This document shows, piece after piece, positions 1 through 64,000 of a stretch of DNA of 64,000 nucleotides. The DNA lies in NCBI GenBank assembly GCA_947499005.1, contig CANMML010000018.1, forward strand, positions 6,325 through 70,324, in the 5' to 3' direction. A program made the position numbers and the translations under genes. Source of the stretch: an uncultured Aquimarina sp. Its GTDB lineage: Bacteria; Bacteroidota; Bacteroidia; Flavobacteriales; Flavobacteriaceae. Under the pieces are notes generated by a model. It made no database searches. It was given only the letters and a program-made list of their open reading frames with translations, and was not told where the DNA came from. Numbering within the stretch: position 1 is the stretch's first letter; each line of letters opens with the position of its first letter.

Positions 1-1875
1 ATGTACTTCACTTATATTTCCGTTAAATAAAGATTTTGCAGTTCTAAGAAAAGGATATGTAGAAGCATTACTGGTTTGGTAATTTATTTTAAAAGCGAAT
101 AAATCATTGCCTAGATTTGATAGTGGATCATTTATTTGCTTCAACCAACCTCGAACATTATAACTATAATCTATTTCTTGTAAAGGGTTTTGTTGTGTGT
201 TACCTACAGACTTCTGTTCTAATTGTCCTAATTCATCATAAGTATTAGATGTAATTAATTGGTAGGGTTCATTATTGATTTTTTGTTTTTGAGTCAAAAC
301 CCTTCCCATATGATCATAGGTGAATTCATCAATTGTTATGATTGTAGGTTTGTTTTGATAGGTATGCCTGTGTTCTGTTTTTAATACTTTTCCTGCAAAA
401 TCATATTTAGTAAGTGTAATATCTTTACTATTCAAAAATTCATTTTCACTGTAGATGTAAATAGGTCTTTGTTTTGTATCATAATAGGTTGTCGTTGTAA
501 TCCAATGATTAGTTTGCAATACTTTAACCTTATTCCCTGTGGAAAGTCCTTTAACTTGATTTCCTTTTTGTGGGTGGTTGTCTTTGGCTACTGTTTGTCC
601 AAAAACTGATGTAGGGATAGTATGTGTAGGTTGACTAAATGAATAATTATCATAATAATTGATAGTATGCACTTTTATGTCATTTGCTTTAGGTAACGCA
701 TTATTAGAATAGTTTATTGAAACTCCATTGATTGTAATTGGATTTTCTAGATGCTCTTCAAACATAACAAAGGAAGGGTTATTTGTACTTTCAGAAATAA
801 AAGAGCTAGGTACCGAATTATCCCAAACGCCGGTATAAACTACTCTTCCAAATACATCATACTTCGTGAAAACCCAAGGCTGTCCACTTTGTTTTGTCAA
901 TACAGGTTGATCTAAATAGTTATAGACGATATATTCTCTATCCTTACCAGGAATTCTTTTTTCTATTAATCGATTGTGATTGTCATATCGATATTGATAG
1001 CACAAGTCATTTAAAATGTTAGATGTTATGGGGAGAAATGTATGTACTTTTGGCGGGATGACATAAGTTAAATTTCCAAAGTCATCATACACGTAATGTG
1101 TATCGTGAGGGGAATTATCTTTAAAGGTTCTTTTTAGTACGACTCGATCTTGTAAGTCTTTATATTCATGAGAAGTATGATTGTTTAAATCTGAGGGTTT
1201 CCAATTTTCATCTTTGATTATTGTTTTAACTAATGTATTTGGTTGATAGTTTCCATTTTTTACTAAATTAGGCACACCACTGCTATTCTTAGAAACATTA
1301 AAAAGGATGACATTGGTATAGGAATTAGTTCCATAGTCAAACTTTATGGTATGATCACTATCAGATGCGGGGTTTGCTTTCCAATCTTTACCAGGTGCAC
1401 CTGTTTCCAATACACGATTAAGTGGTGAGTCTTCAAATACTTGTTCTGTATAGGGATTTACCTCAGCTGTGGGAATATTAACAAAATCCTCGGGGTATTT
1501 GTTTTTGTAAAATCCTTTAGTAGCATTTTTTAAAGCATCGTGATTTCTATAGCTTCCTACTGTATGGTTTGATTTATATGGTAAAAACTGTTTTGTTTGA
1601 CGTCCAAACTCATCATATTCGATATGAGTCACTAAATCTTTTTTATCTGGTGAAGCCTTAATCGCTATTTGCTGTTTGGGTCTTCCTAGTCCATCGAAAT
1701 AGGTAACACTTTCAATGACATCGGCATTAGATGTTGGGGTGCCTGCTTTTTGATAGGCTTTGGTGTGAATATAGTTTTCACTATCACTTAGGCTTGGCGC
1801 TTGATAATCATTTTGTGCATTAAGGTTCGAAAAACAGAACAATGATAGTGCTAGAAATATTAATGAATTTTTCAT
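1..1875 (-). CDS. DUF6443-domain RHS repeat protein (TcC-like), N-terminal 625 codons, runs off left edge; absent from ORF track
   Basis: Manual translation from ATG at 1875: MKNSLIFLALSLFCFSNLNAQ (Sec signal) ... SVTYFDGLGRPKQQIAIKASPDKKDLVTHIEYDEFGRQTKQFLPY (DUF6443-type); the same frame at the window edge reads ...SLFNGNISEVH, a typical Bacteroidetes RHS motif. Confidence 0.85.
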   Translation of the reverse strand, partial: MKNSLIFLALSLFCFSNLNAQNDYQAPSLSDSENYIHTKAYQKAGTPTSNADVIESVTYFDGLGRPKQQIAIKASPDKKDLVTHIEYDEFGRQTKQFLPYKSNHTVGSYRNHDALKNATKGFYKNKYPEDFVNIPTAEVNPYTEQVFEDSPLNRVLETGAPGKDWKANPASDSDHTIKFDYGTNSYTNVILFNVSKNSSGVPNLVKNGNYQPNTLVKTIIKDENWKPSDLNNHTSHEYKDLQDRVVLKRTFKDNSPHDTHYVYDDFGNLTYVIPPKVHTFLPITSNILNDLCYQYRYDNHNRLIEKRIPGKDREYIVYNYLDQPVLTKQSGQPWVFTKYDVFGRVVYTGVWDNSVPSSFISESTNNPSFVMFEEHLENPITINGVSINYSNNALPKANDIKVHTINYYDNYSFSQPTHTIPTSVFGQTVAKDNHPQKGNQVKGLSTGNKVKVLQTNHWITTTTYYDTKQRPIYIYSENEFLNSKDITLTKYDFAGKVLKTEHRHTYQNKPTIITIDEFTYDHMGRVLTQKQKINNEPYQLITSNTYDELGQLEQKSVGNTQQNPLQEIDYSYNVRGWLKQINDPLSNLGNDLFAFKINYQTSNASTYPFLRTAKSLFNGNISEVH

Positions 1876-1885
1876 GGCTCTTAGT

Positions 1886-4800
1886 TTAGTTTTTGTAATT
1901 GTATTGGTTTTCCGAAATAACATGCCCTTCATTATCTTTTACTTGGTGTAATCGATTATGGATATCATAGGTATAAGAGGTTTTATACCCACTAGGATCT
2001 GTCATTGTTGTCATCCCAATTAAAGGATCGTAGGTATAGATAGTAACCATAGCGTCTTTTAAAGCAATATGATTTCTAATTTCATCTAGTTTGGTTAACA
2101 AAGGGATTTCTGCAGCGACGTTGGTGTCATCATCAGAAAGGTTTATGGCTTCATTGAAAAGCCCAAGGTGACCATTGCCACCTTTTAAAGTAGTAGGTAA
2201 TGAATTATAAGTGGCATTCTCAATCTTGGCAATTAGATGTTCTCCCTCGTAACCCCAAACATAGACGACATGAATGCCATTTTCTCGTTTTAGTTCTCGG
2301 GGGTTGCCGTAATTGTCATAGTGAAGGTATGTTACTTGTTTCTTTAGCCCATTATTATTCGTTGCTGTACTGATACCACTCAATTGGGTGATTCCTCCAA
2401 AAATCCCATAATGCAGACGCTCGATGGTAGTACTACCATTATAGGTAGTTTCTGTTTGTATAGGAGTAGCAGGTTGGTAGTCTTCTCCTTGAAATTTTAA
2501 TCGTTCAATGGCATTAAATTCAGCTTCTGTCAATGGGCCTCCTAAAGGCAAAGTATTTTCATCAGTAATATCATCGGGGTAGTGCACGACAGTTTCAATA
2601 TTATCACCTTTACTAGTGGTTACCGTTGTTTTTGTAGGTTGGTAACTTTTGTCGTTATTATACTCATAAGAAGTGGTTGTTACTATTGGGTTTTCTCCAT
2701 TAAGGTCATAAGTAGTATTTGTGGTTAGATCCATATGCCACCATTCACTGTGGATTTTGTAGTCGGTGAATTTAGTTCTTCTTATATCGTGTTCTCTAGT
2801 TCCATCACTGCCAAAAGTGGGCATATCATTACCGTTAAATCTCATGTTTAAACCGTAGGTGTAAGTATCTCTATTATTACGAGAATAAAGGTTTTCAACG
2901 CGGTGAATTGTATCTCCATTAGTATTGAAACTTTCTTGTAATTCTAATTGACCATTTTCTAAATGTTTATCATTAGGTGAATTTCTAGGATCCGAAGCTA
3001 ATGTTTCAAGTTTGTTTTTATAGTGATATATTGTTTTTCCTAAATTTTCCCCGTCACTATTTTCAGTCGTTACTGTTACTTGGTCATATCCTATAGATTG
3101 ACCATTAGCAGAGGATCCCATAGGCGTAAGAGGTCTTGGCCATGAAAATAGCTTTTCTACAGAATAGTGATCATATATTCCATTAATACCTATATCAGAC
3201 GTAGGAATATTATTATAAAAATGATCATGTTCATAATTATAGAGTATCGGAGCGAGTAATTTCCCTGAAGACTGTTTCGTAATGCCATTGTCTCCTGTAT
3301 TAGGTATTTTATATTCTCCGGTGTAATCATATATTCTTCTTGCTAGTAAATCATTATTTGTATCATAGCTAGAGATTGAAGCTATTCGAAGTCCACCACC
3401 TTTTTTAAAATAAGGGTTTGGCTGAGTTACTTTAGCTATAGAATAACCTAAACTAGCACTATTATAGTCATAATTTTGGTTATTAAAATTTTCTATTTCT
3501 AAGTAATAAGTCCCAGGTAATAATAAGATTTTTTTACTTGGCTTATAAGTTCCAATATTAGTTGTATGGTTGTAAATAATATAGCCTATTTCATCTCGAA
3601 AATTTTTATTATAGCTAATGGAAAAGATAGGTTCCATATTTGCATTTTTCAAAACCCCTTTTACTGTATAAAATTTAGAAAAATCATTAGTGCTAAAAGA
3701 GAAGTTTAAAGAGACTACACTTGTTTCTGAAATATGGAACATTTGTATTGGTATCTTTGAATCATTTGGTGGAAGTATTGTAAATCTTGATTTTGTAGAA
3801 CCTATTTTATTATCTATTACAAATGTACCTGAATAAGATCCATCAAATTCAAATTTTACTTTTCTTTTATCAGAACATGGAGCTTCCGAACAATTAGAAT
3901 TATAATAACCTAAATGCATTGACTTGAAGATGTCGTTTGAATCTACATAATCTGTAAAAAAATTATCATAAACGTTCCTGTAGTCATTAATTTCAAAATC
4001 GAAAATTGTTTTTCCTTTAGTAGGGTATTTTATTTCTTTCAAGCAATATTGCTTAACTCTGTTACTGTCAGCTTCATGAAGAAATTCTTGTATCTCGTGT
4101 GTTGGGTATGTAGAATATTGATCACTTTCAGAATAAGAAAATGATTTAATATCATTGAAATCTTCAGCGAACCAATTAGAATTATTTATAGAGTATGTAT
4201 AATCAAGGTTACTAGTTATGGAACGTTGATCTATAAAAATATTAGGGTTTACAGCATTATTAAAATAACCCCAAGAGTCAAATTTTTCAGTCTCTTTACT
4301 ATAAAAAGGACCAGCATCTTCTGTATAATAGAATTCATGTGCAGGTTTGTATAAGGTATCCTCATCTACTATATTGTATTCTCTGAGGCTAGTTAAGCAT
4401 AGTTTCCAATATAGATATCTTTGTGAAGAAGGTATGTTCGTTTTTTTATTCAAGTATTTGTAAGAAAACTTGAACCCTTTTATAAGCCTATCATGTTTGT
4501 TATAAATTTCTAAATAAGATAGTTTATTTGAGTTATTAGACTGGAGGTCATCTCTTTTACTGGTCTTAAATATTACTTTACTTCCTTTAAAAACAATACT
4601 ATCAAGTACTTTTGGGTAGCTTATACTTTTTGACCATATTTGGGAAGCATTACCAGACCCAGCTAAAAGATGCTGAGCAACAAATATAGAACTACAATTA
4701 TTATTGGGGCTAAAAGGAGAAGGGCAATCTATTGTGGGGTTTAACAATTCACCTTCTTGATTTTTGACAACATGTCCAGTAGCCATGGATAATGAAGAAT

Positions 4801-5647
4801 TTATCTTTTTTGTACTCGTGATAGGCCCTTCTCTTGAATAATAAAAATCTACTTCATGACCAGTACTAGATTTTATATTGGATAAATTGTATCCATTTAT
4901 TGAGTTACTAGAATTTTGAAAATTGTTAGTTGTCTCCCCCCAACGGTTAGTTATTTTTTCTTTTTCATTAAAAGTATATTCCAATCCATTTATATCAAAG
5001 GATTTGAACCCTTCGTTATTTGTTGTGATTTCTTCTTTATTATTTTCAATATTTGATAAAAATTTTAAGCCATCCGTTTGTTTAACAGAAACACCCCATG
5101 GGAAATCATTGAATATAAATTGACCTGAATAATTCAAGAAATTAAAAAAATAAAGATCTGGATGGAAATCACGATAGATTTTATGTTCCCCAGTTTTATC
5201 TATGTATTGATTTTTTTGATTTTCAGTGAAAGAACTATTCTGTTTATTCGCTTGGGTTAACTCTATTAATTCTTCTGCAAAATGAAGCCCTCCATCTCTT
5301 AATCGTGCATCAGAGCCGTAGTCATCGTAACCTTTCACTTGTTTACTAATACTACCTCCCGCATTCAATGACCATCCAAGCCCAACCCAAGTAGCTTCTT
5401 GATCTGTTTTAATACCTGAAGCATGATAACTAAGACTAATGGGAACTTCTATATCTCCCGATTTTATAGTGTAAAGAGGTATCGAAATACTTGGTACTCC
5501 CGTGTAATGCCCGACTGGGTAATCACCGTATTTTTGAAATTCTTGAGTATTGGGCGCTAATGGAGTTAAATTTTCAAAAGCAGTGTGTTGTGCATTTAAT
5601 ACAGACGCTAATACAAGAAAACTGAGGATAGTTAGAAAATGCTTCAT
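1886..5647 (-). CDS. Secreted YD/RHS-repeat protein with SpvB/TcB-like N-terminus, no toxin tail
   Basis: Signal peptide; YTGVPSISIPLY..ISLSYHASG..VGLGWSLNAGGSISK; GGGLRIASISSYD; C-terminal YD repeats YTYDPLIGMTTMTDPSGYKTSYTYD..NQYNYKN; stop 10 bp upstream of the DUF6443 gene. Confidence 0.8.
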   Translation of the reverse strand: MKHFLTILSFLVLASVLNAQHTAFENLTPLAPNTQEFQKYGDYPVGHYTGVPSISIPLYTIKSGDIEVPISLSYHASGIKTDQEATWVGLGWSLNAGGSISKQVKGYDDYGSDARLRDGGLHFAEELIELTQANKQNSSFTENQKNQYIDKTGEHKIYRDFHPDLYFFNFLNYSGQFIFNDFPWGVSVKQTDGLKFLSNIENNKEEITTNNEGFKSFDINGLEYTFNEKEKITNRWGETTNNFQNSSNSINGYNLSNIKSSTGHEVDFYYSREGPITSTKKINSSLSMATGHVVKNQEGELLNPTIDCPSPFSPNNNCSSIFVAQHLLAGSGNASQIWSKSISYPKVLDSIVFKGSKVIFKTSKRDDLQSNNSNKLSYLEIYNKHDRLIKGFKFSYKYLNKKTNIPSSQRYLYWKLCLTSLREYNIVDEDTLYKPAHEFYYTEDAGPFYSKETEKFDSWGYFNNAVNPNIFIDQRSITSNLDYTYSINNSNWFAEDFNDIKSFSYSESDQYSTYPTHEIQEFLHEADSNRVKQYCLKEIKYPTKGKTIFDFEINDYRNVYDNFFTDYVDSNDIFKSMHLGYYNSNCSEAPCSDKRKVKFEFDGSYSGTFVIDNKIGSTKSRFTILPPNDSKIPIQMFHISETSVVSLNFSFSTNDFSKFYTVKGVLKNANMEPIFSISYNKNFRDEIGYIIYNHTTNIGTYKPSKKILLLPGTYYLEIENFNNQNYDYNSASLGYSIAKVTQPNPYFKKGGGLRIASISSYDTNNDLLARRIYDYTGEYKIPNTGDNGITKQSSGKLLAPILYNYEHDHFYNNIPTSDIGINGIYDHYSVEKLFSWPRPLTPMGSSANGQSIGYDQVTVTTENSDGENLGKTIYHYKNKLETLASDPRNSPNDKHLENGQLELQESFNTNGDTIHRVENLYSRNNRDTYTYGLNMRFNGNDMPTFGSDGTREHDIRRTKFTDYKIHSEWWHMDLTTNTTYDLNGENPIVTTTSYEYNNDKSYQPTKTTVTTSKGDNIETVVHYPDDITDENTLPLGGPLTEAEFNAIERLKFQGEDYQPATPIQTETTYNGSTTIERLHYGIFGGITQLSGISTATNNNGLKKQVTYLHYDNYGNPRELKRENGIHVVYVWGYEGEHLIAKIENATYNSLPTTLKGGNGHLGLFNEAINLSDDDTNVAAEIPLLTKLDEIRNHIALKDAMVTIYTYDPLIGMTTMTDPSGYKTSYTYDIHNRLHQVKDNEGHVISENQYNYKN

Positions 5648-5903
5648 AGTTACTTAAAAATATAATATAGTTAATATTACGTATAAGTAATTAGTTATGA
5701 AAACATATGAGCTTTAAATCGATGTATTGCGTAAAATACACATGTAATACTAAGCTTTGGTTTTTTTTGAAAGTAGAGTTATTATTGAACTAAGTTTATA
5801 TAAGTAGAAAGTTGTATTGTTTTGATAACTTCTCTTCGGTAGTAAAGATCGTTGAGTTCTGATGTGTTATGAAGAATAGGGCAGAGGCTATAATCATAAA
5901 AAT

Positions 5904-5937
5904 AAAAAGGTCGCAATATTGAAATTGCGACCTTTTT
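5904..5937 (-). terminator. Intrinsic terminator after rplT
   Basis: aaaaaggtcgcaat-attgaa-attgcgaccttttt hairpin with A/T tails. Confidence 0.8.
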
Positions 5938-5972
5938 TATATCGAGATATTATATGAATTGTTGAAATAAAA

Positions 5973-6317
5973 TTACTTTACTTGGTTAACGATCGCTTTG
6001 AACGCCTCTGGGTTGTTCATCGCTAAATCTGCAAGTACTTTACGGTTAAGCTCAATATTATTGGCTTTTAATTTCCCCATAAATACAGAGTAAGACAATC
6101 CTTCTTGTCTAGCACCTGCGTTTATACGAGTAATCCATAAAGCTCTGAAAGTTCTCTTTTTATTTCTGCGGTCTCTATAAGCATATGACATTGCTTTGTC
6201 CACCGCATTTTTTGCTACAGTCCAAACGTTTTTACGACGTCCGAAGTAACCTTTTGCTTGTTTTAAGACTTTTTTTCTACGTGCTCTTTTAGCAACTGAA
6301 TTTACTGATCTAGGCAT
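5973..6317 (-). CDS. rplT: 50S ribosomal protein L20
   Basis: [44 protein letters not shown]; position in the infC-rpmI-rplT operon. Confidence 0.99.
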
Positions 6318-6336
6318 AATTTAATTTTTTTAGTAG

Positions 6337-6388
6337 CAGGCGATTCTTAAAATAGTTAAGAATTCTTTTAATTAGAGCCCGACTCCTG
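6337..6388 (-). promoter_or_regulatory. Candidate structured mRNA element (possible L20 leader) between rpmI and rplT
   Basis: Inner stem attcttaa(6343-6350)/ttaagaat(6356-6363), outer caggcg/cg..cctg pairing, GC-rich island ending 20 nt before the rplT ATG. Confidence 0.35.
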
Positions 6389-6424
6389 GGTTTATAAAAT
6401 TTTAACCGAATAGGTATTAAATAA

Positions 6425-6622
6425 TTACTTTAAACGTAATTGTTGTTTAATACTGTCTTCATCGCTTTTGTGCACTAATGTTGAGTGCGTTAAAGCTAGC
6501 TTACGTTTTTTAGACTTCTTTGTTAAGATATGACTTTTAAACGCGTGCTTTCTTTTGATTTTTCCAGTACCTGTAAGCTTAAAACGCTTTTTGGCACTAG
6601 ATTTAGTTTTCATCTTAGGCAT
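6425..6622 (-). CDS. rpmI: 50S ribosomal protein L35
   Basis: [37 protein letters not shown]. Confidence 0.99.
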
Positions 6623-6676
6623 AATATCCTTCTTTTTTTATATATAAATCTCGATATATATTGTGTGTAAACAGAA

Positions 6677-7234
6677 TTATTTCGCTTTTTTAGGCGCAAG
6701 AAACATAATCATACGTTTACCTTCTAGTTTAGGCATTTGTTCAACTTTACCAAGGTCTTCTAATTCTTGAGCTAATTTTAACAACAAGATTTGTCCTTGA
6801 TCTTTATAAATAATTGAACGTCCTTTAAAGAAAACATAAGCTTTTAATTTGGCTCCTTCTTCAAGAAATTTGATAGCATGCTTCTTCTTAAATTCGTAAT
6901 CGTGCTCATCTGTATTTGGACCAAAACGAATTTCTTTAACAACTACTTTCGAAGCCTTTGCTTTTAGCGCTTTATCACGCTTTTTTTGTTCGTAAAGGAA
7001 CTTTTTGTAGTCCATTATTTTACAAACAGGCGGATCGGCCTTAGGGGAAATCTCAACTAAGTCGAGTTCCTGTTCCTCGGCCATTGTTAATGCTTGGCGG
7101 GTTTTGTATATACCTACTTCAACATTATCACCAACTAAACGGACTTCAGGCACACGAATTTTTTCATTAATTCTGTGCGGATCTTCCTTAATTTCCCTAA
7201 TTGGTCTCCTGGTTCTTTTTCTACGAATTGCTAT
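6677..7234 (-). CDS. infC: Translation initiation factor IF-3, probable ATA start
   Basis: ORF track starts at an internal GTG (7153); the frame stays open 27 codons upstream: ATA-GCA-ATT-CGT-AGA.. = (M)[33 protein letters not shown], which restores the conserved INEKI motif. Confidence 0.93.
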
Positions 7235-7308
7235 GGCGTACTATATTTTAAGTTAATATTTGATTTTAATGTTTAAATAAGAGCATATTTAATCTCTACT
7301 GTTTAAAA

Positions 7309-9252
7309 TTAAAAACTTTTTAATGTTTTATTAATTTCTTCGTTAATTAATTTTGAGAAATCTTCAATGGTTAAACTTCCAATTTCTTCCTTGTTTCCAT
7401 GTTTGCGTACTGAAACTTTACCTTCTTTCTCTTCGTTTTCTCCAATGATGAGCATATACGGGTATTTGTTCATCTCAGCTTCACGAATTTTCTTACCTAT
7501 AGTTTCATTACGATTATCTACAAGGCTGCGAATTTCGTAATTTTCTAATTGATTTAAAACTTTTTCCGCGTAATTTTCGTATTTCTCACTCAAAGATAGT
7601 ATAATTACTTGCTCCGGCATTAGCCAAAGTGGGAAATTACCTCCAGTATGCTCTAAAAGAATAGCAATGAAACGTTCTAAACTTCCAAAAGGAGCACGAT
7701 GAATCATTACAGGGCGATGCATTTCGTTGTCTGAACCTTTATAATGAAGGTCAAAACGCTCTGGTAAGTTATAATCGACTTGGATCGTACCTAATTGCCA
7801 GCTTCTTCCAAGGGCATCCTTCACCATAAAGTCAAGTTTAGGTCCATAGAATGCAGCTTCACCAGATTCGATTACGTAATCTAATCCTTTTTCTTGTGCA
7901 GCATTAATAATAGCTTGCTCTGCTTTTTCCCAGTTTTCAGTATCACCAATATATTTTTCTGGTTTTTCTAAATCGCGTACAGATACCTGTGCTGTAAAAT
8001 TATCGAAACCTAAAGATCCGAATACATATAATACAAGATCAATTACATCTTTAAATTCTTGATCTAACTGATCTGGTGTACAGAAAATATGTGCGTCATC
8101 TTGTGTAAATCCACGAACACGAGTTAAACCATGTAATTCTCCACTTTGCTCGTAACGGTAAACGGTACCAAATTCAGCATAACGAATTGGTAAGTCACGA
8201 TACGACCAAGGTCCACTCTTGTATATTTCACAGTGATGTGGACAGTTCATTGGCTTAAGTAAAAACTCTTCACCATCGGCAGGAGTACTGATAGGTTGAA
8301 AACTATCCTCTCCGTATTTAGCATAGTGCCCCGAAGTTACATACAATTCTTTTTGACCGATATGCGGAGTGACTACCATCTCATACCCAGCCTTTTTCTG
8401 TGCCTTCTTTAAAAATTGCTCTAAACGATCGCGTAAAGCAGCTCCTTTTGGTAACCATAACGGTAATCCTTGACCTACACGTTGTGAAAAAGTAAATAAG
8501 CCTAATTCTTTACCTAGCTTTCTATGGTCACGGCGTTTAGCTTCTTCCAGTAATTCTAAATATTGTTTTAACTCTTTTTGCTTAGGGAACGAGGTTCCGT
8601 AAACACGAGTCAACTGCTTGTTATTTTCATCACCTCGCCAATAGGCCCCGGCAATACTCATTAATTTTACAGCTTTTATATATCCTGTATGAGGTAAGTG
8701 TCCCCCACGACATAAATCGGAAAAATCATCATGATGACAGAAAGTAATGGTACCGTCTTCAAGGTTTTCAATTAATTCAACTTTGTATTCGTTTCCTTGT
8801 TCTTGATATTTGGCTAAGGCGTCTACTTTAGAAACAGCTTCCAATTTAAACTCATGCTTACCTCTAGCGATTTCTAACATTTTGTCTTCAATTTTCTTGA
8901 AGTCTTTATCAGAAATAGTTTGTTCGCCGAGGTCAACATCGTAATAAAATCCATTTTCAATAGCAGGACCTATACTTAATTTTACTCCAGGATATAACTG
9001 TTCTAATGCTTGTGCTAATACGTGAGCTGATGAGTGGCGAAAAGCTTCCTTTCCTTCTTTATCATTCCAAGTAAATAATGTCAAACTACCGTCTTGGGTT
9101 AGGGGAGTACTGGTCTCGACAATGGTATTTTCAAACTTTGCTGAAATTACGTTTCGCGCTAGTCCCTCACTAATGCTTTTGGCTACATCCATTGGTGTAG
9201 CTCCATTTTCAAATTGTTTTACCGAACCGTCTGGTAATTTAATATTTATCAT
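7309..9252 (-). CDS. thrS: Threonine--tRNA ligase
   Basis: TGS domain, HSSAH editing motif, [33 protein letters not shown]. Confidence 0.99.
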
Positions 9253-9268
9253 AAATAATCTAAAAAAT

Positions 9269-9295
9269 TAGCTTTCGACTACAAACTCGAAGCTA
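9269..9295 (-). promoter_or_regulatory. thrS 5' leader hairpin with tRNA-Thr-like UUGUA loop
   Basis: Minus strand UAGCUUCGA-GUUUGUAG-UCGAAAGCUA, at -17 to -43 from the ATG. Confidence 0.55.
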
Positions 9296-9310
9296 TGTTT
9301 AAAACGAAGA

Positions 9311-9318
9311 CAAATATA
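9311..9318 (-). promoter_or_regulatory. Bacteroidetes -7 promoter element of thrS
   Basis: TATATTTG on the minus strand matches TAnnTTTG, 59 bp upstream of the ATG. Confidence 0.7.
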
Positions 9319-9436
9319 GAGTAAAGTTATTAGTAGTTATAGGTTTTTTTGCATCAGAAAGTCCTCTGTTTTTAGGGGATTTAAATATAGTAAAGAGTTT
9401 AAGCTAGATTACTATGATTTATAGTAATGACTTTAA

Positions 9437-11710
9437 TTATTCAATAATTAGTTTTGTTGTTTTAAATTCATTTTTAATAAAATAAATACCGCTGGATAAA
9501 TTAGTAATGTCTAGTTCTAATTCAGAATTAGAAACATTTTTTGTCTCTATTAATTGACCAAGAACATTAAAAATATGAATAGAACCTGCTTTTAGATTTT
9601 TTAAAGTTATAATAGATGTGTTTCTAACAGGGTTAGGGAAAATGATAATGTTGTTATTGCTATTAGCTTCAAATTGGTCATTGGAAAGGTTATTTGGACT
9701 TTCAATTTGCCAATTGAAGGTCTCCCAAATATCCACGGCATTACCTTGAGGAAATAATTTGGTATTATCGATGCGCCATGGAGCATTTACCCATTTATTT
9801 GTCAAATAGCTAAACAAAGCCACTTGACCATTACCAAGGTCTTCCCATTTGAATCTATTACATGCTCTAAAACCATTGTTGTTAGCTAATAAAGCTTGAT
9901 TAGTTGAAATTCCATTGGGGTGAATAAATTGATTTGTTTTTAAAGAAAACAGCATGACTCCGCCTTTAGGGTGTCGTTGTACCATAAATTTTTCATCGTT
10001 TTCTACAGTAGTTTTGTTTGCAATTAGCTCATTATCATCGTTAACACTAACAAAACGTTGATCTCCGCCAGATTTTTGCAGCGAAATAAGTTCTCCTATT
10101 GGAGCATTATCCGGATTTGAATCTCCGCGTTCAAAGACACTGATTTGCCCCATGTGAAGTTCCTTGCCTTCTCCCTTTAGCTGAATTCTAACTACGCTAC
10201 CTTCGGTATCTATATCATAAGTACTTCCTAAGGAACTAACTTCTTCAAATATGGGAATTGACCTAAGCAGGTTACCTCCACGTTGATCATAAATTTCTAT
10301 GTTAAAGTCTTTTAAGCGATTTTGACAACAATCTTGTCTGTTCCATATTTTTATTTGTCCAATATTCACTTGGTTTTCTAAATCTACTTCCCACCATGGA
10401 TCTGTTTCTTCTGTTGTTTGATTAAAGCTAGTGACGTTATTATCTAGAGCTCTTTCAGCTCCTCTATCTGATACTAACGTACTAGATTGGAAAGCTGGTT
10501 TACCATTAGCTATGTCTGTTCCTGAAGGGAATATTAAAGGAGCATCCTCTAAGATGACAGGGTAAAAAGTATTTCCACTGGGAGGAGTAGAGGTCAATAA
10601 CCTTGGCTCAACATACTGATCAAAGACAAATACACTTCTTCTAGATGAAAATAATGAAGAATTTCCTCGACCACTTGCTCTGTTATTAAAAATGATATTG
10701 TTTTCCCCAGGTTCTTCATGTCCAAATCTTATGTTTCCAGTCGCAAAAGCGGCCCATGATCTCCATTGTTCACTTTTGACATTGTTGTTTTCAACAAGGT
10801 TAAATCCATCATCACCATTGTGAAAATTGACATCGACTTCAATATCACATTGAGTAACAACATTGTATTTTGCTCCTAATTGAATTGCAAAATGTCGTAT
10901 ACGTCTAACTCTTTCATTTGTGATTAGGTTGTGATTTCCTGTTATATCGTAATAAGCATTACCACCTCCGCCTCGGTTGAAAGCTCCATCAATAAAATTA
11001 TTTCGAAATGTATTGTGATCGGCTCTGATTTCTACAGGATCAGTACCTGCATTTTTGAAATTACAATTATCAACCCAACAGTTTTTTGTGGTTCCTAGCA
11101 TTTCTACAAAGGACACATACATATTATCTATACCATTAGGATTGTTATTGAAACACATATCTCCACAAAAGGCATTACGTGGGACATTACTGTCATCATA
11201 CAATTTGATATCCATTGGAGGTAGATATTCGAAGCTTAAATTTTCTAAAGCAGCGTTTTGAATATTAGTAAATTCTGTTGAAGTAATAGTATTGTTACCA
11301 TTAGAGCGAATAGTTACGTTAAGCTTAACCCCTTCTTTACTTTCTCCTCGAAGAATGATATTTGATTTCATCCTTATAGGTTTATCAATATCATATACAC
11401 CATTTTTGAGAAGAATAACAAATAAATCATTATTGGTCAGACTATTATCGATAGCTTGTTGAATTCCATCAGTATCAGTAGGATCAATTTCTATTTGAGG
11501 TTGATTGATGCATTGTAGTGGAATTCCATCTTCTACACCAGCCTTTTGCCATTCAATCATAAAAGGGTAGGCAGGGTCATTTTTAGTGCTATCAAATTGT
11601 ATACCTTGGTCCCCAATCTGTTGCGCTTTCAAAGTGTTGAAGCACACTACGATTACAAAGAATCCAAAATATTTTATAAGGGAATACCTTTTTTTTATTG
11701 ATCTTTCCAT
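9437..11710 (-). CDS. T9SS-secreted parallel beta-helix protein (candidate polysaccharide lyase) + F5/8-type C/fucolectin-like module + fascin-like beta-trefoil + CTD
   Basis: Signal peptide; IQQAID..VILLKNGVY..IILRG beta-helix start and Asn-ladder repeats; DIANGKPAFQSST..PWWEVDL..IKIWNRQDCCQNRL; IIIFPNPV..LSSGIYFIK..KLIIE CTD. Confidence 0.75.
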   Translation of the reverse strand: MERSIKKRYSLIKYFGFFVIVVCFNTLKAQQIGDQGIQFDSTKNDPAYPFMIEWQKAGVEDGIPLQCINQPQIEIDPTDTDGIQQAIDNSLTNNDLFVILLKNGVYDIDKPIRMKSNIILRGESKEGVKLNVTIRSNGNNTITSTEFTNIQNAALENLSFEYLPPMDIKLYDDSNVPRNAFCGDMCFNNNPNGIDNMYVSFVEMLGTTKNCWVDNCNFKNAGTDPVEIRADHNTFRNNFIDGAFNRGGGGNAYYDITGNHNLITNERVRRIRHFAIQLGAKYNVVTQCDIEVDVNFHNGDDGFNLVENNNVKSEQWRSWAAFATGNIRFGHEEPGENNIIFNNRASGRGNSSLFSSRRSVFVFDQYVEPRLLTSTPPSGNTFYPVILEDAPLIFPSGTDIANGKPAFQSSTLVSDRGAERALDNNVTSFNQTTEETDPWWEVDLENQVNIGQIKIWNRQDCCQNRLKDFNIEIYDQRGGNLLRSIPIFEEVSSLGSTYDIDTEGSVVRIQLKGEGKELHMGQISVFERGDSNPDNAPIGELISLQKSGGDQRFVSVNDDNELIANKTTVENDEKFMVQRHPKGGVMLFSLKTNQFIHPNGISTNQALLANNNGFRACNRFKWEDLGNGQVALFSYLTNKWVNAPWRIDNTKLFPQGNAVDIWETFNWQIESPNNLSNDQFEANSNNNIIIFPNPVRNTSIITLKNLKAGSIHIFNVLGQLIETKNVSNSELELDITNLSSGIYFIKNEFKTTKLIIE

Positions 11711-11825
11711 GATATATAGGGGTTACAAAGCTTTTTACAAACAAAGAGATAATAGCTATTACAACTATTACCTCTTCAAGTAATTATAACATTTAGAGTT
11801 ATATTGGGGTTAAATTTTAGAAATA

Positions 11826-12680
11826 TTAGTTTACAATAACCTTTTTGGTAGCAGTACTACCTGTAGAAGATGTAATTTCTAATAAGTAAAAACCAGAAGG
11901 TAGACCGCTTACATCTATAGTATCTACATTACTCGTATTATTAATATATACTGTTTTACCCAAGGTGTTTTTTAAACTTACACTAGTAATATTTATATCT
12001 GAACTATCAATGTTTAAAACATCACTAGCTGGATTAGGGTAAATTTTAGTGCTGTTTGCTAATTCAAAATCTTCTGTAGATAATGTACTCATATTTCTGG
12101 TTGTAGCTCTAAATTCTACTTCTCCAATCAAGTCGAAATTACTATTTGGTACAGTCCATGTCTCTGCAAGTATCAATCTGTACTCTCTATAACCTTTCCC
12201 ATCATTTCCAGATGAATTTAAAGGTACAACAGTTGGGTTTAATTCAGTCGCACTTTGATCAGCAAAAGAGAAATTAACAGTACTTACTGTTACCCATGGA
12301 TCAGAACTAGTTGGTCTAGCTTCAACCCTCCAAACAGAAGTGAAATTAGCTTGTACATAGAATGTTATTTGATCAAGGTTTACAGGATTCAATCCAGACT
12401 CAACTACAAAATCAAACCAAGAATCTCCTTCATTCAATACCTCTCCACCAGTATGTCGGGCAGCAAAAATATCAGTAGTATTCCTCATGGTAACACCATT
12501 AAACCATCGTTGGTAAGCAGTTGCTTCCATATTTGCAATACCTCCTTGACCAGGCAATTCAAAAACAGTCACATTATTTGTGTCTTGATTTAATAAAATA
12601 GGCCCAGGAGCGATTTCTATCTGTGCAAAAGATGAAAAAGAAAGAAAGGATGTTGTAAAGAGTAAAAATAATTTTCTCAT
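11826..12680 (-). CDS. Small T9SS-secreted protein, single putative discoidin/CBM-like domain + CTD
   Basis: Signal peptide; YREYRLIL..IGEVEF discoidin-like ending; KIYPNPASD..LPSGFYLLEI..KKVIVN CTD. Confidence 0.7.
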   Translation of the reverse strand: MRKLFLLFTTSFLSFSSFAQIEIAPGPILLNQDTNNVTVFELPGQGGIANMEATAYQRWFNGVTMRNTTDIFAARHTGGEVLNEGDSWFDFVVESGLNPVNLDQITFYVQANFTSVWRVEARPTSSDPWVTVSTVNFSFADQSATELNPTVVPLNSSGNDGKGYREYRLILAETWTVPNSNFDLIGEVEFRATTRNMSTLSTEDFELANSTKIYPNPASDVLNIDSSDINITSVSLKNTLGKTVYINNTSNVDTIDVSGLPSGFYLLEITSSTGSTATKKVIVN

Positions 12681-12864
12681 AATAATAGTGTTATTAATTA
12701 GATTTTTTTGATTTTAAAAAGTGTAGTTAATTTCTATATGCTGTCTAAAAACAGTCAATGATAAACGAAATAGTCATTCGTTTTTCTCTAGAAAATAATT
12801 CACTTTTTTTCTTTCAGTAAATCTATAATTAGAATATTTTTTTTGTGAGGGATGGAAAGATCAA

Positions 12865-13047
12865 AAAGTAGGGGGAAATCGTTTTATTTTAAAATTAATT
12901 GTGTAAGTATTTGAAATACAGTGTGTATTTTGTCTGAAAGATTAGGGGAGGAAATGATATATATCACTCAAACTCTTTTTGATTTTGCTCTTAAAGCAAT
13001 CAATCTTGTAAATTTCCATAGGATAAAAAATGATTTCCCCCTACTTT
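12865..13047. repeat. Perfect 16-bp inverted repeat pair in a divergent promoter region
   Basis: aaagtagggggaaatc (12865-12880) and gatttccccctacttt (13032-13047), 151 bp apart; degenerate third copy near 12942-12956. Confidence 0.85.
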
Positions 13048-13116
13048 CTGGCGTATTTGCACCAGTGTAAAAACACATTATCAGAATATTTTTACATACT
13101 ATAAATTTTATGTAAA

Positions 13117-13953
13117 ATGAATTATACCAAACGCTACGCTTCAAGTCCAGAAACGATCAAACGATATACTACTGATGAATTGAGAAATGAATTTCTTGTC
13201 GATGATTTAATGATAGAAGGAGAAATTAATATGACTTATTCTCATTATGATAGGTATATAGTTGGATCTGCTGTTCCTGTTAACTCGCCATTAGTATTGG
13301 AAACTATAGATCCTTTGAAGTCAACATATTTTTTAGATCGTAGAGAGTTAGGAGTCATCAATGTTGGTGGAGATGGAAAAATTAAAGTAGATGGTGAAGT
13401 GTTCGCAATCAACTTCAAAGAAGCACTATACGTTGGTATGGGAGCTAAGGAAGTAATCTTTGAAAGTGCTGATAGTGCTAATCCAGCATTGTTTTATATA
13501 AATTCTGCACCTGCACATACGGCTTTTCCTACAGCAAAAGTAGATAAGGAAAAAGCAAACCAACTAGAAATCGGAAGTTTAGAAACTGCGAATCATAGAA
13601 CGGTAAATCAAATGATTGTTGGTAAAGTAATTCCATCCTGTCAATTGCAAATGGGAATTACAGAATTGAAAGTAGGTAGTACATGGAATACCATGCCTGC
13701 GCATGTACACGATAGACGTATGGAAGCATACTTTTATTTTGATGTTCCTAAAGATCATGCAGTATGTCATTTTATGGGGCAGCCTAATGAAACAAGAAAT
13801 CTTTGGATGCATAACCACCAAGCAGTTATCTCACCGCCGTGGTCTATACATTCAGGTTCTGGAACTTCAAATTATAGTTTTGTTTGGGGGATGGCTGGTG
13901 AAAATCTAGATTATAATGATATGGATACAGCAAAGATTACCGAATTAAAGTAA
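13117..13953 (+). CDS. kduI: 5-dehydro-4-deoxy-D-glucuronate isomerase
   Basis: YSHYDR, FLDRRELGVINVGG, WNTMPAHVHDRRMEAYFYF, SPPWSIHSGSGT, WGMAGEN. Confidence 0.97.
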   Translation: MNYTKRYASSPETIKRYTTDELRNEFLVDDLMIEGEINMTYSHYDRYIVGSAVPVNSPLVLETIDPLKSTYFLDRRELGVINVGGDGKIKVDGEVFAINFKEALYVGMGAKEVIFESADSANPALFYINSAPAHTAFPTAKVDKEKANQLEIGSLETANHRTVNQMIVGKVIPSCQLQMGITELKVGSTWNTMPAHVHDRRMEAYFYFDVPKDHAVCHFMGQPNETRNLWMHNHQAVISPPWSIHSGSGTSNYSFVWGMAGENLDYNDMDTAKITELK

Positions 13954-13962
13954 TTAATAAAT

Positions 13963-14142
13963 AAGTGCCTCGATGTTCACTATTTATGTCTTGTGAATAT
14001 TGTAATTTTTTTCATAAAACCCTTTGCATAGTATAGAGTGATATATTGCTTGGTACTTGCTAACTCGAATTATAGTAGAATTTGAGTTTAGCTACATACT
14101 ATGTGCGCAAGTATAGGAATTGTTGATATGGATGAGGCACTT
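13963..14142 (+). ncRNA. Candidate multi-stem structured RNA downstream of kduI
   Basis: Closing stem aagtgcctc/gaggcactt with three nested stems whose mismatches are G-U pairs on the + strand. Confidence 0.4.
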
Positions 14143-14159
14143 TTATTGGTCTAAGGATT

Positions 14160-14195
14160 AGTTAAAACTATGCACTTTAGTGCATAGTTTTAACT
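14160..14195. terminator. 17-bp perfect palindrome (terminator/cruciform-like)
   Basis: agttaaaactatgcact-tt-agtgcatagttttaact. Confidence 0.6.
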
Positions 14196-14212
14196 TCTAA
14201 AAATTTTATTTA

Positions 14213-14275
14213 GGTCTTAGGTCTAGGGCTATAGGCATTAAGCTTTAAGCAGTAGGCTTAAAGCAATAAGTTAGA
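14213..14275. repeat. Degenerate heptamer tandem array (9 units)
   Basis: ggtctta ggtctag ggctata ggcatta agcttta agcagta ggcttaa agcaata agttaga. Confidence 0.75.
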
Positions 14276-14460
14276 AAAGAAGTAAAAGACTTTCAGTCGT
14301 AACCGAAACTATGGATCTTCCAGTCCATAGTGGTTCATTTATTATTAAAGAATGTTTTCTAGGTTTTTAAATAGTTACAATACTTCTGTAATTATATTTT
14401 TTACTTAAAAGTATTTAAAATCTATTTCAATTGCCTGATACAAGTTTCAAAATATAAACA

Positions 14461-15651
14461 ATGATATTTAAGTACATTTCAGTAATAGTAGTGCTAATTA
14501 CATTAATAAGTTGTGGGAAACCTAAAAAAGCAACTACAGCCTCTTTTGTAAAGATTACTAATAATTTAAATGTCAACAGAGAAAACGAAACTGTTGAAAT
14601 TATGTTAGATTCTCTTTTTGCAGATGTAGCATTTAAGAACAGTGATCATTTTTCCATTTTTGATGTCAAAAATAATACTGAGTTAATCTCTCAAAGTATT
14701 GATTACAATAATGATGGTGTTAAAGATGTAATTCTTTTTCAACCTGTAATTGAGGCACAATCTTTTTCAGAATTTAAGGTCGTTAATAAACCTACAGCAC
14801 TCGCTGTTAAAGAAGCTTGTTATTCAAGGTTTGTACCAGAGCGAACCGATGATTATGCTTGGGAAAATGACCTCGTTGCTTTTAGAACTTTCGGTCCTAA
14901 AGCCCAGTATATGGCAGAAAATAATATTAAAGGAGGGACACTTTCTAGTGGTATTGATGCATGGTTAAAACGAGTTAATTACCCAATAATTGATAAATGG
15001 TATAAGAAAGAGTTAGAAACCGAAGGTACTTACCATAAAGATACAGGAGAAGGTTTAGATAATTTCCATGTAGGAATTAGTAGAGGAGTTGGAGGTTTGG
15101 CTAAAAAATATAGTGATTCAGTATATGAATACTCTAAAAATTTTACCAAATGGAAATTACTATGCAATGGTCCAATCAGAACATCTTTTGTTTTGAATTA
15201 TAGTTCTTGGGGTAAGGATAAAAGTATAAAAGAGATTAAAAAGGTATCACTTGATAAAGGTTCATATCTAACGAAATACAACACTTCCCTAACAAATACA
15301 AATACTATATCGGTTGGACTCACATTACACGAGAATGATGGAAAAGTAAACTTTAATATTGATAAAGGGTTTGTTAGTTATTGGCAGCCTCACGGAGATT
15401 CGAAATTAGGAACAGCCATTTTAGCTGATGTTTCAGCTATTGTTGATTATAAAAAGTTTGTTACGGAAAGAAAGGATGAAAGTAATATCTATTTAGACCT
15501 TCTAGTTAAAAATAGTAATGTTATTTATTATGCAGGTTATGGTTGGAAAAAAGAGAATCGATTTTCTTCAGAGAGTGATTGGATAAATTATTTATCTGAC
15601 TTTTCCACAAAAATGAAGCACCCATTAAAGCTTGATTATTTGAAGCGTTAG
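14461..15651 (+). CDS. DUF4861 family lipoprotein
   Basis: Lipobox LISC; YSRFVPERTDDYAWENDLVAFRTFGP, SSGIDAWLKR, EGLDNFHVG. Confidence 0.85.
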   Translation: MIFKYISVIVVLITLISCGKPKKATTASFVKITNNLNVNRENETVEIMLDSLFADVAFKNSDHFSIFDVKNNTELISQSIDYNNDGVKDVILFQPVIEAQSFSEFKVVNKPTALAVKEACYSRFVPERTDDYAWENDLVAFRTFGPKAQYMAENNIKGGTLSSGIDAWLKRVNYPIIDKWYKKELETEGTYHKDTGEGLDNFHVGISRGVGGLAKKYSDSVYEYSKNFTKWKLLCNGPIRTSFVLNYSSWGKDKSIKEIKKVSLDKGSYLTKYNTSLTNTNTISVGLTLHENDGKVNFNIDKGFVSYWQPHGDSKLGTAILADVSAIVDYKKFVTERKDESNIYLDLLVKNSNVIYYAGYGWKKENRFSSESDWINYLSDFSTKMKHPLKLDYLKR

Positions 15652-16085
15652 TTTGTATTCTCGATTATTGAATTCAAAACAAATGAAGTTTTTAATTCCC
15701 CTTAGTTCTTTTTAGTAAAGTTGTTATGTAAGTAAAAAAGTTAAGTTTTAAATCAGATGATATCTGATAACAATTAATGCTCTAATAGATTAAATATTTA
15801 TAGATAGAAACAAAAACTAAAAATAGTTTAATCAATCATAGTCGATACTTGTTTTTATCCGTTTTTGGAGCAAGATATTCTGTAGTGAATAGTCTTAAGA
15901 AATATGATTTATAATCATTAATCGTATTGATCTTGTAATCAGATAATTAATGAGTTTTTGTTATTTAAAACTTTGTTTTGTTAATTTTAATTCAATTTTT
16001 TAACTTTTTTTTGACATATTTATAGAATTTGTTTTACGGAATTTATTCAAATAAAAACGATCAACTTACTAATTACTGGCTTTTT

Positions 16086-19000
16086 ATGACAGCAAAACGA
16101 CTAATAATACATTTTTTTGTAGTGTTTACATTACTACAATCTAATGCTCAAGATGCTACATTAAATTTTAGACATTTTTCAACAGATAAAGGTTTATCAC
16201 AACGATCGGTAATAGCAATATTACAAGATGAATATGGGTATATGTGGTTCGGAACTCGATATGGATTGAATCGATTTGATGGACATTCGTTTAAGAATTA
16301 TTACTACAACGCTAATAACGAAAACAGTTTAAGTGATAGCTGGATTAGATCGCTATTTAAAGACAGTAAAGGAAATCTTTGGGTAGGAACAAATAATGGA
16401 TTATGTAAATACGATTACAAGAGTGATCGATTTACTAGATTACAAGAGAGTGGTAAATATTTCAAAGGGAAAATTTTTGATTTAGAAGAAGATACTAATG
16501 ATAACATTTGGATCTCCTCAGATAATGGTTTTTGGAAATATGATACTAATGAAGCTTCTTTTACAAAAATTTTCGAGGAAAATAGTTCAGATTGGTCCGA
16601 GATCATTTTATCATCTATTCAGATATCCAATAATCATTTTATGTTATCGACAGATCAAAACATCGATTTGTATGATATAGAAAACAATACAATTAAGCAC
16701 TATTCTTATCCTCAAGGCAAGTCCCCTAAAAAAGTTAAAAATAATAATACCGAATTATTTGAAGACAAAAGTAATAAGGTATGGCTTGGGTATAGCGGAG
16801 GCTTAGCTTATTTGGATAAAGAGAAGAATGAATTTGTTGATTACCTTTCAAATGATGATCAAAAAATAGTGAATTCATCTGTGAGGAGTATTTATCAAGA
16901 CGATGATTATAACTTATGGGTGGGTACTTACGAAGGTTTGTATTTAATTGATATCGAAACGAAAACGTTTTCGTTGTATCAACACGATGTTGCAGAAGAT
17001 AAAAGTCTCAGTCAAAATAGTATTTATGATATCTATTCTGACACCAGAGGTGATTTGTGGATTGGAACATGGGCTGGAGGAATAAACTATTTAGATCGTA
17101 GTGATCTCGTTTTTTCGACAATTAAAGAAGGAGCAAGTAAGGGCAGTCTCAACTACCGAGTAGTTAGCTCGATTTTAGAAGGGCAAGAAGGTGATTATTG
17201 GATAGGAACAGAAGGAGGAGGTATTAACTATTACAATGCTTCTGAAAAACAGTTTATTTATTATACACATGATCCTTTTGATAAAAATAGTGTTAGCGAT
17301 AATAACATAAAAGCATTACTCAAAGATTCAAATGGAGCTATATGGGTTGGGACTCATAATATGGGAGTAGATAAGGTGACATTGGGTCAATATGGAGAAC
17401 TTCACTTTAAAAACCTGAATTTAAATTCATTAAGCGGAGGCTTGTCAAGCAACAGGACTACTGCATTATTACAGGATTATAATGGCAACATATGGATTGG
17501 AACCAGTAACGGTGGATTGAATCTATACAATCCAAAAGAAGAAAAACTATACCCTATAGATGGTCAGGGAATACTTGGAGTGTCGGTATCTGTAATTGAA
17601 AATTTAGATGATCAATCTATTCTCGTAGGTAGTGATAAGGGGCTTTGTAAAATTAATATCAATACCAATGTTTTAGAAAAAGTAACTTTTAAGAAAAAGC
17701 TTTCGTCATCATATAATTTAGAAACTGTAATAAGTTTAAATGTAATGTCAGCATCGGAAATTTGGATTGGAACAGAAGGTGTGGGGCTTTTTAGTTACAA
17801 TATCCAGAGTGGTACATCGAAACGTTTTGGTAAAAATGAAGGCCTTCCAGATGAAGTTATTTATGGTATAATGCCAGATTACCAAAACAATATCTGGGTT
17901 AGTACTAACAAGGGTATTTCTAAACTAGATACTAAAACATTCACGATTAAAAGTTTTGATGTTTCTGATGGTATCCAGGGGAAAGAATTTAATTATGGAG
18001 CTTCTTTAAAAACAAACAAGGGAGAAATAGTCTTTGGAGGTGTTAATGGATTAACTTCTTTTGATCCAAATAATGTAAGAGAAGATAGTTTCGAACCTCC
18101 ATTACTGATTGAATCTTTAAAGATTAGAAATAAAGGAATCTTAGATTTAATCGATAATTCATCTACAGGTTTAGATTTAGAATACAATCAAAATGATATC
18201 GTATTTAATTACATTACTTTGGATTTCTCGAGACCAACTAAAAATCAGTATGCATACAAATTAGAAGGTTTTGATAGTGAATGGAATTCAGCAGAAAATA
18301 AAAGGTCTGCTACTTATACTAATTTAGATCCAGGTTACTATACATTTAATGTTAAAGCAACTAATAAAGATGGTATTTGGTCTCAGCATCAAAAAAAAAT
18401 AGAAGTGTACATTGCAAAACCCTATTGGGAAACTTGGTGGGCATATTTACTCTATTTGATATTGGCAACAATAATTCTATTGGTTATACGCAAGTATAGT
18501 ATTATTAGAATACGTCAAAAAGCCGAGTTAGAACAAGAGCGCCTTAATCGAGAAGAGGCCGATGAAGTCAATAAGCTAAAACTACAACTGTTTACTAATA
18601 TTTCACATGATTTTAGAACACCTCTTACATTAATCATTGGGCCTCTTAAACAAATTATTGACGAGGGATTAAGGGATGAAATTTTGCAAAAGCGATTAGT
18701 GCGAATGTACAATAATGCTAGTGTAATGTTGCAGTTAATCAATCAATTACTAGACTTTAGAAAAAGTGAAGCAGGACAATTAAAGTTAAAACCGAGAAAA
18801 GAAAAAATTGTTCCTTTTTTAGAAGAAGTTTATGCTCTATTTGAAGAACTAGCCACAGTTAAAAATGTGAATTACATATTTAATACAGGAACAGTAAAGG
18901 ATACTGAGATTTGGTTTGATGCTATAGAAATGAAAAAAGTAATTATTAATGTATTGTCTAATGCATTCAAATTTACACCAGAAGGCGGAGAGATTAGACT

Positions 19001-20171
19001 CCATATTTCTTCGAAGCAATATGGACTTAATCGAAAACTACAAATACAAATTTCAGATACAGGTAATGGGATCAAACCACAAGATATGCCTTACATCTTT
19101 GATCGTTATTATCAACTAGGCCAACAAAAAAAAGTACAATCAGGTACTGGTGTTGGTTTAGCTCTAGCAAAGGATATTGTAGAGTTACATCAAGGAAAAA
19201 TATTTGCAGAAAGTAATGAAGGCTTGGGGACTAAATTCATTATAGAATTACCCTTGGATAATAAGACAAATAATTATAAAGAGGATGTCGAAAATAATGT
19301 AGTAGGTAAAAACGAATTGTACACAAAAAGTGTTAATCCAATGCCAGTAGTGAAATTTGAAAACAATGGAGAAGAGGAGATTTCGCAAAGCATTATAGAT
19401 GAGTTTCTTAAAACATTACTGGTTGTTGAAGATAATCAAGAATTGAGATCTTTTGTGAAGAGTGTATTTATTGATATTTATAATGTATTAGAAGCTCGAA
19501 ATGGAGAAGAAGGTTTGGAAGTGGCTAAAGCTTATGCTGTCGATATTATCATAAGTGATGTAATGATGCCTAAAATAGATGGAATGGAGTTTTGTGAAAA
19601 AATAAAACTGAATCCTATAACAAGTCATATTATTGTCATTCTTCTTACGGCAAGAACTTCCATGAAAAGTCAAAAGGAAGGATATAGAAATGGAGCAGAT
19701 GCTTATGTAACTAAACCATTCGATGTTGAAATCCTAAAAGATCAAGTACATAATTTATTAAAATCTCGTGAACGATTTATTGAAAGATATCGCAAGGAAT
19801 TTATTTTAAAGCCTAAAGAATTGGATTTAAAATCGCCAGACGAAATCTTTTTGAATAAGCTTATTGAGATCGTAGAAGAGAATTTTCTAAACCCAGATTT
19901 GAACGCAACATATTTGGTAAGTAAAATGAATATGAGTCAATCTGTTGTATATAGAAAAATAAAAACGCTAACAGATTTATCAATTTCTGGCTTTATTCGT
20001 TTGACTAAATTAAAACGTGCAGCTCAATTGTTAAGAGAGACAGATATGAATGTTTCTACCATTGTTTTTGAAGTAGGATTTAGTGATTTGAAGTATTTCA
20101 GAAAATGCTTTAGAGATTATTTTAATGATAATCCATCTGATTTCAGAAAAAAGCATCAAAAAGTTAAGTAA
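16086..20171 (+). CDS. Hybrid two-component sensor/regulator (HTCS)
   Basis: Periplasmic Reg_prop repeats (LWVGT/IWIGT), Y_Y_Y (ATYTNLDPGYYTFNVKA), TM, HisKA FTNISHDFRTPLTLI, HATPase GTGVGLAL, REC IISDVMMP, AraC HTH; ATG 16086 preferred over TTG 16029. Confidence 0.95.
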   Translation: MTAKRLIIHFFVVFTLLQSNAQDATLNFRHFSTDKGLSQRSVIAILQDEYGYMWFGTRYGLNRFDGHSFKNYYYNANNENSLSDSWIRSLFKDSKGNLWVGTNNGLCKYDYKSDRFTRLQESGKYFKGKIFDLEEDTNDNIWISSDNGFWKYDTNEASFTKIFEENSSDWSEIILSSIQISNNHFMLSTDQNIDLYDIENNTIKHYSYPQGKSPKKVKNNNTELFEDKSNKVWLGYSGGLAYLDKEKNEFVDYLSNDDQKIVNSSVRSIYQDDDYNLWVGTYEGLYLIDIETKTFSLYQHDVAEDKSLSQNSIYDIYSDTRGDLWIGTWAGGINYLDRSDLVFSTIKEGASKGSLNYRVVSSILEGQEGDYWIGTEGGGINYYNASEKQFIYYTHDPFDKNSVSDNNIKALLKDSNGAIWVGTHNMGVDKVTLGQYGELHFKNLNLNSLSGGLSSNRTTALLQDYNGNIWIGTSNGGLNLYNPKEEKLYPIDGQGILGVSVSVIENLDDQSILVGSDKGLCKININTNVLEKVTFKKKLSSSYNLETVISLNVMSASEIWIGTEGVGLFSYNIQSGTSKRFGKNEGLPDEVIYGIMPDYQNNIWVSTNKGISKLDTKTFTIKSFDVSDGIQGKEFNYGASLKTNKGEIVFGGVNGLTSFDPNNVREDSFEPPLLIESLKIRNKGILDLIDNSSTGLDLEYNQNDIVFNYITLDFSRPTKNQYAYKLEGFDSEWNSAENKRSATYTNLDPGYYTFNVKATNKDGIWSQHQKKIEVYIAKPYWETWWAYLLYLILATIILLVIRKYSIIRIRQKAELEQERLNREEADEVNKLKLQLFTNISHDFRTPLTLIIGPLKQIIDEGLRDEILQKRLVRMYNNASVMLQLINQLLDFRKSEAGQLKLKPRKEKIVPFLEEVYALFEELATVKNVNYIFNTGTVKDTEIWFDAIEMKKVIINVLSNAFKFTPEGGEIRLHISSKQYGLNRKLQIQISDTGNGIKPQDMPYIFDRYYQLGQQKKVQSGTGVGLALAKDIVELHQGKIFAESNEGLGTKFIIELPLDNKTNNYKEDVENNVVGKNELYTKSVNPMPVVKFENNGEEEISQSIIDEFLKTLLVVEDNQELRSFVKSVFIDIYNVLEARNGEEGLEVAKAYAVDIIISDVMMPKIDGMEFCEKIKLNPITSHIIVILLTARTSMKSQKEGYRNGADAYVTKPFDVEILKDQVHNLLKSRERFIERYRKEFILKPKELDLKSPDEIFLNKLIEIVEENFLNPDLNATYLVSKMNMSQSVVYRKIKTLTDLSISGFIRLTKLKRAAQLLRETDMNVSTIVFEVGFSDLKYFRKCFRDYFNDNPSDFRKKHQKVK

Positions 20172-20386
20172 TACGCCATAAAATAAGGCTTTAGAATGTT
20201 TTGCCCCTCTCATTTGCACGCTCTGTTACTCTTCAAAAACAGTTTGCAAAGTAATTTAGCCACAGTATAACGATTGAGTTATACAATTAATTGTTACAAA
20301 AAGCATACAAGCCAATCTCTTACACTTCGTTAATAAATAGGTCTTGTATGCTTACCTAAACTAACTGAATACATAAATATTTAACT

Positions 20387-21913
20387 ATGAAAAAGAGCTT
20401 ACTTTTTTATTTTCTCTCATGTTTACTTTTTATAGGTATTTCTTGTACTGATGAAGAGTTTAATGAAGGAACAGTCTTAGGGGTTTTCGAAGAACCAACA
20501 GGACTTAATTACCCGACACAATCTAATGCAAATGAATTTGGAGCATTTAGAACAAGCCCTCCTACAGTAGATACAAATGGTTTTACACCTTTTTTTGAAA
20601 TTATATCGATACGTAATGCAGCTGGTGAGACGTTAGATGCTTCTTTTTTGGAAGGTGTAAATATCAGTAACCCAACAACAGAGTTTGTGATTCTTAACGA
20701 AGAAAATACATTTGTGGTTGATGGAGAAAATATAAATCTATTCGAAACCGAAAACTCTTCCCAAGCAGGAGTAATAACTTTTGAAGATAAAAATATGTTT
20801 GGTTTCGATCAATATTTTTTTACGATAAGAGTAACCATAGAGAATGATGGACAGGTTTTGTCAACTACATTTAATGATGCGTTACAGGTAAATTTTAATC
20901 CAGAATTAGTAAGAGTACTAAGGTATTTGCCATTAGCTCAGAATTTAGTTCCAGGTACCACTACTTCATCTACTATTCCAGAAGTTATTCGAGGAAACCC
21001 AGATGTAACTTATTCACTAGGAGATAATACAGATTTATTAACTATAGATGCTAATACAGGGCAACTATCATTAAGATCAGATATTACAATTACAGATAAC
21101 GTAACAATTCAACCAACTGTAATAGCAACAAATAATACACTAAATGAGTCAGTCTCATTTTCTGGAGATCAATTTTTATCATTAGTACTTTCAAATACTC
21201 CTGTAGAATTAATGCCAAGAAGTATTTTCTTCTTTCAACCAACATTTGAAGAGAGAAGCCCTCTATTTGGATTTGCTGTAGATGTGATAACGCCAGGGGG
21301 AGTACCAGATAATAGAGCATGGGAAACAGTAGCGCCATCGCCATTAGCAAATCAAGACGATAATTTGCCAGAGATTGATAATATGGCAATTCAAACGAAT
21401 GCTGTAGTGGCAGGAATGTCTTTACCTCATGAGTCCGATGCTATTTTAACTACACAAAACTTATCTGATTTTGAAGGTGATTTCGATTTGAAGTTTGTCT
21501 TCTACTATCAAAATAGGTTTGTTGAATACTTGAGTGATGGTCGTACACCTACTGAATTAGAAGTTTTTTATGCAACAGATTTTGATGGAACCAATAATGG
21601 AACTGCTAATTGGATGGGAATCAATGAAATTTTATCATGTCAAATTGAAAGTTTAGACGCTACACCATTTATTGGATTACCATACCCTGGAGATCAAAGA
21701 GGCGATGATCCCGATAATAGAAAAGACAGTACAAGAAATGCAGATGGTAGATGGGTTCGCTGTGAACTAGATGTAACGCCTTTTGCAAACGAAGAAAATT
21801 TTACAATCAAATTTAAATACAATTCATTTTTCGAAGGTTCTATTTCTGGAGCAACAGGAAGAGCAGGTAGGTATTTGATTTCCGATGCATATTTCGAAGC
21901 CACAGAAAGATAA
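20387..21913 (+). CDS. Surface glycan-binding lipoprotein (SGBP), Ig-like modules plus DUF5017-like C-terminus
   Basis: Lipobox GISC; directly upstream of susC; EVFYATDFDG..TANW motif. Confidence 0.7.
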   Translation: MKKSLLFYFLSCLLFIGISCTDEEFNEGTVLGVFEEPTGLNYPTQSNANEFGAFRTSPPTVDTNGFTPFFEIISIRNAAGETLDASFLEGVNISNPTTEFVILNEENTFVVDGENINLFETENSSQAGVITFEDKNMFGFDQYFFTIRVTIENDGQVLSTTFNDALQVNFNPELVRVLRYLPLAQNLVPGTTTSSTIPEVIRGNPDVTYSLGDNTDLLTIDANTGQLSLRSDITITDNVTIQPTVIATNNTLNESVSFSGDQFLSLVLSNTPVELMPRSIFFFQPTFEERSPLFGFAVDVITPGGVPDNRAWETVAPSPLANQDDNLPEIDNMAIQTNAVVAGMSLPHESDAILTTQNLSDFEGDFDLKFVFYYQNRFVEYLSDGRTPTELEVFYATDFDGTNNGTANWMGINEILSCQIESLDATPFIGLPYPGDQRGDDPDNRKDSTRNADGRWVRCELDVTPFANEENFTIKFKYNSFFEGSISGATGRAGRYLISDAYFEATER

Positions 21914-21944
21914 TAGACAACTAACTAATTAGATAGCATTTCAG

Positions 21945-24900
21945 ATGAAAAAAAATATAATAATAGGTTTAATTCTGTACTGTATGTCATCGCTAATGTC
22001 GGTGTTCAGTCAAGATTTAATTACAGTAAAGGGAAAGGTGACCGATTCCGATGGGTTTGAATTACCTGGGGCAACAGTGATCATCGAGAGTACAAACGAA
22101 GGAACAATATCAGATTTCAATGGGTTGTTCATCGTAGATAAAGTGGCGGGAAATAGCACATTATTGATAAAGTATATTGGATACGAAGATGTTAAGGTAG
22201 CAATCGATAACAGAACTTTCATTGATATAGAAATGAAAGTATCAGAAAGTCAGTTGAATGAAGTTGTTATTATCGGTTATGCCGAAGAAAGCCGTAGAAA
22301 TGTAACAGGTGTGGTGGAAAAAGTAGAAGCACAGGATTTAGTGAAAACAGCGACTACAAATTTTGATCAAGCACTAGCAGGAAGGATTTCTGGGGTACAA
22401 GTTAGTAGTACAGATGGTCAGCCAGGGGAGAGTTTAAACATTGTAATACGAGGAGGGAACTCTATTACAGGAGATAATTCACCTCTGTATGTAGTAGATG
22501 GTATTCCTTTAGACGATTTTGATCCGGCTTCGATAAGTACTAAGGATATAAAAGACTTTCAGGTACTTAAAGATGCTTCTGAAGCAGCAATTTATGGTTC
22601 TCGTGGAGCAAACGGAGTTATTATAATAAATACTAAAGATGGTGCTAGCGATAAAAAAGCAAAAGTAGAATTTGGAACTAGACAGAATTTTCAATGGATA
22701 CCAAGTACATTACCCGTTTTAAATCCTTTTGAATATGTTACATATCAGCGAGATATAGCATTGGCTAACGATAATTATAATCCAGGCCAAGCCTTAGGAC
22801 AATTTACAAGAATTTGGGGAGACCCAGAGTTTTATAGAGGAATAGAAGGAACCAACTGGCAAGAAGAAATCTTTCAATTAGGAGTTACTAATCAGTATAA
22901 TTTTAGTGTTAGTGGTGGAACCAAAAAATCGAGCATCTATTTCTCTTCAGAGTTTTTAGATCAAGAAGGAACTCTATTAAATACAGGTTTTAGAAAATTC
23001 ACAAACAATTTCAAGATTAACCATGAAATTAATGATAAGACAAGTTTTAGAGGACGTATTTCATATAATTCTAGTACGCGTTCAGGATTAGCAGTTTCTG
23101 CAGGTACAAGGAGGGTTAGTGTCATAAGAGATGCGATACGTTTTAGACCTGTAGAGCCTTTAAATGATGATGGGTTTTTAATTGGAGGTATCGATCCAGA
23201 TAATCCTAATCAGCGTTTCAACTTTAGTCCAGTATTAAACTTGGAAAATACAGATCGAAAAGACCGTAGAGATGTAATACGAGGAGGTGCTGGTTTACAA
23301 CATAAATTTAATAAGAGCTGGACTTTAAAATTGGACGCCAATTACCAAATTGACAATAGAAAAGAGAGCACTTTCTTTGGTAGAGATACACAACAAGGTA
23401 CTAATGGAAATGATGGGATCAATGGTAATGTACGATTTAGAAAGTTTCAAACAGTAGGAGGTACAGGAACATTAAATTATAGAAAATGGTTTAATAAGAA
23501 TAGTGTCAATGTATTAGTAGGGTCAGAATTTCAAGACCGTCGTGTTGAAGATGCAAGACTTCAAAACAATCGTTTACCAACGGATATCTTTGGAATAGAT
23601 AATTTAGGGATAGGAACTTCTCCTTCTGTGCCGACTACCAATTTGACAGCATCAACCTTGTTATCTTATTTTGGGAGATTCAAATACAGCCTTAATAGGA
23701 AATACATTTTCACAGCAACTTTTAGAGCCGATGGTTCATCTCGTTTTCAAGGAGATAATCAATTTGGATATTTCCCTTCATTATCAGCAGCTTGGCAGTT
23801 AGGAGATGAAGAGTTTATTAAGAATATAGATGCGATCTCGTATTTGAAAATTCGTGCAGGTTGGGGATTAGCAGGTAATAATAGAATTAGAGATTTTGAT
23901 GCCTTAACACAGTTAGCAATTACATCTAGTAGCGGAACGGTGTTTGGTCCAGGACAAGATTTTGCACCAGGAGCTATAATTTCAAACTTAGGTTTAGATG
24001 ATCTTAAGTGGGAAACAACAGAACAAATAGATATTGGTTTAGAATTAGGACTTTTTGATGATCGTATTAATCTAACATCAGATATTTATAGAAAAAGAAC
24101 TACAGATTTATTATTAAACGCAGAAGTAGCTCAACATACAGGGTTAAGTAGAATTCAACAAAATATAGGTGAAACTGAAAATAAAGGTTTAGAAATTAGT
24201 GTTGATGCGAAAATAATTGACAATAAAAAGTTTAAGTGGAATTCCGCATTCAATATTGCTTTTAATAGAACTAAAGTGATATCATTAAATAGAGGTCAAA
24301 ATGAAATCTTGACAGATCCGTTGTGGAGTAGAGAAGCTCCCGAAAACCAGTATATAACTAGAGTAGGAGAACCTGTTGGACAAATATATGGACTGCAATT
24401 CGATGGTATTTATCAATCAGACGATTTTAATTTTGATGCAACAACAGGGGTTTTCGAATTGAAAGATGGTATTCCTGATAATGGAGCTTTACCTGTGGCA
24501 CCAGGTAGTGTAAGATTTGTGGATCAGAATGGAGATGGAACCGTTAATGATTTGGACAGAGTAGTAATAGGGAATCCGCAGCCCAAACATATTGGAGGTT
24601 GGAATAACTCATTCCAAATAGGAGCATTCGATGTTTCTGCATTACTTCAATGGTCCTATGATTTTGATATCCTAAATGCCAATAGAGCTGATTTTGGAGT
24701 GCCAAGATCAAGTGTAAATAATGGTTTTGTTGAGTTGGCCGATGCGTATACACCAACTAATACAAATACGAATGTCAATGCAACACGTTTTCAAAATGTA
24801 TTTGGAGCACCACCAGTAGGGAATTCAATAGACGATCGTTATGTAGAAGATGGTTCTTATTTGCGTTTAAGTACAGTAACTCTAGGGTTTACATTTCCTA

Positions 24901-25097
24901 GTGACTTGATGCAAAAATTAAAACTACAGCAAATGCGAGTTTATTTATCAGGTCAAAATTTAGCCCTATGGACCGATTATTCTGGGTTTGATCCTGATGT
25001 GTCTGTTGGACCATTTGGAGCGTTGACACCTAGTTTAGATTACGCAGCCTATCCAGCTAGTAGAACTGTATCATTTGGTTTAGACGTAACATTCTAA
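21945..25097 (+). CDS. susC: SusC-like TonB-dependent transporter
   Basis: CarboxypepD-like N-terminus, PLYVVDGIP, LKDASEAAIYGSRGANGVIIINTK, DLKWETTEQ, C-terminal Phe. Confidence 0.97.
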   Translation: MKKNIIIGLILYCMSSLMSVFSQDLITVKGKVTDSDGFELPGATVIIESTNEGTISDFNGLFIVDKVAGNSTLLIKYIGYEDVKVAIDNRTFIDIEMKVSESQLNEVVIIGYAEESRRNVTGVVEKVEAQDLVKTATTNFDQALAGRISGVQVSSTDGQPGESLNIVIRGGNSITGDNSPLYVVDGIPLDDFDPASISTKDIKDFQVLKDASEAAIYGSRGANGVIIINTKDGASDKKAKVEFGTRQNFQWIPSTLPVLNPFEYVTYQRDIALANDNYNPGQALGQFTRIWGDPEFYRGIEGTNWQEEIFQLGVTNQYNFSVSGGTKKSSIYFSSEFLDQEGTLLNTGFRKFTNNFKINHEINDKTSFRGRISYNSSTRSGLAVSAGTRRVSVIRDAIRFRPVEPLNDDGFLIGGIDPDNPNQRFNFSPVLNLENTDRKDRRDVIRGGAGLQHKFNKSWTLKLDANYQIDNRKESTFFGRDTQQGTNGNDGINGNVRFRKFQTVGGTGTLNYRKWFNKNSVNVLVGSEFQDRRVEDARLQNNRLPTDIFGIDNLGIGTSPSVPTTNLTASTLLSYFGRFKYSLNRKYIFTATFRADGSSRFQGDNQFGYFPSLSAAWQLGDEEFIKNIDAISYLKIRAGWGLAGNNRIRDFDALTQLAITSSSGTVFGPGQDFAPGAIISNLGLDDLKWETTEQIDIGLELGLFDDRINLTSDIYRKRTTDLLLNAEVAQHTGLSRIQQNIGETENKGLEISVDAKIIDNKKFKWNSAFNIAFNRTKVISLNRGQNEILTDPLWSREAPENQYITRVGEPVGQIYGLQFDGIYQSDDFNFDATTGVFELKDGIPDNGALPVAPGSVRFVDQNGDGTVNDLDRVVIGNPQPKHIGGWNNSFQIGAFDVSALLQWSYDFDILNANRADFGVPRSSVNNGFVELADAYTPTNTNTNVNATRFQNVFGAPPVGNSIDDRYVEDGSYLRLSTVTLGFTFPSDLMQKLKLQQMRVYLSGQNLALWTDYSGFDPDVSVGPFGALTPSLDYAAYPASRTVSFGLDVTF

Positions 25098-25115
25098 AAA
25101 ATTAAAAAAAGAATA

Positions 25116-26849
25116 ATGAAAAAGAATATAAAATATATCGTAGTAGGACTTCTAGGGTGCTTTGCATTCTTAAGTTGTGATGAGTTTTTGGAAGTTGAAC
25201 CAGAATCTACCATTGGGGTCGACAATTTTTATCAGAATGCAGAAGAAGCAGAAATCGCTTTAGCAGGAATTTACTCAATATTAGCTGATGATGATGTATA
25301 CGGGGAAGTATTAGGTATTGTTATGGATTCGGGTACTGATGAGGCTTTTTACAATAGACGTTTTAATGAAGCATGGACTGTAGGTTTGTACCGACATACT
25401 ACCGCAGATCGATTTGTCGAACGTTTATGGACTGGATTATATGAGGCTATAAATTTGAGTAATCTTTTTATAGAACAATTGAACCCTGGTACTTTCGAAG
25501 AGGGAGGTGAATTCAATAGATTATTAGCAGAGGCTCGTTTTTTAAGAGCACATTCATATCAAATATTAGCCAGTCGATATGGAGAAGTGCCAATGCCTTT
25601 GTCATCAACGAAAGGATTAAGCGATTCCGATTTAGCAGCATCGTCGTTAGAAACGATATACGGACAAATTGAGTCTGATTTTTTATTCGCAGCAGAAAAT
25701 TTATTGAATATTGATGATGCAGAGTATGTTGAAGGGAGAGCAAATGGAATGGCAGCTAGAGGATTATTAGCACGCATGTATTTGAAAATGGCTGGATTTC
25801 CATTAAATGATACAAGTAAATATGAATTAGCAAAACGTCAATGTCAAATTATTATTGATTCGCAACTACATAGTTTGAGTCCTACGAATTTCGAAACCTC
25901 AGTAGATGAGTTTGGAGAAGAAACGGTAACAGTAACTACCGATGGTTATCGAACTCATTTTTTGAATTATATCCAAAATACTTACGATACTAATGAGTCT
26001 ATTTTCGAAATCTCATTTCGATATTTAAGAGATCAGGGATTATTTACAGATGGTCGTTTTGGAGCGATTAATGGTGTTCCTTTTGGTTTTGGAGGAGGTG
26101 GTCCAGGATTTCCATTCTCATTTGCATTAGTTAGTGCTACTCCTTTAATGAGAGATGCTTATGAAGATAACGATGTTAGAAGAGATTGGAATGTCGCTAA
26201 TTATTTATATAACAATAGAGGGGATGCAATAAGACCTAGAAATGCACTTTCTAGAGATTTTACACCAGGGAAATACAGAAGATGGGAACCTGCAAATTTT
26301 GAAGATTTAGAAGCTGGTGTTTCTCCCGAAGAAGGAGAAGTAGAACCTTTCATTCTTTTAGAAGCGAATTCTAATCCTAGTAGAAATTTCACAGGGATTA
26401 ATATGCCAGTGTTACGCTATGCGGATGTACTACTAATGTTTGCCGAAGCAGACAATGCTATTAATGGTGGTCCTACTTCTGAAGCTATAGCTAGGCTGAA
26501 TGAGGTAAGAAATAGAGCAGCATTAAAACCAATAGCAGAAGCTAAGCCAGATGTATTAGATTCAGAAGAATCATTTTTTGAAGAACTAGTAGATGAACGA
26601 TTTAGAGAGTTGTGTTATGAAGGTTTACGTTTTCATGATCTAGTTCGTTGGGAGCTTTTAGATGATAAACTAGAAGACTTGCAAAACAGTATTGTGAACG
26701 ATGATGCTTTTTCTCCAACAAATGCAGATCATCAAGCGTTTCAACGCTCTCAAATTAATTTTGATAGTACAAGGCATCTATCATTGCCTTACCCATTACA
26801 AGAGGTGAATTTAAATGATTTGCTAGATCAAAAGCTAGAATGGCAATAG
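25116..26849 (+). CDS. susD: SusD-like lipoprotein
   Basis: Lipobox FLSC; EARFLRAHSY, LRYADVLLMFAEA, ERFRELCYEGLRFHDLVRW. Confidence 0.97.
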   Translation: MKKNIKYIVVGLLGCFAFLSCDEFLEVEPESTIGVDNFYQNAEEAEIALAGIYSILADDDVYGEVLGIVMDSGTDEAFYNRRFNEAWTVGLYRHTTADRFVERLWTGLYEAINLSNLFIEQLNPGTFEEGGEFNRLLAEARFLRAHSYQILASRYGEVPMPLSSTKGLSDSDLAASSLETIYGQIESDFLFAAENLLNIDDAEYVEGRANGMAARGLLARMYLKMAGFPLNDTSKYELAKRQCQIIIDSQLHSLSPTNFETSVDEFGEETVTVTTDGYRTHFLNYIQNTYDTNESIFEISFRYLRDQGLFTDGRFGAINGVPFGFGGGGPGFPFSFALVSATPLMRDAYEDNDVRRDWNVANYLYNNRGDAIRPRNALSRDFTPGKYRRWEPANFEDLEAGVSPEEGEVEPFILLEANSNPSRNFTGINMPVLRYADVLLMFAEADNAINGGPTSEAIARLNEVRNRAALKPIAEAKPDVLDSEESFFEELVDERFRELCYEGLRFHDLVRWELLDDKLEDLQNSIVNDDAFSPTNADHQAFQRSQINFDSTRHLSLPYPLQEVNLNDLLDQKLEWQ

Positions 26850-26894
26850 AAGAATAAGAAGAAAATATATATATAAAAACATAGTCTATTTATT

Positions 26895-28121
26895 ATGAAT
26901 AAAAGTAGAAGGAATTATGCAATCTTTCTAGGGTTTTTAATGATGATGGTGGTGTCTTGTAAACAAAAAGATGCTGAAGTGACAGGAGAAGAAATTACTT
27001 CATTAAATATTCCAGAATTACTTAGTCATGCAGAGCAACAATTGAATTTGCAGTTGCAAATGGCACAAAAACATAATCGTATTCCTAGGACATTGACAGC
27101 CGATGGAGAAGTTCATTGGACGAAGCCAAGGTTCGATTGGACAGAAGGTTTTTTCCCAGGAAGTTTGTGGTATTTATATAAACATACGGGTGACGAAAAA
27201 TGGATGGAAAATGCAGATGCGTTTCAGTCTCACTTTGAAGAACATAAGCTGAATACAACAAATCACGATTTAGGTTTTGTATTTAATTGCTCGTACGGTA
27301 ATGGTTACGAGATAACTAAGAAAAGCAATTATAAAGATGTATTAGTAACTGCTGCCAAGTCATTAACTTCTAGGTTTGATGAGAAAACAGGATGTATTAA
27401 AAGTTGGGACACCCATTTAGGATGGCAAGCTAAACGAGGATGGCAATACCCAGTTATCATTGATAATATGATGAATTTGGAATTATTATTCAATGCTACA
27501 GAAATTACTAAAGACACTACATATCGAAATATCGCTATTAAGCATGCGGACACCACATTAAAAAATCATTTTAGACAAGATAATAGTTCTTATCATGTGG
27601 TAGACTATGATCCAGAAACAGGGAAGGTTAGAAAAAGACAAACTGCACAGGGGTTTTCTGATGAAAGTGCGTGGGCAAGAGGTCAAGCTTGGGGACTTTA
27701 TGGATACACGGTTTGTTATCGATATACGAAAGATGTTAAATATTTAAAGCAAGCGGATAAGATTGCGAAGTATATTATTAATCAGTCTACCAAAATAGGG
27801 AATACTATTCCGTATTGGGATTACGATGTCAATGATATTCATGCACCAAAAGATGTTTCGGCTGCGACTATTACAGTTTCTGCTCTTTTAGAATTGGATG
27901 AATATTCTAAAACATCATATAAGAAATTCATAGATCAGTTGATATTTGATTTGTCTTCGGATAAAAATTTAGCCAAAATAGGTACCAATAAAAATTTCGT
28001 ATTAAAACATAGTGTTGGAAGTATACCTCATGATAATGAAATTGATGTTCCATTAAATTATGCCGACTATTATTTCATCGAAGCCTTATTAAGGTATAAT
28101 AATAAATACTTGAGATCATGA
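26895..28121 (+). CDS. GH88 unsaturated glucuronyl hydrolase (lipoprotein)
   Basis: WTEGFFPGSLW, NHDLGF, IIDNMMNLELLF, WARGQAWGLYG, DVPLNYADYYFIEAL. Confidence 0.93.
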   Translation: MNKSRRNYAIFLGFLMMMVVSCKQKDAEVTGEEITSLNIPELLSHAEQQLNLQLQMAQKHNRIPRTLTADGEVHWTKPRFDWTEGFFPGSLWYLYKHTGDEKWMENADAFQSHFEEHKLNTTNHDLGFVFNCSYGNGYEITKKSNYKDVLVTAAKSLTSRFDEKTGCIKSWDTHLGWQAKRGWQYPVIIDNMMNLELLFNATEITKDTTYRNIAIKHADTTLKNHFRQDNSSYHVVDYDPETGKVRKRQTAQGFSDESAWARGQAWGLYGYTVCYRYTKDVKYLKQADKIAKYIINQSTKIGNTIPYWDYDVNDIHAPKDVSAATITVSALLELDEYSKTSYKKFIDQLIFDLSSDKNLAKIGTNKNFVLKHSVGSIPHDNEIDVPLNYADYYFIEALLRYNNKYLRS

Positions 28122-29686
28122 AGATTAGAAAACAAATTATATTAGTTGTTACTCTAATCATTGGTCTTGTAGGTTACAGTCAAAGTGCGTTATGGGAAGA
28201 TTTTAAAAAAGCCTCTAAAACAGGAAAAGAGTCGATTCTGCCCGATTTTTCTTATGCAGGCTATATGCACAGTGAAGTGGCAATACCAGAAGTAGATTAT
28301 AAAATTTTTAATGTTTGTGATTTTGGAGCAAAACCAAATGATAAGAAATCTGATAAAAAAGCCATCCTAAAAGCACTTAAAAAAGCTGAAGAAAATGAAA
28401 GTGGTATAATTTATTTCCCTAGGGGTAAATATATTGTTAATGGACGTAGAGATAAATTAGAGCCCTTTTATATAACAAGTTCAAATATTGTATTTAGAGG
28501 AGAAAAGGATAATAGTTCTGTGTTATTCTTTCAAAAAGATTTACCAGCAGCGAATCCAAGACAATTTTGGACTTGTCCATATGCTATTAAAACAAAAGCA
28601 AAAGGGAGAAATAGATTGTTGACAGAAGTAGCATCTAAGGCCAGACGCGAAACTAAAAAAGTAGCAGTTAAAGATGCTAGCGAAATTAGTGTTGGTGATT
28701 GGATTGAACTTTCTGTATTAAACAATGATCCAGAATTGGTGAATGCAGATGTCTCTCCTTTAAAATTAGAGCCAAAGTGGACTAGTTTGATAGAGAAAGG
28801 AGTAAATATTTCTTTGAAACATCAAGTAGAAAAGATTGATGGTAATATTTTGACATTAAAAGAACCTATTCATTATGACATAAACCCTAAGCATAATTGG
28901 AAGGTCTATTCATTCAAACATTTAGATCATATAGGTTTCGAAAATTTAGTTTTTGAAGGTAATTGGACTAGAGAGTTTAAACATCATGAGTCAGCTCAAG
29001 GTGATGGAGGATGGAGTATACTTCAGTTATCTAGTCTTGTAAACTCTTGGGTTAAAAATTGTGTTTTTAAGAATGTGAATAGAGCACTTAGTATCAAATC
29101 ATCAGCCGCATCTACCGTTTTAAATGTTAGTGTCGAAGGAAATAAGGGACATAATTGTGTTCAAGCAGGTCACAAATCAACAGGAATATTATTAGCAAAA
29201 ATAAATGATAAAGCCGGTACACATCACAGTACAGGTGTTGAAGGAAATGCTATAGGAACTGTTGTTTGGAGATCAACCCATGCAGATAATACATCATTCG
29301 AGGCTCATGCTTCACAACCACGTTGTACATTATTTGATTGTGTAACAGGAGGATTTCAAAGTGGAAGACTAGGAGGGTCAAAGAAAAATTTGCCTAACCA
29401 TGGTAGGTATTTGGTGCTTTGGAATTATAAAGAAACAGGTAAACCTGAAGTAAATTTTGACTTTGTGTCAAAAAGAAGTGAATGGATGCGTGTAGTACCA
29501 CCAATCATCGTAGGATTTCATGGTGTGGGTTCTACATTTAATGAGAAAGAGGTGCAGTTTTTAGAAAGTTTAGGTAAACCAGTTGAGCCTCAATCACTTT
29601 TTGAAGAGCAATTGAAATTAAGATTAGGGAAATTACCTGATTGGATCATTCAAGAGAAAAATGCAGTTGAAGAGTTAGCAAATTAA
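28118..29686 (+). CDS. DUF4955 beta-helix protein, PL29-like glycosaminoglycan lyase candidate
   Basis: LPDFSYAGY, FNVCDFGAKPND, FHHHESAQGDGGW-type segment (FKHHESAQGDGGW), EAHASQPRCTLFD, NLPNHGRYLVLWN; ATGA overlap with GH88. Confidence 0.7.
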   Translation: MKIRKQIILVVTLIIGLVGYSQSALWEDFKKASKTGKESILPDFSYAGYMHSEVAIPEVDYKIFNVCDFGAKPNDKKSDKKAILKALKKAEENESGIIYFPRGKYIVNGRRDKLEPFYITSSNIVFRGEKDNSSVLFFQKDLPAANPRQFWTCPYAIKTKAKGRNRLLTEVASKARRETKKVAVKDASEISVGDWIELSVLNNDPELVNADVSPLKLEPKWTSLIEKGVNISLKHQVEKIDGNILTLKEPIHYDINPKHNWKVYSFKHLDHIGFENLVFEGNWTREFKHHESAQGDGGWSILQLSSLVNSWVKNCVFKNVNRALSIKSSAASTVLNVSVEGNKGHNCVQAGHKSTGILLAKINDKAGTHHSTGVEGNAIGTVVWRSTHADNTSFEAHASQPRCTLFDCVTGGFQSGRLGGSKKNLPNHGRYLVLWNYKETGKPEVNFDFVSKRSEWMRVVPPIIVGFHGVGSTFNEKEVQFLESLGKPVEPQSLFEEQLKLRLGKLPDWIIQEKNAVEELAN

Positions 29687-29688
29687 CT

Positions 29689-30669
29689 ATGGCGATCAAA
29701 CATAACATACTATTTTTTCTAGGAGCACTGTTACTTTTAACAAGCTGTACTACTTATAATAAAGTAAAGAAGTTGAAGGTTGCTCATGGTTTAGATACCA
29801 ATCATTCTGTGCATTTAGCGATAGAGGAAATGGGTAAGAAGTTAGAATCTATTTCTAATGGTAAGATGTCCATAGAAATTTATCCTAATCAACAATTAGG
29901 ATCCGAAAGGCAATGTTTAGAACTATTACAGCTAGATGCGTTAGATATGACCAAGGTTTCTGTAGGGGTGCTAGAGAATTTTGCCCCCAAAACAAAAATC
30001 CTTAGTCTGCCTTTTATGTTCAGAAATAGAGAGCATGCTTTTAAAGTATTAGATGGGGATATTGGAAAGGATTTATTGAAAAGTACCGAGCAATATTGGT
30101 TAAAAGGCTTAGGGTTCTATGATGCTGGAAGTAGAAGTTTTTATACTAAGACAAAAGAAATAAATAATCCTGAAGATCTAAATGGAATGAAAATTAGGGT
30201 TATGGAAAGTGTGACGGCTATGAATATGGTAAGGAATTTAGGAGGTTCACCTACACCGATATCATCTGGAGAAATTTATACAGCATTGCAGCAAGGAGTG
30301 GTCGATGGAGCAGAGAATAACCCACCCACTTTTTACGCTTCAAGGCATTACGAGATCTGTAAATTTTATACGCTAGATGAGCATACAGTAATACCAGATG
30401 TATTATTGATAAATACTTATAGATGGAATACGTTTTCGAAGCAAGAAAAAGAGTGGTTAAAAGAGGCCGTAGATCATTCGGTGAATTACCAGAGAATTTT
30501 ATGGCAAAAAGCCGAACAAGAAGCTATAGCAGCTATAAAAGAATCAGGGGTTAAAGTGATCACTCCTGATAGAAGTTTGTTTTCAGAAAAACTTACATCG
30601 TTATACGATGCTTATAAAGAAGATCAACAAGCGTTTGATTTGATTGAAAAAATTAAAAATGATTACTAA
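29689..30669 (+). CDS. dctP: TRAP transporter substrate-binding protein
   Basis: IYPNQQLGSE, DLNGMKIRVMES, YTALQQGVVDGAENN. Confidence 0.93.
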   Translation: MAIKHNILFFLGALLLLTSCTTYNKVKKLKVAHGLDTNHSVHLAIEEMGKKLESISNGKMSIEIYPNQQLGSERQCLELLQLDALDMTKVSVGVLENFAPKTKILSLPFMFRNREHAFKVLDGDIGKDLLKSTEQYWLKGLGFYDAGSRSFYTKTKEINNPEDLNGMKIRVMESVTAMNMVRNLGGSPTPISSGEIYTALQQGVVDGAENNPPTFYASRHYEICKFYTLDEHTVIPDVLLINTYRWNTFSKQEKEWLKEAVDHSVNYQRILWQKAEQEAIAAIKESGVKVITPDRSLFSEKLTSLYDAYKEDQQAFDLIEKIKNDY

Positions 30670-30671
30670 TC

Positions 30672-31160
30672 ATGGCATTTAGATTAAAATTAGACAAAGT
30701 GTTGAAGGTAGCTATTGTGATCATTATGGCAATCATGGTATTAAATGTATTGTGGCAAGTGATTAGTAGGTATTTTTTTAATGAGCCAAGTTCGTTTACA
30801 GACGAATTATCGAGGTACTTAATGATTTGGTTAGGTATTTTAGGAGCTTCTTATGTTTCGGGACAAAACAAGCACGTGGCTATAGATTTTTTTCCAAAAA
30901 AGCTTAGTGATGTATACCAAAGAAGACTAAAGAATTTTACAAAAATATTAATTGTTGTAGCTAGTATTAGTGTTTTTGTAATTGGTGGAGGGCGTTTAGT
31001 GTATGTTACATTTCACCTACAACAGCTTTCTCCAGCGCTGCAATTACCATTAGCATTAGTTTATTTGGTATTACCACTAAGTGGTTTGATCATAGTTTAT
31101 TATAAGTTACATGATTTATTGGCACCACCAAAGGGTATAATACCTCAAGACTTGCCTTGA
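30672..31160 (+). CDS. dctQ: TRAP transporter small permease
   Basis: Four TM segments, QVISRYFF..TDELSRYLMIW..HVAID. Confidence 0.92.
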   Translation: MAFRLKLDKVLKVAIVIIMAIMVLNVLWQVISRYFFNEPSSFTDELSRYLMIWLGILGASYVSGQNKHVAIDFFPKKLSDVYQRRLKNFTKILIVVASISVFVIGGGRLVYVTFHLQQLSPALQLPLALVYLVLPLSGLIIVYYKLHDLLAPPKGIIPQDLP

Positions 31161-31210
31161 AATTAAAATTTTATTTCATATAAACAGAGTAGTTTACTAA
31201 AAAAATAATT

Positions 31211-32506
31211 ATGGATGTATTACCAATCATTGTGTTAGTGGTAAGTTTTGTTGTATTACTTCTTTTGGCAGTTCCTGTTGCGTGGAGTATCGTGATATCT
31301 GCTTCATTAACACTTTTAGTAGATGCTTCTCCGCTAAGTACAGCTGCTGTAATGGCACAGCGAATAGGTGCGGGTTTAGATAGTTTTGCTCTTTTAGCGA
31401 TTCCCTTTTTTGTATTATCAGGAGAACTTATGAATAAAGGTGGCATTGCTAATCGACTGATTGCTTTTGCCAAAACATTAGTTGGTGCTTTGCCGGGAGG
31501 TTTAGCGTTAATTAATGTGTTTTCAGCAATGTTAATGGGATCTATAGCAGGATCAGCGATGGCTTCAGCCTCAGCAATGGGAAGTATACTAGGTCCTGAA
31601 ATGAAAAAGCAAGGCTATTCTAATGAATTCGGTGCAGCAGTCAATATTACATCATCAACTACAGGTTTATTGATACCTCCTAGTAATGTGCTTATTGTAT
31701 ACTCACTTGCAAGTGGAGGGGTTTCTATAGCGGCACTATTCTTAGCAGGTTATATACCAGGAATTATTACAGGTTTGTTATTAATGTTAGTTGCAGTAAT
31801 ATGGGCTAAAAGTAAAGGATACCAAAAAGCAGAACGTAGTAGTTTTCGAGAAGTTATAAAAACATTTGTAGAGGCTTTACCCAGTTTATTCATGTTATTT
31901 GTAGTGATAGGGGGTATTATTTCAGGAGTTTTTACAGCTACGGAAGCATCGGCAATAGCTGTGTTTTATAGTTTAGTTTTAGGATTTATATATAAAGAAA
32001 TAAGAATAGATTCATTGCCAGAAATTCTTTTTGATGCTTCTAAAATTACTGCTGTTGTAATGTTGTTAATTGGTGCATCAATGGGAATGTCTTGGGTACT
32101 TTCATTTGAAAACTTACCACAAGATCTTAGTCATGCACTGTTAAGTATAAGTGATGACAAAATTATATTGCTATTGCTTATCAATGTTATATTATTATTT
32201 GTAGGCATATTTATGGACATGACTCCTGCCGTATTAATTTTTACTCCTATTTTTTTACCAATAGTTAAAACGTTAGGGGTAGACCCAGTTCATTTCGGAA
32301 TTATAATGATATTGAATCTTTGTATTGGTCTATGTACGCCACCAGTAGGTTCGGTGCTTTTTGTAGGAGTTGGGGTAGCAAATACAACTATTGAGAAAGT
32401 CATTAAGCCCTTATTACCCTTGTTTTTTGCAATGGTATTAGCCTTGGTTTTGATTACTGTATTTCCACAAATTAGTTTATGGTTACCAAGCTTATTTGAT
32501 TTATAA
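31211..32506 (+). CDS. dctM: TRAP transporter large permease
   Basis: LLAIPFFVLSGELM, LLIPPS, FTATEASA, DPVHFG, IGLCTPPVG. Confidence 0.95.
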   Translation: MDVLPIIVLVVSFVVLLLLAVPVAWSIVISASLTLLVDASPLSTAAVMAQRIGAGLDSFALLAIPFFVLSGELMNKGGIANRLIAFAKTLVGALPGGLALINVFSAMLMGSIAGSAMASASAMGSILGPEMKKQGYSNEFGAAVNITSSTTGLLIPPSNVLIVYSLASGGVSIAALFLAGYIPGIITGLLLMLVAVIWAKSKGYQKAERSSFREVIKTFVEALPSLFMLFVVIGGIISGVFTATEASAIAVFYSLVLGFIYKEIRIDSLPEILFDASKITAVVMLLIGASMGMSWVLSFENLPQDLSHALLSISDDKIILLLLINVILLFVGIFMDMTPAVLIFTPIFLPIVKTLGVDPVHFGIIMILNLCIGLCTPPVGSVLFVGVGVANTTIEKVIKPLLPLFFAMVLALVLITVFPQISLWLPSLFDL

Positions 32507-32522
32507 AAACGTTTTAAAAGAA

Positions 32523-34103
32523 ATGAAATTATTAGTTGCCATATTAACATTCTTAATGACGATTACATCGTCAGTTAGTTGTGCACAGCAAATAGTTTAT
32601 TCAAATACAAAAGAGAAGGAAATAAAAAAGCCAAATGTGTTAATTATTTATCCAGATCAATTGAGAAGGTATAGTGCTAGTTTTTGGTCTGAAGAAAAAT
32701 ACAATAGTTATGCCCAAGGTAGTCCAGATCCTGTATTAACTCCTACTATGGATAAGTTAGCTAATAAAGGTGTTGTTTTTACAAATGCGATCAGTAACTA
32801 TCCGCTTTGCAGTCCAGCAAGAGGGATGCTATTAACAGGGCAGTATCCATCACAAACTGGGATTCAAAATAATTGTAAAAAAGGAAGGGAAGATAGTTTG
32901 AAAGATGATGTAGAAACATGCACAGATATCTTTTCGAAAATAGGTTATAACACGGCTTATTTTGGTAAATGTCATTGGCTTAAAAATGAACCTTTATTTA
33001 ATGAAGTAGGAGATTATATAGGTGATAAAAGAGCACCAGGAGGACATTTTGTGAATAATTACGATACTTATATTCCTCCAGGAAAGTCTAGGCATCATAT
33101 AGATTACTTCTATCAATCAGTTCGAGATAGTCATTTCAATCCATTAGTGTACTCTAATGACCCTAATGCAATTGAGGGGAAGAAAGATGGTGAGCTATAC
33201 AAACCTAATACGTTTTCGACTAAAAATGAAGCAGAAAAGATTATTGGATTTTTAAAAAATAAAAATGGTGTTAGAGATACCAACAAGCCTTTTTTTATGG
33301 TATGGTCTATAAACCCACCTCATAGTCCATGGGATGATAAGAACACAGATATGAAAGTATTGGATAGCCTTTATGGAAAAGAACAGTTTGCATCGATCAA
33401 ATCTTTATTAACAAGGGATAATGTTGATGTAGGTGTAGCTGACTATGTGCGAAATTATTATGCGAATGTAACGAGTGTTGATGGATATATAGGTAAAGTA
33501 ATAGATGCTTTGGATCTTATCAATGAATTAGATAATACACTAATTGTTTTAAGTTCCGATCATGGAGAAATGCTTGGTAGCCATGCTAAAAAAGGGAAGA
33601 ATACTTTTGAGACAGAAGCAATTGCTATTCCAATGATTATGCACTATCCCAAAAAAATAAAAGCGGGTATAATCAATCAAGTTTTGTTTAGTGTACCAGA
33701 TGTATTACCCACAACATTGGGTGTTTTAGGCTTAAAAGATTTTATTCCTAAAGCTACACAAGGTTATGATTTGTCAAACAGCATATTGTCAGGAGATAAG
33801 TCGAATGCTTCTAATGAGACTATATCAAATCCTAAAGCAGCACTTCTTATTTTACGTAATGGAAGAGGTGTTTTTACAGAAAATTATACGTTGTGTATTC
33901 TAGAAAAAAAACAAAAAAAAGAAGTAGAGATTTTTCTTTATGATAATAAAAATGATCCATATCAATTGGAAAAAGTGAAAGCTTCTGTAAAGCCTATAGA
34001 GACTTCTCGTTTGTTAAAATTTTTAGGAAAAGAATTACAAAGAACCAATGACAGTTGGTTTCGAAAAAGAAAACATACAGATTTAATAGATTATGATAGT
34101 TAA
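32523..34103 (+). CDS. Cys-type S1 sulfatase lipoprotein resembling chondroitin 4-O-sulfatases (S1_27-like)
   Basis: CSPAR (CxPxR) motif, YPDQLR, GSPDPVLTP, GVRDTNKPFF, NPPHSP, SDHGEM; ATG 32523 gives a clean lipoprotein signal (SVSC). Confidence 0.8.
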   Translation: MKLLVAILTFLMTITSSVSCAQQIVYSNTKEKEIKKPNVLIIYPDQLRRYSASFWSEEKYNSYAQGSPDPVLTPTMDKLANKGVVFTNAISNYPLCSPARGMLLTGQYPSQTGIQNNCKKGREDSLKDDVETCTDIFSKIGYNTAYFGKCHWLKNEPLFNEVGDYIGDKRAPGGHFVNNYDTYIPPGKSRHHIDYFYQSVRDSHFNPLVYSNDPNAIEGKKDGELYKPNTFSTKNEAEKIIGFLKNKNGVRDTNKPFFMVWSINPPHSPWDDKNTDMKVLDSLYGKEQFASIKSLLTRDNVDVGVADYVRNYYANVTSVDGYIGKVIDALDLINELDNTLIVLSSDHGEMLGSHAKKGKNTFETEAIAIPMIMHYPKKIKAGIINQVLFSVPDVLPTTLGVLGLKDFIPKATQGYDLSNSILSGDKSNASNETISNPKAALLILRNGRGVFTENYTLCILEKKQKKEVEIFLYDNKNDPYQLEKVKASVKPIETSRLLKFLGKELQRTNDSWFRKRKHTDLIDYDS

Positions 34104-34143
34104 ATCTTTCAGATGAATAATTAAATAAAATTGAATTACTATA

Positions 34144-35154
34144 ATGAAAAGAATTAATATTTCAATATCCCTACTTATTGTTGCTTGTTCTACAGTTTTT
34201 AGTCAAGAAAAGGAAATAACATACCCTTACACGTGGACAACAGAACAAAATCCTGTAGTTGAACATGCATATTTATGTGATCCATCAGCGAAAGTGTTTA
34301 AAGATGGTAAAATATGGGTGTATTTATCTCATGATTCAGATACAGCTGTTGATTATAGTAGTATGGCTGATTATCATATTCTTTCTACAGAGGATTTGAA
34401 AACATGGACAGATCATGGGGTAGGATTAAGTTTAGATGATATTTCATGGGCCGATTCGCACCTTTGGGCACCTGATGGTATTGAGCGTAATGGTAAATAT
34501 TATCTCTATGCTCCTGCAAACTTTCATATAGGTGTTTTTGTCAGTAATTCACCTGAAGGGCCTTATGTAGATGCTCTCGGGAAACCTTTAGTACCTATTG
34601 ATAGAGCTATAGATCCGATGGTATTTATAGATGATGATGATCAAGCATATTTATATTTTTCTAGAAATGGAGAGGATTGTTATGTGGTCAAGTTAAAAGA
34701 TAATATGGTTGAGACAGAAGGGGTAATTCATGAACTAACGAATTGGTCTATTCGAAATACTGTAGACGATGATTTCAATTTTGTAGAAGGTCCTTTTATG
34801 CATAAATACAATGGAACATATTATTTAACCTATCCAGCAAAAAGATACAAACATGGTACTCGACGAAATAAAGAAGGAGATGAGGTAATCTGTTATGCAA
34901 CTAGTGATAGCCCTATAGGACCATTTAAATATAAAGGCTTATTGGCTACAGAGAGTGGAGTTCACACAATTCATCAATCGATTATAAAATTAGACGGAGA
35001 GTATTATTTCTTTTATCATAATGGAGGCTTAGCAAAAAAGAATGGACATCAAAAACATAAGATGTATAGACGAAGTCTTTGTGTCAATAAATTGCATCAT
35101 AATGCTGATGGTACGCTTAAACTAATACAGCAAACAGGAAATATTTTTGATTAA
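34144..35154 (+). CDS. GH43 glycoside hydrolase
   Basis: Signal peptide; catalytic positions CDPSA, AIDPMVF, FVEGPF; YYLTYP; YYFFYH. Confidence 0.88.
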   Translation: MKRINISISLLIVACSTVFSQEKEITYPYTWTTEQNPVVEHAYLCDPSAKVFKDGKIWVYLSHDSDTAVDYSSMADYHILSTEDLKTWTDHGVGLSLDDISWADSHLWAPDGIERNGKYYLYAPANFHIGVFVSNSPEGPYVDALGKPLVPIDRAIDPMVFIDDDDQAYLYFSRNGEDCYVVKLKDNMVETEGVIHELTNWSIRNTVDDDFNFVEGPFMHKYNGTYYLTYPAKRYKHGTRRNKEGDEVICYATSDSPIGPFKYKGLLATESGVHTIHQSIIKLDGEYYFFYHNGGLAKKNGHQKHKMYRRSLCVNKLHHNADGTLKLIQQTGNIFD

Positions 35155-35277
35155 CAAAATATCTTTTAGATAGTGTGCTGAGTATTTATACTAAAGGTGG
35201 TAGTCGAAAAATGTATAAATGATAGTACTTGTTTTTCCATAATGATTTATCAATAAATACTAATTAAAAAAAATGCT

Positions 35278-35706
35278 ATGTTTTTTATTAAACAAATAAT
35301 TTATGTTTTGACTATTCTAAGTTTAGGAATAAGTTTTACTTCTGCTACTGTAGATACAGGAAAGAAAAAGAAAGAGTTTGTTAAATATGAGGGAGGAGAT
35401 TCTTATCAAATTAATGAAAAGGGACAAATACAGATTCCACTTTCTTATAAAGTAAAAAAAGATCGGCTGATTGCTACTTCATTAAGGGATAGTGATGGAA
35501 AGTGGATTGTAGGAGGTAGATCTATTGTAAAAAAAGGTACAGGGAAGGTATTGATCACACTAGGTTATGTTGGAAGAGAAGTTAGAACAGGAATGGATTA
35601 TCAAATTGAATTTCACATACGAGAAATAGGAGATCAGTTTACATGGCGTGATGCTATTGATCATGGACTAGTCAAGCATATTTCTGCAAGAAGAAAATTT
35701 AATTAA
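35278..35706 (+). CDS. Small basic secreted protein, tandem paralogue 1
   Basis: Hydrophobic N-terminus; aligns with 35797-36213 (GQI.IP.SY.V, GKW..GG, HIR..G..TWRDAI). Confidence 0.75.
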   Translation: MFFIKQIIYVLTILSLGISFTSATVDTGKKKKEFVKYEGGDSYQINEKGQIQIPLSYKVKKDRLIATSLRDSDGKWIVGGRSIVKKGTGKVLITLGYVGREVRTGMDYQIEFHIREIGDQFTWRDAIDHGLVKHISARRKFN

Positions 35707-35796
35707 CAATATGATTCAAGGCCGTAAAGGCAAGCTTTAGATAAAGTTGAATCACAATTATCGAGTCAATTATTTATAAAACAAAATTTTTTACTT

Positions 35797-36213
35797 ATGA
35801 ATTTTATTAAAAAACTTATTTATGCGCTACTATTCATTTCGTTATCATCTACATCTGTAATGATAGGTCAGAAAAGAGTTAAAGCACCAGAGACAGTGAA
35901 TTTTGAAGGAGAGGAAACATATAAAATAAATTACAGAGGGCAGATTAAAGTACCCTTTTCATATAGTGTAAATAAGAGTAGGGTAGTGAGTGCTTCGTTA
36001 CATAATAGTACAGGCAAATGGCTTGCTGGTGGAACAGAAATTGTAGACAAAGGAAAAGGAAAAGTAGAAGTTTATTTAGGGTACAGTAAAGCGAATATCG
36101 AGCCTGGGAAAAATTATGAGATTAGGTATCATATTAGAAAAGTTGGAGAGCGATACACATGGCGTGATGCTATTGTCCAAGGAAATAAAAAAGGCATTCG
36201 TGTTAGAAAGTAA
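35797..36213 (+). CDS. Small basic secreted protein, tandem paralogue 2
   Basis: As for paralogue 1; identical 19-bp DNA block acatggcgtgatgctattg at 35641 and 36157. Confidence 0.75.
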   Translation: MNFIKKLIYALLFISLSSTSVMIGQKRVKAPETVNFEGEETYKINYRGQIKVPFSYSVNKSRVVSASLHNSTGKWLAGGTEIVDKGKGKVEVYLGYSKANIEPGKNYEIRYHIRKVGERYTWRDAIVQGNKKGIRVRK

Positions 36214-36271
36214 TGTAACGTATTTATTAAACTATTTATAATAGTTTGAGTGGATTGTTGATTTATTTAAT

Positions 36272-36304
36272 AAGGGTTTAGTGTTATAACTAAGCCCTTT
36301 TTTT
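36272..36304 (+). terminator. Intrinsic terminator ending the SGBP-to-paralogue run
   Basis: aagggtttagt-gttata-actaagccctt followed by a T run. Confidence 0.7.
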
Positions 36305-36378
36305 TGGTCTCAGGAATAGTTGAAACGGTGTATGTACTTTAGTGCATCCCACTTTTAGTTTCTATAAATTTCATTTAT

Positions 36379-36457
36379 GGCTATAGGCATTAAGTGGTAG
36401 GCCTTATGTATATTAATGTAGCTTATAGCTTAAAGCAGCCTATAGCAATAAGCTTGA
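36379..36457. repeat. Second degenerate heptamer array, related to 14213-14275
   Basis: ggctataggcattaag is identical to 14227-14242; further units agtggta ggcctta .. agcttaa .. agcaata agcttga. Confidence 0.7.
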
Positions 36458-36483
36458 AAATAGTTGCAATTTACTAAAGGATA

Positions 36484-38469
36484 TTACTCCCTAAAACTAA
36501 AAGCATCAACAGCTATAGGTGCTTCTTTTTTTTCATTAAAATGCTCTCCGGTTATACGAAGCTCGAGCTTGTGAAGCCCTTTATGCATAATTGGCGTTTG
36601 ATAGATTACGGTATTATGGATATCAGTACCAAAAAAACAATCAATTTTTTCAACAAATTGATTGTCTATATATACGTCACACATTCCCATAGCTTTGCTA
36701 ATGTTGCCAATAGATCGAGCTTGAGTACCATTAAAAAAGAAACTTACAGCTGCTCCTTTATCATAAGAGATCTGTTCTTCTCCCATGTATATATTCTCTC
36801 CGATATTGTTCTTTTCCCATGTTCCAGTATAACTTACAGAAAAATGTTTATCATCAACTATATTCCATGAAGAAGAAGTGTCTATAATGACTTCATATTC
36901 TGATAAGGTATCTTTAGGAGTAAAATATAATTTATGTTGTTCATAAGGAGATAACTTAGGAATTTGATAAGAGTTTACTAGATTTCTAGAGTTTCCTTGT
37001 TTTGAAAATATATTAACATTGCATGCTTTTGAACTATGTAAACCAATATTTTCAATAACTGTATACAGACGTTCTTTTTTATTTGGATTATTAACATCTA
37101 TAGGAGTTGAAATTAGAGCAGCAGGATCTTCTTCAAAATTTGGCAATAACGCGTAGCCATGAAATAATTCGTTTGAAGTCGTCTTACCAATAAGTTTTAG
37201 ATCGTAATGTGTAGATGGAATATTAAGACTTTTTTTGTTGAAAGTGATTATCAAATCGTTTTTATCAATAGTATGTTTTACTACTTTACTTCCTTCACCA
37301 TAATTTACAATATTGGATGATCCAAGAGTTAAAGTGCTTATATCAATATCTTTTATGGCATTAAATTTCTTTTCAGATTTTATTCTAATTTTTATTTCAG
37401 TGTCTTTTTGTAGCGTTTTATGATTTTCTATTTCAATAATCCTTTCGACAGCTAAAGGAAGAATAACATGTTTTGAGTTATGGTTGTCATTACCAAGGTC
37501 TTTTCTTTTGGCAACATCAATAACACCAAAAGACATATAGGTAGCTCGACCATATTCATCTTGGATTACTTTTGGACGTTCAATTTTTACCCATTCGTTA
37601 GTTGTTCCATCAGTATACTTAAATATGGTTTTATCATAAGCCAATCCAGGTTCAATAATCCAATCTATACCATTCAAAGAACGCATATGTACCGATTTTT
37701 TTTCAATAGCATGATTATAGACTACATGATATTGATGCCTGCTTTTCCAAATAATAGGATCTTCTGGATACCCACTATATCTACTATAATTATGTGCCGA
37801 AACAATATTAAAAGGGCCTAGAATACCATTATTAGAGATCATTACATCTCCTCTTTTTGTGAAAAATAAAAAGCTGCCATCTTTACGTTCTAGTCCTGTT
37901 AGGTTGGTTTTTAAATGCGATAAACCTTTATATCCTCGAGTGTTGATATTTAGTTTTCCTTTAAAATTCCATGCTCCATTAAGCGTGTTTGAAGCGTAAA
38001 CATTAGCATCACTTGTATGTAATATATAAGAGCCATCTTTTAAAGCTATAATTTCGGGATTATGTCCTTTTTCTAATATAGTGTTTGTAACCTTATAAGG
38101 CCCCATTGGGTTATCACCAACAGCATGGGCTACTTCCGATTTAGGCCAACCCCAATGACCTGTGCTCTCTTTCCATCTACAAATAGCAATATGATATTTA
38201 TTATCTGTCCCTTTAATCGCATTTCCACCCCAGTATGACCAAATATGGTCTTCAATTCCATGTTCAATATCTCTTGGGAGTACATTAGCTGCACCCCAGA
38301 TTTCTTTTGTGGTTAATTTTCCATAAATGGGTATTGGTAAAAAATAGTCCTTAAACTGCCCTCCATCAATTAATTTTCTATTTGCATCATAAGGCTCCTG
38401 AGATAAAGCTATGGTAGCGATCGTATTTAAAATAAAAAAGAACAGAAAATATTTTTTTTGAGGTTTCAT
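36484..38469 (-). CDS. Secreted five-bladed propeller GH of the GH43/62/32/68/117-like group, with C-terminal CARDB-like and jelly-roll modules
   Basis: WSYWGG..YHIAICRW..VAHAVGDNPMGPY, GHNPEI, EDPIIW, IERPKV; C-terminal GAAVSFFFNGTQ..VYIDNQ..GLHKLELR; ATG 38469 gives a signal peptide. Confidence 0.7.
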   Translation of the reverse strand: MKPQKKYFLFFFILNTIATIALSQEPYDANRKLIDGGQFKDYFLPIPIYGKLTTKEIWGAANVLPRDIEHGIEDHIWSYWGGNAIKGTDNKYHIAICRWKESTGHWGWPKSEVAHAVGDNPMGPYKVTNTILEKGHNPEIIALKDGSYILHTSDANVYASNTLNGAWNFKGKLNINTRGYKGLSHLKTNLTGLERKDGSFLFFTKRGDVMISNNGILGPFNIVSAHNYSRYSGYPEDPIIWKSRHQYHVVYNHAIEKKSVHMRSLNGIDWIIEPGLAYDKTIFKYTDGTTNEWVKIERPKVIQDEYGRATYMSFGVIDVAKRKDLGNDNHNSKHVILPLAVERIIEIENHKTLQKDTEIKIRIKSEKKFNAIKDIDISTLTLGSSNIVNYGEGSKVVKHTIDKNDLIITFNKKSLNIPSTHYDLKLIGKTTSNELFHGYALLPNFEEDPAALISTPIDVNNPNKKERLYTVIENIGLHSSKACNVNIFSKQGNSRNLVNSYQIPKLSPYEQHKLYFTPKDTLSEYEVIIDTSSSWNIVDDKHFSVSYTGTWEKNNIGENIYMGEEQISYDKGAAVSFFFNGTQARSIGNISKAMGMCDVYIDNQFVEKIDCFFGTDIHNTVIYQTPIMHKGLHKLELRITGEHFNEKKEAPIAVDAFSFRE

Positions 38470-38885
38470 CAGTATCACCATTTTGTCTTGAGGAGCACCC
38501 ATTAATAGATATTCAATATCATATTTATTCTGAATGTCTAGGGCATTATTAAATAATACTACAAGGTATTTATAAAACAGATATTTAAATGGAATTATAT
38601 AGCCATATTTTGTTATTTTTTAACTTAATTTAGTTTTAAATATGATTAATTTGGCGTAATGAGTGTGTTTTTTGTTTGATAAAATAAATACTTTTATAAA
38701 TGCTGGATCATATCCATTATTAATAACACACAAATAGTTTTATCGCTTTTTTAAGTTAGAATAATAACCAAGAAACAAGGCTGTTTATTAGGCGATATAT
38801 GTATTTCTAACGGTTCATATTTCACAATGAACTTATGTTTACGCATTGTGTACTCAACAACTTAAACTACTCAAAATATATCATT

Positions 38886-41603
38886 ATGAAGACAGGTAAA
38901 AGTATCGGACTTATTTACGTGCTGTTTTTTTTAAGCTCATTTAATTTTTATGGACAAACTAAAAAACAACAACCAGAATATTCTAAAGGGGGGTATTATG
39001 AATTACCAAATTCAGGAAGGGCAGTTTTAGATTTTAATGTTGGTTGGAAATATCATAAAGGTAGTGTAGCTAATGCAAACAATAGAGGGTATGATGATGC
39101 TTCTTGGGAAATAGTGAATACACCTCATGGGTTAGAATTGAATCCTTTAATTGCAAGCGGGTCGAATAACTATCAAGGAGAGGCTTGGTATAGAAAACAT
39201 TTTACAATACCAGATAGTCTTACTGAAAAACGTTTAGTGATCCATTTTGAATCTGTTATGGGGAAATCGAAAGTCTGGTTAAATGGTAAGCTTTTGACCA
39301 CGCATTATGGAGGATATCTACCTTTTAGTGTTGATATAACGGATGAAATAGAAGAAAACAATGTTATAGCGGTATGGACAGATAACAGTGACGATCCTAA
39401 TTACCCTCCTGGTAAACAGCAGAAAGTATTGGATTTTTCTTATTTCGGAGGTATTTATAGGGATGTTTGGCTTATAGCTACAAACAATGTTTTTATTACC
39501 AATAGTAATGCATCAACAAAAGTAGCTGGAGGTGGTGTATTTGTACATTATGAGAACTTATCTAAAGAAAGTGTTGATGTCAAGATCCAAACAGAAATAA
39601 AAAATATCGATTCATCTAGCAAAACTCTTAAAGTACATTATGTGTTGAAAGATGAAAATGATAAGCAGGTATCAGAACAATTTAGTACCATAAAAATTCC
39701 TAAAAATGCATCAAAGCAAAATAAGGTATCTATCAAGTTAAAAGATCCTTTGCTTTGGTCACCTAAAAGGCCTTATCAATATGGACTTGAAATAAGTATT
39801 CTAGATACATCTGAAGGTATTATAGATGGAGTAAAATTAAAATTAGGTATTCGTAAAATAGAGTTTAGAGGTAGAGAAGGCTTTTTTCTAAATAATGAGC
39901 CTTATGAGGGAAAATTAATGGGGGCTAACAGACATCAAGACTTTGCATATATTGGCAATGCATTACCCAATTCGGGTCAATGGCGAGATGCTATTATTTT
40001 AAAAAATGCAGGGTGTGAAATTATTCGCGGTGCACATTACCCAGCAGACCCTGCTTTTATGGATGCTTGTGATGCACTGGGAATATTTGTTATTGTTGCC
40101 ACACCAGGATGGCAATTTTGGAATGATACTAATCCGCAGTTTGAAAAGCTTATATATAATGATATAAGGCAAATGGTTAGACGAGATAGAAATCATCCCT
40201 CGGTAATTCTGTGGGAACCTATTCTAAATGAAACAGAATATCCAGATTATTTTGCTGAAAAAACACACAATTTAGTGCATGAAGAGTATCCATTTCAAGG
40301 AGCTTTTACTGCTTGTGATGCCAGAAATCACGAAGGTTCCGAATTTTTTGATCTGGTTTACAGTCACCCTCGGTTTGATCGAAAAATTCCAAAGAGTGAA
40401 TTCAATTCTAAAGAGAAAAAAATACAGCCTTCTCAATTCGATTATAGTACAGAGCATAGGAGTATTTTTACAAGAGAATGGGGAGATAATGTAGACGATT
40501 GGAATTCACATAATTCGACTAGTAGAGTAGCTAGAGGTTGGGGCGAGTCGGCACAATTAATACAAGCAAATCATTATGCTAATACAAAACATCGATTAAC
40601 CAATTGGGAAACCATCTACAGTACACCTAGACAACATGTTGGTGGGGCACTTTGGCATTCATTTGATCACCAAAGAGGGTACCACCCAGATCCATTTTAT
40701 GGGGGTATAGCAGATGCTTTCAGACAGCCCAAATACTCCTATTATTTGTTTGAAGCACAACAAAAAGCCTCAGAAAGTAAGCCAATGGCATATATAGCAC
40801 ACGAGATGTCTCCTTTTTCAAGTAAAGATGTTAGTGTATTTACAAATTGTGATGAGGTTAGACTTATTGTAATGGGAAAAGATACCTTAAGTATCAAGAA
40901 AAACAAAGATGCTTTTAATATGCCTAATCCAATTATGGTTTTCGAAGATGTATTTGATTTTATGGATTTAAAAAAGCTTTACAGAAGTAAACGACATAAA
41001 GAGGCTACCATTGTAGCAGAGGGCATTATAGATGGGAAAGTGGTAGTTTCATCAACAAAGAGGCCAACAAATAGAAGGACAAAAATTAAATTAGAATTAG
41101 CGGATAATGATATTGCACTTGTTGCCAATGGATCCGATATAATAACTGTTATAGCCTCGATAGTGGATGATAATGGAAATGTGAAACGTTTGTGTAATGA
41201 TTATATAAAATTTGAGATAGAGGGAGAGGGAGAAATTGTTGGTGATGCTAGTATAATGGCTAATCCTAGAAAAGTAGATTGGGGTACAGCTCCTGTTTTA
41301 ATTCGTTCTACTACGAATGCAGGGAACATTAAAATTAAAGCTTCCGTATTAAAAGAGGGGATACATACACCAATTTCCGCAGTGTTATCGTTTGAATCGA
41401 TTGAACCCGATATTTCATTATTATTTGAAGATATACCTGCTTTGATTTCTAGTTCAGAACCCGAAGTTTTGGCAAAAACTAAAATATCTAATAATAGAGT
41501 TGGTATTTTAGAAAGTAAAATTTTAAAACTAGAAAAAGAGTTAAATCGTTATAAACTTAAAGAGGTAGAGAAACAACAACAAATTTTTGAAGGGAATGAT
41601 TGA
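38886..41603 (+). CDS. GH2 beta-galactosidase-like enzyme
   Basis: FNVGWKY, WYRKHF, GGIYRDVWL, GANRHQD, IRGAHYP, RDRNHPSVILWEPILNE, REWGD; ATG 38886 preferred. Confidence 0.9.
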   Translation: MKTGKSIGLIYVLFFLSSFNFYGQTKKQQPEYSKGGYYELPNSGRAVLDFNVGWKYHKGSVANANNRGYDDASWEIVNTPHGLELNPLIASGSNNYQGEAWYRKHFTIPDSLTEKRLVIHFESVMGKSKVWLNGKLLTTHYGGYLPFSVDITDEIEENNVIAVWTDNSDDPNYPPGKQQKVLDFSYFGGIYRDVWLIATNNVFITNSNASTKVAGGGVFVHYENLSKESVDVKIQTEIKNIDSSSKTLKVHYVLKDENDKQVSEQFSTIKIPKNASKQNKVSIKLKDPLLWSPKRPYQYGLEISILDTSEGIIDGVKLKLGIRKIEFRGREGFFLNNEPYEGKLMGANRHQDFAYIGNALPNSGQWRDAIILKNAGCEIIRGAHYPADPAFMDACDALGIFVIVATPGWQFWNDTNPQFEKLIYNDIRQMVRRDRNHPSVILWEPILNETEYPDYFAEKTHNLVHEEYPFQGAFTACDARNHEGSEFFDLVYSHPRFDRKIPKSEFNSKEKKIQPSQFDYSTEHRSIFTREWGDNVDDWNSHNSTSRVARGWGESAQLIQANHYANTKHRLTNWETIYSTPRQHVGGALWHSFDHQRGYHPDPFYGGIADAFRQPKYSYYLFEAQQKASESKPMAYIAHEMSPFSSKDVSVFTNCDEVRLIVMGKDTLSIKKNKDAFNMPNPIMVFEDVFDFMDLKKLYRSKRHKEATIVAEGIIDGKVVVSSTKRPTNRRTKIKLELADNDIALVANGSDIITVIASIVDDNGNVKRLCNDYIKFEIEGEGEIVGDASIMANPRKVDWGTAPVLIRSTTNAGNIKIKASVLKEGIHTPISAVLSFESIEPDISLLFEDIPALISSSEPEVLAKTKISNNRVGILESKILKLEKELNRYKLKEVEKQQQIFEGND

Positions 41604-41608
41604 TTTTC

Positions 41609-41666
41609 CACTATGTACATTACGCTAATCGTTTTAAGAAAAGCGATTAGCGTAATGTACATAGTG
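41609..41666. terminator. Bidirectional hairpin with 23-bp perfect arms between convergent genes
   Basis: cactatgtacattacgctaatcg (41609-41631) / cgattagcgtaatgtacatagtg (41644-41666). Confidence 0.8.
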
Positions 41667-41740
41667 TATATCAGAAGAGGATAATTTTAATCAACTTTCA
41701 GTTTGAATCAAAACCGAATAGATTTTTACTCGAAGGAGTA

Positions 41741-43279
41741 TTAGTTCCAATAATCAAAAACAAATGCATCTTTAATTAAGGGTTTTACATTTTTAAGAAG
41801 TTCAAGATGAGCTTTATGGTGTAAATAGGTTTCTAAATCTTCCTGAGTCTTAAATGTTAAGGTAAAACAGTGAGTGAAACCTTTGTCATGACCTTCTTTA
41901 CTAGTATTAGTTCCCCATTCAAAATCTTCAATAACAGCAATTTTATTTTTCAACTCAACAAAATTATTGACTGCATCTTCTACTTCTTCTTTTGAAGCCT
42001 CGTCTTTATAAGTAAGACAGACTAAATGCCTTAAAACATTAGATGCTTTGGTTTTTGTTTCTGAATTTTTAAGTACTTGATAAGAGAAAAATTGCTTTAG
42101 ACTTTGATCCACAGAACCAGCTAAAAAGAAATAGTTATTCTTAATTTTTATAGATGACATTCCATAATATATAGGATACTTAACAGGTAATGTTGTTAAA
42201 GGTTCCAAAATACCAGATGCATTTAATTCTAATATTTGAATACTATGGTCATCTTTAGTGGCTACAGCTACATAAGCTTTTTGGTCATCAATTTTTAAAA
42301 GATCAATTTTAGTTTGTCCTGCTAATAGTGTCTTTTCATTATTTACATAAACAAAGTGAGGTTGAATTTCCCCTTTTTTAGATATTTTAAAAACACTAAC
42401 TCCGTCTCCATGGTAGACAAAATCTTTTTTCTTGATAAACTCTATTCTCTTGTAATACTTATGATGTCTGTGTCCTACAATAACATAGTGATTACCGTTT
42501 AATGTAACTCCATTTACAGGATAAGTTCCAGTTAAATATCTGTCAGTAGTATTGTCCGAAATATTGCTTACATTTTTAAATGTTCCATCCTCATAAACTC
42601 TAAAGCTGCTGATGCCATTATCATGGAATCCACCTGTAAAAAGAAATGTTTTCCCGTTAATTAGGTGGGTATACATCCCTATAATTCCGTCAGTATGAAT
42701 GGTGTCATCATCTTGTAGTGATGTGACATGAGATAGAGACCCGTCTTTAGATATTTTAAAAGAACTTAAACCTGGAGTACTTTCTAAGCCTCCAACAAAG
42801 AGGTAAGAAGCTTCTTGCATATGAATTACTTCTAAAGTAATGACAGTACCTAAATAAGTCTCAGGAGTATCTTTAAGGATAAAAACACGGTCTAATTTAC
42901 CTGTTGTAGCTATTTTAAAAACTTCTACAGAATTATCTCCTTTGTTACCAACAAATAAGAAATCATTACCCTCAATACGATCAGCGATTAAACCTCTAGA
43001 AGGGCCAGTTTCATTATTTAAACGGTAAGATTCTATTTTTGAAAGTGCTCCTTTTGGGTTAATTTCAAAAGCATCAATAATTCCACCATCTCCACCCGAG
43101 TATGCGAAATTTTTATCTCCAATACTGTATGTGGTAGAAGTAACAGTATTATGAGAGGTAGTTTCCGTTCCTACTTCTAGAGAAGTATAATGATCTAAGT
43201 TAGGTAAAGACTGTGCTAGGGTAGAATACGTTGTTGTCAAGGCAATTATTCCACCTATAAGGATGTTTGTGTAATTCAT
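41741..43279 (-). CDS. Secreted lactonase-like beta-propeller fused to a C-terminal Dabb (stress-responsive A/B barrel) domain
   Basis: Signal peptide; repeated blades (DAFEINPKGAL, VEVFKIATTGKL, LSSFKISKDGSL, ISSFRVYEDGTF, VSVFKISKKGEI); C-terminal LRHLVCLTYK..FEWGTNTSKEG..GFTHCFTLTF..YLHHKAH..VFDYW. Confidence 0.75.
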   Translation of the reverse strand: MNYTNILIGGIIALTTTYSTLAQSLPNLDHYTSLEVGTETTSHNTVTSTTYSIGDKNFAYSGGDGGIIDAFEINPKGALSKIESYRLNNETGPSRGLIADRIEGNDFLFVGNKGDNSVEVFKIATTGKLDRVFILKDTPETYLGTVITLEVIHMQEASYLFVGGLESTPGLSSFKISKDGSLSHVTSLQDDDTIHTDGIIGMYTHLINGKTFLFTGGFHDNGISSFRVYEDGTFKNVSNISDNTTDRYLTGTYPVNGVTLNGNHYVIVGHRHHKYYKRIEFIKKKDFVYHGDGVSVFKISKKGEIQPHFVYVNNEKTLLAGQTKIDLLKIDDQKAYVAVATKDDHSIQILELNASGILEPLTTLPVKYPIYYGMSSIKIKNNYFFLAGSVDQSLKQFFSYQVLKNSETKTKASNVLRHLVCLTYKDEASKEEVEDAVNNFVELKNKIAVIEDFEWGTNTSKEGHDKGFTHCFTLTFKTQEDLETYLHHKAHLELLKNVKPLIKDAFVFDYWN

Positions 43280-43312
43280 TGTTATAGAGTCGTGTAAATA
43301 GGTGTTAGTTTC

Positions 43313-43798
43313 TTATTGTAATAGGAATTTGGCAGCGAAATAAGCAATGTCTTCATCCTCATCGATTGTAGCTCCACTGATTCCAATAGCTCCAATGATG
43401 TCGCCATTTTTATCTTTTAGGGGTATCCCACCAGGAAAAGTAATAAGGCCTCCATTAGAATGTTCTATGTTATAAATTATTCCTCCGGGTTGAGTTAATT
43501 TTCCTAAATCACGGGTTGATACATCGAAATAGCGTGCTGTTTTTGCTTTTTTTATAGCAACATCAATACTCCCTAGATAAGCTCCATCCATTCGCTTAAA
43601 CGCTTTTAAGTCAGCGCCTTTATCTACAATGGCAATATTTACTTTAACTTTCAATTCATTAGCTCTTTGTAGGGCTAATTCCAATAGTTTTTCAGCTTTT
43701 TCTAATGTTAATTCATCCGCTTTTTGTCCATAGGTTGTTATTGAAAAACTACAAAGAATCATCAATAATGCCTTAATTGTTAGCTTTTTTAATATCAT
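43313..43798 (-). CDS. GlcG/HbpS family heme-binding protein with signal peptide
   Basis: VNIAIVDKGA..RMDGAYLGSIDVAIKKAKTA..FPGGIPL..IGAIGISG. Confidence 0.88.
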   Translation of the reverse strand: MILKKLTIKALLMILCSFSITTYGQKADELTLEKAEKLLELALQRANELKVKVNIAIVDKGADLKAFKRMDGAYLGSIDVAIKKAKTARYFDVSTRDLGKLTQPGGIIYNIEHSNGGLITFPGGIPLKDKNGDIIGAIGISGATIDEDEDIAYFAAKFLLQ

Positions 43799-43866
43799 AA
43801 TGTTTCAATTTACATAAGCAAATTACAACAAGAATTTTAAAACAGTGTTGAATAAGTTCAACGGCA

Positions 43867-44433
43867 TTATTTTTTTATTTTACTTAAGAATTCGTGTGAG
43901 ATCCCTAAATACTTTGCAATTTGCCTGTCGCTTAACCTTGAAACGATTTTAGGGTAAGTGTTTATGAAATGTTGATGGCGTTCTTTTGCTGTTAGGCAAT
44001 GATTGCGAATTAATCTTTTTTGCCAAGCTACAACCGCTTTTTGTGACATGATCCTGAAAAGCTTATTGGTGATTGGGAGGGATTCGTATAAGAAGTCTTT
44101 ATCGGTTTTCGATATCACTAGAATATCACTAGTTTCTAGGGCTTCGATGTTTAATTCGGAAGGAGATCCATTCATAAAGCTATCGATGTCCATTAGCCAC
44201 CAATCTTCAATGGCTATGTATAGATTTTTTTCGTTTCCTTTTTTATCGATGCTGTAGATTCTAAAGCATCCATTGATCACGAAGCCTTCAAATTTACAAA
44301 TGTCATTCTGTGTAAGTAAAAATTCACCTTTTGTCACAGAGAGAGGCTTAAAATATTTGCAAATAATATTCAGGTCATTTTCTGATAATGAAACAAATTT
44401 TCGGAAGTGATCTCTTAAAAGACTATGAGACAT
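43867..44433 (-). CDS. Crp/Fnr family transcriptional regulator
   Basis: cNMP-binding domain (KGEFLL..GCFRIY..IEALE), C-terminal HTH IAKYLGISHEFLSKIKK. Confidence 0.92.
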   Translation of the reverse strand: MSHSLLRDHFRKFVSLSENDLNIICKYFKPLSVTKGEFLLTQNDICKFEGFVINGCFRIYSIDKKGNEKNLYIAIEDWWLMDIDSFMNGSPSELNIEALETSDILVISKTDKDFLYESLPITNKLFRIMSQKAVVAWQKRLIRNHCLTAKERHQHFINTYPKIVSRLSDRQIAKYLGISHEFLSKIKK

Positions 44434-44466
44434 TATTTTATTGAGTTGTATTGGGTAATTTATTTA

Positions 44467-44651
44467 AACCCACATTATGCATTAGAAAATCTATTTCGTA
44501 TCGAAATCTCTGCAAAATCAAACGCTTCGCTGTATTTTTTATCCGATAGCTATCAGATTAACCATAACGGGGTTATGCTGCAATCAAGAAAATACTTGAT
44601 TTTATAGAACTTTCAATACTTATAACGAAGTTCTAATGCATAATACGAGTT
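44467..44651 (-). ncRNA. Candidate structured leader/sRNA upstream of the Crp/Fnr gene
   Basis: 14-bp perfect IR attatgcattagaa/ttctaatgcataat extending to 21 bp with G-U pairs on the minus strand, enclosing four hairpins. Confidence 0.4.
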
Positions 44652-44717
44652 AAAAATAAGGAAAATGTAGTGATGTGAGACGTAATACGATTTGCGAATA
44701 ATAATTTCGTTTAATAG

Positions 44718-44754
44718 AAAACGACTCAAAAAGAAAACCTTAATGAGCCGTTTT
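44718..44754 (-). terminator. Terminator after icd
   Basis: aaaacgactca..tgagccgtttt, with a G-U pair on the minus strand. Confidence 0.65.
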
Positions 44755-44779
44755 ACACTATTAACTTGAAAATTTTTCT

Positions 44780-47026
<2,247 letters not shown>

Positions 47027-47192
47027 TTATATTATTTCGTTTGCAAAAAAATGCATGCGAATATACTAAATAAACCCCTTTAGTGTTTACTCGGTTGCGA
47101 ATTTACGCACCTAATAAAAAATGAGTTAAATTTTGAGATTATGAGAAAATTAAGTTCTTAAATTTAAGAACATTTTATTTTTGGATATAAAA

Positions 47193-47219
47193 AAAGCCAT
47201 TTGCATTGCAAATGGCTTT
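47193..47219 (-). terminator. Terminator after rplS
   Basis: aaagccatttgca-t-tgcaaatggcttt. Confidence 0.75.
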
Positions 47220-47238
47220 ATATTTAAATAAGAAAAAA

Positions 47239-47586
47239 TTATCTTCTTTCTTTGATACGTGCTTTCTTTCCTGTAAGCTCGCGGAAATAGAAGATACGTG
47301 CTCTACGTACTTTACCGCGTTTGTTTACTTCGATTTTTTGGATAGAAGGTAAGTTTACTGGGAAGATACGCTCTACACCAACAGTACCTGACATTTTACG
47401 GATTGTAAAAGTTTCAGAAGTACCAGTACCTCTTCTTTGTAATACAACACCACGGAAGAACTGAGTACGACTCTTTTCACCTTCCTTAATTTCGTAATAC
47501 ACAGTGATTGTATCACCAGCTGAAAAATCAGGTAATTCGTTTCTTGTTACGAATTCATCCTGAACAAATTTGATTAAATTTTCCAT
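47239..47586 (-). CDS. rplS: 50S ribosomal protein L19
   Basis: PDFSAGDTITV..RTQFFRGVV..TFTIRKMS..GVERIFP..GKVRRARIFY. Confidence 0.99.
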   Translation of the reverse strand: MENLIKFVQDEFVTRNELPDFSAGDTITVYYEIKEGEKSRTQFFRGVVLQRRGTGTSETFTIRKMSGTVGVERIFPVNLPSIQKIEVNKRGKVRRARIFYFRELTGKKARIKERR

Positions 47587-47653
47587 TTTGGATAAAATAA
47601 AGTTCTTAGATCAAAACAACATTCACGATCATCGTCAGAGGTTGATTCAATTC
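47587..47653 (-). promoter_or_regulatory. rplS 5' leader, candidate flavobacterial L19 r-leader
   Basis: Minus strand CAAC-CUCUG-ACGA-UGA-UCGU-GAAU-GUUG hairpin between the promoter (47659-47666) and the ATG. Confidence 0.5.
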
Positions 47654-47658
47654 GGGTG

Positions 47659-47666
47659 CAAAAGTA
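47659..47666 (-). promoter_or_regulatory. -7 promoter element of rplS
   Basis: TACTTTTG matches TAnnTTTG. Confidence 0.7.
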
Positions 47667-47687
47667 CTCTAAAATATTATAATTGCA

Positions 47688-47777
47688 AAGTATTAAGTAT
47701 TAAGTTTTGTGTTTGAATACTGGTTTTTAAGAAAAAAAGAAAGTCTTTATACTTAATACTAGCTACTTAATACTTTT
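47688..47777. repeat. Inverted pair of heptamer arrays
   Basis: aagtatt aagtatt aagtttt (47688-47708) versus tacttaa tactagc tacttaa tactttt (47750-47777). Confidence 0.6.
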
Positions 47778-49379
47778 TTTCACTCTTTTTAAGTACAAAA
47801 AATCCTGTGCATTATTAGGTAGACCGATGATATTAGGTTGAGTGAAACGAACTACTTCGTCGTAATACAAAGGAATGATTGGAGCTTCATCTATTAAAAT
47901 AGAATCCATTTTTTTATACACCTTTTCTCGATTTATAATATCTGGAATCATAAAACTTTTTTCATACAGTTGGTCAAATTCTGTATTGTTAAAATGGGTG
48001 TAGTTAGGGCCGTTGGGAGTATGGTTTTTACTATAATAAGGAAGCATGAAGTTTTCTGCATCAGGGTAGTCTGCTATCCAACTGGCTCTAAAAAGAGGGA
48101 GTTCTCCAATATATTTTTGTTTTCTTAATTGAGGGGCGGGTAACACATCAATTTCAATAGTAATTCCTGTTTTTTCTAATTCTCTTTGGATGAATTCACA
48201 AAGATCTATATAATCTGCATTTGTAGATAAGCTTACCATTGGAGAATGATCGCCAGTTTCTTCTATGTATTTTTTTAAATAATATTTTGCTTTTTCAGGA
48301 TCATAGTTATAACCAATATTAGGAGAGTGCCCAACAATACCTCGAGGGATAAATCCACCTTCGGCAGGGAAACCAATATTGTTTCTTAGGAAAGTCATCA
48401 TTTTAGTGCGGTCGAAGCCATAATTGATAGCTTTGCGCAAATTTTTATTGGCTACAGGTGTGTTTTCATGATCCAAATAAATACCTATGTATTCTGTATT
48501 TAATGAAGGGCCTTTCTGCATATTGAATTTCCCGAGATATCGTTGTTGCAACTTTCCTTCATTCGTCAATAAATCATCCTTATAAGAGGTGTCAACATTG
48601 GGAAGCAAATCTAATTTCCCCTGAACAAACTGCAAGAATTCACTATGTTTATCTGGTAAAAAGCTAATGGCTACAGCTTCTAAATAAGGTAATTGAACTC
48701 CATTTTCATCTTTTTCAAAATACAAAGGATTCTTACGTAGTACTAGTTTTTCATTTTCAGTCCAAGCTTTTACATAAAAAGGCCCAGTACCGATAGGTTT
48801 TTTTCGATAATCGTAGCCATTTTCAAATTGTTCTTTCGGGATAATAGAAAAATAACGCATTGCTAATAAGCTTAAAAAAGCAGGAAATGGTTGTTTTAAT
48901 TTTATTTGAAATGTATTGTCATCAATAGCTTCATAGCTTTCCACCTGATCTAAAGTCCAACTTCCTGGTCCAGCAACTTTAGGATCTTTTAGTCGATTGA
49001 TGCAGAAAGTCGCATCGGAGGCAATTACCCTGCGTGTTTTGTTAGGGAAAATAGTATTGCTGTGAAAAAAGGCATCGTTTCTCAAATGAAATGTATACGT
49101 CTTCAAATCTTCACTAATCTCCCAGTGAGAAGCAAGATCTGGCATTACCATTAGGTCATCATCCAGTTGCACTAGACTATTGTAGATTTGATTCGTCGCC
49201 CAAATGATTTCCTTTTTACTCGCAAAAGCAGGATCTAATGAGGTAATGTTATCCGTTTCATTGTATCTAAAGACTAAATGTTCTCTTTTTTTGGATATAG
49301 GGGAATTACAATTGTAAAAGCATAAAGTGCTAATGACAATTAGAAATAATGATTTCAATTTTAGTTGGTATCTTTGCAT
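47763..49379 (-). CDS. ABC peptide/nickel-type substrate-binding lipoprotein (family 5)
   Basis: ITSLDPAFA, PDLASHWEIS..YTFHLR, PIGTGPF, WIADYPDAENF, EAPIIPLYY. Confidence 0.9.
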   Translation of the reverse strand: MQRYQLKLKSLFLIVISTLCFYNCNSPISKKREHLVFRYNETDNITSLDPAFASKKEIIWATNQIYNSLVQLDDDLMVMPDLASHWEISEDLKTYTFHLRNDAFFHSNTIFPNKTRRVIASDATFCINRLKDPKVAGPGSWTLDQVESYEAIDDNTFQIKLKQPFPAFLSLLAMRYFSIIPKEQFENGYDYRKKPIGTGPFYVKAWTENEKLVLRKNPLYFEKDENGVQLPYLEAVAISFLPDKHSEFLQFVQGKLDLLPNVDTSYKDDLLTNEGKLQQRYLGKFNMQKGPSLNTEYIGIYLDHENTPVANKNLRKAINYGFDRTKMMTFLRNNIGFPAEGGFIPRGIVGHSPNIGYNYDPEKAKYYLKKYIEETGDHSPMVSLSTNADYIDLCEFIQRELEKTGITIEIDVLPAPQLRKQKYIGELPLFRASWIADYPDAENFMLPYYSKNHTPNGPNYTHFNNTEFDQLYEKSFMIPDIINREKVYKKMDSILIDEAPIIPLYYDEVVRFTQPNIIGLPNNAQDFLYLKRVKKSIK

Positions 49380-49441
49380 ACCTTTTTTCGATCTTGTGTT
49401 AAAGATAATTTAAGGTATAAAAGTAACTATATTCATTTGAT

Positions 49442-50803
49442 ATGGCTTCCATAAAAAAAGTAGCATTTTACACATTGGGTTGTAAACTCAATTTTTCTGA
49501 AACATCAACTATTGCTAGGAATATAGCAAAAGAAGGTTTCGAGCGTGTTGACTTTTCGGAAGTAGCAGATTTATACGTCATTAATACGTGCTCGGTTACA
49601 GAGAATGCAGATAAGCGTTTTAAGACCATTGTAAAACAAGCGTTAAAAGCAAATGAAGAAGCTTTTGTAGCGGCAGTAGGGTGTTATGCGCAATTAAAAC
49701 CAGAAGAATTAGCCGCTGTTGATGGTGTAGATTTGGTGTTAGGAGCAACAGAAAAATTCAATATTACCAATTATATCGATGACCTTACGAAGAAAGAGGG
49801 AGGTTCGGTACATGCTTGTGAGATAGAGGATGCCGATTTTTATGTAGGATCTTACTCAATAGGAGATCGAACACGTGCTTTTTTGAAAGTGCAAGATGGT
49901 TGTGATTATAAATGTACATATTGTACGATTCCTTTAGCAAGAGGGATTTCTAGGAGTGATACCTTAGAAAATGTATTAAATAATGCAGCAGAAATTAGTG
50001 CTAAAGGGATTAAGGAAATTGTACTTACAGGGGTTAATATAGGTGATTACGGAAAAGGAGAGTTTGGAAATAAAAAACACGAACACACTTTTCTTGAATT
50101 GGTTCAAGCATTAGATAAAGTTAAAGGTATTGAGCGTCTTCGTATTTCTTCGATTGAGCCCAATCTATTAAGAAATGAAACGATTGATTTCGTGGCACAA
50201 TCGCAAACCTTTGTGCCTCATTTTCATATTCCACTACAATCGGGGTCAGATGAACTTCTAAAAAGAATGAAACGTCGTTACTTGAGTAATATATACGTTA
50301 ATCGTGTGACTCAAATTAAAGAAGTAATGCCACATGCTTGTATTGGAGTAGATGTTATTGTTGGTTTTCCAGGGGAAACAGATGAGTTATTTCTGGAAAC
50401 CTATAACTTCTTAAATGAATTGCCGATTTCTTATTTGCATGTGTTTACTTATTCTGAACGAGATAATACCGAAGCAGCAGAAATGGATGGAGTAGTGCCT
50501 CAACATGTGCGTTCTAAAAGAAGTAAAATGCTTCGAGGCTTATCTGTTAAGAAGCGATATGCTTTTTATGAATCTCAAATAGGATCGGAAAGAACCGTAT
50601 TATTTGAAGGGGATAACAGGGAAGGCTATATGTTTGGGTTTACTGAGAATTATGTTAAAGTCAAGACTCCGTGGAATCCAGCATTAGTAAATACGCTTCA
50701 AAGAGTGCGATTAGAAAAAATTGATGAAGATGGTTTGGTGTCTATTTCTTTTCTTAAGAAGCAAGAAGAAAAGGAATCAATAAAGAAGGCATTGGGTTTT
50801 TAA
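49442..50803 (+). CDS. mtaB: tRNA t6A37 methylthiotransferase (radical SAM)
   Basis: TLGCKLNFSE, VINTCSVT, LKVQDGCDYKCTYCTIP (CxxxCxxC), IVGFPGET. Confidence 0.95.
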   Translation: MASIKKVAFYTLGCKLNFSETSTIARNIAKEGFERVDFSEVADLYVINTCSVTENADKRFKTIVKQALKANEEAFVAAVGCYAQLKPEELAAVDGVDLVLGATEKFNITNYIDDLTKKEGGSVHACEIEDADFYVGSYSIGDRTRAFLKVQDGCDYKCTYCTIPLARGISRSDTLENVLNNAAEISAKGIKEIVLTGVNIGDYGKGEFGNKKHEHTFLELVQALDKVKGIERLRISSIEPNLLRNETIDFVAQSQTFVPHFHIPLQSGSDELLKRMKRRYLSNIYVNRVTQIKEVMPHACIGVDVIVGFPGETDELFLETYNFLNELPISYLHVFTYSERDNTEAAEMDGVVPQHVRSKRSKMLRGLSVKKRYAFYESQIGSERTVLFEGDNREGYMFGFTENYVKVKTPWNPALVNTLQRVRLEKIDEDGLVSISFLKKQEEKESIKKALGF

Positions 50804-50830
50804 TTTGAAAATAGTGCTTTGCTTTTGAAA

Positions 50831-50865
50831 TTCTTCATTCTGAATTCATCATTCATAATTCTAGT
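50831..50865. repeat. Heptamer array (5 units)
   Basis: ttcttca ttctgaa ttcatca ttcataa ttctagt. Confidence 0.6.
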
Positions 50866-50869
50866 TTAC

Positions 50870-50877
50870 TATTTTTG
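50870..50877 (+). promoter_or_regulatory. -7 promoter element of the ABC-F gene
   Basis: TATTTTTG, 23 bp before the ATG. Confidence 0.6.
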
Positions 50878-50899
50878 CCGCGAATAAAACACTTATTAC

Positions 50900-52516
50900 A
50901 TGTTATCAGTTTCTAATTTATCAGTACAGTTTGGAAAACGTGTGCTTTTTGATGAAGTAAATACAAAATTTTCTCACGGGAATTGTTATGGAATCATTGG
51001 AGCCAATGGGGCAGGGAAGTCTACATTTTTGAAGATTTTAACTGGAAAGATGGATGCGACCTCAGGTCATGTACATCTTGAGAAAGGAAAGCGTATGTCG
51101 GTGTTAGAGCAGAACCACAATGCTTACGACGAACATACGGTATTAGAAACCGTGGTAATGGGAAATAAAGATCTGTTTAAGATTAAAACAGAGATTGATG
51201 CATTGTATGCTGATTATACAGATGAAAATGCCGAAAAAATTGGAGAACTTCAAGTAAAGTTCGAAGAAATGGACGGTTGGAATGCTGATAGTAATGCAGC
51301 TCAGTTGCTTTCTAGTTTAAATATAAATGCAGAATTGCATTATACCGTAATGGGCGATCTAGATGGAAAGCAAAAAGTACGTGTATTGATTGCGCAAGCC
51401 TTATTTGGTAATCCAGATGTGTTAATCATGGATGAGCCTACCAATGACTTGGATTATGAAACGATTGTTTGGTTAGAGCATTTCTTAGCTAATTATGAAA
51501 ATACGGTGATTGTAGTTTCGCATGACCGTCACTTTTTAGACGCAGTATGTACACATATTTCGGATATTGATTTTGGGAAGATTAATCACTACAGTGGAAA
51601 TTATACGTTTTGGTACGAATCTTCTCAGTTAGCAGCTAAACAAAGAGCTCAGCAAAATAAGAAGGCAGAAGATAAGAAGAAAGAATTGCAAGAGTTTATT
51701 GCAAGATTTAGTGCTAACGTTGCGAAATCGAAACAAGCGACTTCTCGTAAGAAGATGATCGAAAAGTTAGATATCGAGCAAATTAAACCTTCAAGTCGCC
51801 GTTATCCAGCGATTATTTTTGAGCGCGAGCGTGAAGCAGGAGATCAAATTTTAAATATAGAAGGATTAGCGGCAAGTATCGAAGGAGATATCTTATTTAA
51901 AGATATTGATATCAATTTGGCTAAAGGAGATAAAGTAGTTGTGTTCTCAAAAGATTCGCGTGCGGCAACCGCTTTTTATCAAGTGTTAAATGAAAAACAA
52001 CAAGCTGATGCAGGAACTTTCCAATGGGGGGTTACTACAACGCAGTCTTATCTTCCTTTAGATAATAGTGAATACTTCAAAGAAGAAGTAAACCTTATTG
52101 ATTGGTTACGTCAATATGCGCAAACCGAAGAAGAGCGAGAAGAAGTAAATATTCGTGGATTCTTAGGAAAAATGATTTTTAGTGGAGAGGAAGCCTTTAA
52201 AATGGGTAATGTCTGTTCTGGAGGAGAAAAGGTACGCTTGATGCTTTCTAAGATGATGATGGCAAAAGCAAATGTGCTAATGTTAGATGAGCCAACAAAC
52301 CACTTAGATCTGGAATCTATTACAGCATTTAACAATTCGTTGAAAAAATTCCCAGGTACCGTTTTATTGACTACTCATGATCATGAGTTTGCGAATACTG
52401 TGGGTAATAGAATTATGGAGTTGACACCAAAAGGGATTATAGATCGTTATATGACTTTTGATGAATATATGAGTGATTCAAAAATTAAAGAGTTGAGAAG
52501 TAAAATGTATTCTTAA
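50900..52516 (+). CDS. ABC-F family ATPase (YbiT-like)
   Basis: Two ABC domains, GANGAGKS, LIMDEPTNDLD, LMLDEPTNHLD, no TM segments. Confidence 0.92.
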   Translation: MLSVSNLSVQFGKRVLFDEVNTKFSHGNCYGIIGANGAGKSTFLKILTGKMDATSGHVHLEKGKRMSVLEQNHNAYDEHTVLETVVMGNKDLFKIKTEIDALYADYTDENAEKIGELQVKFEEMDGWNADSNAAQLLSSLNINAELHYTVMGDLDGKQKVRVLIAQALFGNPDVLIMDEPTNDLDYETIVWLEHFLANYENTVIVVSHDRHFLDAVCTHISDIDFGKINHYSGNYTFWYESSQLAAKQRAQQNKKAEDKKKELQEFIARFSANVAKSKQATSRKKMIEKLDIEQIKPSSRRYPAIIFEREREAGDQILNIEGLAASIEGDILFKDIDINLAKGDKVVVFSKDSRAATAFYQVLNEKQQADAGTFQWGVTTTQSYLPLDNSEYFKEEVNLIDWLRQYAQTEEEREEVNIRGFLGKMIFSGEEAFKMGNVCSGGEKVRLMLSKMMMAKANVLMLDEPTNHLDLESITAFNNSLKKFPGTVLLTTHDHEFANTVGNRIMELTPKGIIDRYMTFDEYMSDSKIKELRSKMYS

Positions 52517-52561
52517 GAATTTATTGCCAATTAAGGGTATCTAATAGGTCTTAAAATAAAG

Positions 52562-52625
52562 AGGTCTAAAAAGTCAAACCTATGTCATTGAAATTGCAAT
52601 GATGGTTTTTGGACTTTTTAGACCT
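52562..52625. terminator. Long bidirectional hairpin between convergent genes
   Basis: aggtctaaaaagtc/gactttttagacct 14-bp arms plus inner aaacc/ggttt and tcattg/caatga stems. Confidence 0.7.
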
Positions 52626-52659
52626 TTTTTGTTTTATCTATACTATAAATTGTTTTGTA

Positions 52660-53247
52660 TTACCTATAAGGAGGCCCAGATACCCAACCCACAATAGATT
52701 GACGAGTTCCTTTTGTGATAGGAGTAACTCGATGCATTATAAAAGAAGGGAACACAATAACGGTACCTTTAGTTCTTGGGGCAGTCACAATCTTTTGGTT
52801 GATCATAAATTGTAAATCACCTCCCTCATACTCATCTGGATCTGATAATTGAACAGTGACACTTAATTTTCTTGCGGAAATTTCTCCGGCTCCAAAATCT
52901 AAATGCCAATCAAAAAAATCACCTTCAGAATATTTTGTTAGTTGTAATTCTTGATGGAACCCTAATAAATCGAACCAATAGCTTTCGTTATTGGTTTTTA
53001 TAGCAACAGAGCCTAATTTGTGATATAGCCAATCATTTTCGGGGGTATTATCAATAAAGATTACAGAGCTTTTCCTTATTTCATCATTGTATTTTTGATC
53101 TCCGCTTATCGTCGCTTTAATTGCTTTCTCTTCTTCCCAAAGATTGTGTATTCGATCAATTTCATGAGGAAGTACTAAGCCTGAATAATAAATGAATTCA
53201 GTGAAATTATGCTTTAAAGGGAGTCCAAAAGAATAGTTTATTGACAT
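52660..53247 (-). CDS. 2OG-Fe(II) oxygenase (prolyl-4-hydroxylase-like)
   Basis: WHLD (HxD), RKLSVTVQL, YEGGDL, FPSFIMHRVTPITKGTRQSIVGW. Confidence 0.92.
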   Translation of the reverse strand: MSINYSFGLPLKHNFTEFIYYSGLVLPHEIDRIHNLWEEEKAIKATISGDQKYNDEIRKSSVIFIDNTPENDWLYHKLGSVAIKTNNESYWFDLLGFHQELQLTKYSEGDFFDWHLDFGAGEISARKLSVTVQLSDPDEYEGGDLQFMINQKIVTAPRTKGTVIVFPSFIMHRVTPITKGTRQSIVGWVSGPPYR

Positions 53248-53428
53248 TTTGATGAGGTTAATTACAATTCGTTGATCTGTATAGGTTACAATATAATGTT
53301 AATCGTGCAAAAATTATTAAGTGTTCTAGATTTTTGTTGAGAGGTATATGATAGGTGCTATATCAATTTTGATGATTTCGGTTTTAGTATAAATAGTGTA
53401 TATTTAATTAATCAATAACTAAAGAATT

Positions 53429-53755
53429 ATGATTGTTTACGGAACTAGAACTCCGCATGTAGCTACAGAAAGAGTGAATAATTTGGTATGTGAAAACTGC
53501 GAAAACCAAAATACATTAAGAGTGAGTGTGTTTAGAACACATGCGCATGTTTTTTGGATTCCTTTATTTCCAATTTATAAAAAAGTGTTTTCGGAATGCG
53601 ATCACTGTAAGCAAGTCTTGAAAGAAAAGGAAATGCCTGAGCGATTAAAGCGAAAAGCTGTAGCATTTAAAAAAGATGCTAAAGGGCCAATATGGCAATT
53701 TGCAGGATTATTGTTAATTGCTGTTTTAGTAATCGCTGTAAGTGTTTCTAAATAG
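53429..53755 (+). CDS. Zinc-ribbon membrane protein
   Basis: CENC..CDHC pairs, HVFWIPLFP, C-terminal TM. Confidence 0.8.
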   Translation: MIVYGTRTPHVATERVNNLVCENCENQNTLRVSVFRTHAHVFWIPLFPIYKKVFSECDHCKQVLKEKEMPERLKRKAVAFKKDAKGPIWQFAGLLLIAVLVIAVSVSK

Positions 53756-53789
53756 GTAAATACTGAATTAGTAATAGTTTGTTAAGAAA

Positions 53790-54542
53790 CTACATCTTAT
53801 TAATAATCTCAGTAATATTTTTGGTTAGAAAGTCGAAGTATATTCCATAGGAATGCACAAATTGTTCTTCGGTGTCAGGAGTGTTGAATTCTCCAAAAGG
53901 AGGGACTTCGTCTGTTATTGGAGTAGAGATAAATGTAGGAGATACACCTTTTCTAATATTAATAATTTTTCTCTCTTCGTCCATAAGGAAAATACTAGGT
54001 AATCCTAAAGAATGTTTTAGGATAGGTATTACTGTTGTATGTGAATTGTCCAATTCATTTACATACAATATTGTGATATTTTCATCAAACTCTTTTCTGG
54101 ATTCTCTAATGACTTCAGGAGAATTCCAATATAAGATCACAAAGTCTATGATATCTCCAAACTCAGCAGCCACATCATTTAGGGCTTTGATTTCTGAATC
54201 ATTGGGCTCAGCCCAGATAGCAGAAGTTTTTAGATATATAGGTTTGGTAAACTCATCAAACTCAAACTCTCGTCTGGTTTTGTAATCATTTACTTTAAAA
54301 TTATCAAATGTAGTTCCTATTAATACCTTTCCTATTAGCGAGTCATACAAAAATTGAGCACGCTCCAAATCTTCTGTTTTATAGGCTAAACTGCTATTAT
54401 TCCTGTATCTTTTGATATTAGTAGCAATAGCTTCTGAAAATGATCTGGTTTCAGAAGTAGGAAGCCGAAGTTCTGCAGACTCTTGCCCGTAAAATAGATG
54501 TGTAGAAAGAAATAAAAAGCAAATAATGCTAAATAGTTTCAT
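53790..54542 (-). CDS. Secreted thioredoxin-fold (TlpA-like) protein lacking CxxC
   Basis: KPIYLKTSAIWAEP..EIKALN..LGLPSIFLMDE; no Cys in the mature part. Confidence 0.55.
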   Translation of the reverse strand: MKLFSIICFLFLSTHLFYGQESAELRLPTSETRSFSEAIATNIKRYRNNSSLAYKTEDLERAQFLYDSLIGKVLIGTTFDNFKVNDYKTRREFEFDEFTKPIYLKTSAIWAEPNDSEIKALNDVAAEFGDIIDFVILYWNSPEVIRESRKEFDENITILYVNELDNSHTTVIPILKHSLGLPSIFLMDEERKIINIRKGVSPTFISTPITDEVPPFGEFNTPDTEEQFVHSYGIYFDFLTKNITEIINKM

Positions 54543-54669
54543 AAGTAGTATTTGAGTAGCTTATCAAATGTACAATTTTCTGTTAAAATCTAAATTTTAA
54601 ACTTAATTATATACTTAAGTATAACTTTTGTGAGTGCTTATTATTACAATAGAAAACAAAAAAAGCGAA

Positions 54670-55185
54670 TTATATTCGCTTCATTTGTTGTTTCATCATC
54701 GTAATTTGGTCTTTAAGTACTCCGTACTTATCTAATTTTTTGGCTTCAGTCAATAAAGTCTGAGCTTCACGTTTTCTGCGTTTCGTCATCGCAATTCCGG
54801 CAAGATTTAATTTAGCGACCGCTATATCTTGGTTCATGCTTAACCCTAATTTTAACGCTTTACGTAAATGTTTTTCAGCTTGCGTAATGTTAGTTTGCGA
54901 AAGAATAATTCCCTTTAAGTAGTTGTAATACCCGTGTTGCTTCTGGGTAAGGGCTGTTTCGGGGTTCTTTATTTTATCTAGTAATCGACTAGTACCATCC
55001 ATGTCCTGTTTACGCAGTTTAAGAAATGATAATAGAATGATCTCGTTTTTAAAATAAAGAAAAATAAAAATTCCGGCGATTAACAAAAGAAAAATACCAT
55101 TCCCAATAAAGCTTTCGATAAATTGATAAACAGCTAATCCTATAAGGGCTACGGCTAAAACAAGTTTGATGTTTTTATTAAACAT
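54670..55185 (-). CDS. Conserved flavobacterial membrane protein with TPR-like C-terminus (DUF2892-type annotation)
   Basis: Two N-terminal TM segments; YYNYLKG..AEKHLRKAL..AKLNLA helical repeats. Confidence 0.7.
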   Translation of the reverse strand: MFNKNIKLVLAVALIGLAVYQFIESFIGNGIFLLLIAGIFIFLYFKNEIILLSFLKLRKQDMDGTSRLLDKIKNPETALTQKQHGYYNYLKGIILSQTNITQAEKHLRKALKLGLSMNQDIAVAKLNLAGIAMTKRRKREAQTLLTEAKKLDKYGVLKDQITMMKQQMKRI

Positions 55186-55210
55186 ATAGTGTATATTAAA
55201 CTAATGTTTG

Positions 55211-55281
55211 CAAATGTAAGGATAAGTAAAGAAAAAATTAAATTTTCCTACTTGTTGAAACAAAAAGTCTTTGTATATTTG
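55211..55281. promoter_or_regulatory. Back-to-back -7 elements
   Basis: TACATTTG on minus (55211-55218) and TATATTTG on plus (55274-55281). Confidence 0.7.
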
Positions 55282-55352
55282 CACCCAGCTTTTGGGAAAC
55301 CATAAAGCGAGTAAGTAAACACGATTTTCGATAGACTTATAAAGATACTAAA

Positions 55353-55514
55353 ATGAGTAAAAGAACATATCAGCCGTCAAAAAGAAAAAGAAAAAACAAG
55401 CACGGTTTTAGAGAAAGAATGGCTTCTGCAAACGGAAGAAAAGTACTTGCTCGTAGAAGAGCTAAAGGTAGAAAGAAACTTTCTGTTTCATCAGAAATTA
55501 GACACAAACACTAG
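55353..55514 (+). CDS. rpmH: 50S ribosomal protein L34 (53 aa, below the ORF-track cutoff)
   Basis: Manual translation [53 protein letters not shown]. Confidence 0.98.
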
Positions 55515-55536
55515 TTGTGGGTTGTGAACCATATAT

Positions 55537-55571
55537 AGGTGTTACTTTTTTTATAGGTAACGCCTTTTTTT
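55537..55571 (+). terminator. Terminator after rpmH
   Basis: aggtgttac..gtaacgcct followed by a T run. Confidence 0.7.
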
Positions 55572-55702
55572 ATGCCTAATTAAGCCAAGTTTAAGTTTAG
55601 ACAATTGAGAGTGTAGACTCTTATTTTTTTCAAAATTATTTACGATTTTTATAGTTCGTGAGTTTACTTACGAGATAGACAAAGAAATAAAACCTTTTTC
55701 CG

Positions 55703-58555
55703 ATGCCAAAAAATAAAGATTTAAAATGTGTGTTGCTTATAGGTTCTGGGCCAATTGTTATTGGACAAGCCTGTGAATTTGATTATTCAGGATCACAATC
55801 CTTACGTTCATTACGTGAAGATGGTATCGAAACTGTTTTAATTAATTCGAACCCTGCGACTATCATGACTGATCCCTCTATGGCAGATCATGTTTACTTA
55901 AAGCCATTAAATACAAAATCTATCATCGAGATTTTGAAAAATCACCCAAATATTGACGCTGTTTTACCTACAATGGGTGGACAAACTGCACTTAATTTGT
56001 GTATTGAAGCTCAAGAAAAAGGAATTTGGGATGACTTTGATGTGAAATTGATTGGTGTTGATATTGATGCAATTAATGTTACAGAAGATAGAGAGCAGTT
56101 TAGAGAATTAATGGAAAAAATTGGAGTTGGAATGGCTCCACAAGCTACAGCAAATTCTTTCCTAAAAGGTAAAGAAATTGCACAAGAGTTTGGTTTCCCA
56201 TTATGTATACGCTCTTCTTACACTTTAGGTGGAGCAGGTGCAGCAATCGTTCATAAAGAAGAAGATTACGATAAATTATTAACTCTTGGTTTGGAAGCAT
56301 CTCCAATTCACGAAGTAATGATTGATAAAGCATTATTAGGTTGGAAAGAGTATGAGTTAGAGTTATTACGTGATAGAAATGATAATGTAGTTATCATTTG
56401 TACTATCGAAAATATGGATCCAATGGGAATCCATACAGGGGATTCGATTACTGTAGCTCCTGCAATGACTTTATCAGATAAAACGTTCCAAAGAATGCGT
56501 GATATGGCTATCCATATGATGCGTAGTATTGGAGATTTTGAAGGAGGGTGTAATGTGCAGTTTGCTGTTAGCCCAGATGAAAGAGAAGAAATTATTGCGA
56601 TTGAAATCAACCCACGTGTATCTCGTTCTTCTGCATTAGCGTCTAAAGCGACGGGATATCCAATTGCAAAAGTAGCTACCAAATTAGCTATAGGATATAC
56701 CTTAGATGAGTTAGATAACCAAATTACAGGAAATACTTCTGCGTTATTCGAACCTACATTAGATTATGTAATTGTTAAGATTCCTCGTTGGAATTTCGAC
56801 AAGTTTGAAGGTGCTGATCGTACATTAGGATTACAAATGAAAGCAGTAGGAGAGGTAATGGGGATTGGACGTTCGTTCCAAGAAGCATTACACAAAGCTA
56901 CGCAATCATTAGAAATCAAACGTAATGGATTAGGGGCAGATGGTAAAGGTTATAGAGATTATGATACCATTATCGAAAAGCTAACTAATGCTAGTTGGGA
57001 TCGTGTATTTGTATTATATGATGCGATCCAAACAGGTATTCCTTTAAGCCGTATTCACGAGATCACTAAGATCGATATGTGGTTCTTAAAGCAATATGAA
57101 GAATTACATTTCTTAGAAAAAGAGATAGAGAAATACAATATTTCATCACTCCCTAAAGAATTATTGTTGGAAGCAAAACAAAAAGGTTTTGCTGACAGAC
57201 AGATAGCTCATATGTTGCGATGTGTCGAAAGTGAGGTATATAATAAGCGTCAAGAATTAAAAATTAATCGTGTTTATAAATTAGTAGATACGTGTGCTGC
57301 AGAATTTAAGGCGCAAACACCTTATTACTATTCTACTTTCGAAAGTGATGTTGAAAGTCCAGCAGGAGTTATTTCTGTTCACAACGAAAGTCGTGTAACG
57401 GATAAGAAAAAGGTAGTTGTGTTAGGTTCTGGGCCAAACCGTATCGGACAAGGGATCGAATTTGATTATTGTTGTGTTCATGGAGTATTAGCTTCAGCAG
57501 AATGTGGTTATGAAACGATCATGATTAACTGTAACCCAGAAACGGTATCTACCGATTTTGATACAGCCGATAAATTGTATTTTGAACCTGTATTCTGGGA
57601 GCATATCTACGATATTATTCAGCATGAAAAGCCAGAAGGTGTAATTGTTCAGTTAGGTGGTCAAACGGCATTGAAATTAGCTGAAAAATTAGAGCGATAT
57701 GGTATTAAGATATTGGGAACTAGTTACAAGGCATTAGATTTAGCTGAAGACCGTGGTAGCTTTTCAACTTTATTGAAAGATAACAACATCCCTTATCCAG
57801 AATTTGGAGTAGCTACAAATGCAGACGAAGCTTTGGCTTTGGCAGATGAATTGGATTTCCCAATTTTAGTACGTCCTTCATATGTATTAGGTGGTCAAGG
57901 AATGAAGATTGTAATCAATAAGAAAGAGTTAGAAGCTCACGTTATTGATTTATTAAATCGTATTCCAAATAACAAATTATTATTGGATCATTATCTAGAT
58001 GGTGCGATAGAAGCAGAAGCAGATGCAATTTGTGATGGTGAAAATGTTTACATTATCGGTATCATGGAGCACATCGAACCTTGTGGAGTTCACTCTGGAG
58101 ATTCAAATGCAACATTGCCTCCATTTAATTTAGGAGAGTTTGTAATGCAACAAATTAAAGACTATACGAAGACTATTGCTTTGGCATTAGAGACTGTAGG
58201 TTTAATTAATATTCAGTTTGCGATTAAAGAAGATAAAGTATACATCATCGAAGCAAACCCAAGAGCTTCTCGTACGGTTCCATTTATAGCAAAAGCTTAT
58301 GGAGAGCCTTACGTAAATTACGCTACGAAAGTAATGTTAGGAGAGAAAAAAGTAACAGACTTTGATTTCAATCCTCAATTAGAAGGCTATGCAATCAAAC
58401 AACCTGTATTCTCGTTCAATAAATTCCCTAATGTAAATAAGAAATTAGGACCAGAAATGAAATCTACAGGAGAGAGTATCTTGTTTATTGATAGCTTGAA
58501 GGACGATGCTTTTTATGAGTTGTATTCAAGAAGAAAGATGTACTTAAGTAAGTAG
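55703..58555 (+). CDS. carB: Carbamoyl-phosphate synthase large subunit
   Basis: IGSGPIVIGQACEFDYSG, GIHTGDS, IEINPRVSRSSALASKATG, GSGPNRIGQGIEFDY; 950 aa, C-terminal MGS domain not evident. Confidence 0.98.
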   Translation: MPKNKDLKCVLLIGSGPIVIGQACEFDYSGSQSLRSLREDGIETVLINSNPATIMTDPSMADHVYLKPLNTKSIIEILKNHPNIDAVLPTMGGQTALNLCIEAQEKGIWDDFDVKLIGVDIDAINVTEDREQFRELMEKIGVGMAPQATANSFLKGKEIAQEFGFPLCIRSSYTLGGAGAAIVHKEEDYDKLLTLGLEASPIHEVMIDKALLGWKEYELELLRDRNDNVVIICTIENMDPMGIHTGDSITVAPAMTLSDKTFQRMRDMAIHMMRSIGDFEGGCNVQFAVSPDEREEIIAIEINPRVSRSSALASKATGYPIAKVATKLAIGYTLDELDNQITGNTSALFEPTLDYVIVKIPRWNFDKFEGADRTLGLQMKAVGEVMGIGRSFQEALHKATQSLEIKRNGLGADGKGYRDYDTIIEKLTNASWDRVFVLYDAIQTGIPLSRIHEITKIDMWFLKQYEELHFLEKEIEKYNISSLPKELLLEAKQKGFADRQIAHMLRCVESEVYNKRQELKINRVYKLVDTCAAEFKAQTPYYYSTFESDVESPAGVISVHNESRVTDKKKVVVLGSGPNRIGQGIEFDYCCVHGVLASAECGYETIMINCNPETVSTDFDTADKLYFEPVFWEHIYDIIQHEKPEGVIVQLGGQTALKLAEKLERYGIKILGTSYKALDLAEDRGSFSTLLKDNNIPYPEFGVATNADEALALADELDFPILVRPSYVLGGQGMKIVINKKELEAHVIDLLNRIPNNKLLLDHYLDGAIEAEADAICDGENVYIIGIMEHIEPCGVHSGDSNATLPPFNLGEFVMQQIKDYTKTIALALETVGLINIQFAIKEDKVYIIEANPRASRTVPFIAKAYGEPYVNYATKVMLGEKKVTDFDFNPQLEGYAIKQPVFSFNKFPNVNKKLGPEMKSTGESILFIDSLKDDAFYELYSRRKMYLSK

Positions 58556-58576
58556 AAATTAGATTCTTATAATATT

Positions 58577-58610
58577 AAGGTCGGTAATTGAAAAAATTGC
58601 CGACCTTTTT
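58577..58610 (+). terminator. Terminator after carB
   Basis: aaggtcggtaatt..aattgccgacc followed by a T run. Confidence 0.75.
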
Positions 58611-58670
58611 CATTTTTTTAACATATTCTTTAACATATTCATTTATTTTTGTTATGATATCGATAAACAT

Positions 58671-58961
58671 ATGTTAAGTAAAATCTTTCAAATACTATTA
58701 TCTACCATTTTGGTATTGTCTGTAGTGAGTCCTACGGTACTCGAGTTGGTTGATATTGAACATGAAATTTCTTTTTCAGAAGATATCGAAGACGATCAAA
58801 AGGAAGGAAAGAAAGAATTAGAACTTAATGATTTGTTTTTTTTAGTGGATAAAGAAAATCCTTATGAAAGCATTTTGTTAGGTATAGAAAAGAGTGTTTT
58901 TATAAAACAATGCCCAACACTCTTTTATTTAGAAATTACTTCGCCTCCACCTGAAGTATAA
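58671..58961 (+). CDS. Small hypothetical protein upstream of SulP
   Basis: Hydrophobic N-terminus, acidic middle, C-terminal SPPPE. Confidence 0.6.
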   Translation: MLSKIFQILLSTILVLSVVSPTVLELVDIEHEISFSEDIEDDQKEGKKELELNDLFFLVDKENPYESILLGIEKSVFIKQCPTLFYLEITSPPPEV

Positions 58962-59058
58962 GTAGCCTCTTCTTGTAAAGGATTTGTAATACTGCAAATT
59001 CTTCCAAATTACTTTTAGTTTAATAACACATTACATATGTGTGTAATAAAAAATAATC

Positions 59059-60651
59059 ATGTTTAAATATTTAAAGAATGACTTGCCAGCGAGTATCGTT
59101 GTGTTTTTCGTGGCTTTGCCTTTATGTTTAGGAATTGCCTTAGCTAGTGGAGCACCACCATTTGCCGGAATGATCGCAGGTATTATAGGAGGAATCGTTG
59201 TTGGAAGTCTTAGTGGGTCTCAAATTGGGGTTAGTGGGCCTGCAGCAGGGCTAGCAGCTATAGTTTTAACAGCAATTACTAGTTTAGGAGGGTATGAAAA
59301 CTTCTTAGTAGCTGTTGTAATTGGAGGTGTTATACAGATACTTTTTGGGATTTTAAAAGCAGGAGTTATTGGATATTATTTTCCAAACTCAGTAATTAAA
59401 GGGATGTTAGTAGGTATTGGAATTATCATCATTCTTAAAGAAATACCATACTTTTTTGGATATGATAAAGTATTAGGTGGGCAGTTTTCCTTTTTCAAAG
59501 TTGAATTCAAATCATTATTTACACCCATCATCAATTCCTTAGGGAACCCTTCTTTAGGACCTTTGTTTATAGGAGTAGTTTCATTACTGCTAATGATTTT
59601 TTGGAGCAATGTTCTTGCAAAGAAAGCTAAAGTTTTCACATTGATACAAGGGCCTTTTGCAGCAGTAGTTTTAGGAGTTCTTTATGCCGTTGCTACTAAA
59701 GGAAATGAAACTTGGGGAATTCTTTCGAATCACTTAGTAGAAGTTCCTGTGCCAGACAGTTTCGACTCGTTCATAGGGCAATTTAGATTTCCTAATTTTG
59801 AGGTGATAGGAAGAACAGATATTTGGGTTACAGGTTTTACGATTGCTTTGGTAGCTAGTTTAGAAACGTTACTTTGTGTTGAAGCTACTGATAAGATTGA
59901 TCCTAAAAAACGTGTTACACCTACGAATAGAGAATTGTTAGCTCAAGGTGCTGGTAATGTATTGTCAGGGTTTATTGGAGGTTTACCTATTACTCAGGTA
60001 ATTGTTAGAAGTTCAGCTAACATTCAGTCTGGCGGGCAAACCAAATTGTCTGCGATTGTACATGGGTTTTTATTATTAATTTCTGTTTTAACAATTCCTT
60101 CATTATTGAACTTGATTCCGTATTCAGTGTTGGCAGCAATTTTATTGATTGTAGGGTATAAATTAGCACACCCTTCTAAATTTAAAAAAATGTTTTCTTT
60201 AGGTTGGAAACAATGGTTGCCTTTTTTGATAACCGTAGTTTTAATTGTTGCTACCGATTTATTATTAGGAATAGGGGTTGGACTAGCTATAGGTATTTTA
60301 ATCGTATTGATAAAAAGCTATCAAAACTCGCACTTTCTTCATATAAAAGAAACAGATACAGAAGTTCATAACGTTAAAATGGAATTGGCTGAAGAATTAA
60401 CGTTTTTCAATAAAGGGGCAATTATGCGTGAATTAGAAGCGCTACCTAAAAACACCCAATTAGAAATTGATACAGTAAAAACTAGATATCTAGATAACGA
60501 TATTATTGAAGTATTGGAAGACTTCTTAGATAAAGCTAAGAATAGAGATATTAATATCAAATTGATATCTAAAAGAGGAGTTGTTGAAAATCCGGAAAGT
60601 TTTATAGAATTTTTCAGAAACAACCCTAAAAGCAATATATCATTGAGTTAA
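59059..60651 (+). CDS. SulP family inorganic anion transporter
   Basis: DLPASIVVFFVALPLCLGIALASG, VSGPAAG, SLETLL, NRELLAQG, VIVRSSAN, STAS-like tail. Confidence 0.93.
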   Translation: MFKYLKNDLPASIVVFFVALPLCLGIALASGAPPFAGMIAGIIGGIVVGSLSGSQIGVSGPAAGLAAIVLTAITSLGGYENFLVAVVIGGVIQILFGILKAGVIGYYFPNSVIKGMLVGIGIIIILKEIPYFFGYDKVLGGQFSFFKVEFKSLFTPIINSLGNPSLGPLFIGVVSLLLMIFWSNVLAKKAKVFTLIQGPFAAVVLGVLYAVATKGNETWGILSNHLVEVPVPDSFDSFIGQFRFPNFEVIGRTDIWVTGFTIALVASLETLLCVEATDKIDPKKRVTPTNRELLAQGAGNVLSGFIGGLPITQVIVRSSANIQSGGQTKLSAIVHGFLLLISVLTIPSLLNLIPYSVLAAILLIVGYKLAHPSKFKKMFSLGWKQWLPFLITVVLIVATDLLLGIGVGLAIGILIVLIKSYQNSHFLHIKETDTEVHNVKMELAEELTFFNKGAIMRELEALPKNTQLEIDTVKTRYLDNDIIEVLEDFLDKAKNRDINIKLISKRGVVENPESFIEFFRNNPKSNISLS

Positions 60652-60662
60652 AGAAATTAAAG

Positions 60663-61289
60663 ATGAAAGCACATACATTAGAAACACAAGCTTTAATGAC
60701 GCCAGATAGTGCATTAGAAGCTTTATTAAAAGGAAACCAACGTTTTGTAACAAATACTTCAGTTAATAGGGATTTGATTGAACAAGTAGAAGATACTGCT
60801 GGAGGGCAATACCCTTTTGCAACTATATTGCATTGTATAGATTCGCGTGTATCAGCAGAATTATTATTCGATCAAGGCATCGGAGATGTTTTTAGTATTC
60901 GTATCGCAGGAAATTTTGTCAATGAAGATATTCTTGGTAGTATGGAGTTTGCTTGCAAATTGGCAGGGACAAAATTAGTCTTAGTGCTTGGGCATACTGC
61001 TTGTGGAGCTGTTAAAGGAGCTTGTGATCATGCACGTTTGGGTAATTTGACTGCTCTTATAAATAAGATAGAACCTGCTGTAGAAGCGGTTAGTGAGCCT
61101 AGTGACGAAAGCAAGCGTAATTCTAAAAACATTGATTTTGTAAATGCAGTTGCTAAACAAAATGTATTAATGACTCTTGACAATATCCGTTCCAAAAGTC
61201 CAGTTTTAAAAGACCTTGAAAATGATGGGACAATTAAAATTGTTGGAGGAATGTATGATATTGCTAGTGGAGTTGTAGAGATTTATTAG
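60663..61289 (+). CDS. Beta-class carbonic anhydrase
   Basis: CIDSRV (CxDSR), RIAGN, GHTACGAV (HxxC). Confidence 0.95.
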   Translation: MKAHTLETQALMTPDSALEALLKGNQRFVTNTSVNRDLIEQVEDTAGGQYPFATILHCIDSRVSAELLFDQGIGDVFSIRIAGNFVNEDILGSMEFACKLAGTKLVLVLGHTACGAVKGACDHARLGNLTALINKIEPAVEAVSEPSDESKRNSKNIDFVNAVAKQNVLMTLDNIRSKSPVLKDLENDGTIKIVGGMYDIASGVVEIY

Positions 61290-61344
61290 ATTTCATAACT
61301 GCTATAATAAATACTTATAGAAAGTATATAATTAAAGTATCCTA

Positions 61345-61388
61345 AACCTGTAATACATTTTAAAATAGATTAAAATGTATTACAGGTT
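61345..61388. terminator. 19-bp perfect hairpin after carbonic anhydrase
   Basis: aacctgtaatacattttaa-aataga-ttaaaatgtattacaggtt. Confidence 0.75.
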
Positions 61389-61598
61389 ATTTTTTTATAT
61401 CCATCATTTTATAGAAACATGACTTTTATGACACCTATATGATTATTAGTGTTTTATTATCCTATTATTAGCTATTTAAGCCTGCAGAATGCATGATATG
61501 ACCCTTATCTAAATTGAGATTAGCTGTTAAGTTTGAGTATCATTTGATCAGATGACAATTTAATTACCAATCAAATTTTAACAACTAAATTCTCAATT

Positions 61599-62498
61599 AT
61601 GAAATTATCTAAATTGACAATGCCAGTTCTAGCACTTAGTATGGTATTGTATTCATGTCAAAACGAATCTTCAGAAGAAGTAGAAGTCATTCAAGATGAA
61701 GTAACGTCACAGGCAGAAAGTCCTACGAATTCAGTGGAAGAAAACACAGAAGAGGTAGGATTAAAGTTTACTAATGGTAGATCTAATATATCATTTAATT
61801 GGCCTCAAGGTCGTTATACTAGAGATAGAGCTAACAGAGACTTTAGAGACACCGGTTCTATAAATAATACAGAACTTAATAGGTTAAGTATTACATCAGG
61901 TAAGCAATTAAGTGTAAAATTGTTGAAAAACTCGACAGGATCGAATGGAGGGCAATTTGCACAAATACCGATCCAACGATCATCAAACTCTTATACATTA
62001 AGGTATAATGTTAAATTTCCAAATAATTTTGAATTTGGTAAAGGAGGTAAAATTCCTGGTTTAGCTGGGGGTAGAGCATATTCGGGTTGTAGATCTGAAG
62101 AGACTAAAAGAAATGGAGATGGCTGGTCTTCTAGAGTGATGTGGACTGATGGAGGTAATAACAGACCATTCTTTTACCCTTATGTTTATTACAATGGAAT
62201 GCCAACTCGATGTGGTGATAGCTTTAATAAGAAGTACTATATCCAAAAAAATAAATGGTATACGGTAGAAATGTTTGTAAAAATGAACACAGGAAGCAGT
62301 AGTAACGGGGTTTTACGAATTAAAGTAAATAATCAGACGTTAATACAAAAAAATAATATGAAATGGGTTACTAAAAATGCAGGTAGAGAAATTGATAAAT
62401 TTATGATGGGTATTTTTAGAGGTGGTAATGACAGTTCATGGCATGTGTATAAGGATACAAATATTCTATTTGATAATTTTACTTTAATCAAAGGCTAG
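61599..62498 (+). CDS. PL14-like polysaccharide lyase lipoprotein
   Basis: Lipobox LYSC; LRYNVKFPNNFEFGKGGKIPGLAGG, GWSSRVMW, YVYY, WYTVEMFVKMN, FRGGND..W. Confidence 0.75.
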   Translation: MKLSKLTMPVLALSMVLYSCQNESSEEVEVIQDEVTSQAESPTNSVEENTEEVGLKFTNGRSNISFNWPQGRYTRDRANRDFRDTGSINNTELNRLSITSGKQLSVKLLKNSTGSNGGQFAQIPIQRSSNSYTLRYNVKFPNNFEFGKGGKIPGLAGGRAYSGCRSEETKRNGDGWSSRVMWTDGGNNRPFFYPYVYYNGMPTRCGDSFNKKYYIQKNKWYTVEMFVKMNTGSSSNGVLRIKVNNQTLIQKNNMKWVTKNAGREIDKFMMGIFRGGNDSSWHVYKDTNILFDNFTLIKG

Positions 62499-62552
62499 TA
62501 TTTTTCGTCTTTATCTAAAGTCACCTTTTTTGGTATGAAAAATAAGAGATAT

Positions 62553-62581
62553 AAAAAAGCAGGCTTAAAGCCTGCTTTTTT
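62553..62581. terminator. Bidirectional terminator
   Basis: aaaaaagcaggct-taa-agcctgctttttt. Confidence 0.85.
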
Positions 62582-62606
62582 TGGGTAATTATCAAATAAA
62601 ATGAAC

Positions 62607-64000
62607 CTATTTGATTATAAACTTAAGGGTTTTATTAGTGTCAACTTGAATGAAATAAACACCTGAATTAAAATTATAAGTTTCAATGTTAATTAATGAA
62701 TCTTCTGCATATAGCTCTTTAACTTTCTGTCCTAAACTGTTGAAGACATAAATGCTATTTCCTCCCGATAATCCTTCAATAGTTACATTTTCGCCACTAT
62801 TTAATACAGTAGGATAAGCAATTAAATTATCGGTATTATTCACTAATGCTTTATTTCCAAGTCGAACAATACTCCATACCTGATTTGCATTATTAGGATT
62901 TGCAGCCCATAAATGAATTTCTCCATTTCTTTGACCTCCTGCCACATCCATTGCTCTAGATAAACAATGAGTAGGTTTTAATGTGAAATTAGAACCATTT
63001 CTTTCTACTCTCCATTTTTTATGATCTCCATTAGAGTTTGTCCATGTCTTCACATTTGCACCATTAAAACATTGTGCACTTTGAACTTCTAAATATCTAC
63101 CAGTTCCATTATTTTTTATGGTGTAAACATTATTTCCTAGGTGTTGAAAACGCCATTGTTGGTCAGCAAAATTACCAGTATTAACAACTCTTGCATCATG
63201 ATTTTCTAAAGCACGAGCTAGTAAACTTTGATTCAATCTTGGATTTGTAATTCTATATAGACCATTCTCTATAATTTGTCCAGAAGAATTTCCACCCGTA
63301 TTACCTCCAGTGTTTCCACCTCCATTAAAATTAGGACGGTAGGTACGTACCCATTGTACAACCATTCCGTTTCTATTTTGGTTGTTAAGTGCACTTGCAG
63401 GATCTACAGTTCTTCCATTATGTGATTCTTGATCTAAAATAAGAAAAGTACTATCGTCTAATCCTCTGTTAGGATATCTAGATCCACCAGCGCTTTGTCC
63501 TTGTACATTTGCTAAGGGTTGCTCAGTAGCACATCTTAAGACAGAAGCGTTTGGACATTGAAAAACACCATCTTCAAAACTACCATTTAAACCGAATGCT
63601 TCTCTTCCTGTTACATAATGTGAACCATTAAATCGAGGCTGTCCGTCGATGTAGAATGTACATGATGTCGGGCTAGCCCAGTATACACCAAAGTTGTGAA
63701 AATCATTTCTCCAAAATTGTGTTGCTGAAGAGTTAAAATCAGCACTATTAGGGTTAGTAGTAAAAAATGTTTGATATGTAAAATCGGTAATGTCTAATCC
63801 ACCACAATTGTCTAAGTCATCAGTACCAGGGATATTTTGTACCCCTTGTCTATGCCAAATATGAAAATTAGTTGACATTTGTTTTGCATAAAAGTTATCA
63901 GGATCTCCACCATAACACTCTAGCATATCAATCTCTTCGTTATCACATTCGTTTAAAGCCCAAAAGTTAGAGGAAGTTCTCAGATTTGAAACGCGAATAC
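62607..64000 (-). CDS. GH16 beta-porphyranase-like enzyme + ricin/CBM13 + T9SS CTD; N-terminus beyond right edge
   Basis: Frame open to the edge: IRVSNLRTSSNFWALNECDNEEIDMLECYGG..YAKQMSTNFHIW (EIDMLE = ExDxxE), FHNFGVYWASPT..FYIDG; QxW ricin repeats; IAYPTVL..FNSGVYFIQ..KFIIK. Confidence 0.82.
   Translation of the reverse strand, partial: IRVSNLRTSSNFWALNECDNEEIDMLECYGGDPDNFYAKQMSTNFHIWHRQGVQNIPGTDDLDNCGGLDITDFTYQTFFTTNPNSADFNSSATQFWRNDFHNFGVYWASPTSCTFYIDGQPRFNGSHYVTGREAFGLNGSFEDGVFQCPNASVLRCATEQPLANVQGQSAGGSRYPNRGLDDSTFLILDQESHNGRTVDPASALNNQNRNGMVVQWVRTYRPNFNGGGNTGGNTGGNSSGQIIENGLYRITNPRLNQSLLARALENHDARVVNTGNFADQQWRFQHLGNNVYTIKNNGTGRYLEVQSAQCFNGANVKTWTNSNGDHKKWRVERNGSNFTLKPTHCLSRAMDVAGGQRNGEIHLWAANPNNANQVWSIVRLGNKALVNNTDNLIAYPTVLNSGENVTIEGLSGGNSIYVFNSLGQKVKELYAEDSLINIETYNFNSGVYFIQVDTNKTLKFIIK

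Follow-up and report, generated by a model that had tools for sequence, protein, structure and literature searches.

The thrS locus and its leader

In the window, which is the whole stretch of 64,000 nucleotides that was analysed, the threonine-tRNA ligase gene thrS lies on the minus strand, with infC downstream of it (Table 1). Using Pfam, the TGS, tRNA_SAD, tRNA-synt_2b (class II core) and HGTP_anticodon domains were all detected in the ThrRS open reading frame, the start of which (MINI...) is common to all relatives compared, and thrS is the sole strong ThrRS match in the genome. With respect to the regulation considered below, thrS is presumed to be the regulated gene and to encode the repressor as well.

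Table 1. Features of the thrS region, with positions in the window
Feature	Positions	Strand	Remarks
infC	6677-7153		downstream of thrS
thrS (threonine-tRNA ligase, 647 aa)	7309-9252	minus	Pfam domains
A/U-rich unstructured stretch from hairpin to AUG, 17 nt	9253-9269	minus	
Hairpin 3' arm UCGAAAGCU	9270-9278	minus	one bulged base within the A run 9273-9275
Loop GUUUGUAG, 8 nt	9279-9286	minus	matches the loop of the genome's own tRNA-Thr(UGU)
Loop core UUGUA	9284-9280	minus	equivalent of U33-U34-G35-U36-A37
Hairpin 5' arm AGCUUCGA	9287-9294	minus	8 pairs in 5/5 sequences
Leader 5' flank, A/U-rich, 16 nt	9295-9310	minus	not conserved
Promoter box TATATTTG, Bacteroidota-type -7 (TAnnTTTG)	9311-9318	minus	invariant in the four hairpin species and the nearest outgroups

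The promoter box is unchanged in all four of the species that carry the leader hairpin described below, as well as in the nearest outgroups, with differing flanks on both occasions. The inferred thrS transcript start is probably located about 5 nt past the box, near position 9306. The distance between the box end and the thrS ATG (9252-9250, minus strand) is 58 nt, slightly more than the approximately 55 nt that had been assigned to this leader in an earlier reading made from the letters alone (the sequence-only reading), which was right in describing a single dominant hairpin at this position. Among the four species, the 5' flank of the hairpin comprises 13-16 nt of unalignable sequence, and the stretch between hairpin and AUG comprises 17-20 nt. 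The latter stretch, which in the window contains no Shine-Dalgarno sequence, is the presumed ribosome-loading region, and its bases at -3, -6, -12 and -13 are U and not A in the genome of the window. A leader peptide was considered and rejected, as there is no upstream ATG within the thrS leader of any of the four species.

Some side aspects of the upstream region may be mentioned here. An AT-only hairpin (ATTACTAT-AAATC-ATAGTAAT, window positions 9400-9425, minus strand) lies about a dozen nucleotides past the stop of the T9SS gene (9437) and could be a weak terminator that lacks a U-tract. The gene upstream of thrS encodes this T9SS-exported protein in the window and a monomeric isocitrate dehydrogenase in the assemblies L147 and L148. 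In many draft assemblies of the genus and family, the thrS start is only 200-700 nt away from a contig end, which suggests that an assembly-breaking repeat, perhaps an rRNA operon, is located upstream of thrS in those draft genomes.

The hairpin that dominates the leader (9270-9294) consists of 8 pairs, one bulged base and an 8-nt loop, with 3 pairs, the bulge and 5 pairs following each other in the stem. A folding energy of -9.5 kcal/mol (z = -3.2) was obtained for 33 nt including 3-nt flanks and of -7.4 kcal/mol for the 25-nt hairpin alone, and the hairpin was retained when the whole leader was folded. According to a genome-wide count of hairpins that have 8 or more pairs and a loop of 7-8 nt containing UUGUA or UGGUA, such a structure is expected by chance 0.004 times in any given 60 nt, or 0.0006 times if UUUGUA is demanded. 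Only one copy of the hairpin exists in the genome, even with up to 5 mismatches tolerated, and we therefore rejected a repeat family or a REP/MITE-like element. Rfam returned no match to the leader of the window at E values up to 10, and none to the sister loci or to the E. coli thrS leader at E values up to 1; as Rfam is thus blind even to the E. coli operator, it cannot test membership. Likewise, a consensus terminator and promoter scan detected nothing at the hairpin.

Two tRNA-Thr genes, with the anticodons UGU and GGU, were found in the genome using ARAGORN. The anticodon arm of tRNA-Thr(UGU), which is 100% identical among the sister genomes, reads GCUGA-UUUGUAA-UCAGC, and the UUUGUA of the hairpin corresponds to positions 32-37 of this tRNA, with the closing GA..UC also in common. 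This match is better than that of the sequence-only reading, which had recognised U-UGU-A as in the tRNA-Thr(UGU) loop, and the central, G35-like base is indeed at -30 (position 9282), where that reading had placed it. The hairpin loop has one base more than the anticodon loop. An origin as a copied piece of a tRNA gene was rejected, as the agreement ends with the loop and two closing pairs and the remaining stem is unrelated, and the alternative registers of the loop for Tyr (GUA) or Gln (UUG) were rejected because the anticodon would be off-centre or purine 37 would be missing. Outside the window, ARAGORN also reported a tRNA with the anticodon CUA, labelled tRNA-Pyl, at positions 73718-73795 of contig C9 of the same genome, which could be either a wrong prediction or a suppressor-like tRNA.

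Conservation and distribution of the hairpin, and similar loops in Sphingobacteriaceae

The hairpin occurs in four Aquimarina species, which are the marine species of the window (G000), G078, G058 and the Aquimarina MAG G070, as well as in the assemblies L147 and L148. The ThrRS proteins of the hairpin bearers are at least 93% identical to that of the window (G078 96%, G070 94%, L147 94%, L148 93%), and in a protein search covering all 91 Aquimarina species the four hairpin species were the only ones with more than 88% ThrRS identity. Pairwise identities at the four-fold degenerate sites of thrS are 42-56%, and only 19% of these sites are invariant in all four species, indicating that the neutral, synonymous sites are close to saturation. 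In contrast to this, 15 of the 25 columns of the hairpin do not vary, among them the whole of UUGUA. The loop follows the consensus R-N-UUGUA-R, in which variation is confined to the additional base on the 5' side, which is U, A or C, and to the purines at either end, which are G..G or A..A.

All 8 pairs are present in 5/5 sequences, without any broken pair. Three of the pairs are changed on both sides (A-U/G-C, G-C/C-G and G-C/A-U), so that every change in the stem is compensated. The covariation score was reached by none of 500 shuffles, and the pairing was destroyed by sliding the partners. All four species have retained the bulge, with a differing base (A in three of them, C in G078), and the G35-like base is found at -30, -33, -33 and -31. 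Judged from this comparison of only four independent and closely related lineages, the element is under selection for its structure as well as for its loop sequence. A check of covariation and loop conservation across Flavobacteriia, which had been proposed along with the sequence-only reading, did not refute it within the hairpin clade, where UUGUA is invariant and stem changes are compensatory, and showed that the hairpin is no general trait of Flavobacteriia.

The distribution was followed in several ways. The next relatives (G095, G017, G072, G033, L149 and L150) have a short leader. Leaders from 18 other Aquimarina species, 29 other Flavobacteriaceae genera and 12 other Flavobacteriales families had no hairpin, and the last TAnnTTTG box, which was found in 56 of 59 leaders, is only 17-41 nt, mostly 19-26 nt, away from the thrS ATG, a distance that is too short for the hairpin. 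Including all searches, the hairpin was not found in the remaining 87 Aquimarina species or in samples from roughly 300 other Flavobacteriaceae genera. A pattern scan of 400 Flavobacteriaceae genomes from 302 genera, the thrS-start half of which fits 43 of 47 known starts, revealed no further thrS with a hairpin UUGUA 22-40 nt upstream; among six thrS pattern matches, at least three arose from the box followed by TA, and the others were at or upstream of the box. When genome and metagenome collections were searched for the exact 18-nt core, G070 alone was a true match. The other 64 loci were chance matches, mostly in unrelated lineages. Apart from L057, no locus has the core before thrS, the core being in coding sequence elsewhere. 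Within the genus, BLAST with the leader found G070 and missed G078 and G058, which were both recovered by the covariance model R1 that had been built from those of G070, L147 and L148. The weaker matches of this model (22-26 bits) did not adjoin thrS, with the exception of G078. Other contigs contributed a single piece of low depth that is identical to the window, together with pieces from other flavobacteria. Two of the latter, with loose ends at 9253/9254, have a short leader in which about 20 nt separate the box from the ATG; none of these contig pieces contained a further variant of the hairpin.

The element is therefore a trait of one small Aquimarina subclade, for which a gain of about 37 nt is the simplest explanation. 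This gain appears to have taken place in the common ancestor of the four species, by addition of the 37 nt or so to a leader of about 17 nt. Regarding its source, a promoter-proximal sequence in a relative with 88% identical ThrRS (AGCTTTACATACAAACTTTGAAGCC, L149:1400-1470) resembles the reverse complement of the hairpin to about 80% by eye if two gaps are allowed, which might indicate that the insertion originated from an inverted duplication of promoter DNA. As a separate observation, many Flavobacteriaceae genera contain a (TA)n-TTGTATG sequence on the upstream side of the thrS TAnnTTTG box, some 20 nt away from it and at about -50 to -60 before the ATG (loci L117-L145 and L176-L179). This is probably a -33 element with an AT-rich upstream element, and the TTGTA therein would not be transcribed.

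A phylum-wide sample of 29 thrS leaders yielded only one mimic, which had a CGU loop. Its genome was assigned to the Sphingobacteriaceae via a Mucilaginibacter protein, and this family was sampled next (thrS upstream regions L182 and L205-L233). A distal hairpin with a U-NGU-A loop (N = U, A, C or G) and a variable stem was present at about -50 to -100 in 27 of the 30 Sphingobacteriaceae leaders. In 29 of the 30, there was also a proximal hairpin, AAUCAU-AGUUGUAG-AUGAUU, the 3' arm of which contains the AUG itself, so that the start codon is paired. None of these leaders had an Rfam match. This two-hairpin arrangement looks like an operator. Identity determinants of tRNA-Thr are G35 and U36, as is known from work on E. 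coli. A free position 34 next to a fixed G35-U36-A37 is what would be predicted if ThrRS must recognise all tRNA-Thr isoacceptors. In the literature consulted, "nucleotides of threonine anticodons" are named as determinants in no finer detail (PMC9976931).

The Sphingobacteriaceae leaders belong to the same phylum and the same gene as the Aquimarina element, and several of their loops have the same 8-nt register, NN-UUGUA-R, as exemplified by ACUUGUAG in comparison to ACUUGUAA in G078. However, their stems are unrelated and there are usually two hairpins, whereas Aquimarina has a single hairpin that ends 17-20 nt before the AUG. The recurrence of such loops makes it more probable a priori that loops of this kind in thrS leaders serve as ThrRS sites and that a loop of 8 nt is acceptable.

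A putative ThrRS operator and alternative roles of the hairpin

On the basis of these comparisons, we consider it fairly probable that the hairpin serves as a translational operator to which ThrRS binds. With respect to the process, we infer the binding of ThrRS and its competition with the ribosome and with tRNA, just as the position of the transcription start. When ThrRS is in excess of its tRNA substrate, its anticodon-binding domain would recognise the copy of U33-U34-G35-U36-A37 in the loop. The ThrRS dimer, once bound, would be positioned 17-20 nt upstream of the AUG, at the upstream edge of the region that the 30S subunit of Bacteroidia must load without a Shine-Dalgarno anchor, and initiation would be blocked. 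Uncharged tRNA-Thr would compete for the hairpin site and thereby relieve the repression. In Flavobacterium johnsoniae, the region from -20 to +20 tends to be unpaired, initiation depends on this, and upstream A residues promote initiation and are possibly read by bS1 (PMC6847099). A dimer at the above-mentioned distance would plausibly obstruct such a Shine-Dalgarno-independent loading.

Several aspects speak against this operator function. The loop has 8 nt and not the 7 nt of an anticodon loop, the stem of 3 pairs, bulge and 5 pairs is unlike the 5-pair anticodon stem, and there is a single hairpin versus the two that are available to the E. coli dimer, so that the affinity could be low. 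The hairpin is lacking in about 90 further species of Aquimarina and in most of the Flavobacteriaceae that were sampled, which means that it is dispensable. Moreover, given the U residues at -3, -6, -12 and -13 in the genome of the window, the hairpin might aid mRNA loading in another way.

The most serious alternative is a structural 5'-UTR hairpin that acts as an mRNA stabiliser, as a processing signal or as the site of another protein or RNA, with a merely coincidental likeness to tRNA-Thr. It is in principle true that covariation proves a structure and not a ligand, and both the start of the hairpin about 10 nt from the inferred 5' end and the loop of 8 instead of 7 nt would be compatible with such a role. 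However, a stabiliser does not require a fixed loop, yet UUGUA is invariant at a near-saturated divergence, and the U-NGU-A loop recurs in Sphingobacteriaceae on unrelated stems and specifically before thrS. The chance of such a loop in the leader is only about 0.004, as calculated above. A structural role thus leaves the fixation of anticodon-like bases before thrS in two unrelated settings unexplained, and we regard it as unlikely, albeit as the one alternative of real weight.

A transcription attenuator, in which hairpin and U-run would form an intrinsic terminator, constitutive or modulated by a protein, that limits read-through into thrS, was suggested by the AAUUUUUU that follows the stem in the window and by an A-rich stretch upstream. 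This U-tract is not conserved, however. The 8 nt past the stem contain 6, 3, 5 and 3 U residues in the four species, three lineages begin with A-runs or A-rich sequence at this point, and some of the U-rich stretch is similar to the short leader that is usual among the relatives; the lack of a conserved U-tract argues that the hairpin is not a terminator. The stem is also weak (-6.9 to -9.1 kcal/mol), and the consensus terminator scan found none here. We therefore view attenuation as very improbable.

Marginally less credible still is a DNA operator, i.e., binding of a dimeric transcription factor to the inverted repeat TTCGA-N8-TCGAA and blockage of RNA polymerase past the promoter. The near-perfect inverted repeat about 10-40 bp downstream of the inferred start speaks for it. 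Yet the half-sites change together in such a way that the pairing is kept (G-C to A-U, A-U to G-C, G-C to C-G), and these pairing-preserving changes indicate compensation in an RNA and not protein-DNA contacts. The conserved bulge is asymmetric, and the invariant core UUGUA is non-palindromic and located in the spacer, which does not agree with a DNA operator either. A neutral, functionless remnant of an insertion, for which the restriction to one small clade and the lack in close relatives could be quoted, is disfavoured as the least probable of all alternatives, as 15 of the 25 columns are invariant versus 19% of the four-fold sites and every stem substitution is compensated.

Returning to the operator, the sequence-only reading had proposed that the mimicry known from E. 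coli exists in a flavobacterium. This proposal, with its predicted repression by ThrRS, gained comparative support for the small Aquimarina subclade and not for the Flavobacteriia at large. In its full form, the idea that this is a ThrRS operator of minimal design, with a single hairpin, which originated recently inside one genus and independently of the E. coli and Sphingobacteriaceae leaders, is more tentative, and we would place it slightly short of an even chance. If it is true, synthetase autoregulation by anticodon mimicry evolves repeatedly, and a minimal operator acts by blocking Shine-Dalgarno-independent ribosome loading. The way in which ThrRS represses its own synthesis is the textbook example of gene control by tRNA mimicry. 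To judge from Rfam and the literature searched, it has been described only for E. coli and its relatives, and our literature search found no description of a thrS leader mimic in Bacteroidota, Aquimarina or Sphingobacteriaceae, in agreement with the sequence-only reading, which knew of none in Bacteroidetes. A conserved, covarying mimic in Bacteroidota would show that the principle was reinvented in distant phyla, that one hairpin may suffice and that it can also work with ribosomes that disregard Shine-Dalgarno sequences, in which case another way of loading the mRNA must be what it competes with. Close relatives that differ in having or lacking the element would then constitute a natural before-and-after pair, and the narrow distribution offers a clean comparative system for the value that this regulation has for the cell.

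Comparison with known systems

The T-box of Firmicutes thrS and thrZ (Rfam RF00230) is similar in that it is also located before thrS and senses the tRNA-Thr system. With its length of about 200 nt, a T-box, however, offers a codon (ACN) to the tRNA and operates a terminator/antiterminator switch, whereas the 25-nt hairpin of Aquimarina presents an anticodon. A T-box riboswitch was rejected, as there is no Rfam match, the leader has only 58 nt and the loop contains no ACN.

Anticodon mimics have also been described in yeast, where HisRS acts on HTS1 (PMC6542539) and ThrRS on RPC10 (PMC9956033). As in Aquimarina, for which the binding is predicted, a synthetase is combined with an mRNA element that resembles the cognate anticodon stem-loop, and translation is tuned. 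The yeast mimics are nevertheless eukaryotic, differ in location and target, and have no evolutionary link to the Aquimarina element.

The closest parallel is the thrS operator of E. coli. ThrRS binds there to domains 2 and 4 of the leader, which both resemble an anticodon arm, and prevents the binding of the 30S subunit, and the exchange of the anticodon-like bases for those of tRNA-Met resulted in control by MetRS (PMC11088916, PMC9976931, PMC3858243). The ribosome-binding site of E. coli thrS is bipartite and split by a hairpin (PMC3858243). Inspection of the K-12 leader showed that the domain 2 loop, UUCGUGU, has its CGU at -33 to -31 and is therefore centred at -32, as had been stated beforehand for the key loop. 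The Aquimarina element is likewise situated on the sense strand of the thrS 5' leader between promoter and AUG, its loop carries the U33-N34-G35-U36-purine37 of tRNA-Thr, and the hairpin adjoins the presumed ribosome-binding region, with its G35-like base at -30 to -33 versus -32. Unstructured A/U-rich mRNA flanks the hairpin on both sides, reminiscent of the bipartite site. The anticodon-like bases are fixed while the stem covaries, as would be expected of an operator of the E. coli type.

There are also clear differences. The Aquimarina element has no sequence homology to the E. coli operator and is limited to four species, all four of which have one hairpin between box and AUG instead of domains 2 and 4. 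Its loop has 8 nt and not 7, due to an extra variable base 5' of the U33-like base, and it mimics UGU and not CGU. As there is no Shine-Dalgarno sequence in Aquimarina, the competition would be with an SD-independent loading, probably via bS1. The assumed E. coli-type mimicry thus applies to the gene, the logic of the loop and the spacing, but not to the design with two hairpins and 7-nt loops. In summary, comparison supports well the view that the Aquimarina element is a variant of the operator principle known from E. coli thrS, specific to one lineage and with a single hairpin, and with ThrRS as its predicted ligand.

What the first reader, a model, noticed from the sequence alone, without database searches (positions are those of the whole stretch)
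9437..41603. Marine PUL with a gene set pointing to chondroitin/dermatan-sulfate-like proteoglycans, using TRAP uptake and several unassigned proteins
Seen: HTCS, SGBP-SusC-SusD, GH88, DUF4955 beta-helix protein, TRAP, one CxPxR sulfatase, GH43, GH2, kduI and DUF4861 in one contiguous block, plus at least five uncharacterised secreted proteins. Established: GH88 acts on lyase-generated delta-4,5-uronyl ends and KduI isomerises the released 4-deoxy-5-keto-uronate; the gut Bacteroides chondroitin-sulfate locus combines HTCS, SusCD, SGBPs and a PL29 lyase, with GH88 and a 4-O-sulfatase encoded nearby. Inference: this is a marine flavobacterial counterpart for animal GAG-like polymers with a different architecture (no PL8/PL12/PL33, TRAP import, T9SS-exported lyase candidate). 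This is the best candidate for an undescribed system in the window.
Basis: partly seen in the sequence, partly recalled or inferred. Interest (0 to 1): 0.8.

Follow-up and report, generated by a model that had tools for sequence, protein, structure and literature searches.

The report
Marine chondroitin-like glycan utilization locus
This is a real, widely conserved but untested sugar-harvesting gene cluster of a marine flavobacterium, whose core enzymes are relatives of the gut Bacteroides chondroitin sulfate system and which most likely degrades a sulfated, uronic-acid-containing polymer; the exact polymer is unknown.

Summary
Window 9437-41603 is one polysaccharide utilization locus (PUL) bounded by housekeeping genes. 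It holds an HTCS regulator, a 508-aa lipoprotein, SusC/SusD, GH88, a DUF4955 protein, a TRAP transporter, a CSPAR sulfatase, GH43, GH2, KduI and DUF4861.

- The DUF4955 protein is a PL29 lyase homolog: 37% identity over its whole mature length to a BT3328-family protein. It lacks BT3328's N-terminal ~290 residues and has no lipoprotein cysteine, so it is probably periplasmic.
- The sulfatase is closest to the S1_27 chondroitin/dermatan 4-O-endosulfatases (E 3e-83).
- DUF4861 passes the BT3233-family cutoff.
- The TRAP binding protein is closest to galacturonate- and glucuronate-bound structures.

The core GH88-PL29-sulfatase, often with the HTCS and SusCD, recurs in 63 loci of marine Flavobacteriaceae, Marinilabiliales and Pedobacter.

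A chondroitin/dermatan-like backbone is therefore the best reading. However, fucosidases, GH43 enzymes and an F-type-lectin-like domain accompany the core in the window or in related loci. This hints at a decorated polymer rather than plain animal chondroitin sulfate.

Two unassigned proteins now have predicted folds. One is a T9SS-secreted β-helix of an uncharacterized family, syntenic with chondroitinase-ABC-like PL8 genes in three gammaproteobacteria. The other is a five-bladed β-propeller, probably a glycosidase.

Verdict: a new variant of a known kind, of moderate interest.

The parts
9437..11710 (-). 757-aa T9SS-secreted protein. It has an N-terminal right-handed β-helix (aa ~30-390) of an uncharacterized family, an F-type-lectin-like domain (aa ~400-530), a further domain, and a Por_Secre_tail sorting domain. 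It is the candidate extracellular depolymerase or debranching enzyme.
   Evidence: Pfam finds F5_F8_type_C_2 and Por_Secre_tail. PDB sequence hits are fucolectins (3CQO at 1e-13). The RxDxxxxR motif is present, but the fucose-contacting His is Gln. The AF2 model has pLDDT 91.6 and shows a β-helix. The best PDB fold hits reach only E 2e-5 and TM<0.46: PL1, PL6 chondroitinase B, GH28, CE8. Homologs sit next to PL29 in L034, L035, L039 and L043, and lie in the same cluster as chondroitinase-ABC-like PL8 genes in three gammaproteobacteria: adjacent in Paraglaciecola, ~9 kb away in Pseudocolwellia and Colwellia.
11826..12680 (-). 284-aa T9SS-secreted protein of unknown function.
   Evidence: Por_Secre_tail at E 1e-15. 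There is a signal peptide. Partial homologs with a sorting domain lie near PL29 loci L036, L063 and L027.
13117..13953 (+). KduI, 5-dehydro-4-deoxy-D-glucuronate isomerase. Cytoplasmic.
   Evidence: NCBIfam PRK00924 equivalog, 440 bits against a cutoff of 250. Pfam KduI. No signal peptide.
14461..15651 (+). DUF4861 / BT3233-family lipoprotein.
   Evidence: NCBIfam BT_3233_fam equivalog, 366.6 bits against a cutoff of 320. Lipoprotein signal. BT3233 is needed for growth on CS, HA and heparin (PMC8121099).
16029..20171 (+). Hybrid two-component sensor/regulator (HTCS).
   Evidence: Reg_prop x7, Y_Y_Y, HisKA, HATPase_c, Response_reg and HTH_18. An HTCS of the same cluster adjoins the core in 35 loci.
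20387..21913 (+). 508-aa surface lipoprotein, a candidate surface glycan-binding protein.
   Evidence: No Pfam or NCBIfam hit. The lipoprotein signal is followed by acidic residues. Orthologs sit directly upstream of the same SusC/SusD type in 13 loci.
21945..26849 (+). SusC-like TonB-dependent transporter (21945-25097) and SusD-like lipoprotein (25116-26849).
   Evidence: TIGR04056 at 843 bits. SusD_RagB and SusD-like_3.
26895..28121 (+). GH88 unsaturated glucuronyl hydrolase. Lipoprotein.
   Evidence: PDB 3WIW at E 1e-98; streptococcal and Bacillus UGLs at 1e-45 to 1e-49. Catalytic Asp residues equivalent to SagUGL D115 and D175 are conserved, while the sulfate-recognition residues R236, S368 and K370 are not.
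28118..29686 (+). PL29-family lyase homolog (β-helix + DUF4955). It is a short form with a type-I signal peptide, so it is predicted to be periplasmic.
   Evidence: NCBIfam BT_3328_fam at E 2e-132, covering profile positions 292-836 of 840. It is 37% identical over 507 aa (E 5e-117) to P0376, which passes the equivalog cutoff. There is no Cys in the signal peptide.
29689..32506 (+). TRAP transporter DctP (29689-30669, lipoprotein), DctQ (30672-31160) and DctM (31211-32506). Predicted importer of the uronate-derived monosaccharide.
   Evidence: Pfam DctP, DctQ and DctM. The best solved relatives of DctP are 4N8Y (galacturonate-bound) and 4X8R (glucuronate-bound) at E 1e-71 to 1e-53. The ligands are confirmed in PMC11668362. 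Gaps to the neighbouring genes are 3 bp.
32496..34103 (+). S1 formylglycine sulfatase, S1_27-like (chondroitin/dermatan 4-O-endosulfatase type).
   Evidence: PDB 6S21 (BT3349) at E 2.6e-83, 8DI0 at 3e-82 and 6J66 (Vibrio CS/DS 4-O-endosulfatase) at 7e-70. The next subfamilies score 1e-30 or weaker. The CSPAR motif is present.
34144..35154 (+). GH43 exo-glycosidase (β-xylosidase / α-L-arabinofuranosidase type).
   Evidence: Pfam GH43 at 1e-37. PDB Xsa43E at 6e-60 and β-xylosidases.
35278..36213 (+). Two tandem paralogous small secreted proteins (142 and 138 aa) of unknown function.
   Evidence: No family hit. They are 46% identical to each other. The closest relative locus L002 has a single copy.
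36484..38502 (-). 672-aa secreted protein: a five-bladed β-propeller (GH43/GH32-like fold) followed by C-terminal β-sandwich domains. Probable glycoside hydrolase of an unassigned family.
   Evidence: No Pfam or NCBIfam hit. The AF2 model has pLDDT 90.7. Foldseek finds 3NQH (BT_2959) at 9e-13, then GH43 xylosidases, an exo-β-1,3-galactanase and GH32 enzymes. There are 623 homologs, some named 'glycoside hydrolase family protein' by NCBI. The Zobellia homolog lies in a SusCD locus with four sulfatases.
38835..41603 (+). GH2 glycosidase, more like a β-galactosidase than a β-glucuronidase.
   Evidence: Pfam GH2 N-terminal, central and C-terminal domains. NCBIfam gives GalA 290 bits and GalB 248 bits, above β-glucuronidase LacZ4 at 207 bits, all below cutoff. 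No N-x-K motif is present. An ortholog at 65% identity sits next to a β-helix homolog and PL29 in Algibacter L034.

Best explanation
This is a polysaccharide utilization locus for a sulfated polymer with 4-linked uronic acid and a chondroitin/dermatan-sulfate-like backbone. Its natural form is possibly decorated.

Proposed mechanism. All steps are inferred from homology; none has been assayed.
1. The HTCS senses a periplasmic breakdown product and switches on the roughly 16-kb operon.
2. Outside the cell, the T9SS-secreted β-helix protein, which carries lectin-like domains, makes the first cuts or removes decorations.
3. The 508-aa lipoprotein and SusD capture fragments, and SusC imports them.
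4. In the periplasm, the short PL29 lyase cleaves the bond to C4 of the uronic acid by β-elimination.
5. The S1_27-like sulfatase removes sulfate, by analogy 4-O-sulfate on GalNAc.
6. GH88 releases the Δ4,5-unsaturated uronate.
7. GH43, the β-propeller protein and GH2 remove neutral sugars.
8. The hexuronate-type TRAP system takes the uronate product across the inner membrane.
9. KduI isomerises it. KduD, KdgK and KdgA are encoded elsewhere in the genome.
10. The BT3233-family lipoprotein has an unknown supporting role.
For: Family assignments:
- PL29.
- S1_27-like sulfatase with the CSPAR motif.
- GH88 with both catalytic Asp residues.
- BT3233 family above its cutoff.
- KduI equivalog.
- DctP closest to galacturonate- and glucuronate-bound binding proteins.

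These are the same families that B. thetaiotaomicron uses for CS/DS/HA (PMC6994673, PMC9067506).

Operon structure: gaps are at most 124 bp (most under 55 bp) between 20387 and 36213.

Synteny over 63 loci: GH88 in 54, the sulfatase in 45, an HTCS in 35 and SusC in 28.

Independent link to chondroitin-type lyases: in Paraglaciecola, two homologs of the secreted β-helix lie beside a chondroitinase-ABC-like PL8. The same cluster holds a sulfatase 39% identical to the window's, plus GH88, KduD, KduI and DctP. Pseudocolwellia and Colwellia show β-helix/PL8 synteny as well.

Localisation signals fit the periplasmic cascade.
Against: - No enzyme here has been assayed, and PL29 has one characterized member known to me.
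- Identity to the characterized proteins is only about 37-40%, so specificity may have shifted.
- No GalNAc or GlcNAc catabolic gene, S1_15 or S1_9 sulfatase, or PL8 is in the locus.
- Related loci carry GH29/GH95 fucosidases, GH43 enzymes, an acetylesterase and an aldose 1-epimerase. Plain CS, DS or HA would not need these.
- Many hosts are alga-associated.
- The closest relative locus (an uncultured Aquimarina, L002) has no sulfatase between DctM and GH43, where the window's lies, nor elsewhere in the 21.5 kb fetched.
- The nearest solved GH88 comes from a heparin locus.
- The extracellular step rests on a fold assignment alone.
Confidence: 0.6

Rival explanations
1. The locus targets a non-animal, fucose- and xylose-bearing sulfated glucuronan-type heteropolysaccharide from brown algae, diatoms or marine microbes. 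Xylofucoglucuronan-like polymers are one example. PL29 and the S1_27-like sulfatase would then have diverged in specificity from their gut relatives.
For: The core is common in alga-associated genera: Zobellia, Tamlana fucoidanivorans, Flavivirga algicola, Algibacter, Wenyingzhuangia and Formosa. Fucosidases accompany it: GH29 in L003, L010, L025, L031 and L046, and GH95 in L017. GH43 enzymes occur beside the core in about 9 of the 63 other loci, and in the window itself. One locus has a DUF4955-GH43 fusion. The secreted protein carries an F-type-lectin-like domain. An aldose 1-epimerase lies beside the core in L007 and L009. No hexosamine catabolic genes were seen.
Against: The three diagnostic enzymes (PL29, S1_27, BT3233 family) have their only characterized relatives in GAG degradation. 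β-helix homologs co-localise with chondroitinase-ABC-like PL8 genes. Soil Pedobacter carries the same core. The fucose-contacting His of the lectin-like domain is replaced by Gln. The window itself has no fucosidase.
Confidence: 0.25
2. The locus is specialised for fucosylated chondroitin sulfate or a similar branched invertebrate GAG. The secreted β-helix/lectin protein and the GH43-like enzymes would remove branches before the PL29 lyase can act.
For: This reading reconciles the GAG-type core with the fucosidases in related loci and the F-type-lectin-like domain. The hosts are marine and benthic.
Against: The window holds no fucosidase and only one sulfatase. The lectin-like domain lacks the canonical His. 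The Pedobacter loci are terrestrial. No enzyme of this family is known to act on this polymer.
Confidence: 0.1
3. The locus is an ulvan or pectin/rhamnogalacturonan locus. GH88/105, KduI, GH43, GH2 and hexuronate uptake also occur in those systems.
For: The Pfam GH88 model also covers GH105, and the hit is weak. KduI, DUF4861, the GH43, GH2 and hexuronate-type TRAP genes are generic uronate-polymer genes.
Against: No PL1, PL9, PL10, PL11, GH28, CE8 or CE12 domain was found in the locus, and no rhamnosidase (GH78 or GH106) domain either. No Pfam model assigns a known ulvan-lyase family, although PL24/25/28/40 were not searched specifically. The GH88 matches unsaturated glucuronyl hydrolases at 1e-98. 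The lyase is PL29 and the sulfatase is S1_27-like.
Confidence: 0.05

Closest known systems
Bacteroides thetaiotaomicron PUL-CS/DS/HA (PUL57, BT3324-BT3350, with BT3233 elsewhere)
   Same: HTCS regulator, a SusC/SusD pair, a PL29 lyase homolog, GH88, an S1_27-type sulfatase and a BT3233-family protein. The overall logic is the same: lyase, then desulfation, then unsaturated glucuronyl hydrolase.
   Different: - No PL8 or PL33 lyases, and no S1_15 or S1_9 sulfatases.
- The PL29 protein lacks the N-terminal ~290 residues and the lipoprotein signal of surface-located BT3328.
- No detectable homologs of the SGBPs BT3329 and BT3330.
- Genes absent from the gut locus as described in the papers read: a TRAP transporter inside the operon, T9SS-secreted proteins, GH43, GH2 and a β-propeller hydrolase, and an adjacent kduI.
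The same marine PUL type in other Flavobacteriaceae, untested as far as I could find (for example Wenyingzhuangia heitensis L039, Ochrovirga pacifica L043, Flavivirga rizhaonensis L055, uncultured Aquimarina L002)
   Same: The order HTCS-lipoprotein-SusC-SusD-GH88-PL29-(CBM96)-sulfatase, with 53-75% identity for the PL29 protein.
   Different: Many of these loci add a second PL29 paralog with a lipoprotein signal, and DUF6250, CBM96, a second sulfatase or GH43 with an F5/8-C domain. The window instead has the TRAP, GH43, GH2 and β-propeller module, which only L002 shares in full.
Gammaproteobacterial GAG-type clusters (Paraglaciecola sp. L3A3 L069; Pseudocolwellia agarivorans L070; Colwellia sp. 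L071)
   Same: Homologs of the secreted β-helix domain. In Paraglaciecola also an S1_27-like sulfatase (39% identity), GH88, KduI (59%), KduD and DctP.
   Different: The lyase is a chondroitinase-ABC-like PL8, not PL29. There is no SusCD or T9SS. The clusters carry extra oxidative sugar-acid pathway genes.
Pedobacter heparinus heparin locus GH88 (Phep_2830, PDB 3WIW)
   Same: It is the closest solved relative of the window's GH88 (E 1e-98).
   Different: That locus uses S1_8, S1_9 and S1_11 sulfatases (PMC10154612); by my recollection it also uses heparinases. None of these is present here.

Membership tests
Bacteroidota polysaccharide utilization locus (PUL) | Adjacent SusC-like TonB-dependent transporter and SusD-like lipoprotein, with carbohydrate-active enzymes and a regulator | tested here: met
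   TIGR04056 at 843 bits. SusD_RagB and SusD-like_3. HTCS, GH88, PL29, GH43 and GH2 lie in one block.
PL29 polysaccharide lyases (founding member BT3328) | Sequence homology across the catalytic β-helix and the DUF4955 region | tested here: met
   BT_3328_fam at E 2e-132 over profile positions 292-836 of 840. 37% identity and E 5e-117 to P0376, which passes the equivalog cutoff.
PL29 polysaccharide lyases (founding member BT3328) | Orthology to BT3328: the NCBIfam equivalog cutoff and the full 840-position architecture with an N-terminal region and lipoprotein signal | tested here: not met
   443 bits against a cutoff of 1100. The N-terminal ~290 profile positions are absent. The type-I signal peptide has no Cys.
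PL29 polysaccharide lyases (founding member BT3328) | β-eliminative cleavage of CS, DS or HA | not testable with these tools
   This needs an enzyme assay (A235). The catalytic residues of PL29 were not available to me, because the founding paper is not held.
S1_27 sulfatases (CS/DS 4-O-endosulfatases) | Formylglycine motif C-x-P-x-R, and best full-length similarity to S1_27 members | tested here: met
   CSPAR is present. 6S21 scores 284 bits, 8DI0 280 bits and 6J66 239 bits, against at most 109 bits for other subfamilies.
S1_27 sulfatases (CS/DS 4-O-endosulfatases) | Conservation of the BT3349 subsite residues that hold GlcA and GalNAc4S | tested here: inconclusive
   The alignment was obtained, but I could not map the chain numbering reliably to the published residues.
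GH88 unsaturated glucuronyl hydrolases | Family-level homology and the two catalytic Asp residues | tested here: met
   3WIW at 1e-98. Asp residues aligned with SagUGL D115 and D175 are conserved.
B. thetaiotaomicron-type CS/DS/HA PUL | Periplasmic PL8 lyases plus S1_15 and S1_9 sulfatases and the SGBPs BT3329 and BT3330 | tested here: not met
   No Lyase_8 domain and only one sulfatase are in the locus. The 508-aa lipoprotein has no family hit.
BT3233 family (DUF4861) | NCBIfam equivalog cutoff | tested here: met
   366.6 bits against a cutoff of 320.
Hexuronate-binding TRAP solute-binding proteins | Closest solved relatives bind D-glucuronate or D-galacturonate | tested here: met
   The top hits are 4N8Y and 4X8R at E 1e-71 and 1e-69. 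Their ligands are confirmed in PMC11668362. Ligand binding by this protein itself was not tested.
F-type lectin (fucolectin / CBM47-like) domain | The His...RxDxxxxR fucose-binding triad | tested here: inconclusive
   Fold-level homology is clear (3CQO at 1e-13). RQDCCQNR is present, but the position where I recall the fucose-contacting His (from memory of the eel agglutinin sequence, not from an alignment) reads Gln.

The most novel reading that the evidence does not exclude
The window's locus and its many relatives degrade a marine GAG-like polymer that has not been defined. That polymer would have a chondroitin-type, PL29-cleavable, sulfated backbone carrying fucose, xylose or galactose decorations. 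The T9SS-secreted β-helix domain would be the founding member of a new carbohydrate-active enzyme family (lyase or hydrolase) that opens this polymer outside the cell. The 672-aa β-propeller protein would be a second new glycosidase family.
Probability: 0.25. Interest if true: 0.7.

Novelty: new variant of a known kind. Interest (0 to 1): 0.45.

Why it matters
How marine bacteria turn over anionic sulfated glycans is a live question for the ocean carbon cycle. GAG degradation has been dissected almost only in gut Bacteroides and in Pedobacter.

This locus shows that a trimmed GAG toolkit is widespread in marine Flavobacteriaceae. The toolkit consists of a PL29 lyase, GH88, an S1_27-like sulfatase and a BT3233-family protein. 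It is wired differently from the gut system: the lyase is probably periplasmic, uronate uptake is by a TRAP system, and some partner proteins are secreted through T9SS.

The locus offers concrete targets for enzyme discovery:
- a second branch of PL29;
- an unassigned secreted β-helix family that tracks chondroitin-type lyases in two phyla;
- an unassigned β-propeller hydrolase family.

The DUF4861/BT3233 protein also sits next to kduI here, which may help assign its function.

Tried and rejected
- **PDB sequence searches.** The DUF4955 protein gave no hit. The 672-aa protein gave only one insignificant hit, E 0.26.
- **Literature.** 'DUF4955' returned no papers. Searches for marine PL29 or GH88 chondroitin loci found no description of this PUL type. 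The founding PL29 paper and the TRAP screening paper are not held.
- **Source contig.** Looking up the window's own PL29 protein found nothing on record.
- **Promoter and terminator scan.** Counts were at chance level and the scan does not cover Bacteroidota promoters, so it was uninformative.
- **Is the secreted β-helix a divergent PL29?** I rejected this. Profile-profile comparison aligns only 55 columns of the N-terminal cap.
- **Is GH88 orthologous to a Pedobacter gene in the same PUL type?** I rejected this. Phep_2830 lies in the heparin locus.
- **Is there a kduD remnant in the 508-bp gap after kduI?** No. tblastn found nothing in the whole window.
- **GH2 as a β-glucuronidase.** This is not favoured. 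β-galactosidase models score higher and there is no N-x-K motif. It remains unproven.
- **Sulfatase subsite residues.** I tried to check the BT3349 subsite residues but could not resolve the numbering.
- **Context of β-helix homologs.** In Flavivirga aquatica and Vibrio coralliilyticus the context showed no carbohydrate genes.


Full report
**1. What is there**

The block runs from 9437 to 41603. On the left it is bounded by thrS, infC and rplT. On the right it is bounded by an unrelated propeller-Dabb gene, an HbpS-like gene, a cNMP-binding regulator and icd. G+C is about 33% throughout.

Genes from 20387 (lipoprotein) to 36213 lie on one strand with gaps of at most 124 bp. GH88 and PL29 overlap by 4 bp. 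PL29/DctP and DctP/DctQ are 3 bp apart. The TRAP system is therefore embedded in the operon, not merely nearby.

The closest relative found is a contig of an uncultured Aquimarina sp., with 75% identity for the PL29 protein.

**2. Sharper family assignments**

*PL29 lyase.*
- The DUF4955 protein hits NCBIfam BT_3328_fam, the PL29 hyaluronan/chondroitin endo-lyase of B. thetaiotaomicron, at E 2e-132. The match covers only profile positions 292-836 of 840 and scores 443 bits against a cutoff of 1100.
- A library-wide search found 383 representative clusters at E<=1e-30, with lengths from 500 to 2900 residues.
- One of them, P0376 (824 aa), passes the equivalog cutoff. It is 37% identical to the window protein over 507 residues, E 5e-117, covering the window protein's whole mature length.
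- The protein is therefore a PL29 family member but not a BT3328 ortholog. It lacks the N-terminal third.
- Its signal peptide has no cysteine. BT3328 is a surface enzyme (PMC9067506).

*Sulfatase.*
- It carries the CSPAR motif.
- Its best solved relatives are BT3349 (6S21, E 2.6e-83), 8DI0 and the Vibrio CS/DS 4-O-endosulfatase (6J66, 7e-70).
- Other subfamilies score 1e-30 or weaker.

*GH88.*
- It matches Pedobacter GH88 3WIW at 1e-98, and both catalytic Asp residues are conserved.
- The streptococcal sulfate-recognition residues are not conserved.

*DUF4861.* It passes the BT3233-family cutoff. BT3233 is needed for growth of B. thetaiotaomicron on CS, HA and heparin (PMC8121099).

*KduI.* It is an equivalog hit.

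*TRAP binding protein.*
- The top fourteen solved relatives of DctP score E 1e-71 to 1e-53, clearly ahead of the rest.
- The two best, 4N8Y and 4X8R, were crystallised with galacturonate and glucuronate.

*Accessory glycosidases.*
- GH43 resembles β-xylosidase/α-L-arabinofuranosidase enzymes.
- GH2 scores higher on β-galactosidase than on β-glucuronidase models, and lacks the N-x-K motif that I recall as typical of glucuronidases.

**3. The unassigned proteins**

*The 757-aa T9SS protein.*
- Its N-terminal domain gives a confident AF2 model (pLDDT 91.6) of a right-handed β-helix.
- It has no close solved relative. The best Foldseek E is 2e-5 with TM below 0.46, and the hits spread over PL1, PL6, GH28 and CE8.
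- It shares only an N-terminal cap with PL29.
- The middle domain is F-type-lectin-like. It keeps RxDxxxxR, but at the position where I recall the fucose-contacting His (from memory of the eel agglutinin sequence, not from an alignment) it has Gln.

*The 672-aa protein.*
- It models (pLDDT 90.7) as a five-bladed β-propeller followed by β-sandwich domains.
- It is nearest to BT_2959 and to GH43/GH32 enzymes.
- Its Zobellia homolog lies in a SusCD locus with four sulfatases.

*The rest.* The two small proteins are paralogs, 46% identical. They, the 284-aa T9SS protein and the 508-aa lipoprotein remain unassigned.

**4. Comparative evidence**

A scan of one genome per species returned 63 loci with a PL29 relative. 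I then ran tblastn and clustered the ORFs of these loci.

| Neighbour within 10 kb of the PL29 gene | Loci |
|---|---|
| GH88 | 54 |
| Same sulfatase type | 45 |
| HTCS | 35 |
| Same SusC type | 28 |
| SusD | 19 |
| DUF4861 | 15 |
| KduI | 13 |
| 508-aa lipoprotein | 13 |
| TRAP genes | 6-8 |

- The order HTCS-lipoprotein-SusC-SusD-GH88-PL29-(CBM96)-sulfatase recurs in Wenyingzhuangia, Ochrovirga, Flavivirga and a Polaribacter MAG; the closest Aquimarina locus (L002) has the same order but no sulfatase.
- Zobellia species have DUF4861-KduD-KduI divergent from HTCS-GH88-PL29-sulfatase, without SusCD.
- Pedobacter and a Sphingobacteriaceae MAG have GH88-SusC-SusD-PL29-sulfatase followed by a GH29 fucosidase.
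- Other recurring neighbours are a second sulfatase, GH43 with an F5/8-C domain, DUF6250, CBM96, a SASA-type esterase, GH29 and GH95 fucosidases, a DUF4955-GH43 fusion, and aldose 1-epimerase with KdgK and KDPG aldolase.
- Several loci carry extra PL29 paralogs of ~555 aa (most with a lipobox-like signal) or of 790-1131 aa. The window has only the short soluble form.
- The GH43, small-protein, GH2 and β-propeller module is shared in full only with the Aquimarina relative. That relative lacks the sulfatase at this position and has one small protein instead of two.

**5. An independent link to chondroitin-type degradation**

- Homologs of the secreted β-helix domain sit next to PL29 in four Bacteroidota loci.
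- In Paraglaciecola sp. L3A3, two tandem copies lie beside a 1081-aa PL8 with the chondroitinase-ABC domain set (Lyase_N, Lyase_catalyt, Lyase_8).
- The same cluster holds a sulfatase 39% identical to the window's, GH88, KduD, KduI (59%) and DctP.
- Pseudocolwellia agarivorans and Colwellia sp. show the β-helix gene and the same PL8 type in one conserved cluster.
- Two other homologs have no carbohydrate context.

**6. Interpretation**

The three most diagnostic families (PL29, S1_27-like and BT3233) have their only characterized relatives in glycosaminoglycan breakdown. The β-helix family tracks chondroitin-type lyases in a second phylum. The best reading is a PUL for a chondroitin/dermatan-like sulfated polymer, working through a periplasmic cascade of lyase, sulfatase and GH88. 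Uronate would be taken up by the TRAP system and enter the KduI pathway.

The localisation of each step is inferred from signal peptides. All activities are inferred from homology at about 37-50% identity.

Fucosidases, GH43 enzymes, an esterase and an epimerase occur in related loci. The lectin-like domain is present here, hexosamine catabolic genes are absent, and many hosts are alga-associated. Together these argue that the natural substrate is decorated, or not of animal origin. I give the GAG-like backbone 0.6, a non-animal fucose/xylose-bearing sulfated glucuronan 0.25, specifically fucosylated CS 0.1, and ulvan or pectin 0.05.

**7. Comparison and novelty**

The nearest known system is the B. 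thetaiotaomicron CS/DS/HA locus (PMC6994673). The window's locus shares its regulator type, transporter pair, PL29, GH88 and S1_27. It fails that locus's other defining features: PL8 lyases, S1_15 and S1_9 sulfatases, the SGBPs BT3329 and BT3330, and a surface PL29.

My literature searches found no description of a marine PL29 locus. The only marine mention is a passing note of a 'rarely described' PL29 in a Colwellia MAG.

I rate it a new variant of a known kind. It is a real, conserved and experimentally untested PUL type with two unassigned enzyme families attached. It is of moderate interest rather than a surprise.

Noticed in passing
window 47617-47644 (-): Rfam L19-Flavobacteria ribosomal protein leader (44 bits against a gathering score of 31.5), directly upstream of rplS (47239-47586). 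This supports a Flavobacteriia origin.
   Followed up: no
window 61599-62498 (+) and 62607-63926 (-): A PL14 polysaccharide lyase (E 3e-31) lies next to a ricin-type lectin protein with a T9SS sorting domain. This is a small separate glycan-degrading pair at the window's end.
   Followed up: no
window 1886-5647 (-): A 1253-aa protein whose only family hit is a weak RHS repeat near the C-terminus (E 3e-4). Otherwise unassigned.
   Followed up: no
window 13953-14461: A 508-bp non-coding gap lies between kduI and the DUF4861 gene, at the place where many relatives carry kduD. It contains a long perfect hairpin (AGTTAAAACTATGCACT / AGTGCATAGTTTTAACT). No kduD remnant was found anywhere in the window.
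   Followed up: partly
L002 (uncultured Aquimarina sp. CANLCT010000026), 14276-14433 and 15503-20684: The closest relative locus has no sulfatase between dctM and GH43 and only one copy of the small secreted protein. Its 672-aa β-propeller gene sits after GH2 on the same strand. This indicates recent gain, loss or inversion events in this part of the locus.
   Followed up: partly
L070 10001-21239 and L071 10001-21242 (Pseudocolwellia, Colwellia); L069 1-8634 (Paraglaciecola): A conserved gammaproteobacterial cluster joins the β-helix family and a chondroitinase-ABC-like PL8 to GntR, DGOK, KDPGal aldolase, SDR, an SGL lactonase-like protein, an IlvD/EDD dehydratase and DHDPS. This looks like an oxidative sugar-acid pathway for an unidentified neutral sugar of the same polymer.
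   Followed up: no
L017 14942-18118: A 1058-aa protein fuses a PL29-like β-helix/DUF4955 region to a GH43 β-xylosidase with its C-terminal domain. It lies beside a GH95 fucosidase. The fusion links PL29-type and GH43 activities on one substrate.
   Followed up: no
window 41741-43279 (-): A secreted 512-aa protein has a weak lactonase-like β-propeller match and a C-terminal Dabb (stress-responsive A/B barrel) domain. It abuts the PUL but is absent from all related loci.
   Followed up: no

Follow-up and report, generated by a model that had tools for sequence, protein, structure and literature searches.

A T9SS-exported beta-helix protein of an uncultured Aquimarina sp. belongs to an unassigned family and may act on a sulfated red-algal galactan

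The 64,000-nt stretch of an uncultured Aquimarina sp. analysed here (hereafter the window) carries a PUL with kduI, DUF4861, HTCS (16029-20171), SusCD, GH88-like and PL29-like genes. Where this locus borders on thrS there is a gene that encodes a 757-aa protein with T9SS export modules. The question raised by this arrangement is whether this protein is the endo-lyase that starts depolymerisation for the adjacent PUL, as the initial annotation had proposed, or an enzyme that acts on another substrate. The protein (hereafter the target) has the following layout:

9437..11710, minus strand: target open reading frame, 757 aa including the T9SS export modules (stop codon at 9437-9439)
11624..11710, minus strand: signal peptide, residues 1-29 (…CFNTLKA/QQ), read from the sequence
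10526..11623, minus strand: right-handed parallel beta-helix, the putative catalytic domain of ~365 aa, residues 30-395 (AF2, Foldseek)
10892..10903, minus strand: RIRH motif, residues 270-273, with invariant R272 and H273 (alignments A1, A2, A3)
10784..10843, minus strand: signature loop IEVDVNFHNGDDGFNLVENN, residues 290-309 (alignment and AF2/DSSP)
10706..10723, minus strand: GHEEPG, residues 330-335, with invariant H331 (alignment)
10127..10516, minus strand: F-type-lectin-like (fucolectin / F5_F8_type_C_2) module, residues 399-528 (Pfam and PDB matches)
9695..10108, minus strand: putative CBM92 (bacterial fascin-like) beta-trefoil, residues ~535-672 (profile and internal repeats)
9440..9643, minus strand: T9SS type-A C-terminal sorting domain (CTD), residues 690-757 (PF18962, TIGR04183, PDB 8glj)

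The order of modules that had been proposed from the letters alone (a beta-helix, an F5-8-like module, a fascin-like trefoil and a CTD) was borne out in all its parts by AF2, Foldseek, Pfam, PDB and profile searches, and every motif quoted at that time was found (EWQKAGV at residues 53-59, GIP at 62-64, RRIRHFAIQ at 269-277, DVNFHNGD within 290-309 and GHEEPG at 330-335). Residues 1-29 consist of a basic N-terminus, a hydrophobic core and an A-x-A-like site, and the alignment of the homologs begins directly after them. The CTD matched PF18962 (47.5 bits) and TIGR04183 (44.9 bits) over residues 690-756, and PDB 8glj was also matched. The target carries both features of T9SS type-A cargo, i.e., a C-terminal sorting domain and a signal peptide (the latter read from the sequence), and the PF18962 and TIGR04183 matches support the predicted extracellular delivery by this route.

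The AF2 model of the beta-helix, built on a 53-sequence alignment, showed regular three-strand coils (pLDDT 94.8, pTM 0.93). With this model Foldseek matched exclusively right-handed beta-helix proteins, but the matches were weak and generic and included hydrolases and esterases as well as lyases, the highest query-normalised TM being 0.51 (3jur, a Thermotoga exo-polygalacturonase). No family was matched in sequence and profile searches of Pfam, NCBIfam and PDB, which agrees with the earlier suggestion that the catalytic domain lies outside the described families. None of the Pfam lyase families matched the target, and for PL1, PL3, PL6, PL9 and PL31 there was no PDB sequence match and the Foldseek E-values were at least 1e-4 (TM 0.25-0.41). 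The target shares its fold with GH28 and the PF12708 'pectate-lyase-like' hydrolases (3jur), and it shares with them the PF12708-type N-terminal cap motif IQxAID…GGG…L..G.Y; some homologs are matched by PF12708 and bear the name 'GH28-related'. However, the isolated domain scored 17.8 bits against PF12708, below the 27-bit cut-off, and PF00295 gave no match to the target at E≤0.1. The conserved motifs of GH28 follow the order NTD / DD / GHG / RIK, and we take the order in the target to be different. The chondroitin-hyaluronan endo-lyase PL29 / BT3328 is likewise a beta-helix with a PF12708-type N-terminus and occurs in the PUL type shared with one clade of the target's family, but the target has no match to DUF4955 or NF058554, and kinship with the neighbouring PL29-like beta-helix was rejected (hhalign probability 49%, with generic turns alone aligned). 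The AlgE-type C5-epimerases and alginate epimerase/lyase (2pyg, 5lw3, 8ja4/8jaz) provided the best PDB profile match (E 1.6e-6) and the best Foldseek match (alginate epimerase/lyase, E 3.8e-5, TM 0.38, identity 11%). Their active site is rich in His, Tyr and Asp, as is the signature described below, but the profile aligned only positions 73-194 (the cap and the first coils), the Foldseek TM ranged from 0.15 to 0.38, and there are no alginate genes near the target. GH118 was considered as well, since many hosts of the beta-helix family are agarolytic; no description of its fold or sequence was found in the literature, and we know of no structure for GH118 (beta-agarase) or for GH150 (lambda-carrageenase).

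The family of the beta-helix domain comprises 448 representative clusters (~450 at 50% identity), all generically named. In a profile search with names, 99/99 matches were called 'hypothetical', 'beta-helix repeat' or 'T9SS', and the E-values fell sharply, from 1e-48 to 1e-14; among ~150 named homologs none was called a carrageenase or an agarase. Because no described family was matched, and because of the 448 clusters, their generic names and the sharp fall of the E-values, sequence comparison defines the domain as a discrete, sizeable and as yet unassigned family. The modules fused to it across the family are almost all CBMs (CBM96, ricin-B, F5/8-C, CBM6, CBM35 and malectin), and therefore the family is likely to consist of CAZymes. 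The alignments revealed a family-invariant signature, Y253, R272-H273, D293-x-N-F-H297-x-x-D300 and H331. Within the loop of residues 290-309, D293, N295, F296, H297, D300, G302 and L305 are invariant and E291 and E307 nearly so, and in the AF2 model this segment forms an extended and well-ordered loop, free of strands, between coils (domain residues 258-275 in DSSP, pLDDT ~98). The His and Arg residues of RIRH and FHNG had been put forward as catalytic candidates; R272, H273 and H297 are invariant in the family, and hence they are plausible active-site residues. The invariant Arg/His/Tyr/Asp set would, however, be equally compatible with the active site of a lyase. The family also occurs in Paludibacter, Parabacteroides and Chitinophagales, which are not marine and in which its gene neighbours differ strongly, so that it appears to be poly-specific and the transfer of a specificity over 60% identity would be unsafe.

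The module that follows the beta-helix matched PF22633 (52.7 bits, cut-off 27.8) and PF00754 (35.7 bits), and the F-type lectins 3cqo, 3le0 and 2j1r of the PDB matched residues ~399-528 (E 1e-13 to 1e-10). When the module was analysed for the fucose-binding motif of F-type lectins (His…R-x-D-C-C-x-x-R), the His was found to be replaced by Gln in the target (FNQT) and NRGDCC to read NRQDCC, with the Arg residues retained; the homologs P0004 and P0005 retain FNHT and NRGDCC. Fucose binding by the target's module is therefore doubtful. The trefoil region has three internal repeats of ~45 aa each, and its profile matched the CBM92 structures 7zoh and 7zoi (E 2.8e-6 and 4.4e-6) and beta-trefoil designs. 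CBM92, formerly the 'Bacterial Fascin-Like Domain', is defined as a beta-trefoil of three subdomains with WExF at the end of each, and its first-described member binds carrageenan as a module of a kappa-carrageenase (PMC11039641). In P0004 and P0005 all three WExF motifs are present, and in the target the motif is intact only in the third subdomain (WETF), the first two reading DEKF and CNRF. The trefoil is thus a predicted member of CBM92, an assignment that rests on the profile and the repeats, the AF2 model of residues 395-690 (4-sequence alignment) having a pLDDT of 47.

The target had also been described as transcribed divergently from kduI and as located downstream of a shared motif. Two further features bear on this description:

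11826..12680, minus strand: 284-aa T9SS-secreted protein with a ~190-aa N-terminal module and a CTD (open reading frame, Pfam/NCBIfam)
arms 12862-12885 and 13027-13050: 24-nt inverted repeat, core GATTTCCCCCTAC, between the 284-aa gene and kduI

The target does lie on the strand opposite to kduI, but it is the 284-aa gene that is the divergent neighbour of kduI. Similarly, the repeat is real (its 24-nt arms are 92% complementary), but it is located >1.1 kb upstream of the target, on the far side of the 284-aa gene. The idea of a shared operator was discarded, because the two arms are the sole occurrences of the repeat core, and no copy precedes the target or the other PUL operons. The 284-aa gene ends 115 bp upstream of the target on the same strand, with no predicted terminator in the gap, and the two genes are possibly co-transcribed; no homolog of the 284-aa protein was found beside any of 80 family loci. 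A sigma-70 scan gave 22 promoter-like sites vs 18 expected, and a terminator scan of the locus predicted none, with a tool whose models do not cover Bacteroidota promoters. The locus is present in only three marine-metagenome runs, all of DNA and none of RNA.

The genes within 10 kb of the target's homologs were then surveyed at 80 loci. Neither kduI nor DUF4861 was found at any of them (0/80 each), GH88-like and PL29-like genes occurred at 3/80 and 4/80, respectively, and sulfatases at 19-20/80. In the phylogeny the target falls in a clade of 16 members (support 100/100). Eight of the 15 other members are located in carrageenan-type loci, where dauA, dauB, dauC, dauD, GH127, kappa-carrageenase-type GH16 and sulfatases recur as neighbours, and the remaining 7 are orphans among housekeeping genes. 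The links to carrageenan genes arise in independent Tenacibaculum and Aquimarina lineages (three lineages). In Tenacibaculum (five loci) a kappa-carrageenase-type GH16 precedes the clade member, which is directly followed by DauB and DauA orthologs and then by a sulfatase, SusD/SusC and an AraC regulator. The DauA ortholog matched 6pnu (E 4.5e-139), and the DauB ortholog matched PDB 5olc with E 3e-150 vs 5.5e-39 for the L-AHG cycloisomerase 5xd7; this difference, together with GH16 neighbours that match kappa-carrageenases and not agarases, led us to reject the interpretation of the Tenacibaculum locus as agarase-type (L-AHG). The clade member of Aquimarina spongiae stands beside GH127, a sulfatase, a KDPG-type aldolase, 2-keto-3-deoxygalactonokinase, DauA and DauB, and that of Aquimarina litoralis and of a relative stands beside sulfatases and a double-GH16 protein whose best match is the Zobellia kappa-carrageenase 5ocr (E 1.5e-58). 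Within the 64-kb window itself neither dauA/dauB nor GH127 was found.

Because the target's clade repeatedly adjoins core carrageenan-catabolic genes, the reading that we tentatively prefer, at somewhat less than even confidence, is that the target is exported by T9SS and acts, as an endo-type glycoside hydrolase, on a sulfated galactan of red algae that belongs to the carrageenan family. To our knowledge carrageenan contains no uronic acid, so that beta-elimination is impossible on this polymer, and for this reason hydrolysis is favoured. A place beside carrageenan genes does not in itself establish the carrageenan backbone as the substrate. Our analysis shows the module layout, the fold, the limits of the family, the conserved residues and the counts of neighbouring genes, whereas the substrate, a hydrolytic as opposed to an eliminative mechanism and the part played by single residues are inferred.

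The adjacent PUL must nevertheless be weighed as the place of action. In addition to the genes named above, it includes GH43, GH2, one sulfatase and two proteins of no assigned function, which imply a heteroglycan, and the target might serve it as a hydrolase, or another non-lyase glycanase, on a non-uronate linkage (e.g., in a branch of sulfated galactose or fucose, or in part of the backbone, of a complex sulfated heteropolysaccharide), the uronate linkages being left to the PL29-like and GH88-like enzymes. The fucolectin-type module of the target would suit this role. The family shares this PUL type in the window and in Snuella, Aestuariibaculum and Saccharicrinis, with identities between those PULs and that of the window of 48% for the HTCS and 59% for the GH88-like protein. 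Since in Snuella and Aestuariibaculum the PL29/GH88/HTCS PULs orthologous to that beside the target contain members of another clade of the family, a tie of the family to such PULs is possible. However, the PUL-embedded homologs belong to that other clade (36-39% identity) and are lipoproteins without CBMs, no other member of the target's clade stands beside such a PUL, and the target, at the locus edge beside thrS, is preceded by no shared regulatory motif. This role is therefore an unlikely one.

Less probable again is the proposal of the initial annotation, i.e., that the target is an extracellular endo-lyase of an unassigned PL family, which with its Arg, His and Tyr as base and acid would open the uronate-containing sulfated glycan of the adjacent PUL. 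The position beside the PUL, on the strand opposite to kduI, and the invariance of the Arg, His and Tyr residues are in its favour, as is the apparent lack of an extracellular enzyme in this PUL: the PL29-like (BT3328-type) gene of the PUL (28118-29686) is short (522 aa) and has no CTD, whereas its counterparts in the Snuella and Aestuariibaculum PULs are T9SS-exported. Furthermore, many PL1, PL6 and PL31 lyases accompany the alginate epimerase/lyase among the Foldseek matches, PL14 domains are fused to two proteins of the family, CBM96, a module family with an alginate-specific founder, is carried by many, and a Paraglaciecola copy of the family is near a GH88. Against this, the PUL already contains that BT3328(PL29)-like lyase, the marker genes of the PUL are absent or rare at the 80 loci, and among the 15 other clade members none is located by PL29/GH88 genes while 8 are in carrageenan loci, with a substrate that lacks uronate. 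All clades share one invariant catalytic signature, and this speaks for a single mechanism; the Foldseek matches are all weak, with hydrolases and esterases equally represented; and the repeat motif is not immediately upstream of the target. The place of the target beside the kduI/PL29-like PUL is thus probably no sign that it is the lyase of that PUL, and a new hydrolase of red-seaweed galactans is a likelier identity for the target than a lyase that serves the uronate locus next to it. That the beta-helix cuts no glycosidic bond and is a CE8-like esterase, an AlgE-like C5-epimerase or a non-catalytic surface adhesin or binding protein is the least probable of these readings, for although CE8 pectin methylesterases are among the best TM-scores (1gq8, 0.47/0.54), AlgE epimerases are the best sequence-profile matches and the PfbA adhesin is among the Foldseek matches, the AlgE/CE8 profile matches span residues ~70-190 (the N-terminal cap) alone, the invariance of the polar signature (Tyr, Arg-His, the Asp/His/Asp loop and His) across phyla points to catalysis and not to adhesion, and the carrageenan-type and other neighbour loci have otherwise no endo-enzyme candidate, esterase or epimerase substrates not being evident there.

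If the target is the proposed galactan hydrolase, the Sec signal peptide would direct it to the periplasm and the type-A CTD to the cell surface or the medium by type IX export. The invariant residues on successive coils (Y253, R272/H273, the D293-N-F-H297-x-x-D300 loop with E291/E307, and H331) would form a single substrate cleft, as their spacing and the DSSP assignment suggest. By analogy with the beta-helix hydrolases GH82 and GH28, D293, D300 and E291/E307 may provide acid/base catalysis and the conserved Arg/His may hold the sulfate groups, while the F-type-lectin-like module and the CBM92 would anchor the protein on glycans of algal cell walls, although their canonical binding residues are partly lost in the target. 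The closest counterpart is the GH82 iota-carrageenase (Alteromonas fortis CgiA, PDB 1h80/1ktw/3lmw), which has the same right-handed parallel beta-helix and is a secreted marine-bacterial endo-enzyme on a polyanionic galactan, as is proposed for the target; the GH82 genes of Zobellia lie outside the core carrageenan PUL, which is often so for the target-type gene. However, the similarity is limited to a weak family-profile match of 1h80/3lmw in the N-terminal cap (positions 71-132, E 3.7e-4) and Foldseek TM values of 0.31-0.42 at 12-14% identity. There is no sequence similarity over the catalytic coils, phmmer gave no match between GH82 and the target in the PDB, and the target lacks the C-terminal domains A/B of GH82 and has a different signature (IRH, DxNFHxxD). 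The Cgk16A-type carrageenases of Wenyingzhuangia aestuarii are flavobacterial, T9SS-exported proteins with CBM92 and CTD, as is the target, but their catalytic domain is GH16 and not a beta-helix, and their carrageenan-binding CBM92 has no WExF sites, whereas that of the target keeps one.

Beta-helix polysaccharide-degrading enzymes are of a known kind; what is new here is that the domain family of the target has no assignment in Pfam, NCBIfam or PDB, and it is probably a new family of glycoside-hydrolase type. In a 2026 review the carrageenase families are GH16, GH82 and GH150 only (PMC13514251), and some CarPUL species have no known carrageenases and may hold new families (Ficko-Blean 2017, PMC5698469). 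The hypothesis of a carrageenan or sulfated-galactan hydrolase addresses these carrageenan users. It is conceivable, although rather doubtful, that the target's clade founds a fourth endo-carrageenase family besides those three, as a sequence-unrelated beta-helix counterpart of GH82. The case of the target also indicates that proximity to a PUL can mislead the functional assignment of T9SS cargo genes. If the proposal is true, the clade would supply the 'missing' carrageenase of CarPUL-bearing bacteria, CAZy would gain a new family, and defined carrageenan oligosaccharides could be prepared with new tools. The wider set of ~450 clusters would then comprise poly-specific glycanases for anionic or sulfated glycans that reach freshwater and gut Bacteroidota, Verrucomicrobiota and Planctomycetota, and several hundred 'hypothetical' T9SS proteins of marine carbon-cycling bacteria would be better annotated.

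The ORF at 9437..11710 (minus strand) encodes a protein of 757 aa in which all the motifs quoted in the initial annotation were found, i.e., EWQKAGV (residues 53-59), GIP (62-64), RRIRHFAIQ (269-277), DVNFHNGD (inside 290-309) and GHEEPG (330-335). When the whole protein was compared with Pfam and NCBIfam, just two parts were recognised, an F5/8-type-C/NedA-like module (Pfam PF22633, 52.7 bits, and PF00754, 35.7 bits) and a T9SS type-A sorting domain (Pfam PF18962, 47.5 bits; NCBIfam TIGR04183, 44.9 bits). A PDB sequence search matched residues ~399-528 with F-type lectins (3cqo, 3le0 and 2j1r, E 1e-13 to 1e-10) and the C-terminus with the T9SS CTD 8glj, so that the fucolectin/F5-8-like module and the CTD named in that annotation are both confirmed. 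Residues ~535-672 are made up of three ~45-aa repeats, and a small profile of them matched designed beta-trefoils as well as the CBM92 structures 7zoh/7zoi (E ~3e-6). Since CBM92 was earlier called the 'Bacterial Fascin-Like Domain' (PMC11039641), the predicted 'fascin-like trefoil' appears to have been right, and already named. CBM92 is defined by a WExF motif that closes each subdomain, and the family was founded on a kappa-carrageenase's carrageenan-binding module (PMC11039641). In the target the third WExF alone is kept (WETF), the first two being DEKF and CNRF, and the F-type-lectin His is replaced by Gln (FNQT), whereas its nearest homologs, the family members P0004 and P0005, retain all three WExF motifs and the lectin His. 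Both accessory modules (residues 399-672, window 9695-10516) look eroded, and the loss of canonical binding residues suggests that ligand binding has changed or is decaying. An AlphaFold2 model of this region (4 sequences, pLDDT 47) was too poor for use.

The N-terminal ~370 residues gave no family match in Pfam, NCBIfam or PDB sequences. For residues 30-400, AlphaFold2 with an alignment of 53 sequences gave a very confident model (pLDDT 94.8, pTM 0.93) in which three-strand coils repeat regularly, as in a parallel beta-helix. A Foldseek search of the PDB with this model retrieved right-handed beta-helix proteins exclusively. All these matches were weak (best E 3.8e-5, TM <=0.51, identity 9-15%), and they included unrelated families (alginate epimerase/lyase 8jaz, PL1, PL6, PL31, CE8 methylesterases, GH28 and GH82). 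Membership of GH28/PF12708 fails, the isolated domain scoring 17.8 bits against PF12708, below the cut-off of 27; that of AlgE epimerases and of GH82 fails because the family profile matched their PDB sequences (E 1.6e-6 and 3.7e-4, respectively) in the N-terminal cap only; and that of PL29 fails because comparing profiles with the PL29-like beta-helix whose gene lies 16 kb off gave 49% probability, on generic turns. The beta-helix PL families of known structure likewise fail as a home, with no Pfam match and weak Foldseek matches. In a comparison by name, none of the homologs that carry one is called GH150 or GH118. The earlier description as a beta-helix fitting no known family thus holds within Pfam, NCBIfam and the PDB.

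At E<=1e-3 an exhaustive HMMER search returned 448 representative clusters, a number that falls to 160 at E<=1e-30. In a name-bearing profile search all 99 proteins were 'hypothetical', 'right-handed parallel beta-helix repeat-containing', 'T9SS sorting domain' or 'GH28-related', and E-values dropped abruptly from 1e-48 to 1e-14, which marks the family as discrete. Its hosts are marine Flavobacteriaceae (Aquimarina, Tenacibaculum, Flavivirga, Tamlana, Snuella), Saprospiraceae, Marinilabiliaceae, Vibrio, Gilvimarinus and Paraglaciecola, and further hosts are Paludibacter, Parabacteroides, Tannerella, Chitinophagales, Verrucomicrobiota and Planctomycetota. One match came from a dinoflagellate (Pyrodinium) transcriptome, probably as bacterial contamination; Paraglaciecola sp. 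L3A3 has at least 4 paralogs, and the 1201-aa member P0021 carries two family domains. The modules fused to the domain are overwhelmingly carbohydrate-binding (CBM96, ricin-B, F5/8-C, CBM6, CBM35, malectin), which argues for a carbohydrate-active enzyme. A PL14 domain is present in two members, and a hyaluronate-lyase N-terminal domain is fused to one.

Among 45 domain sequences, W212, G222, Y253, L262, R272, H273, V284, D293, N295, F296, H297, D300, G302, L305, W319, H331, N338 and N343 were invariant, and D241, E291 and E307 nearly so. No clade departs from this polar signature, so a single catalytic mechanism is expected. The key motifs (Y253, R272/H273, D293-D300, H331) are spaced by 19-31 residues, about one coil, and D293-D300 lies on a long ordered loop of the model; from this spacing and the model, we infer that they would line one cleft. 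The invariance of R272, H273 and H297 agrees with the proposal that the His/Arg residues of RIRH and FHNG are candidate catalytic residues. The conserved residues are compatible with a hydrolase and a lyase alike and do not discriminate between them.

The DNA is of marine-metagenome origin, and the surroundings of the target are as follows.

Features around the target and in the adjacent PUL (window coordinates and strand where noted)
11826-12680, minus: 284-aa T9SS-secreted protein directly upstream of the target, ~190-aa N-terminal module and type-A CTD
12862-12885 and 13027-13050: arms of a 24-nt inverted repeat, 92% complementary, core GATTTCCCCCTAC, between the 284-aa gene and kduI
After kduI: DUF4861/BT3233-family gene
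HTCS regulator
20387-21913, plus: 508-aa protein
SusC and SusD
26895-29686: GH88-like gene and BT3328(PL29)-like beta-helix gene
TRAP transporter
Sulfatase and GH43
36484-38502, minus: 672-aa protein
GH2

The 284-aa gene lies 115 bp from the target on the same strand, with no terminator predicted; its ~190-aa module has no Pfam match, and no homolog of it adjoins any of the 80 family loci. Beyond it a 436-bp divergent region leads to kduI. The target had been placed divergently from kduI and downstream of a shared motif: the repeat is real and upstream, but the 284-aa gene intervenes and no copy stands in front of the target, the core occurring only at its two arms, with no further good copy in the 64-kb window. 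The repeat is a candidate operator. The other flank holds thrS, infC and rplT, which puts the target at the edge of the locus. Two large RHS-repeat/DUF6443 proteins (1253 aa; >644 aa) of polymorphic-toxin type, unrelated to the target, occupy the left end (1-5647, minus strand). The 508-aa and 672-aa PUL proteins have no match whatever in Pfam or NCBIfam. The BT3233 family is required for growth of B. thetaiotaomicron on GAGs (PMC8121099).

The initial annotation took the target for the endo-lyase that starts depolymerisation for this PUL. We analyzed 80 genomic loci with 10-kb flanks, all ORFs being compared with the PUL proteins of the window and among themselves. Neither kduI nor DUF4861 was found within 10 kb of a family member (0/80 each), and GH88-like and PL29-like genes were found in 3 and 4 of the 80 loci, as against 19-20 for sulfatases and 17 for SusC. 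In a maximum-likelihood domain tree the target falls in a clade of 16 T9SS-type Flavobacteriaceae proteins (support 100/100), and none of the other 15 has PL29/GH88 genes beside it; 7 are orphans amid housekeeping genes, and 8, across three lineages, share one locus type, that of carrageenan utilisation. Members of other clades have different partners, so that the family is poly-specific: Paludibacter-type loci carry GH52/116-like, MFS and DUF4432-like genes, and the Phaeodactylibacter neighbours are sulfatases, GFO oxidoreductases and 3-keto-disaccharide hydrolases.

A GH16 gene, whose best matches are kappa-carrageenases, and a second, divergent family member precede the clade member in Tenacibaculum agarivorans and four related genomes. 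Directly after the clade member come an enolase-superfamily gene and an aldehyde dehydrogenase, with a sulfatase, SusD, SusC and an AraC regulator further on. The enolase-type protein matches 5olc (E 3e-150), i.e., Zobellia DauB, the 3,6-anhydro-D-galactonate cycloisomerase (PMC5698469), far better than the L-AHG cycloisomerase 5xd7 (5.5e-39), and the dehydrogenase matches 6pnu (E 4.5e-139), one of the depositions from the structure determination of Pseudoalteromonas DauA, the 3,6-anhydro-D-galactose dehydrogenase (PMC6923384).

Tandem family members in Tenacibaculum carrageenan loci
L089 (a Tenacibaculum locus), 8188-9948 and 10001-11416; also in the homolog loci L010 and L023

The upstream tandem member, directly 5′ of the target-clade member, is a divergent paralog of 586 aa that bears Big_7 and a CTD and shares about 35% identity. 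A 517-aa protein without a Pfam match (L089 6515-8068; L020, another homolog locus, 12308-13912) recurs beside family members: it is found in the five Tenacibaculum carrageenan loci and, with 32% identity, in a locus of Tenacibaculum sp. M341 that is separate from these. It may be a further partner enzyme without an assigned family. The Aquimarina spongiae member, in a separate lineage, adjoins LacI, GH127, sulfatase, a KDPG-type aldolase, 2-keto-3-deoxygalactonokinase, DauA and DauB (51% and 60% identical to the Tenacibaculum counterparts), which makes up the complete core system for carrageenan. In Aquimarina litoralis and a relative, the neighbours are sulfatases and a double-GH16 T9SS protein (best match, Zobellia kappa-carrageenase 5ocr, E 1.5e-58). 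The 64-kb window lacks dauA and dauB.

Carrageenan contains no uronic acids. Because the clade is tied to a uronate-free substrate and uronate-processing neighbours are rare family-wide, a glycoside hydrolase is favoured. Our leading reading, held tentatively and at somewhat below even confidence, is that the target is a T9SS-secreted glycoside hydrolase on a carrageenan-family sulfated galactan, working like GH82/GH28-type beta-helix hydrolases; the conserved Asp/Glu residues would be the catalytic acids, and the conserved Arg/His residues would bind sulfate. GH82 is the closest functional analogue, alike in fold and ecology and probably in substrate class, but not in sequence membership.

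It is unlikely, though worth keeping in view, that the target is a non-lyase glycanase serving the adjacent PUL. In Snuella sedimenti, Aestuariibaculum suncheonense and apparently a Saccharicrinis MAG, a lipoprotein of the family that belongs to a different clade and shares 36-39% identity with the target is flanked by T9SS-exported PL29-like lyases with CBM96 on one side and by HTCS and GH88-like genes on the other; in the Snuella and Aestuariibaculum loci the HTCS is 48% and the GH88-like protein 59% identical to those of the window, and the PL29-like enzymes carry two CBM96 modules. In the window the PL29-like protein is a short form of 522 aa, and the start of its gene overlaps the 3′ end of the GH88-like one. 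A Paraglaciecola family copy lies near GH88 and a TonB-dependent receptor.

Conserved marine PUL type (HTCS, GH88-like, PL29-like)
Window 26895-29686
L033 (homolog locus) 6698-9721 and 15570-16805
L038 (homolog locus) 4540-9604 and 15678-16907

As the family is tied twice to this PUL type, via two different clades, a non-accidental position of the target stays a live idea. The same association would suit the lyase of the initial annotation, which we find rather improbable given the neighbour counts and the uronate-free loci of the clade. A non-glycosidic or non-catalytic role is quite improbable.

A 2026 review lists carrageenases in GH16, GH82 and GH150 only (PMC13514251), and according to a prediction by Ficko-Blean et al., CarPUL species that lack known carrageenases 'may have new carrageenase families' (PMC5698469). 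We rate the target as representing a putative new family of beta-helix glycanases, set apart by sequence within Pfam, NCBIfam and the PDB, that comes with a specific, testable substrate hypothesis.
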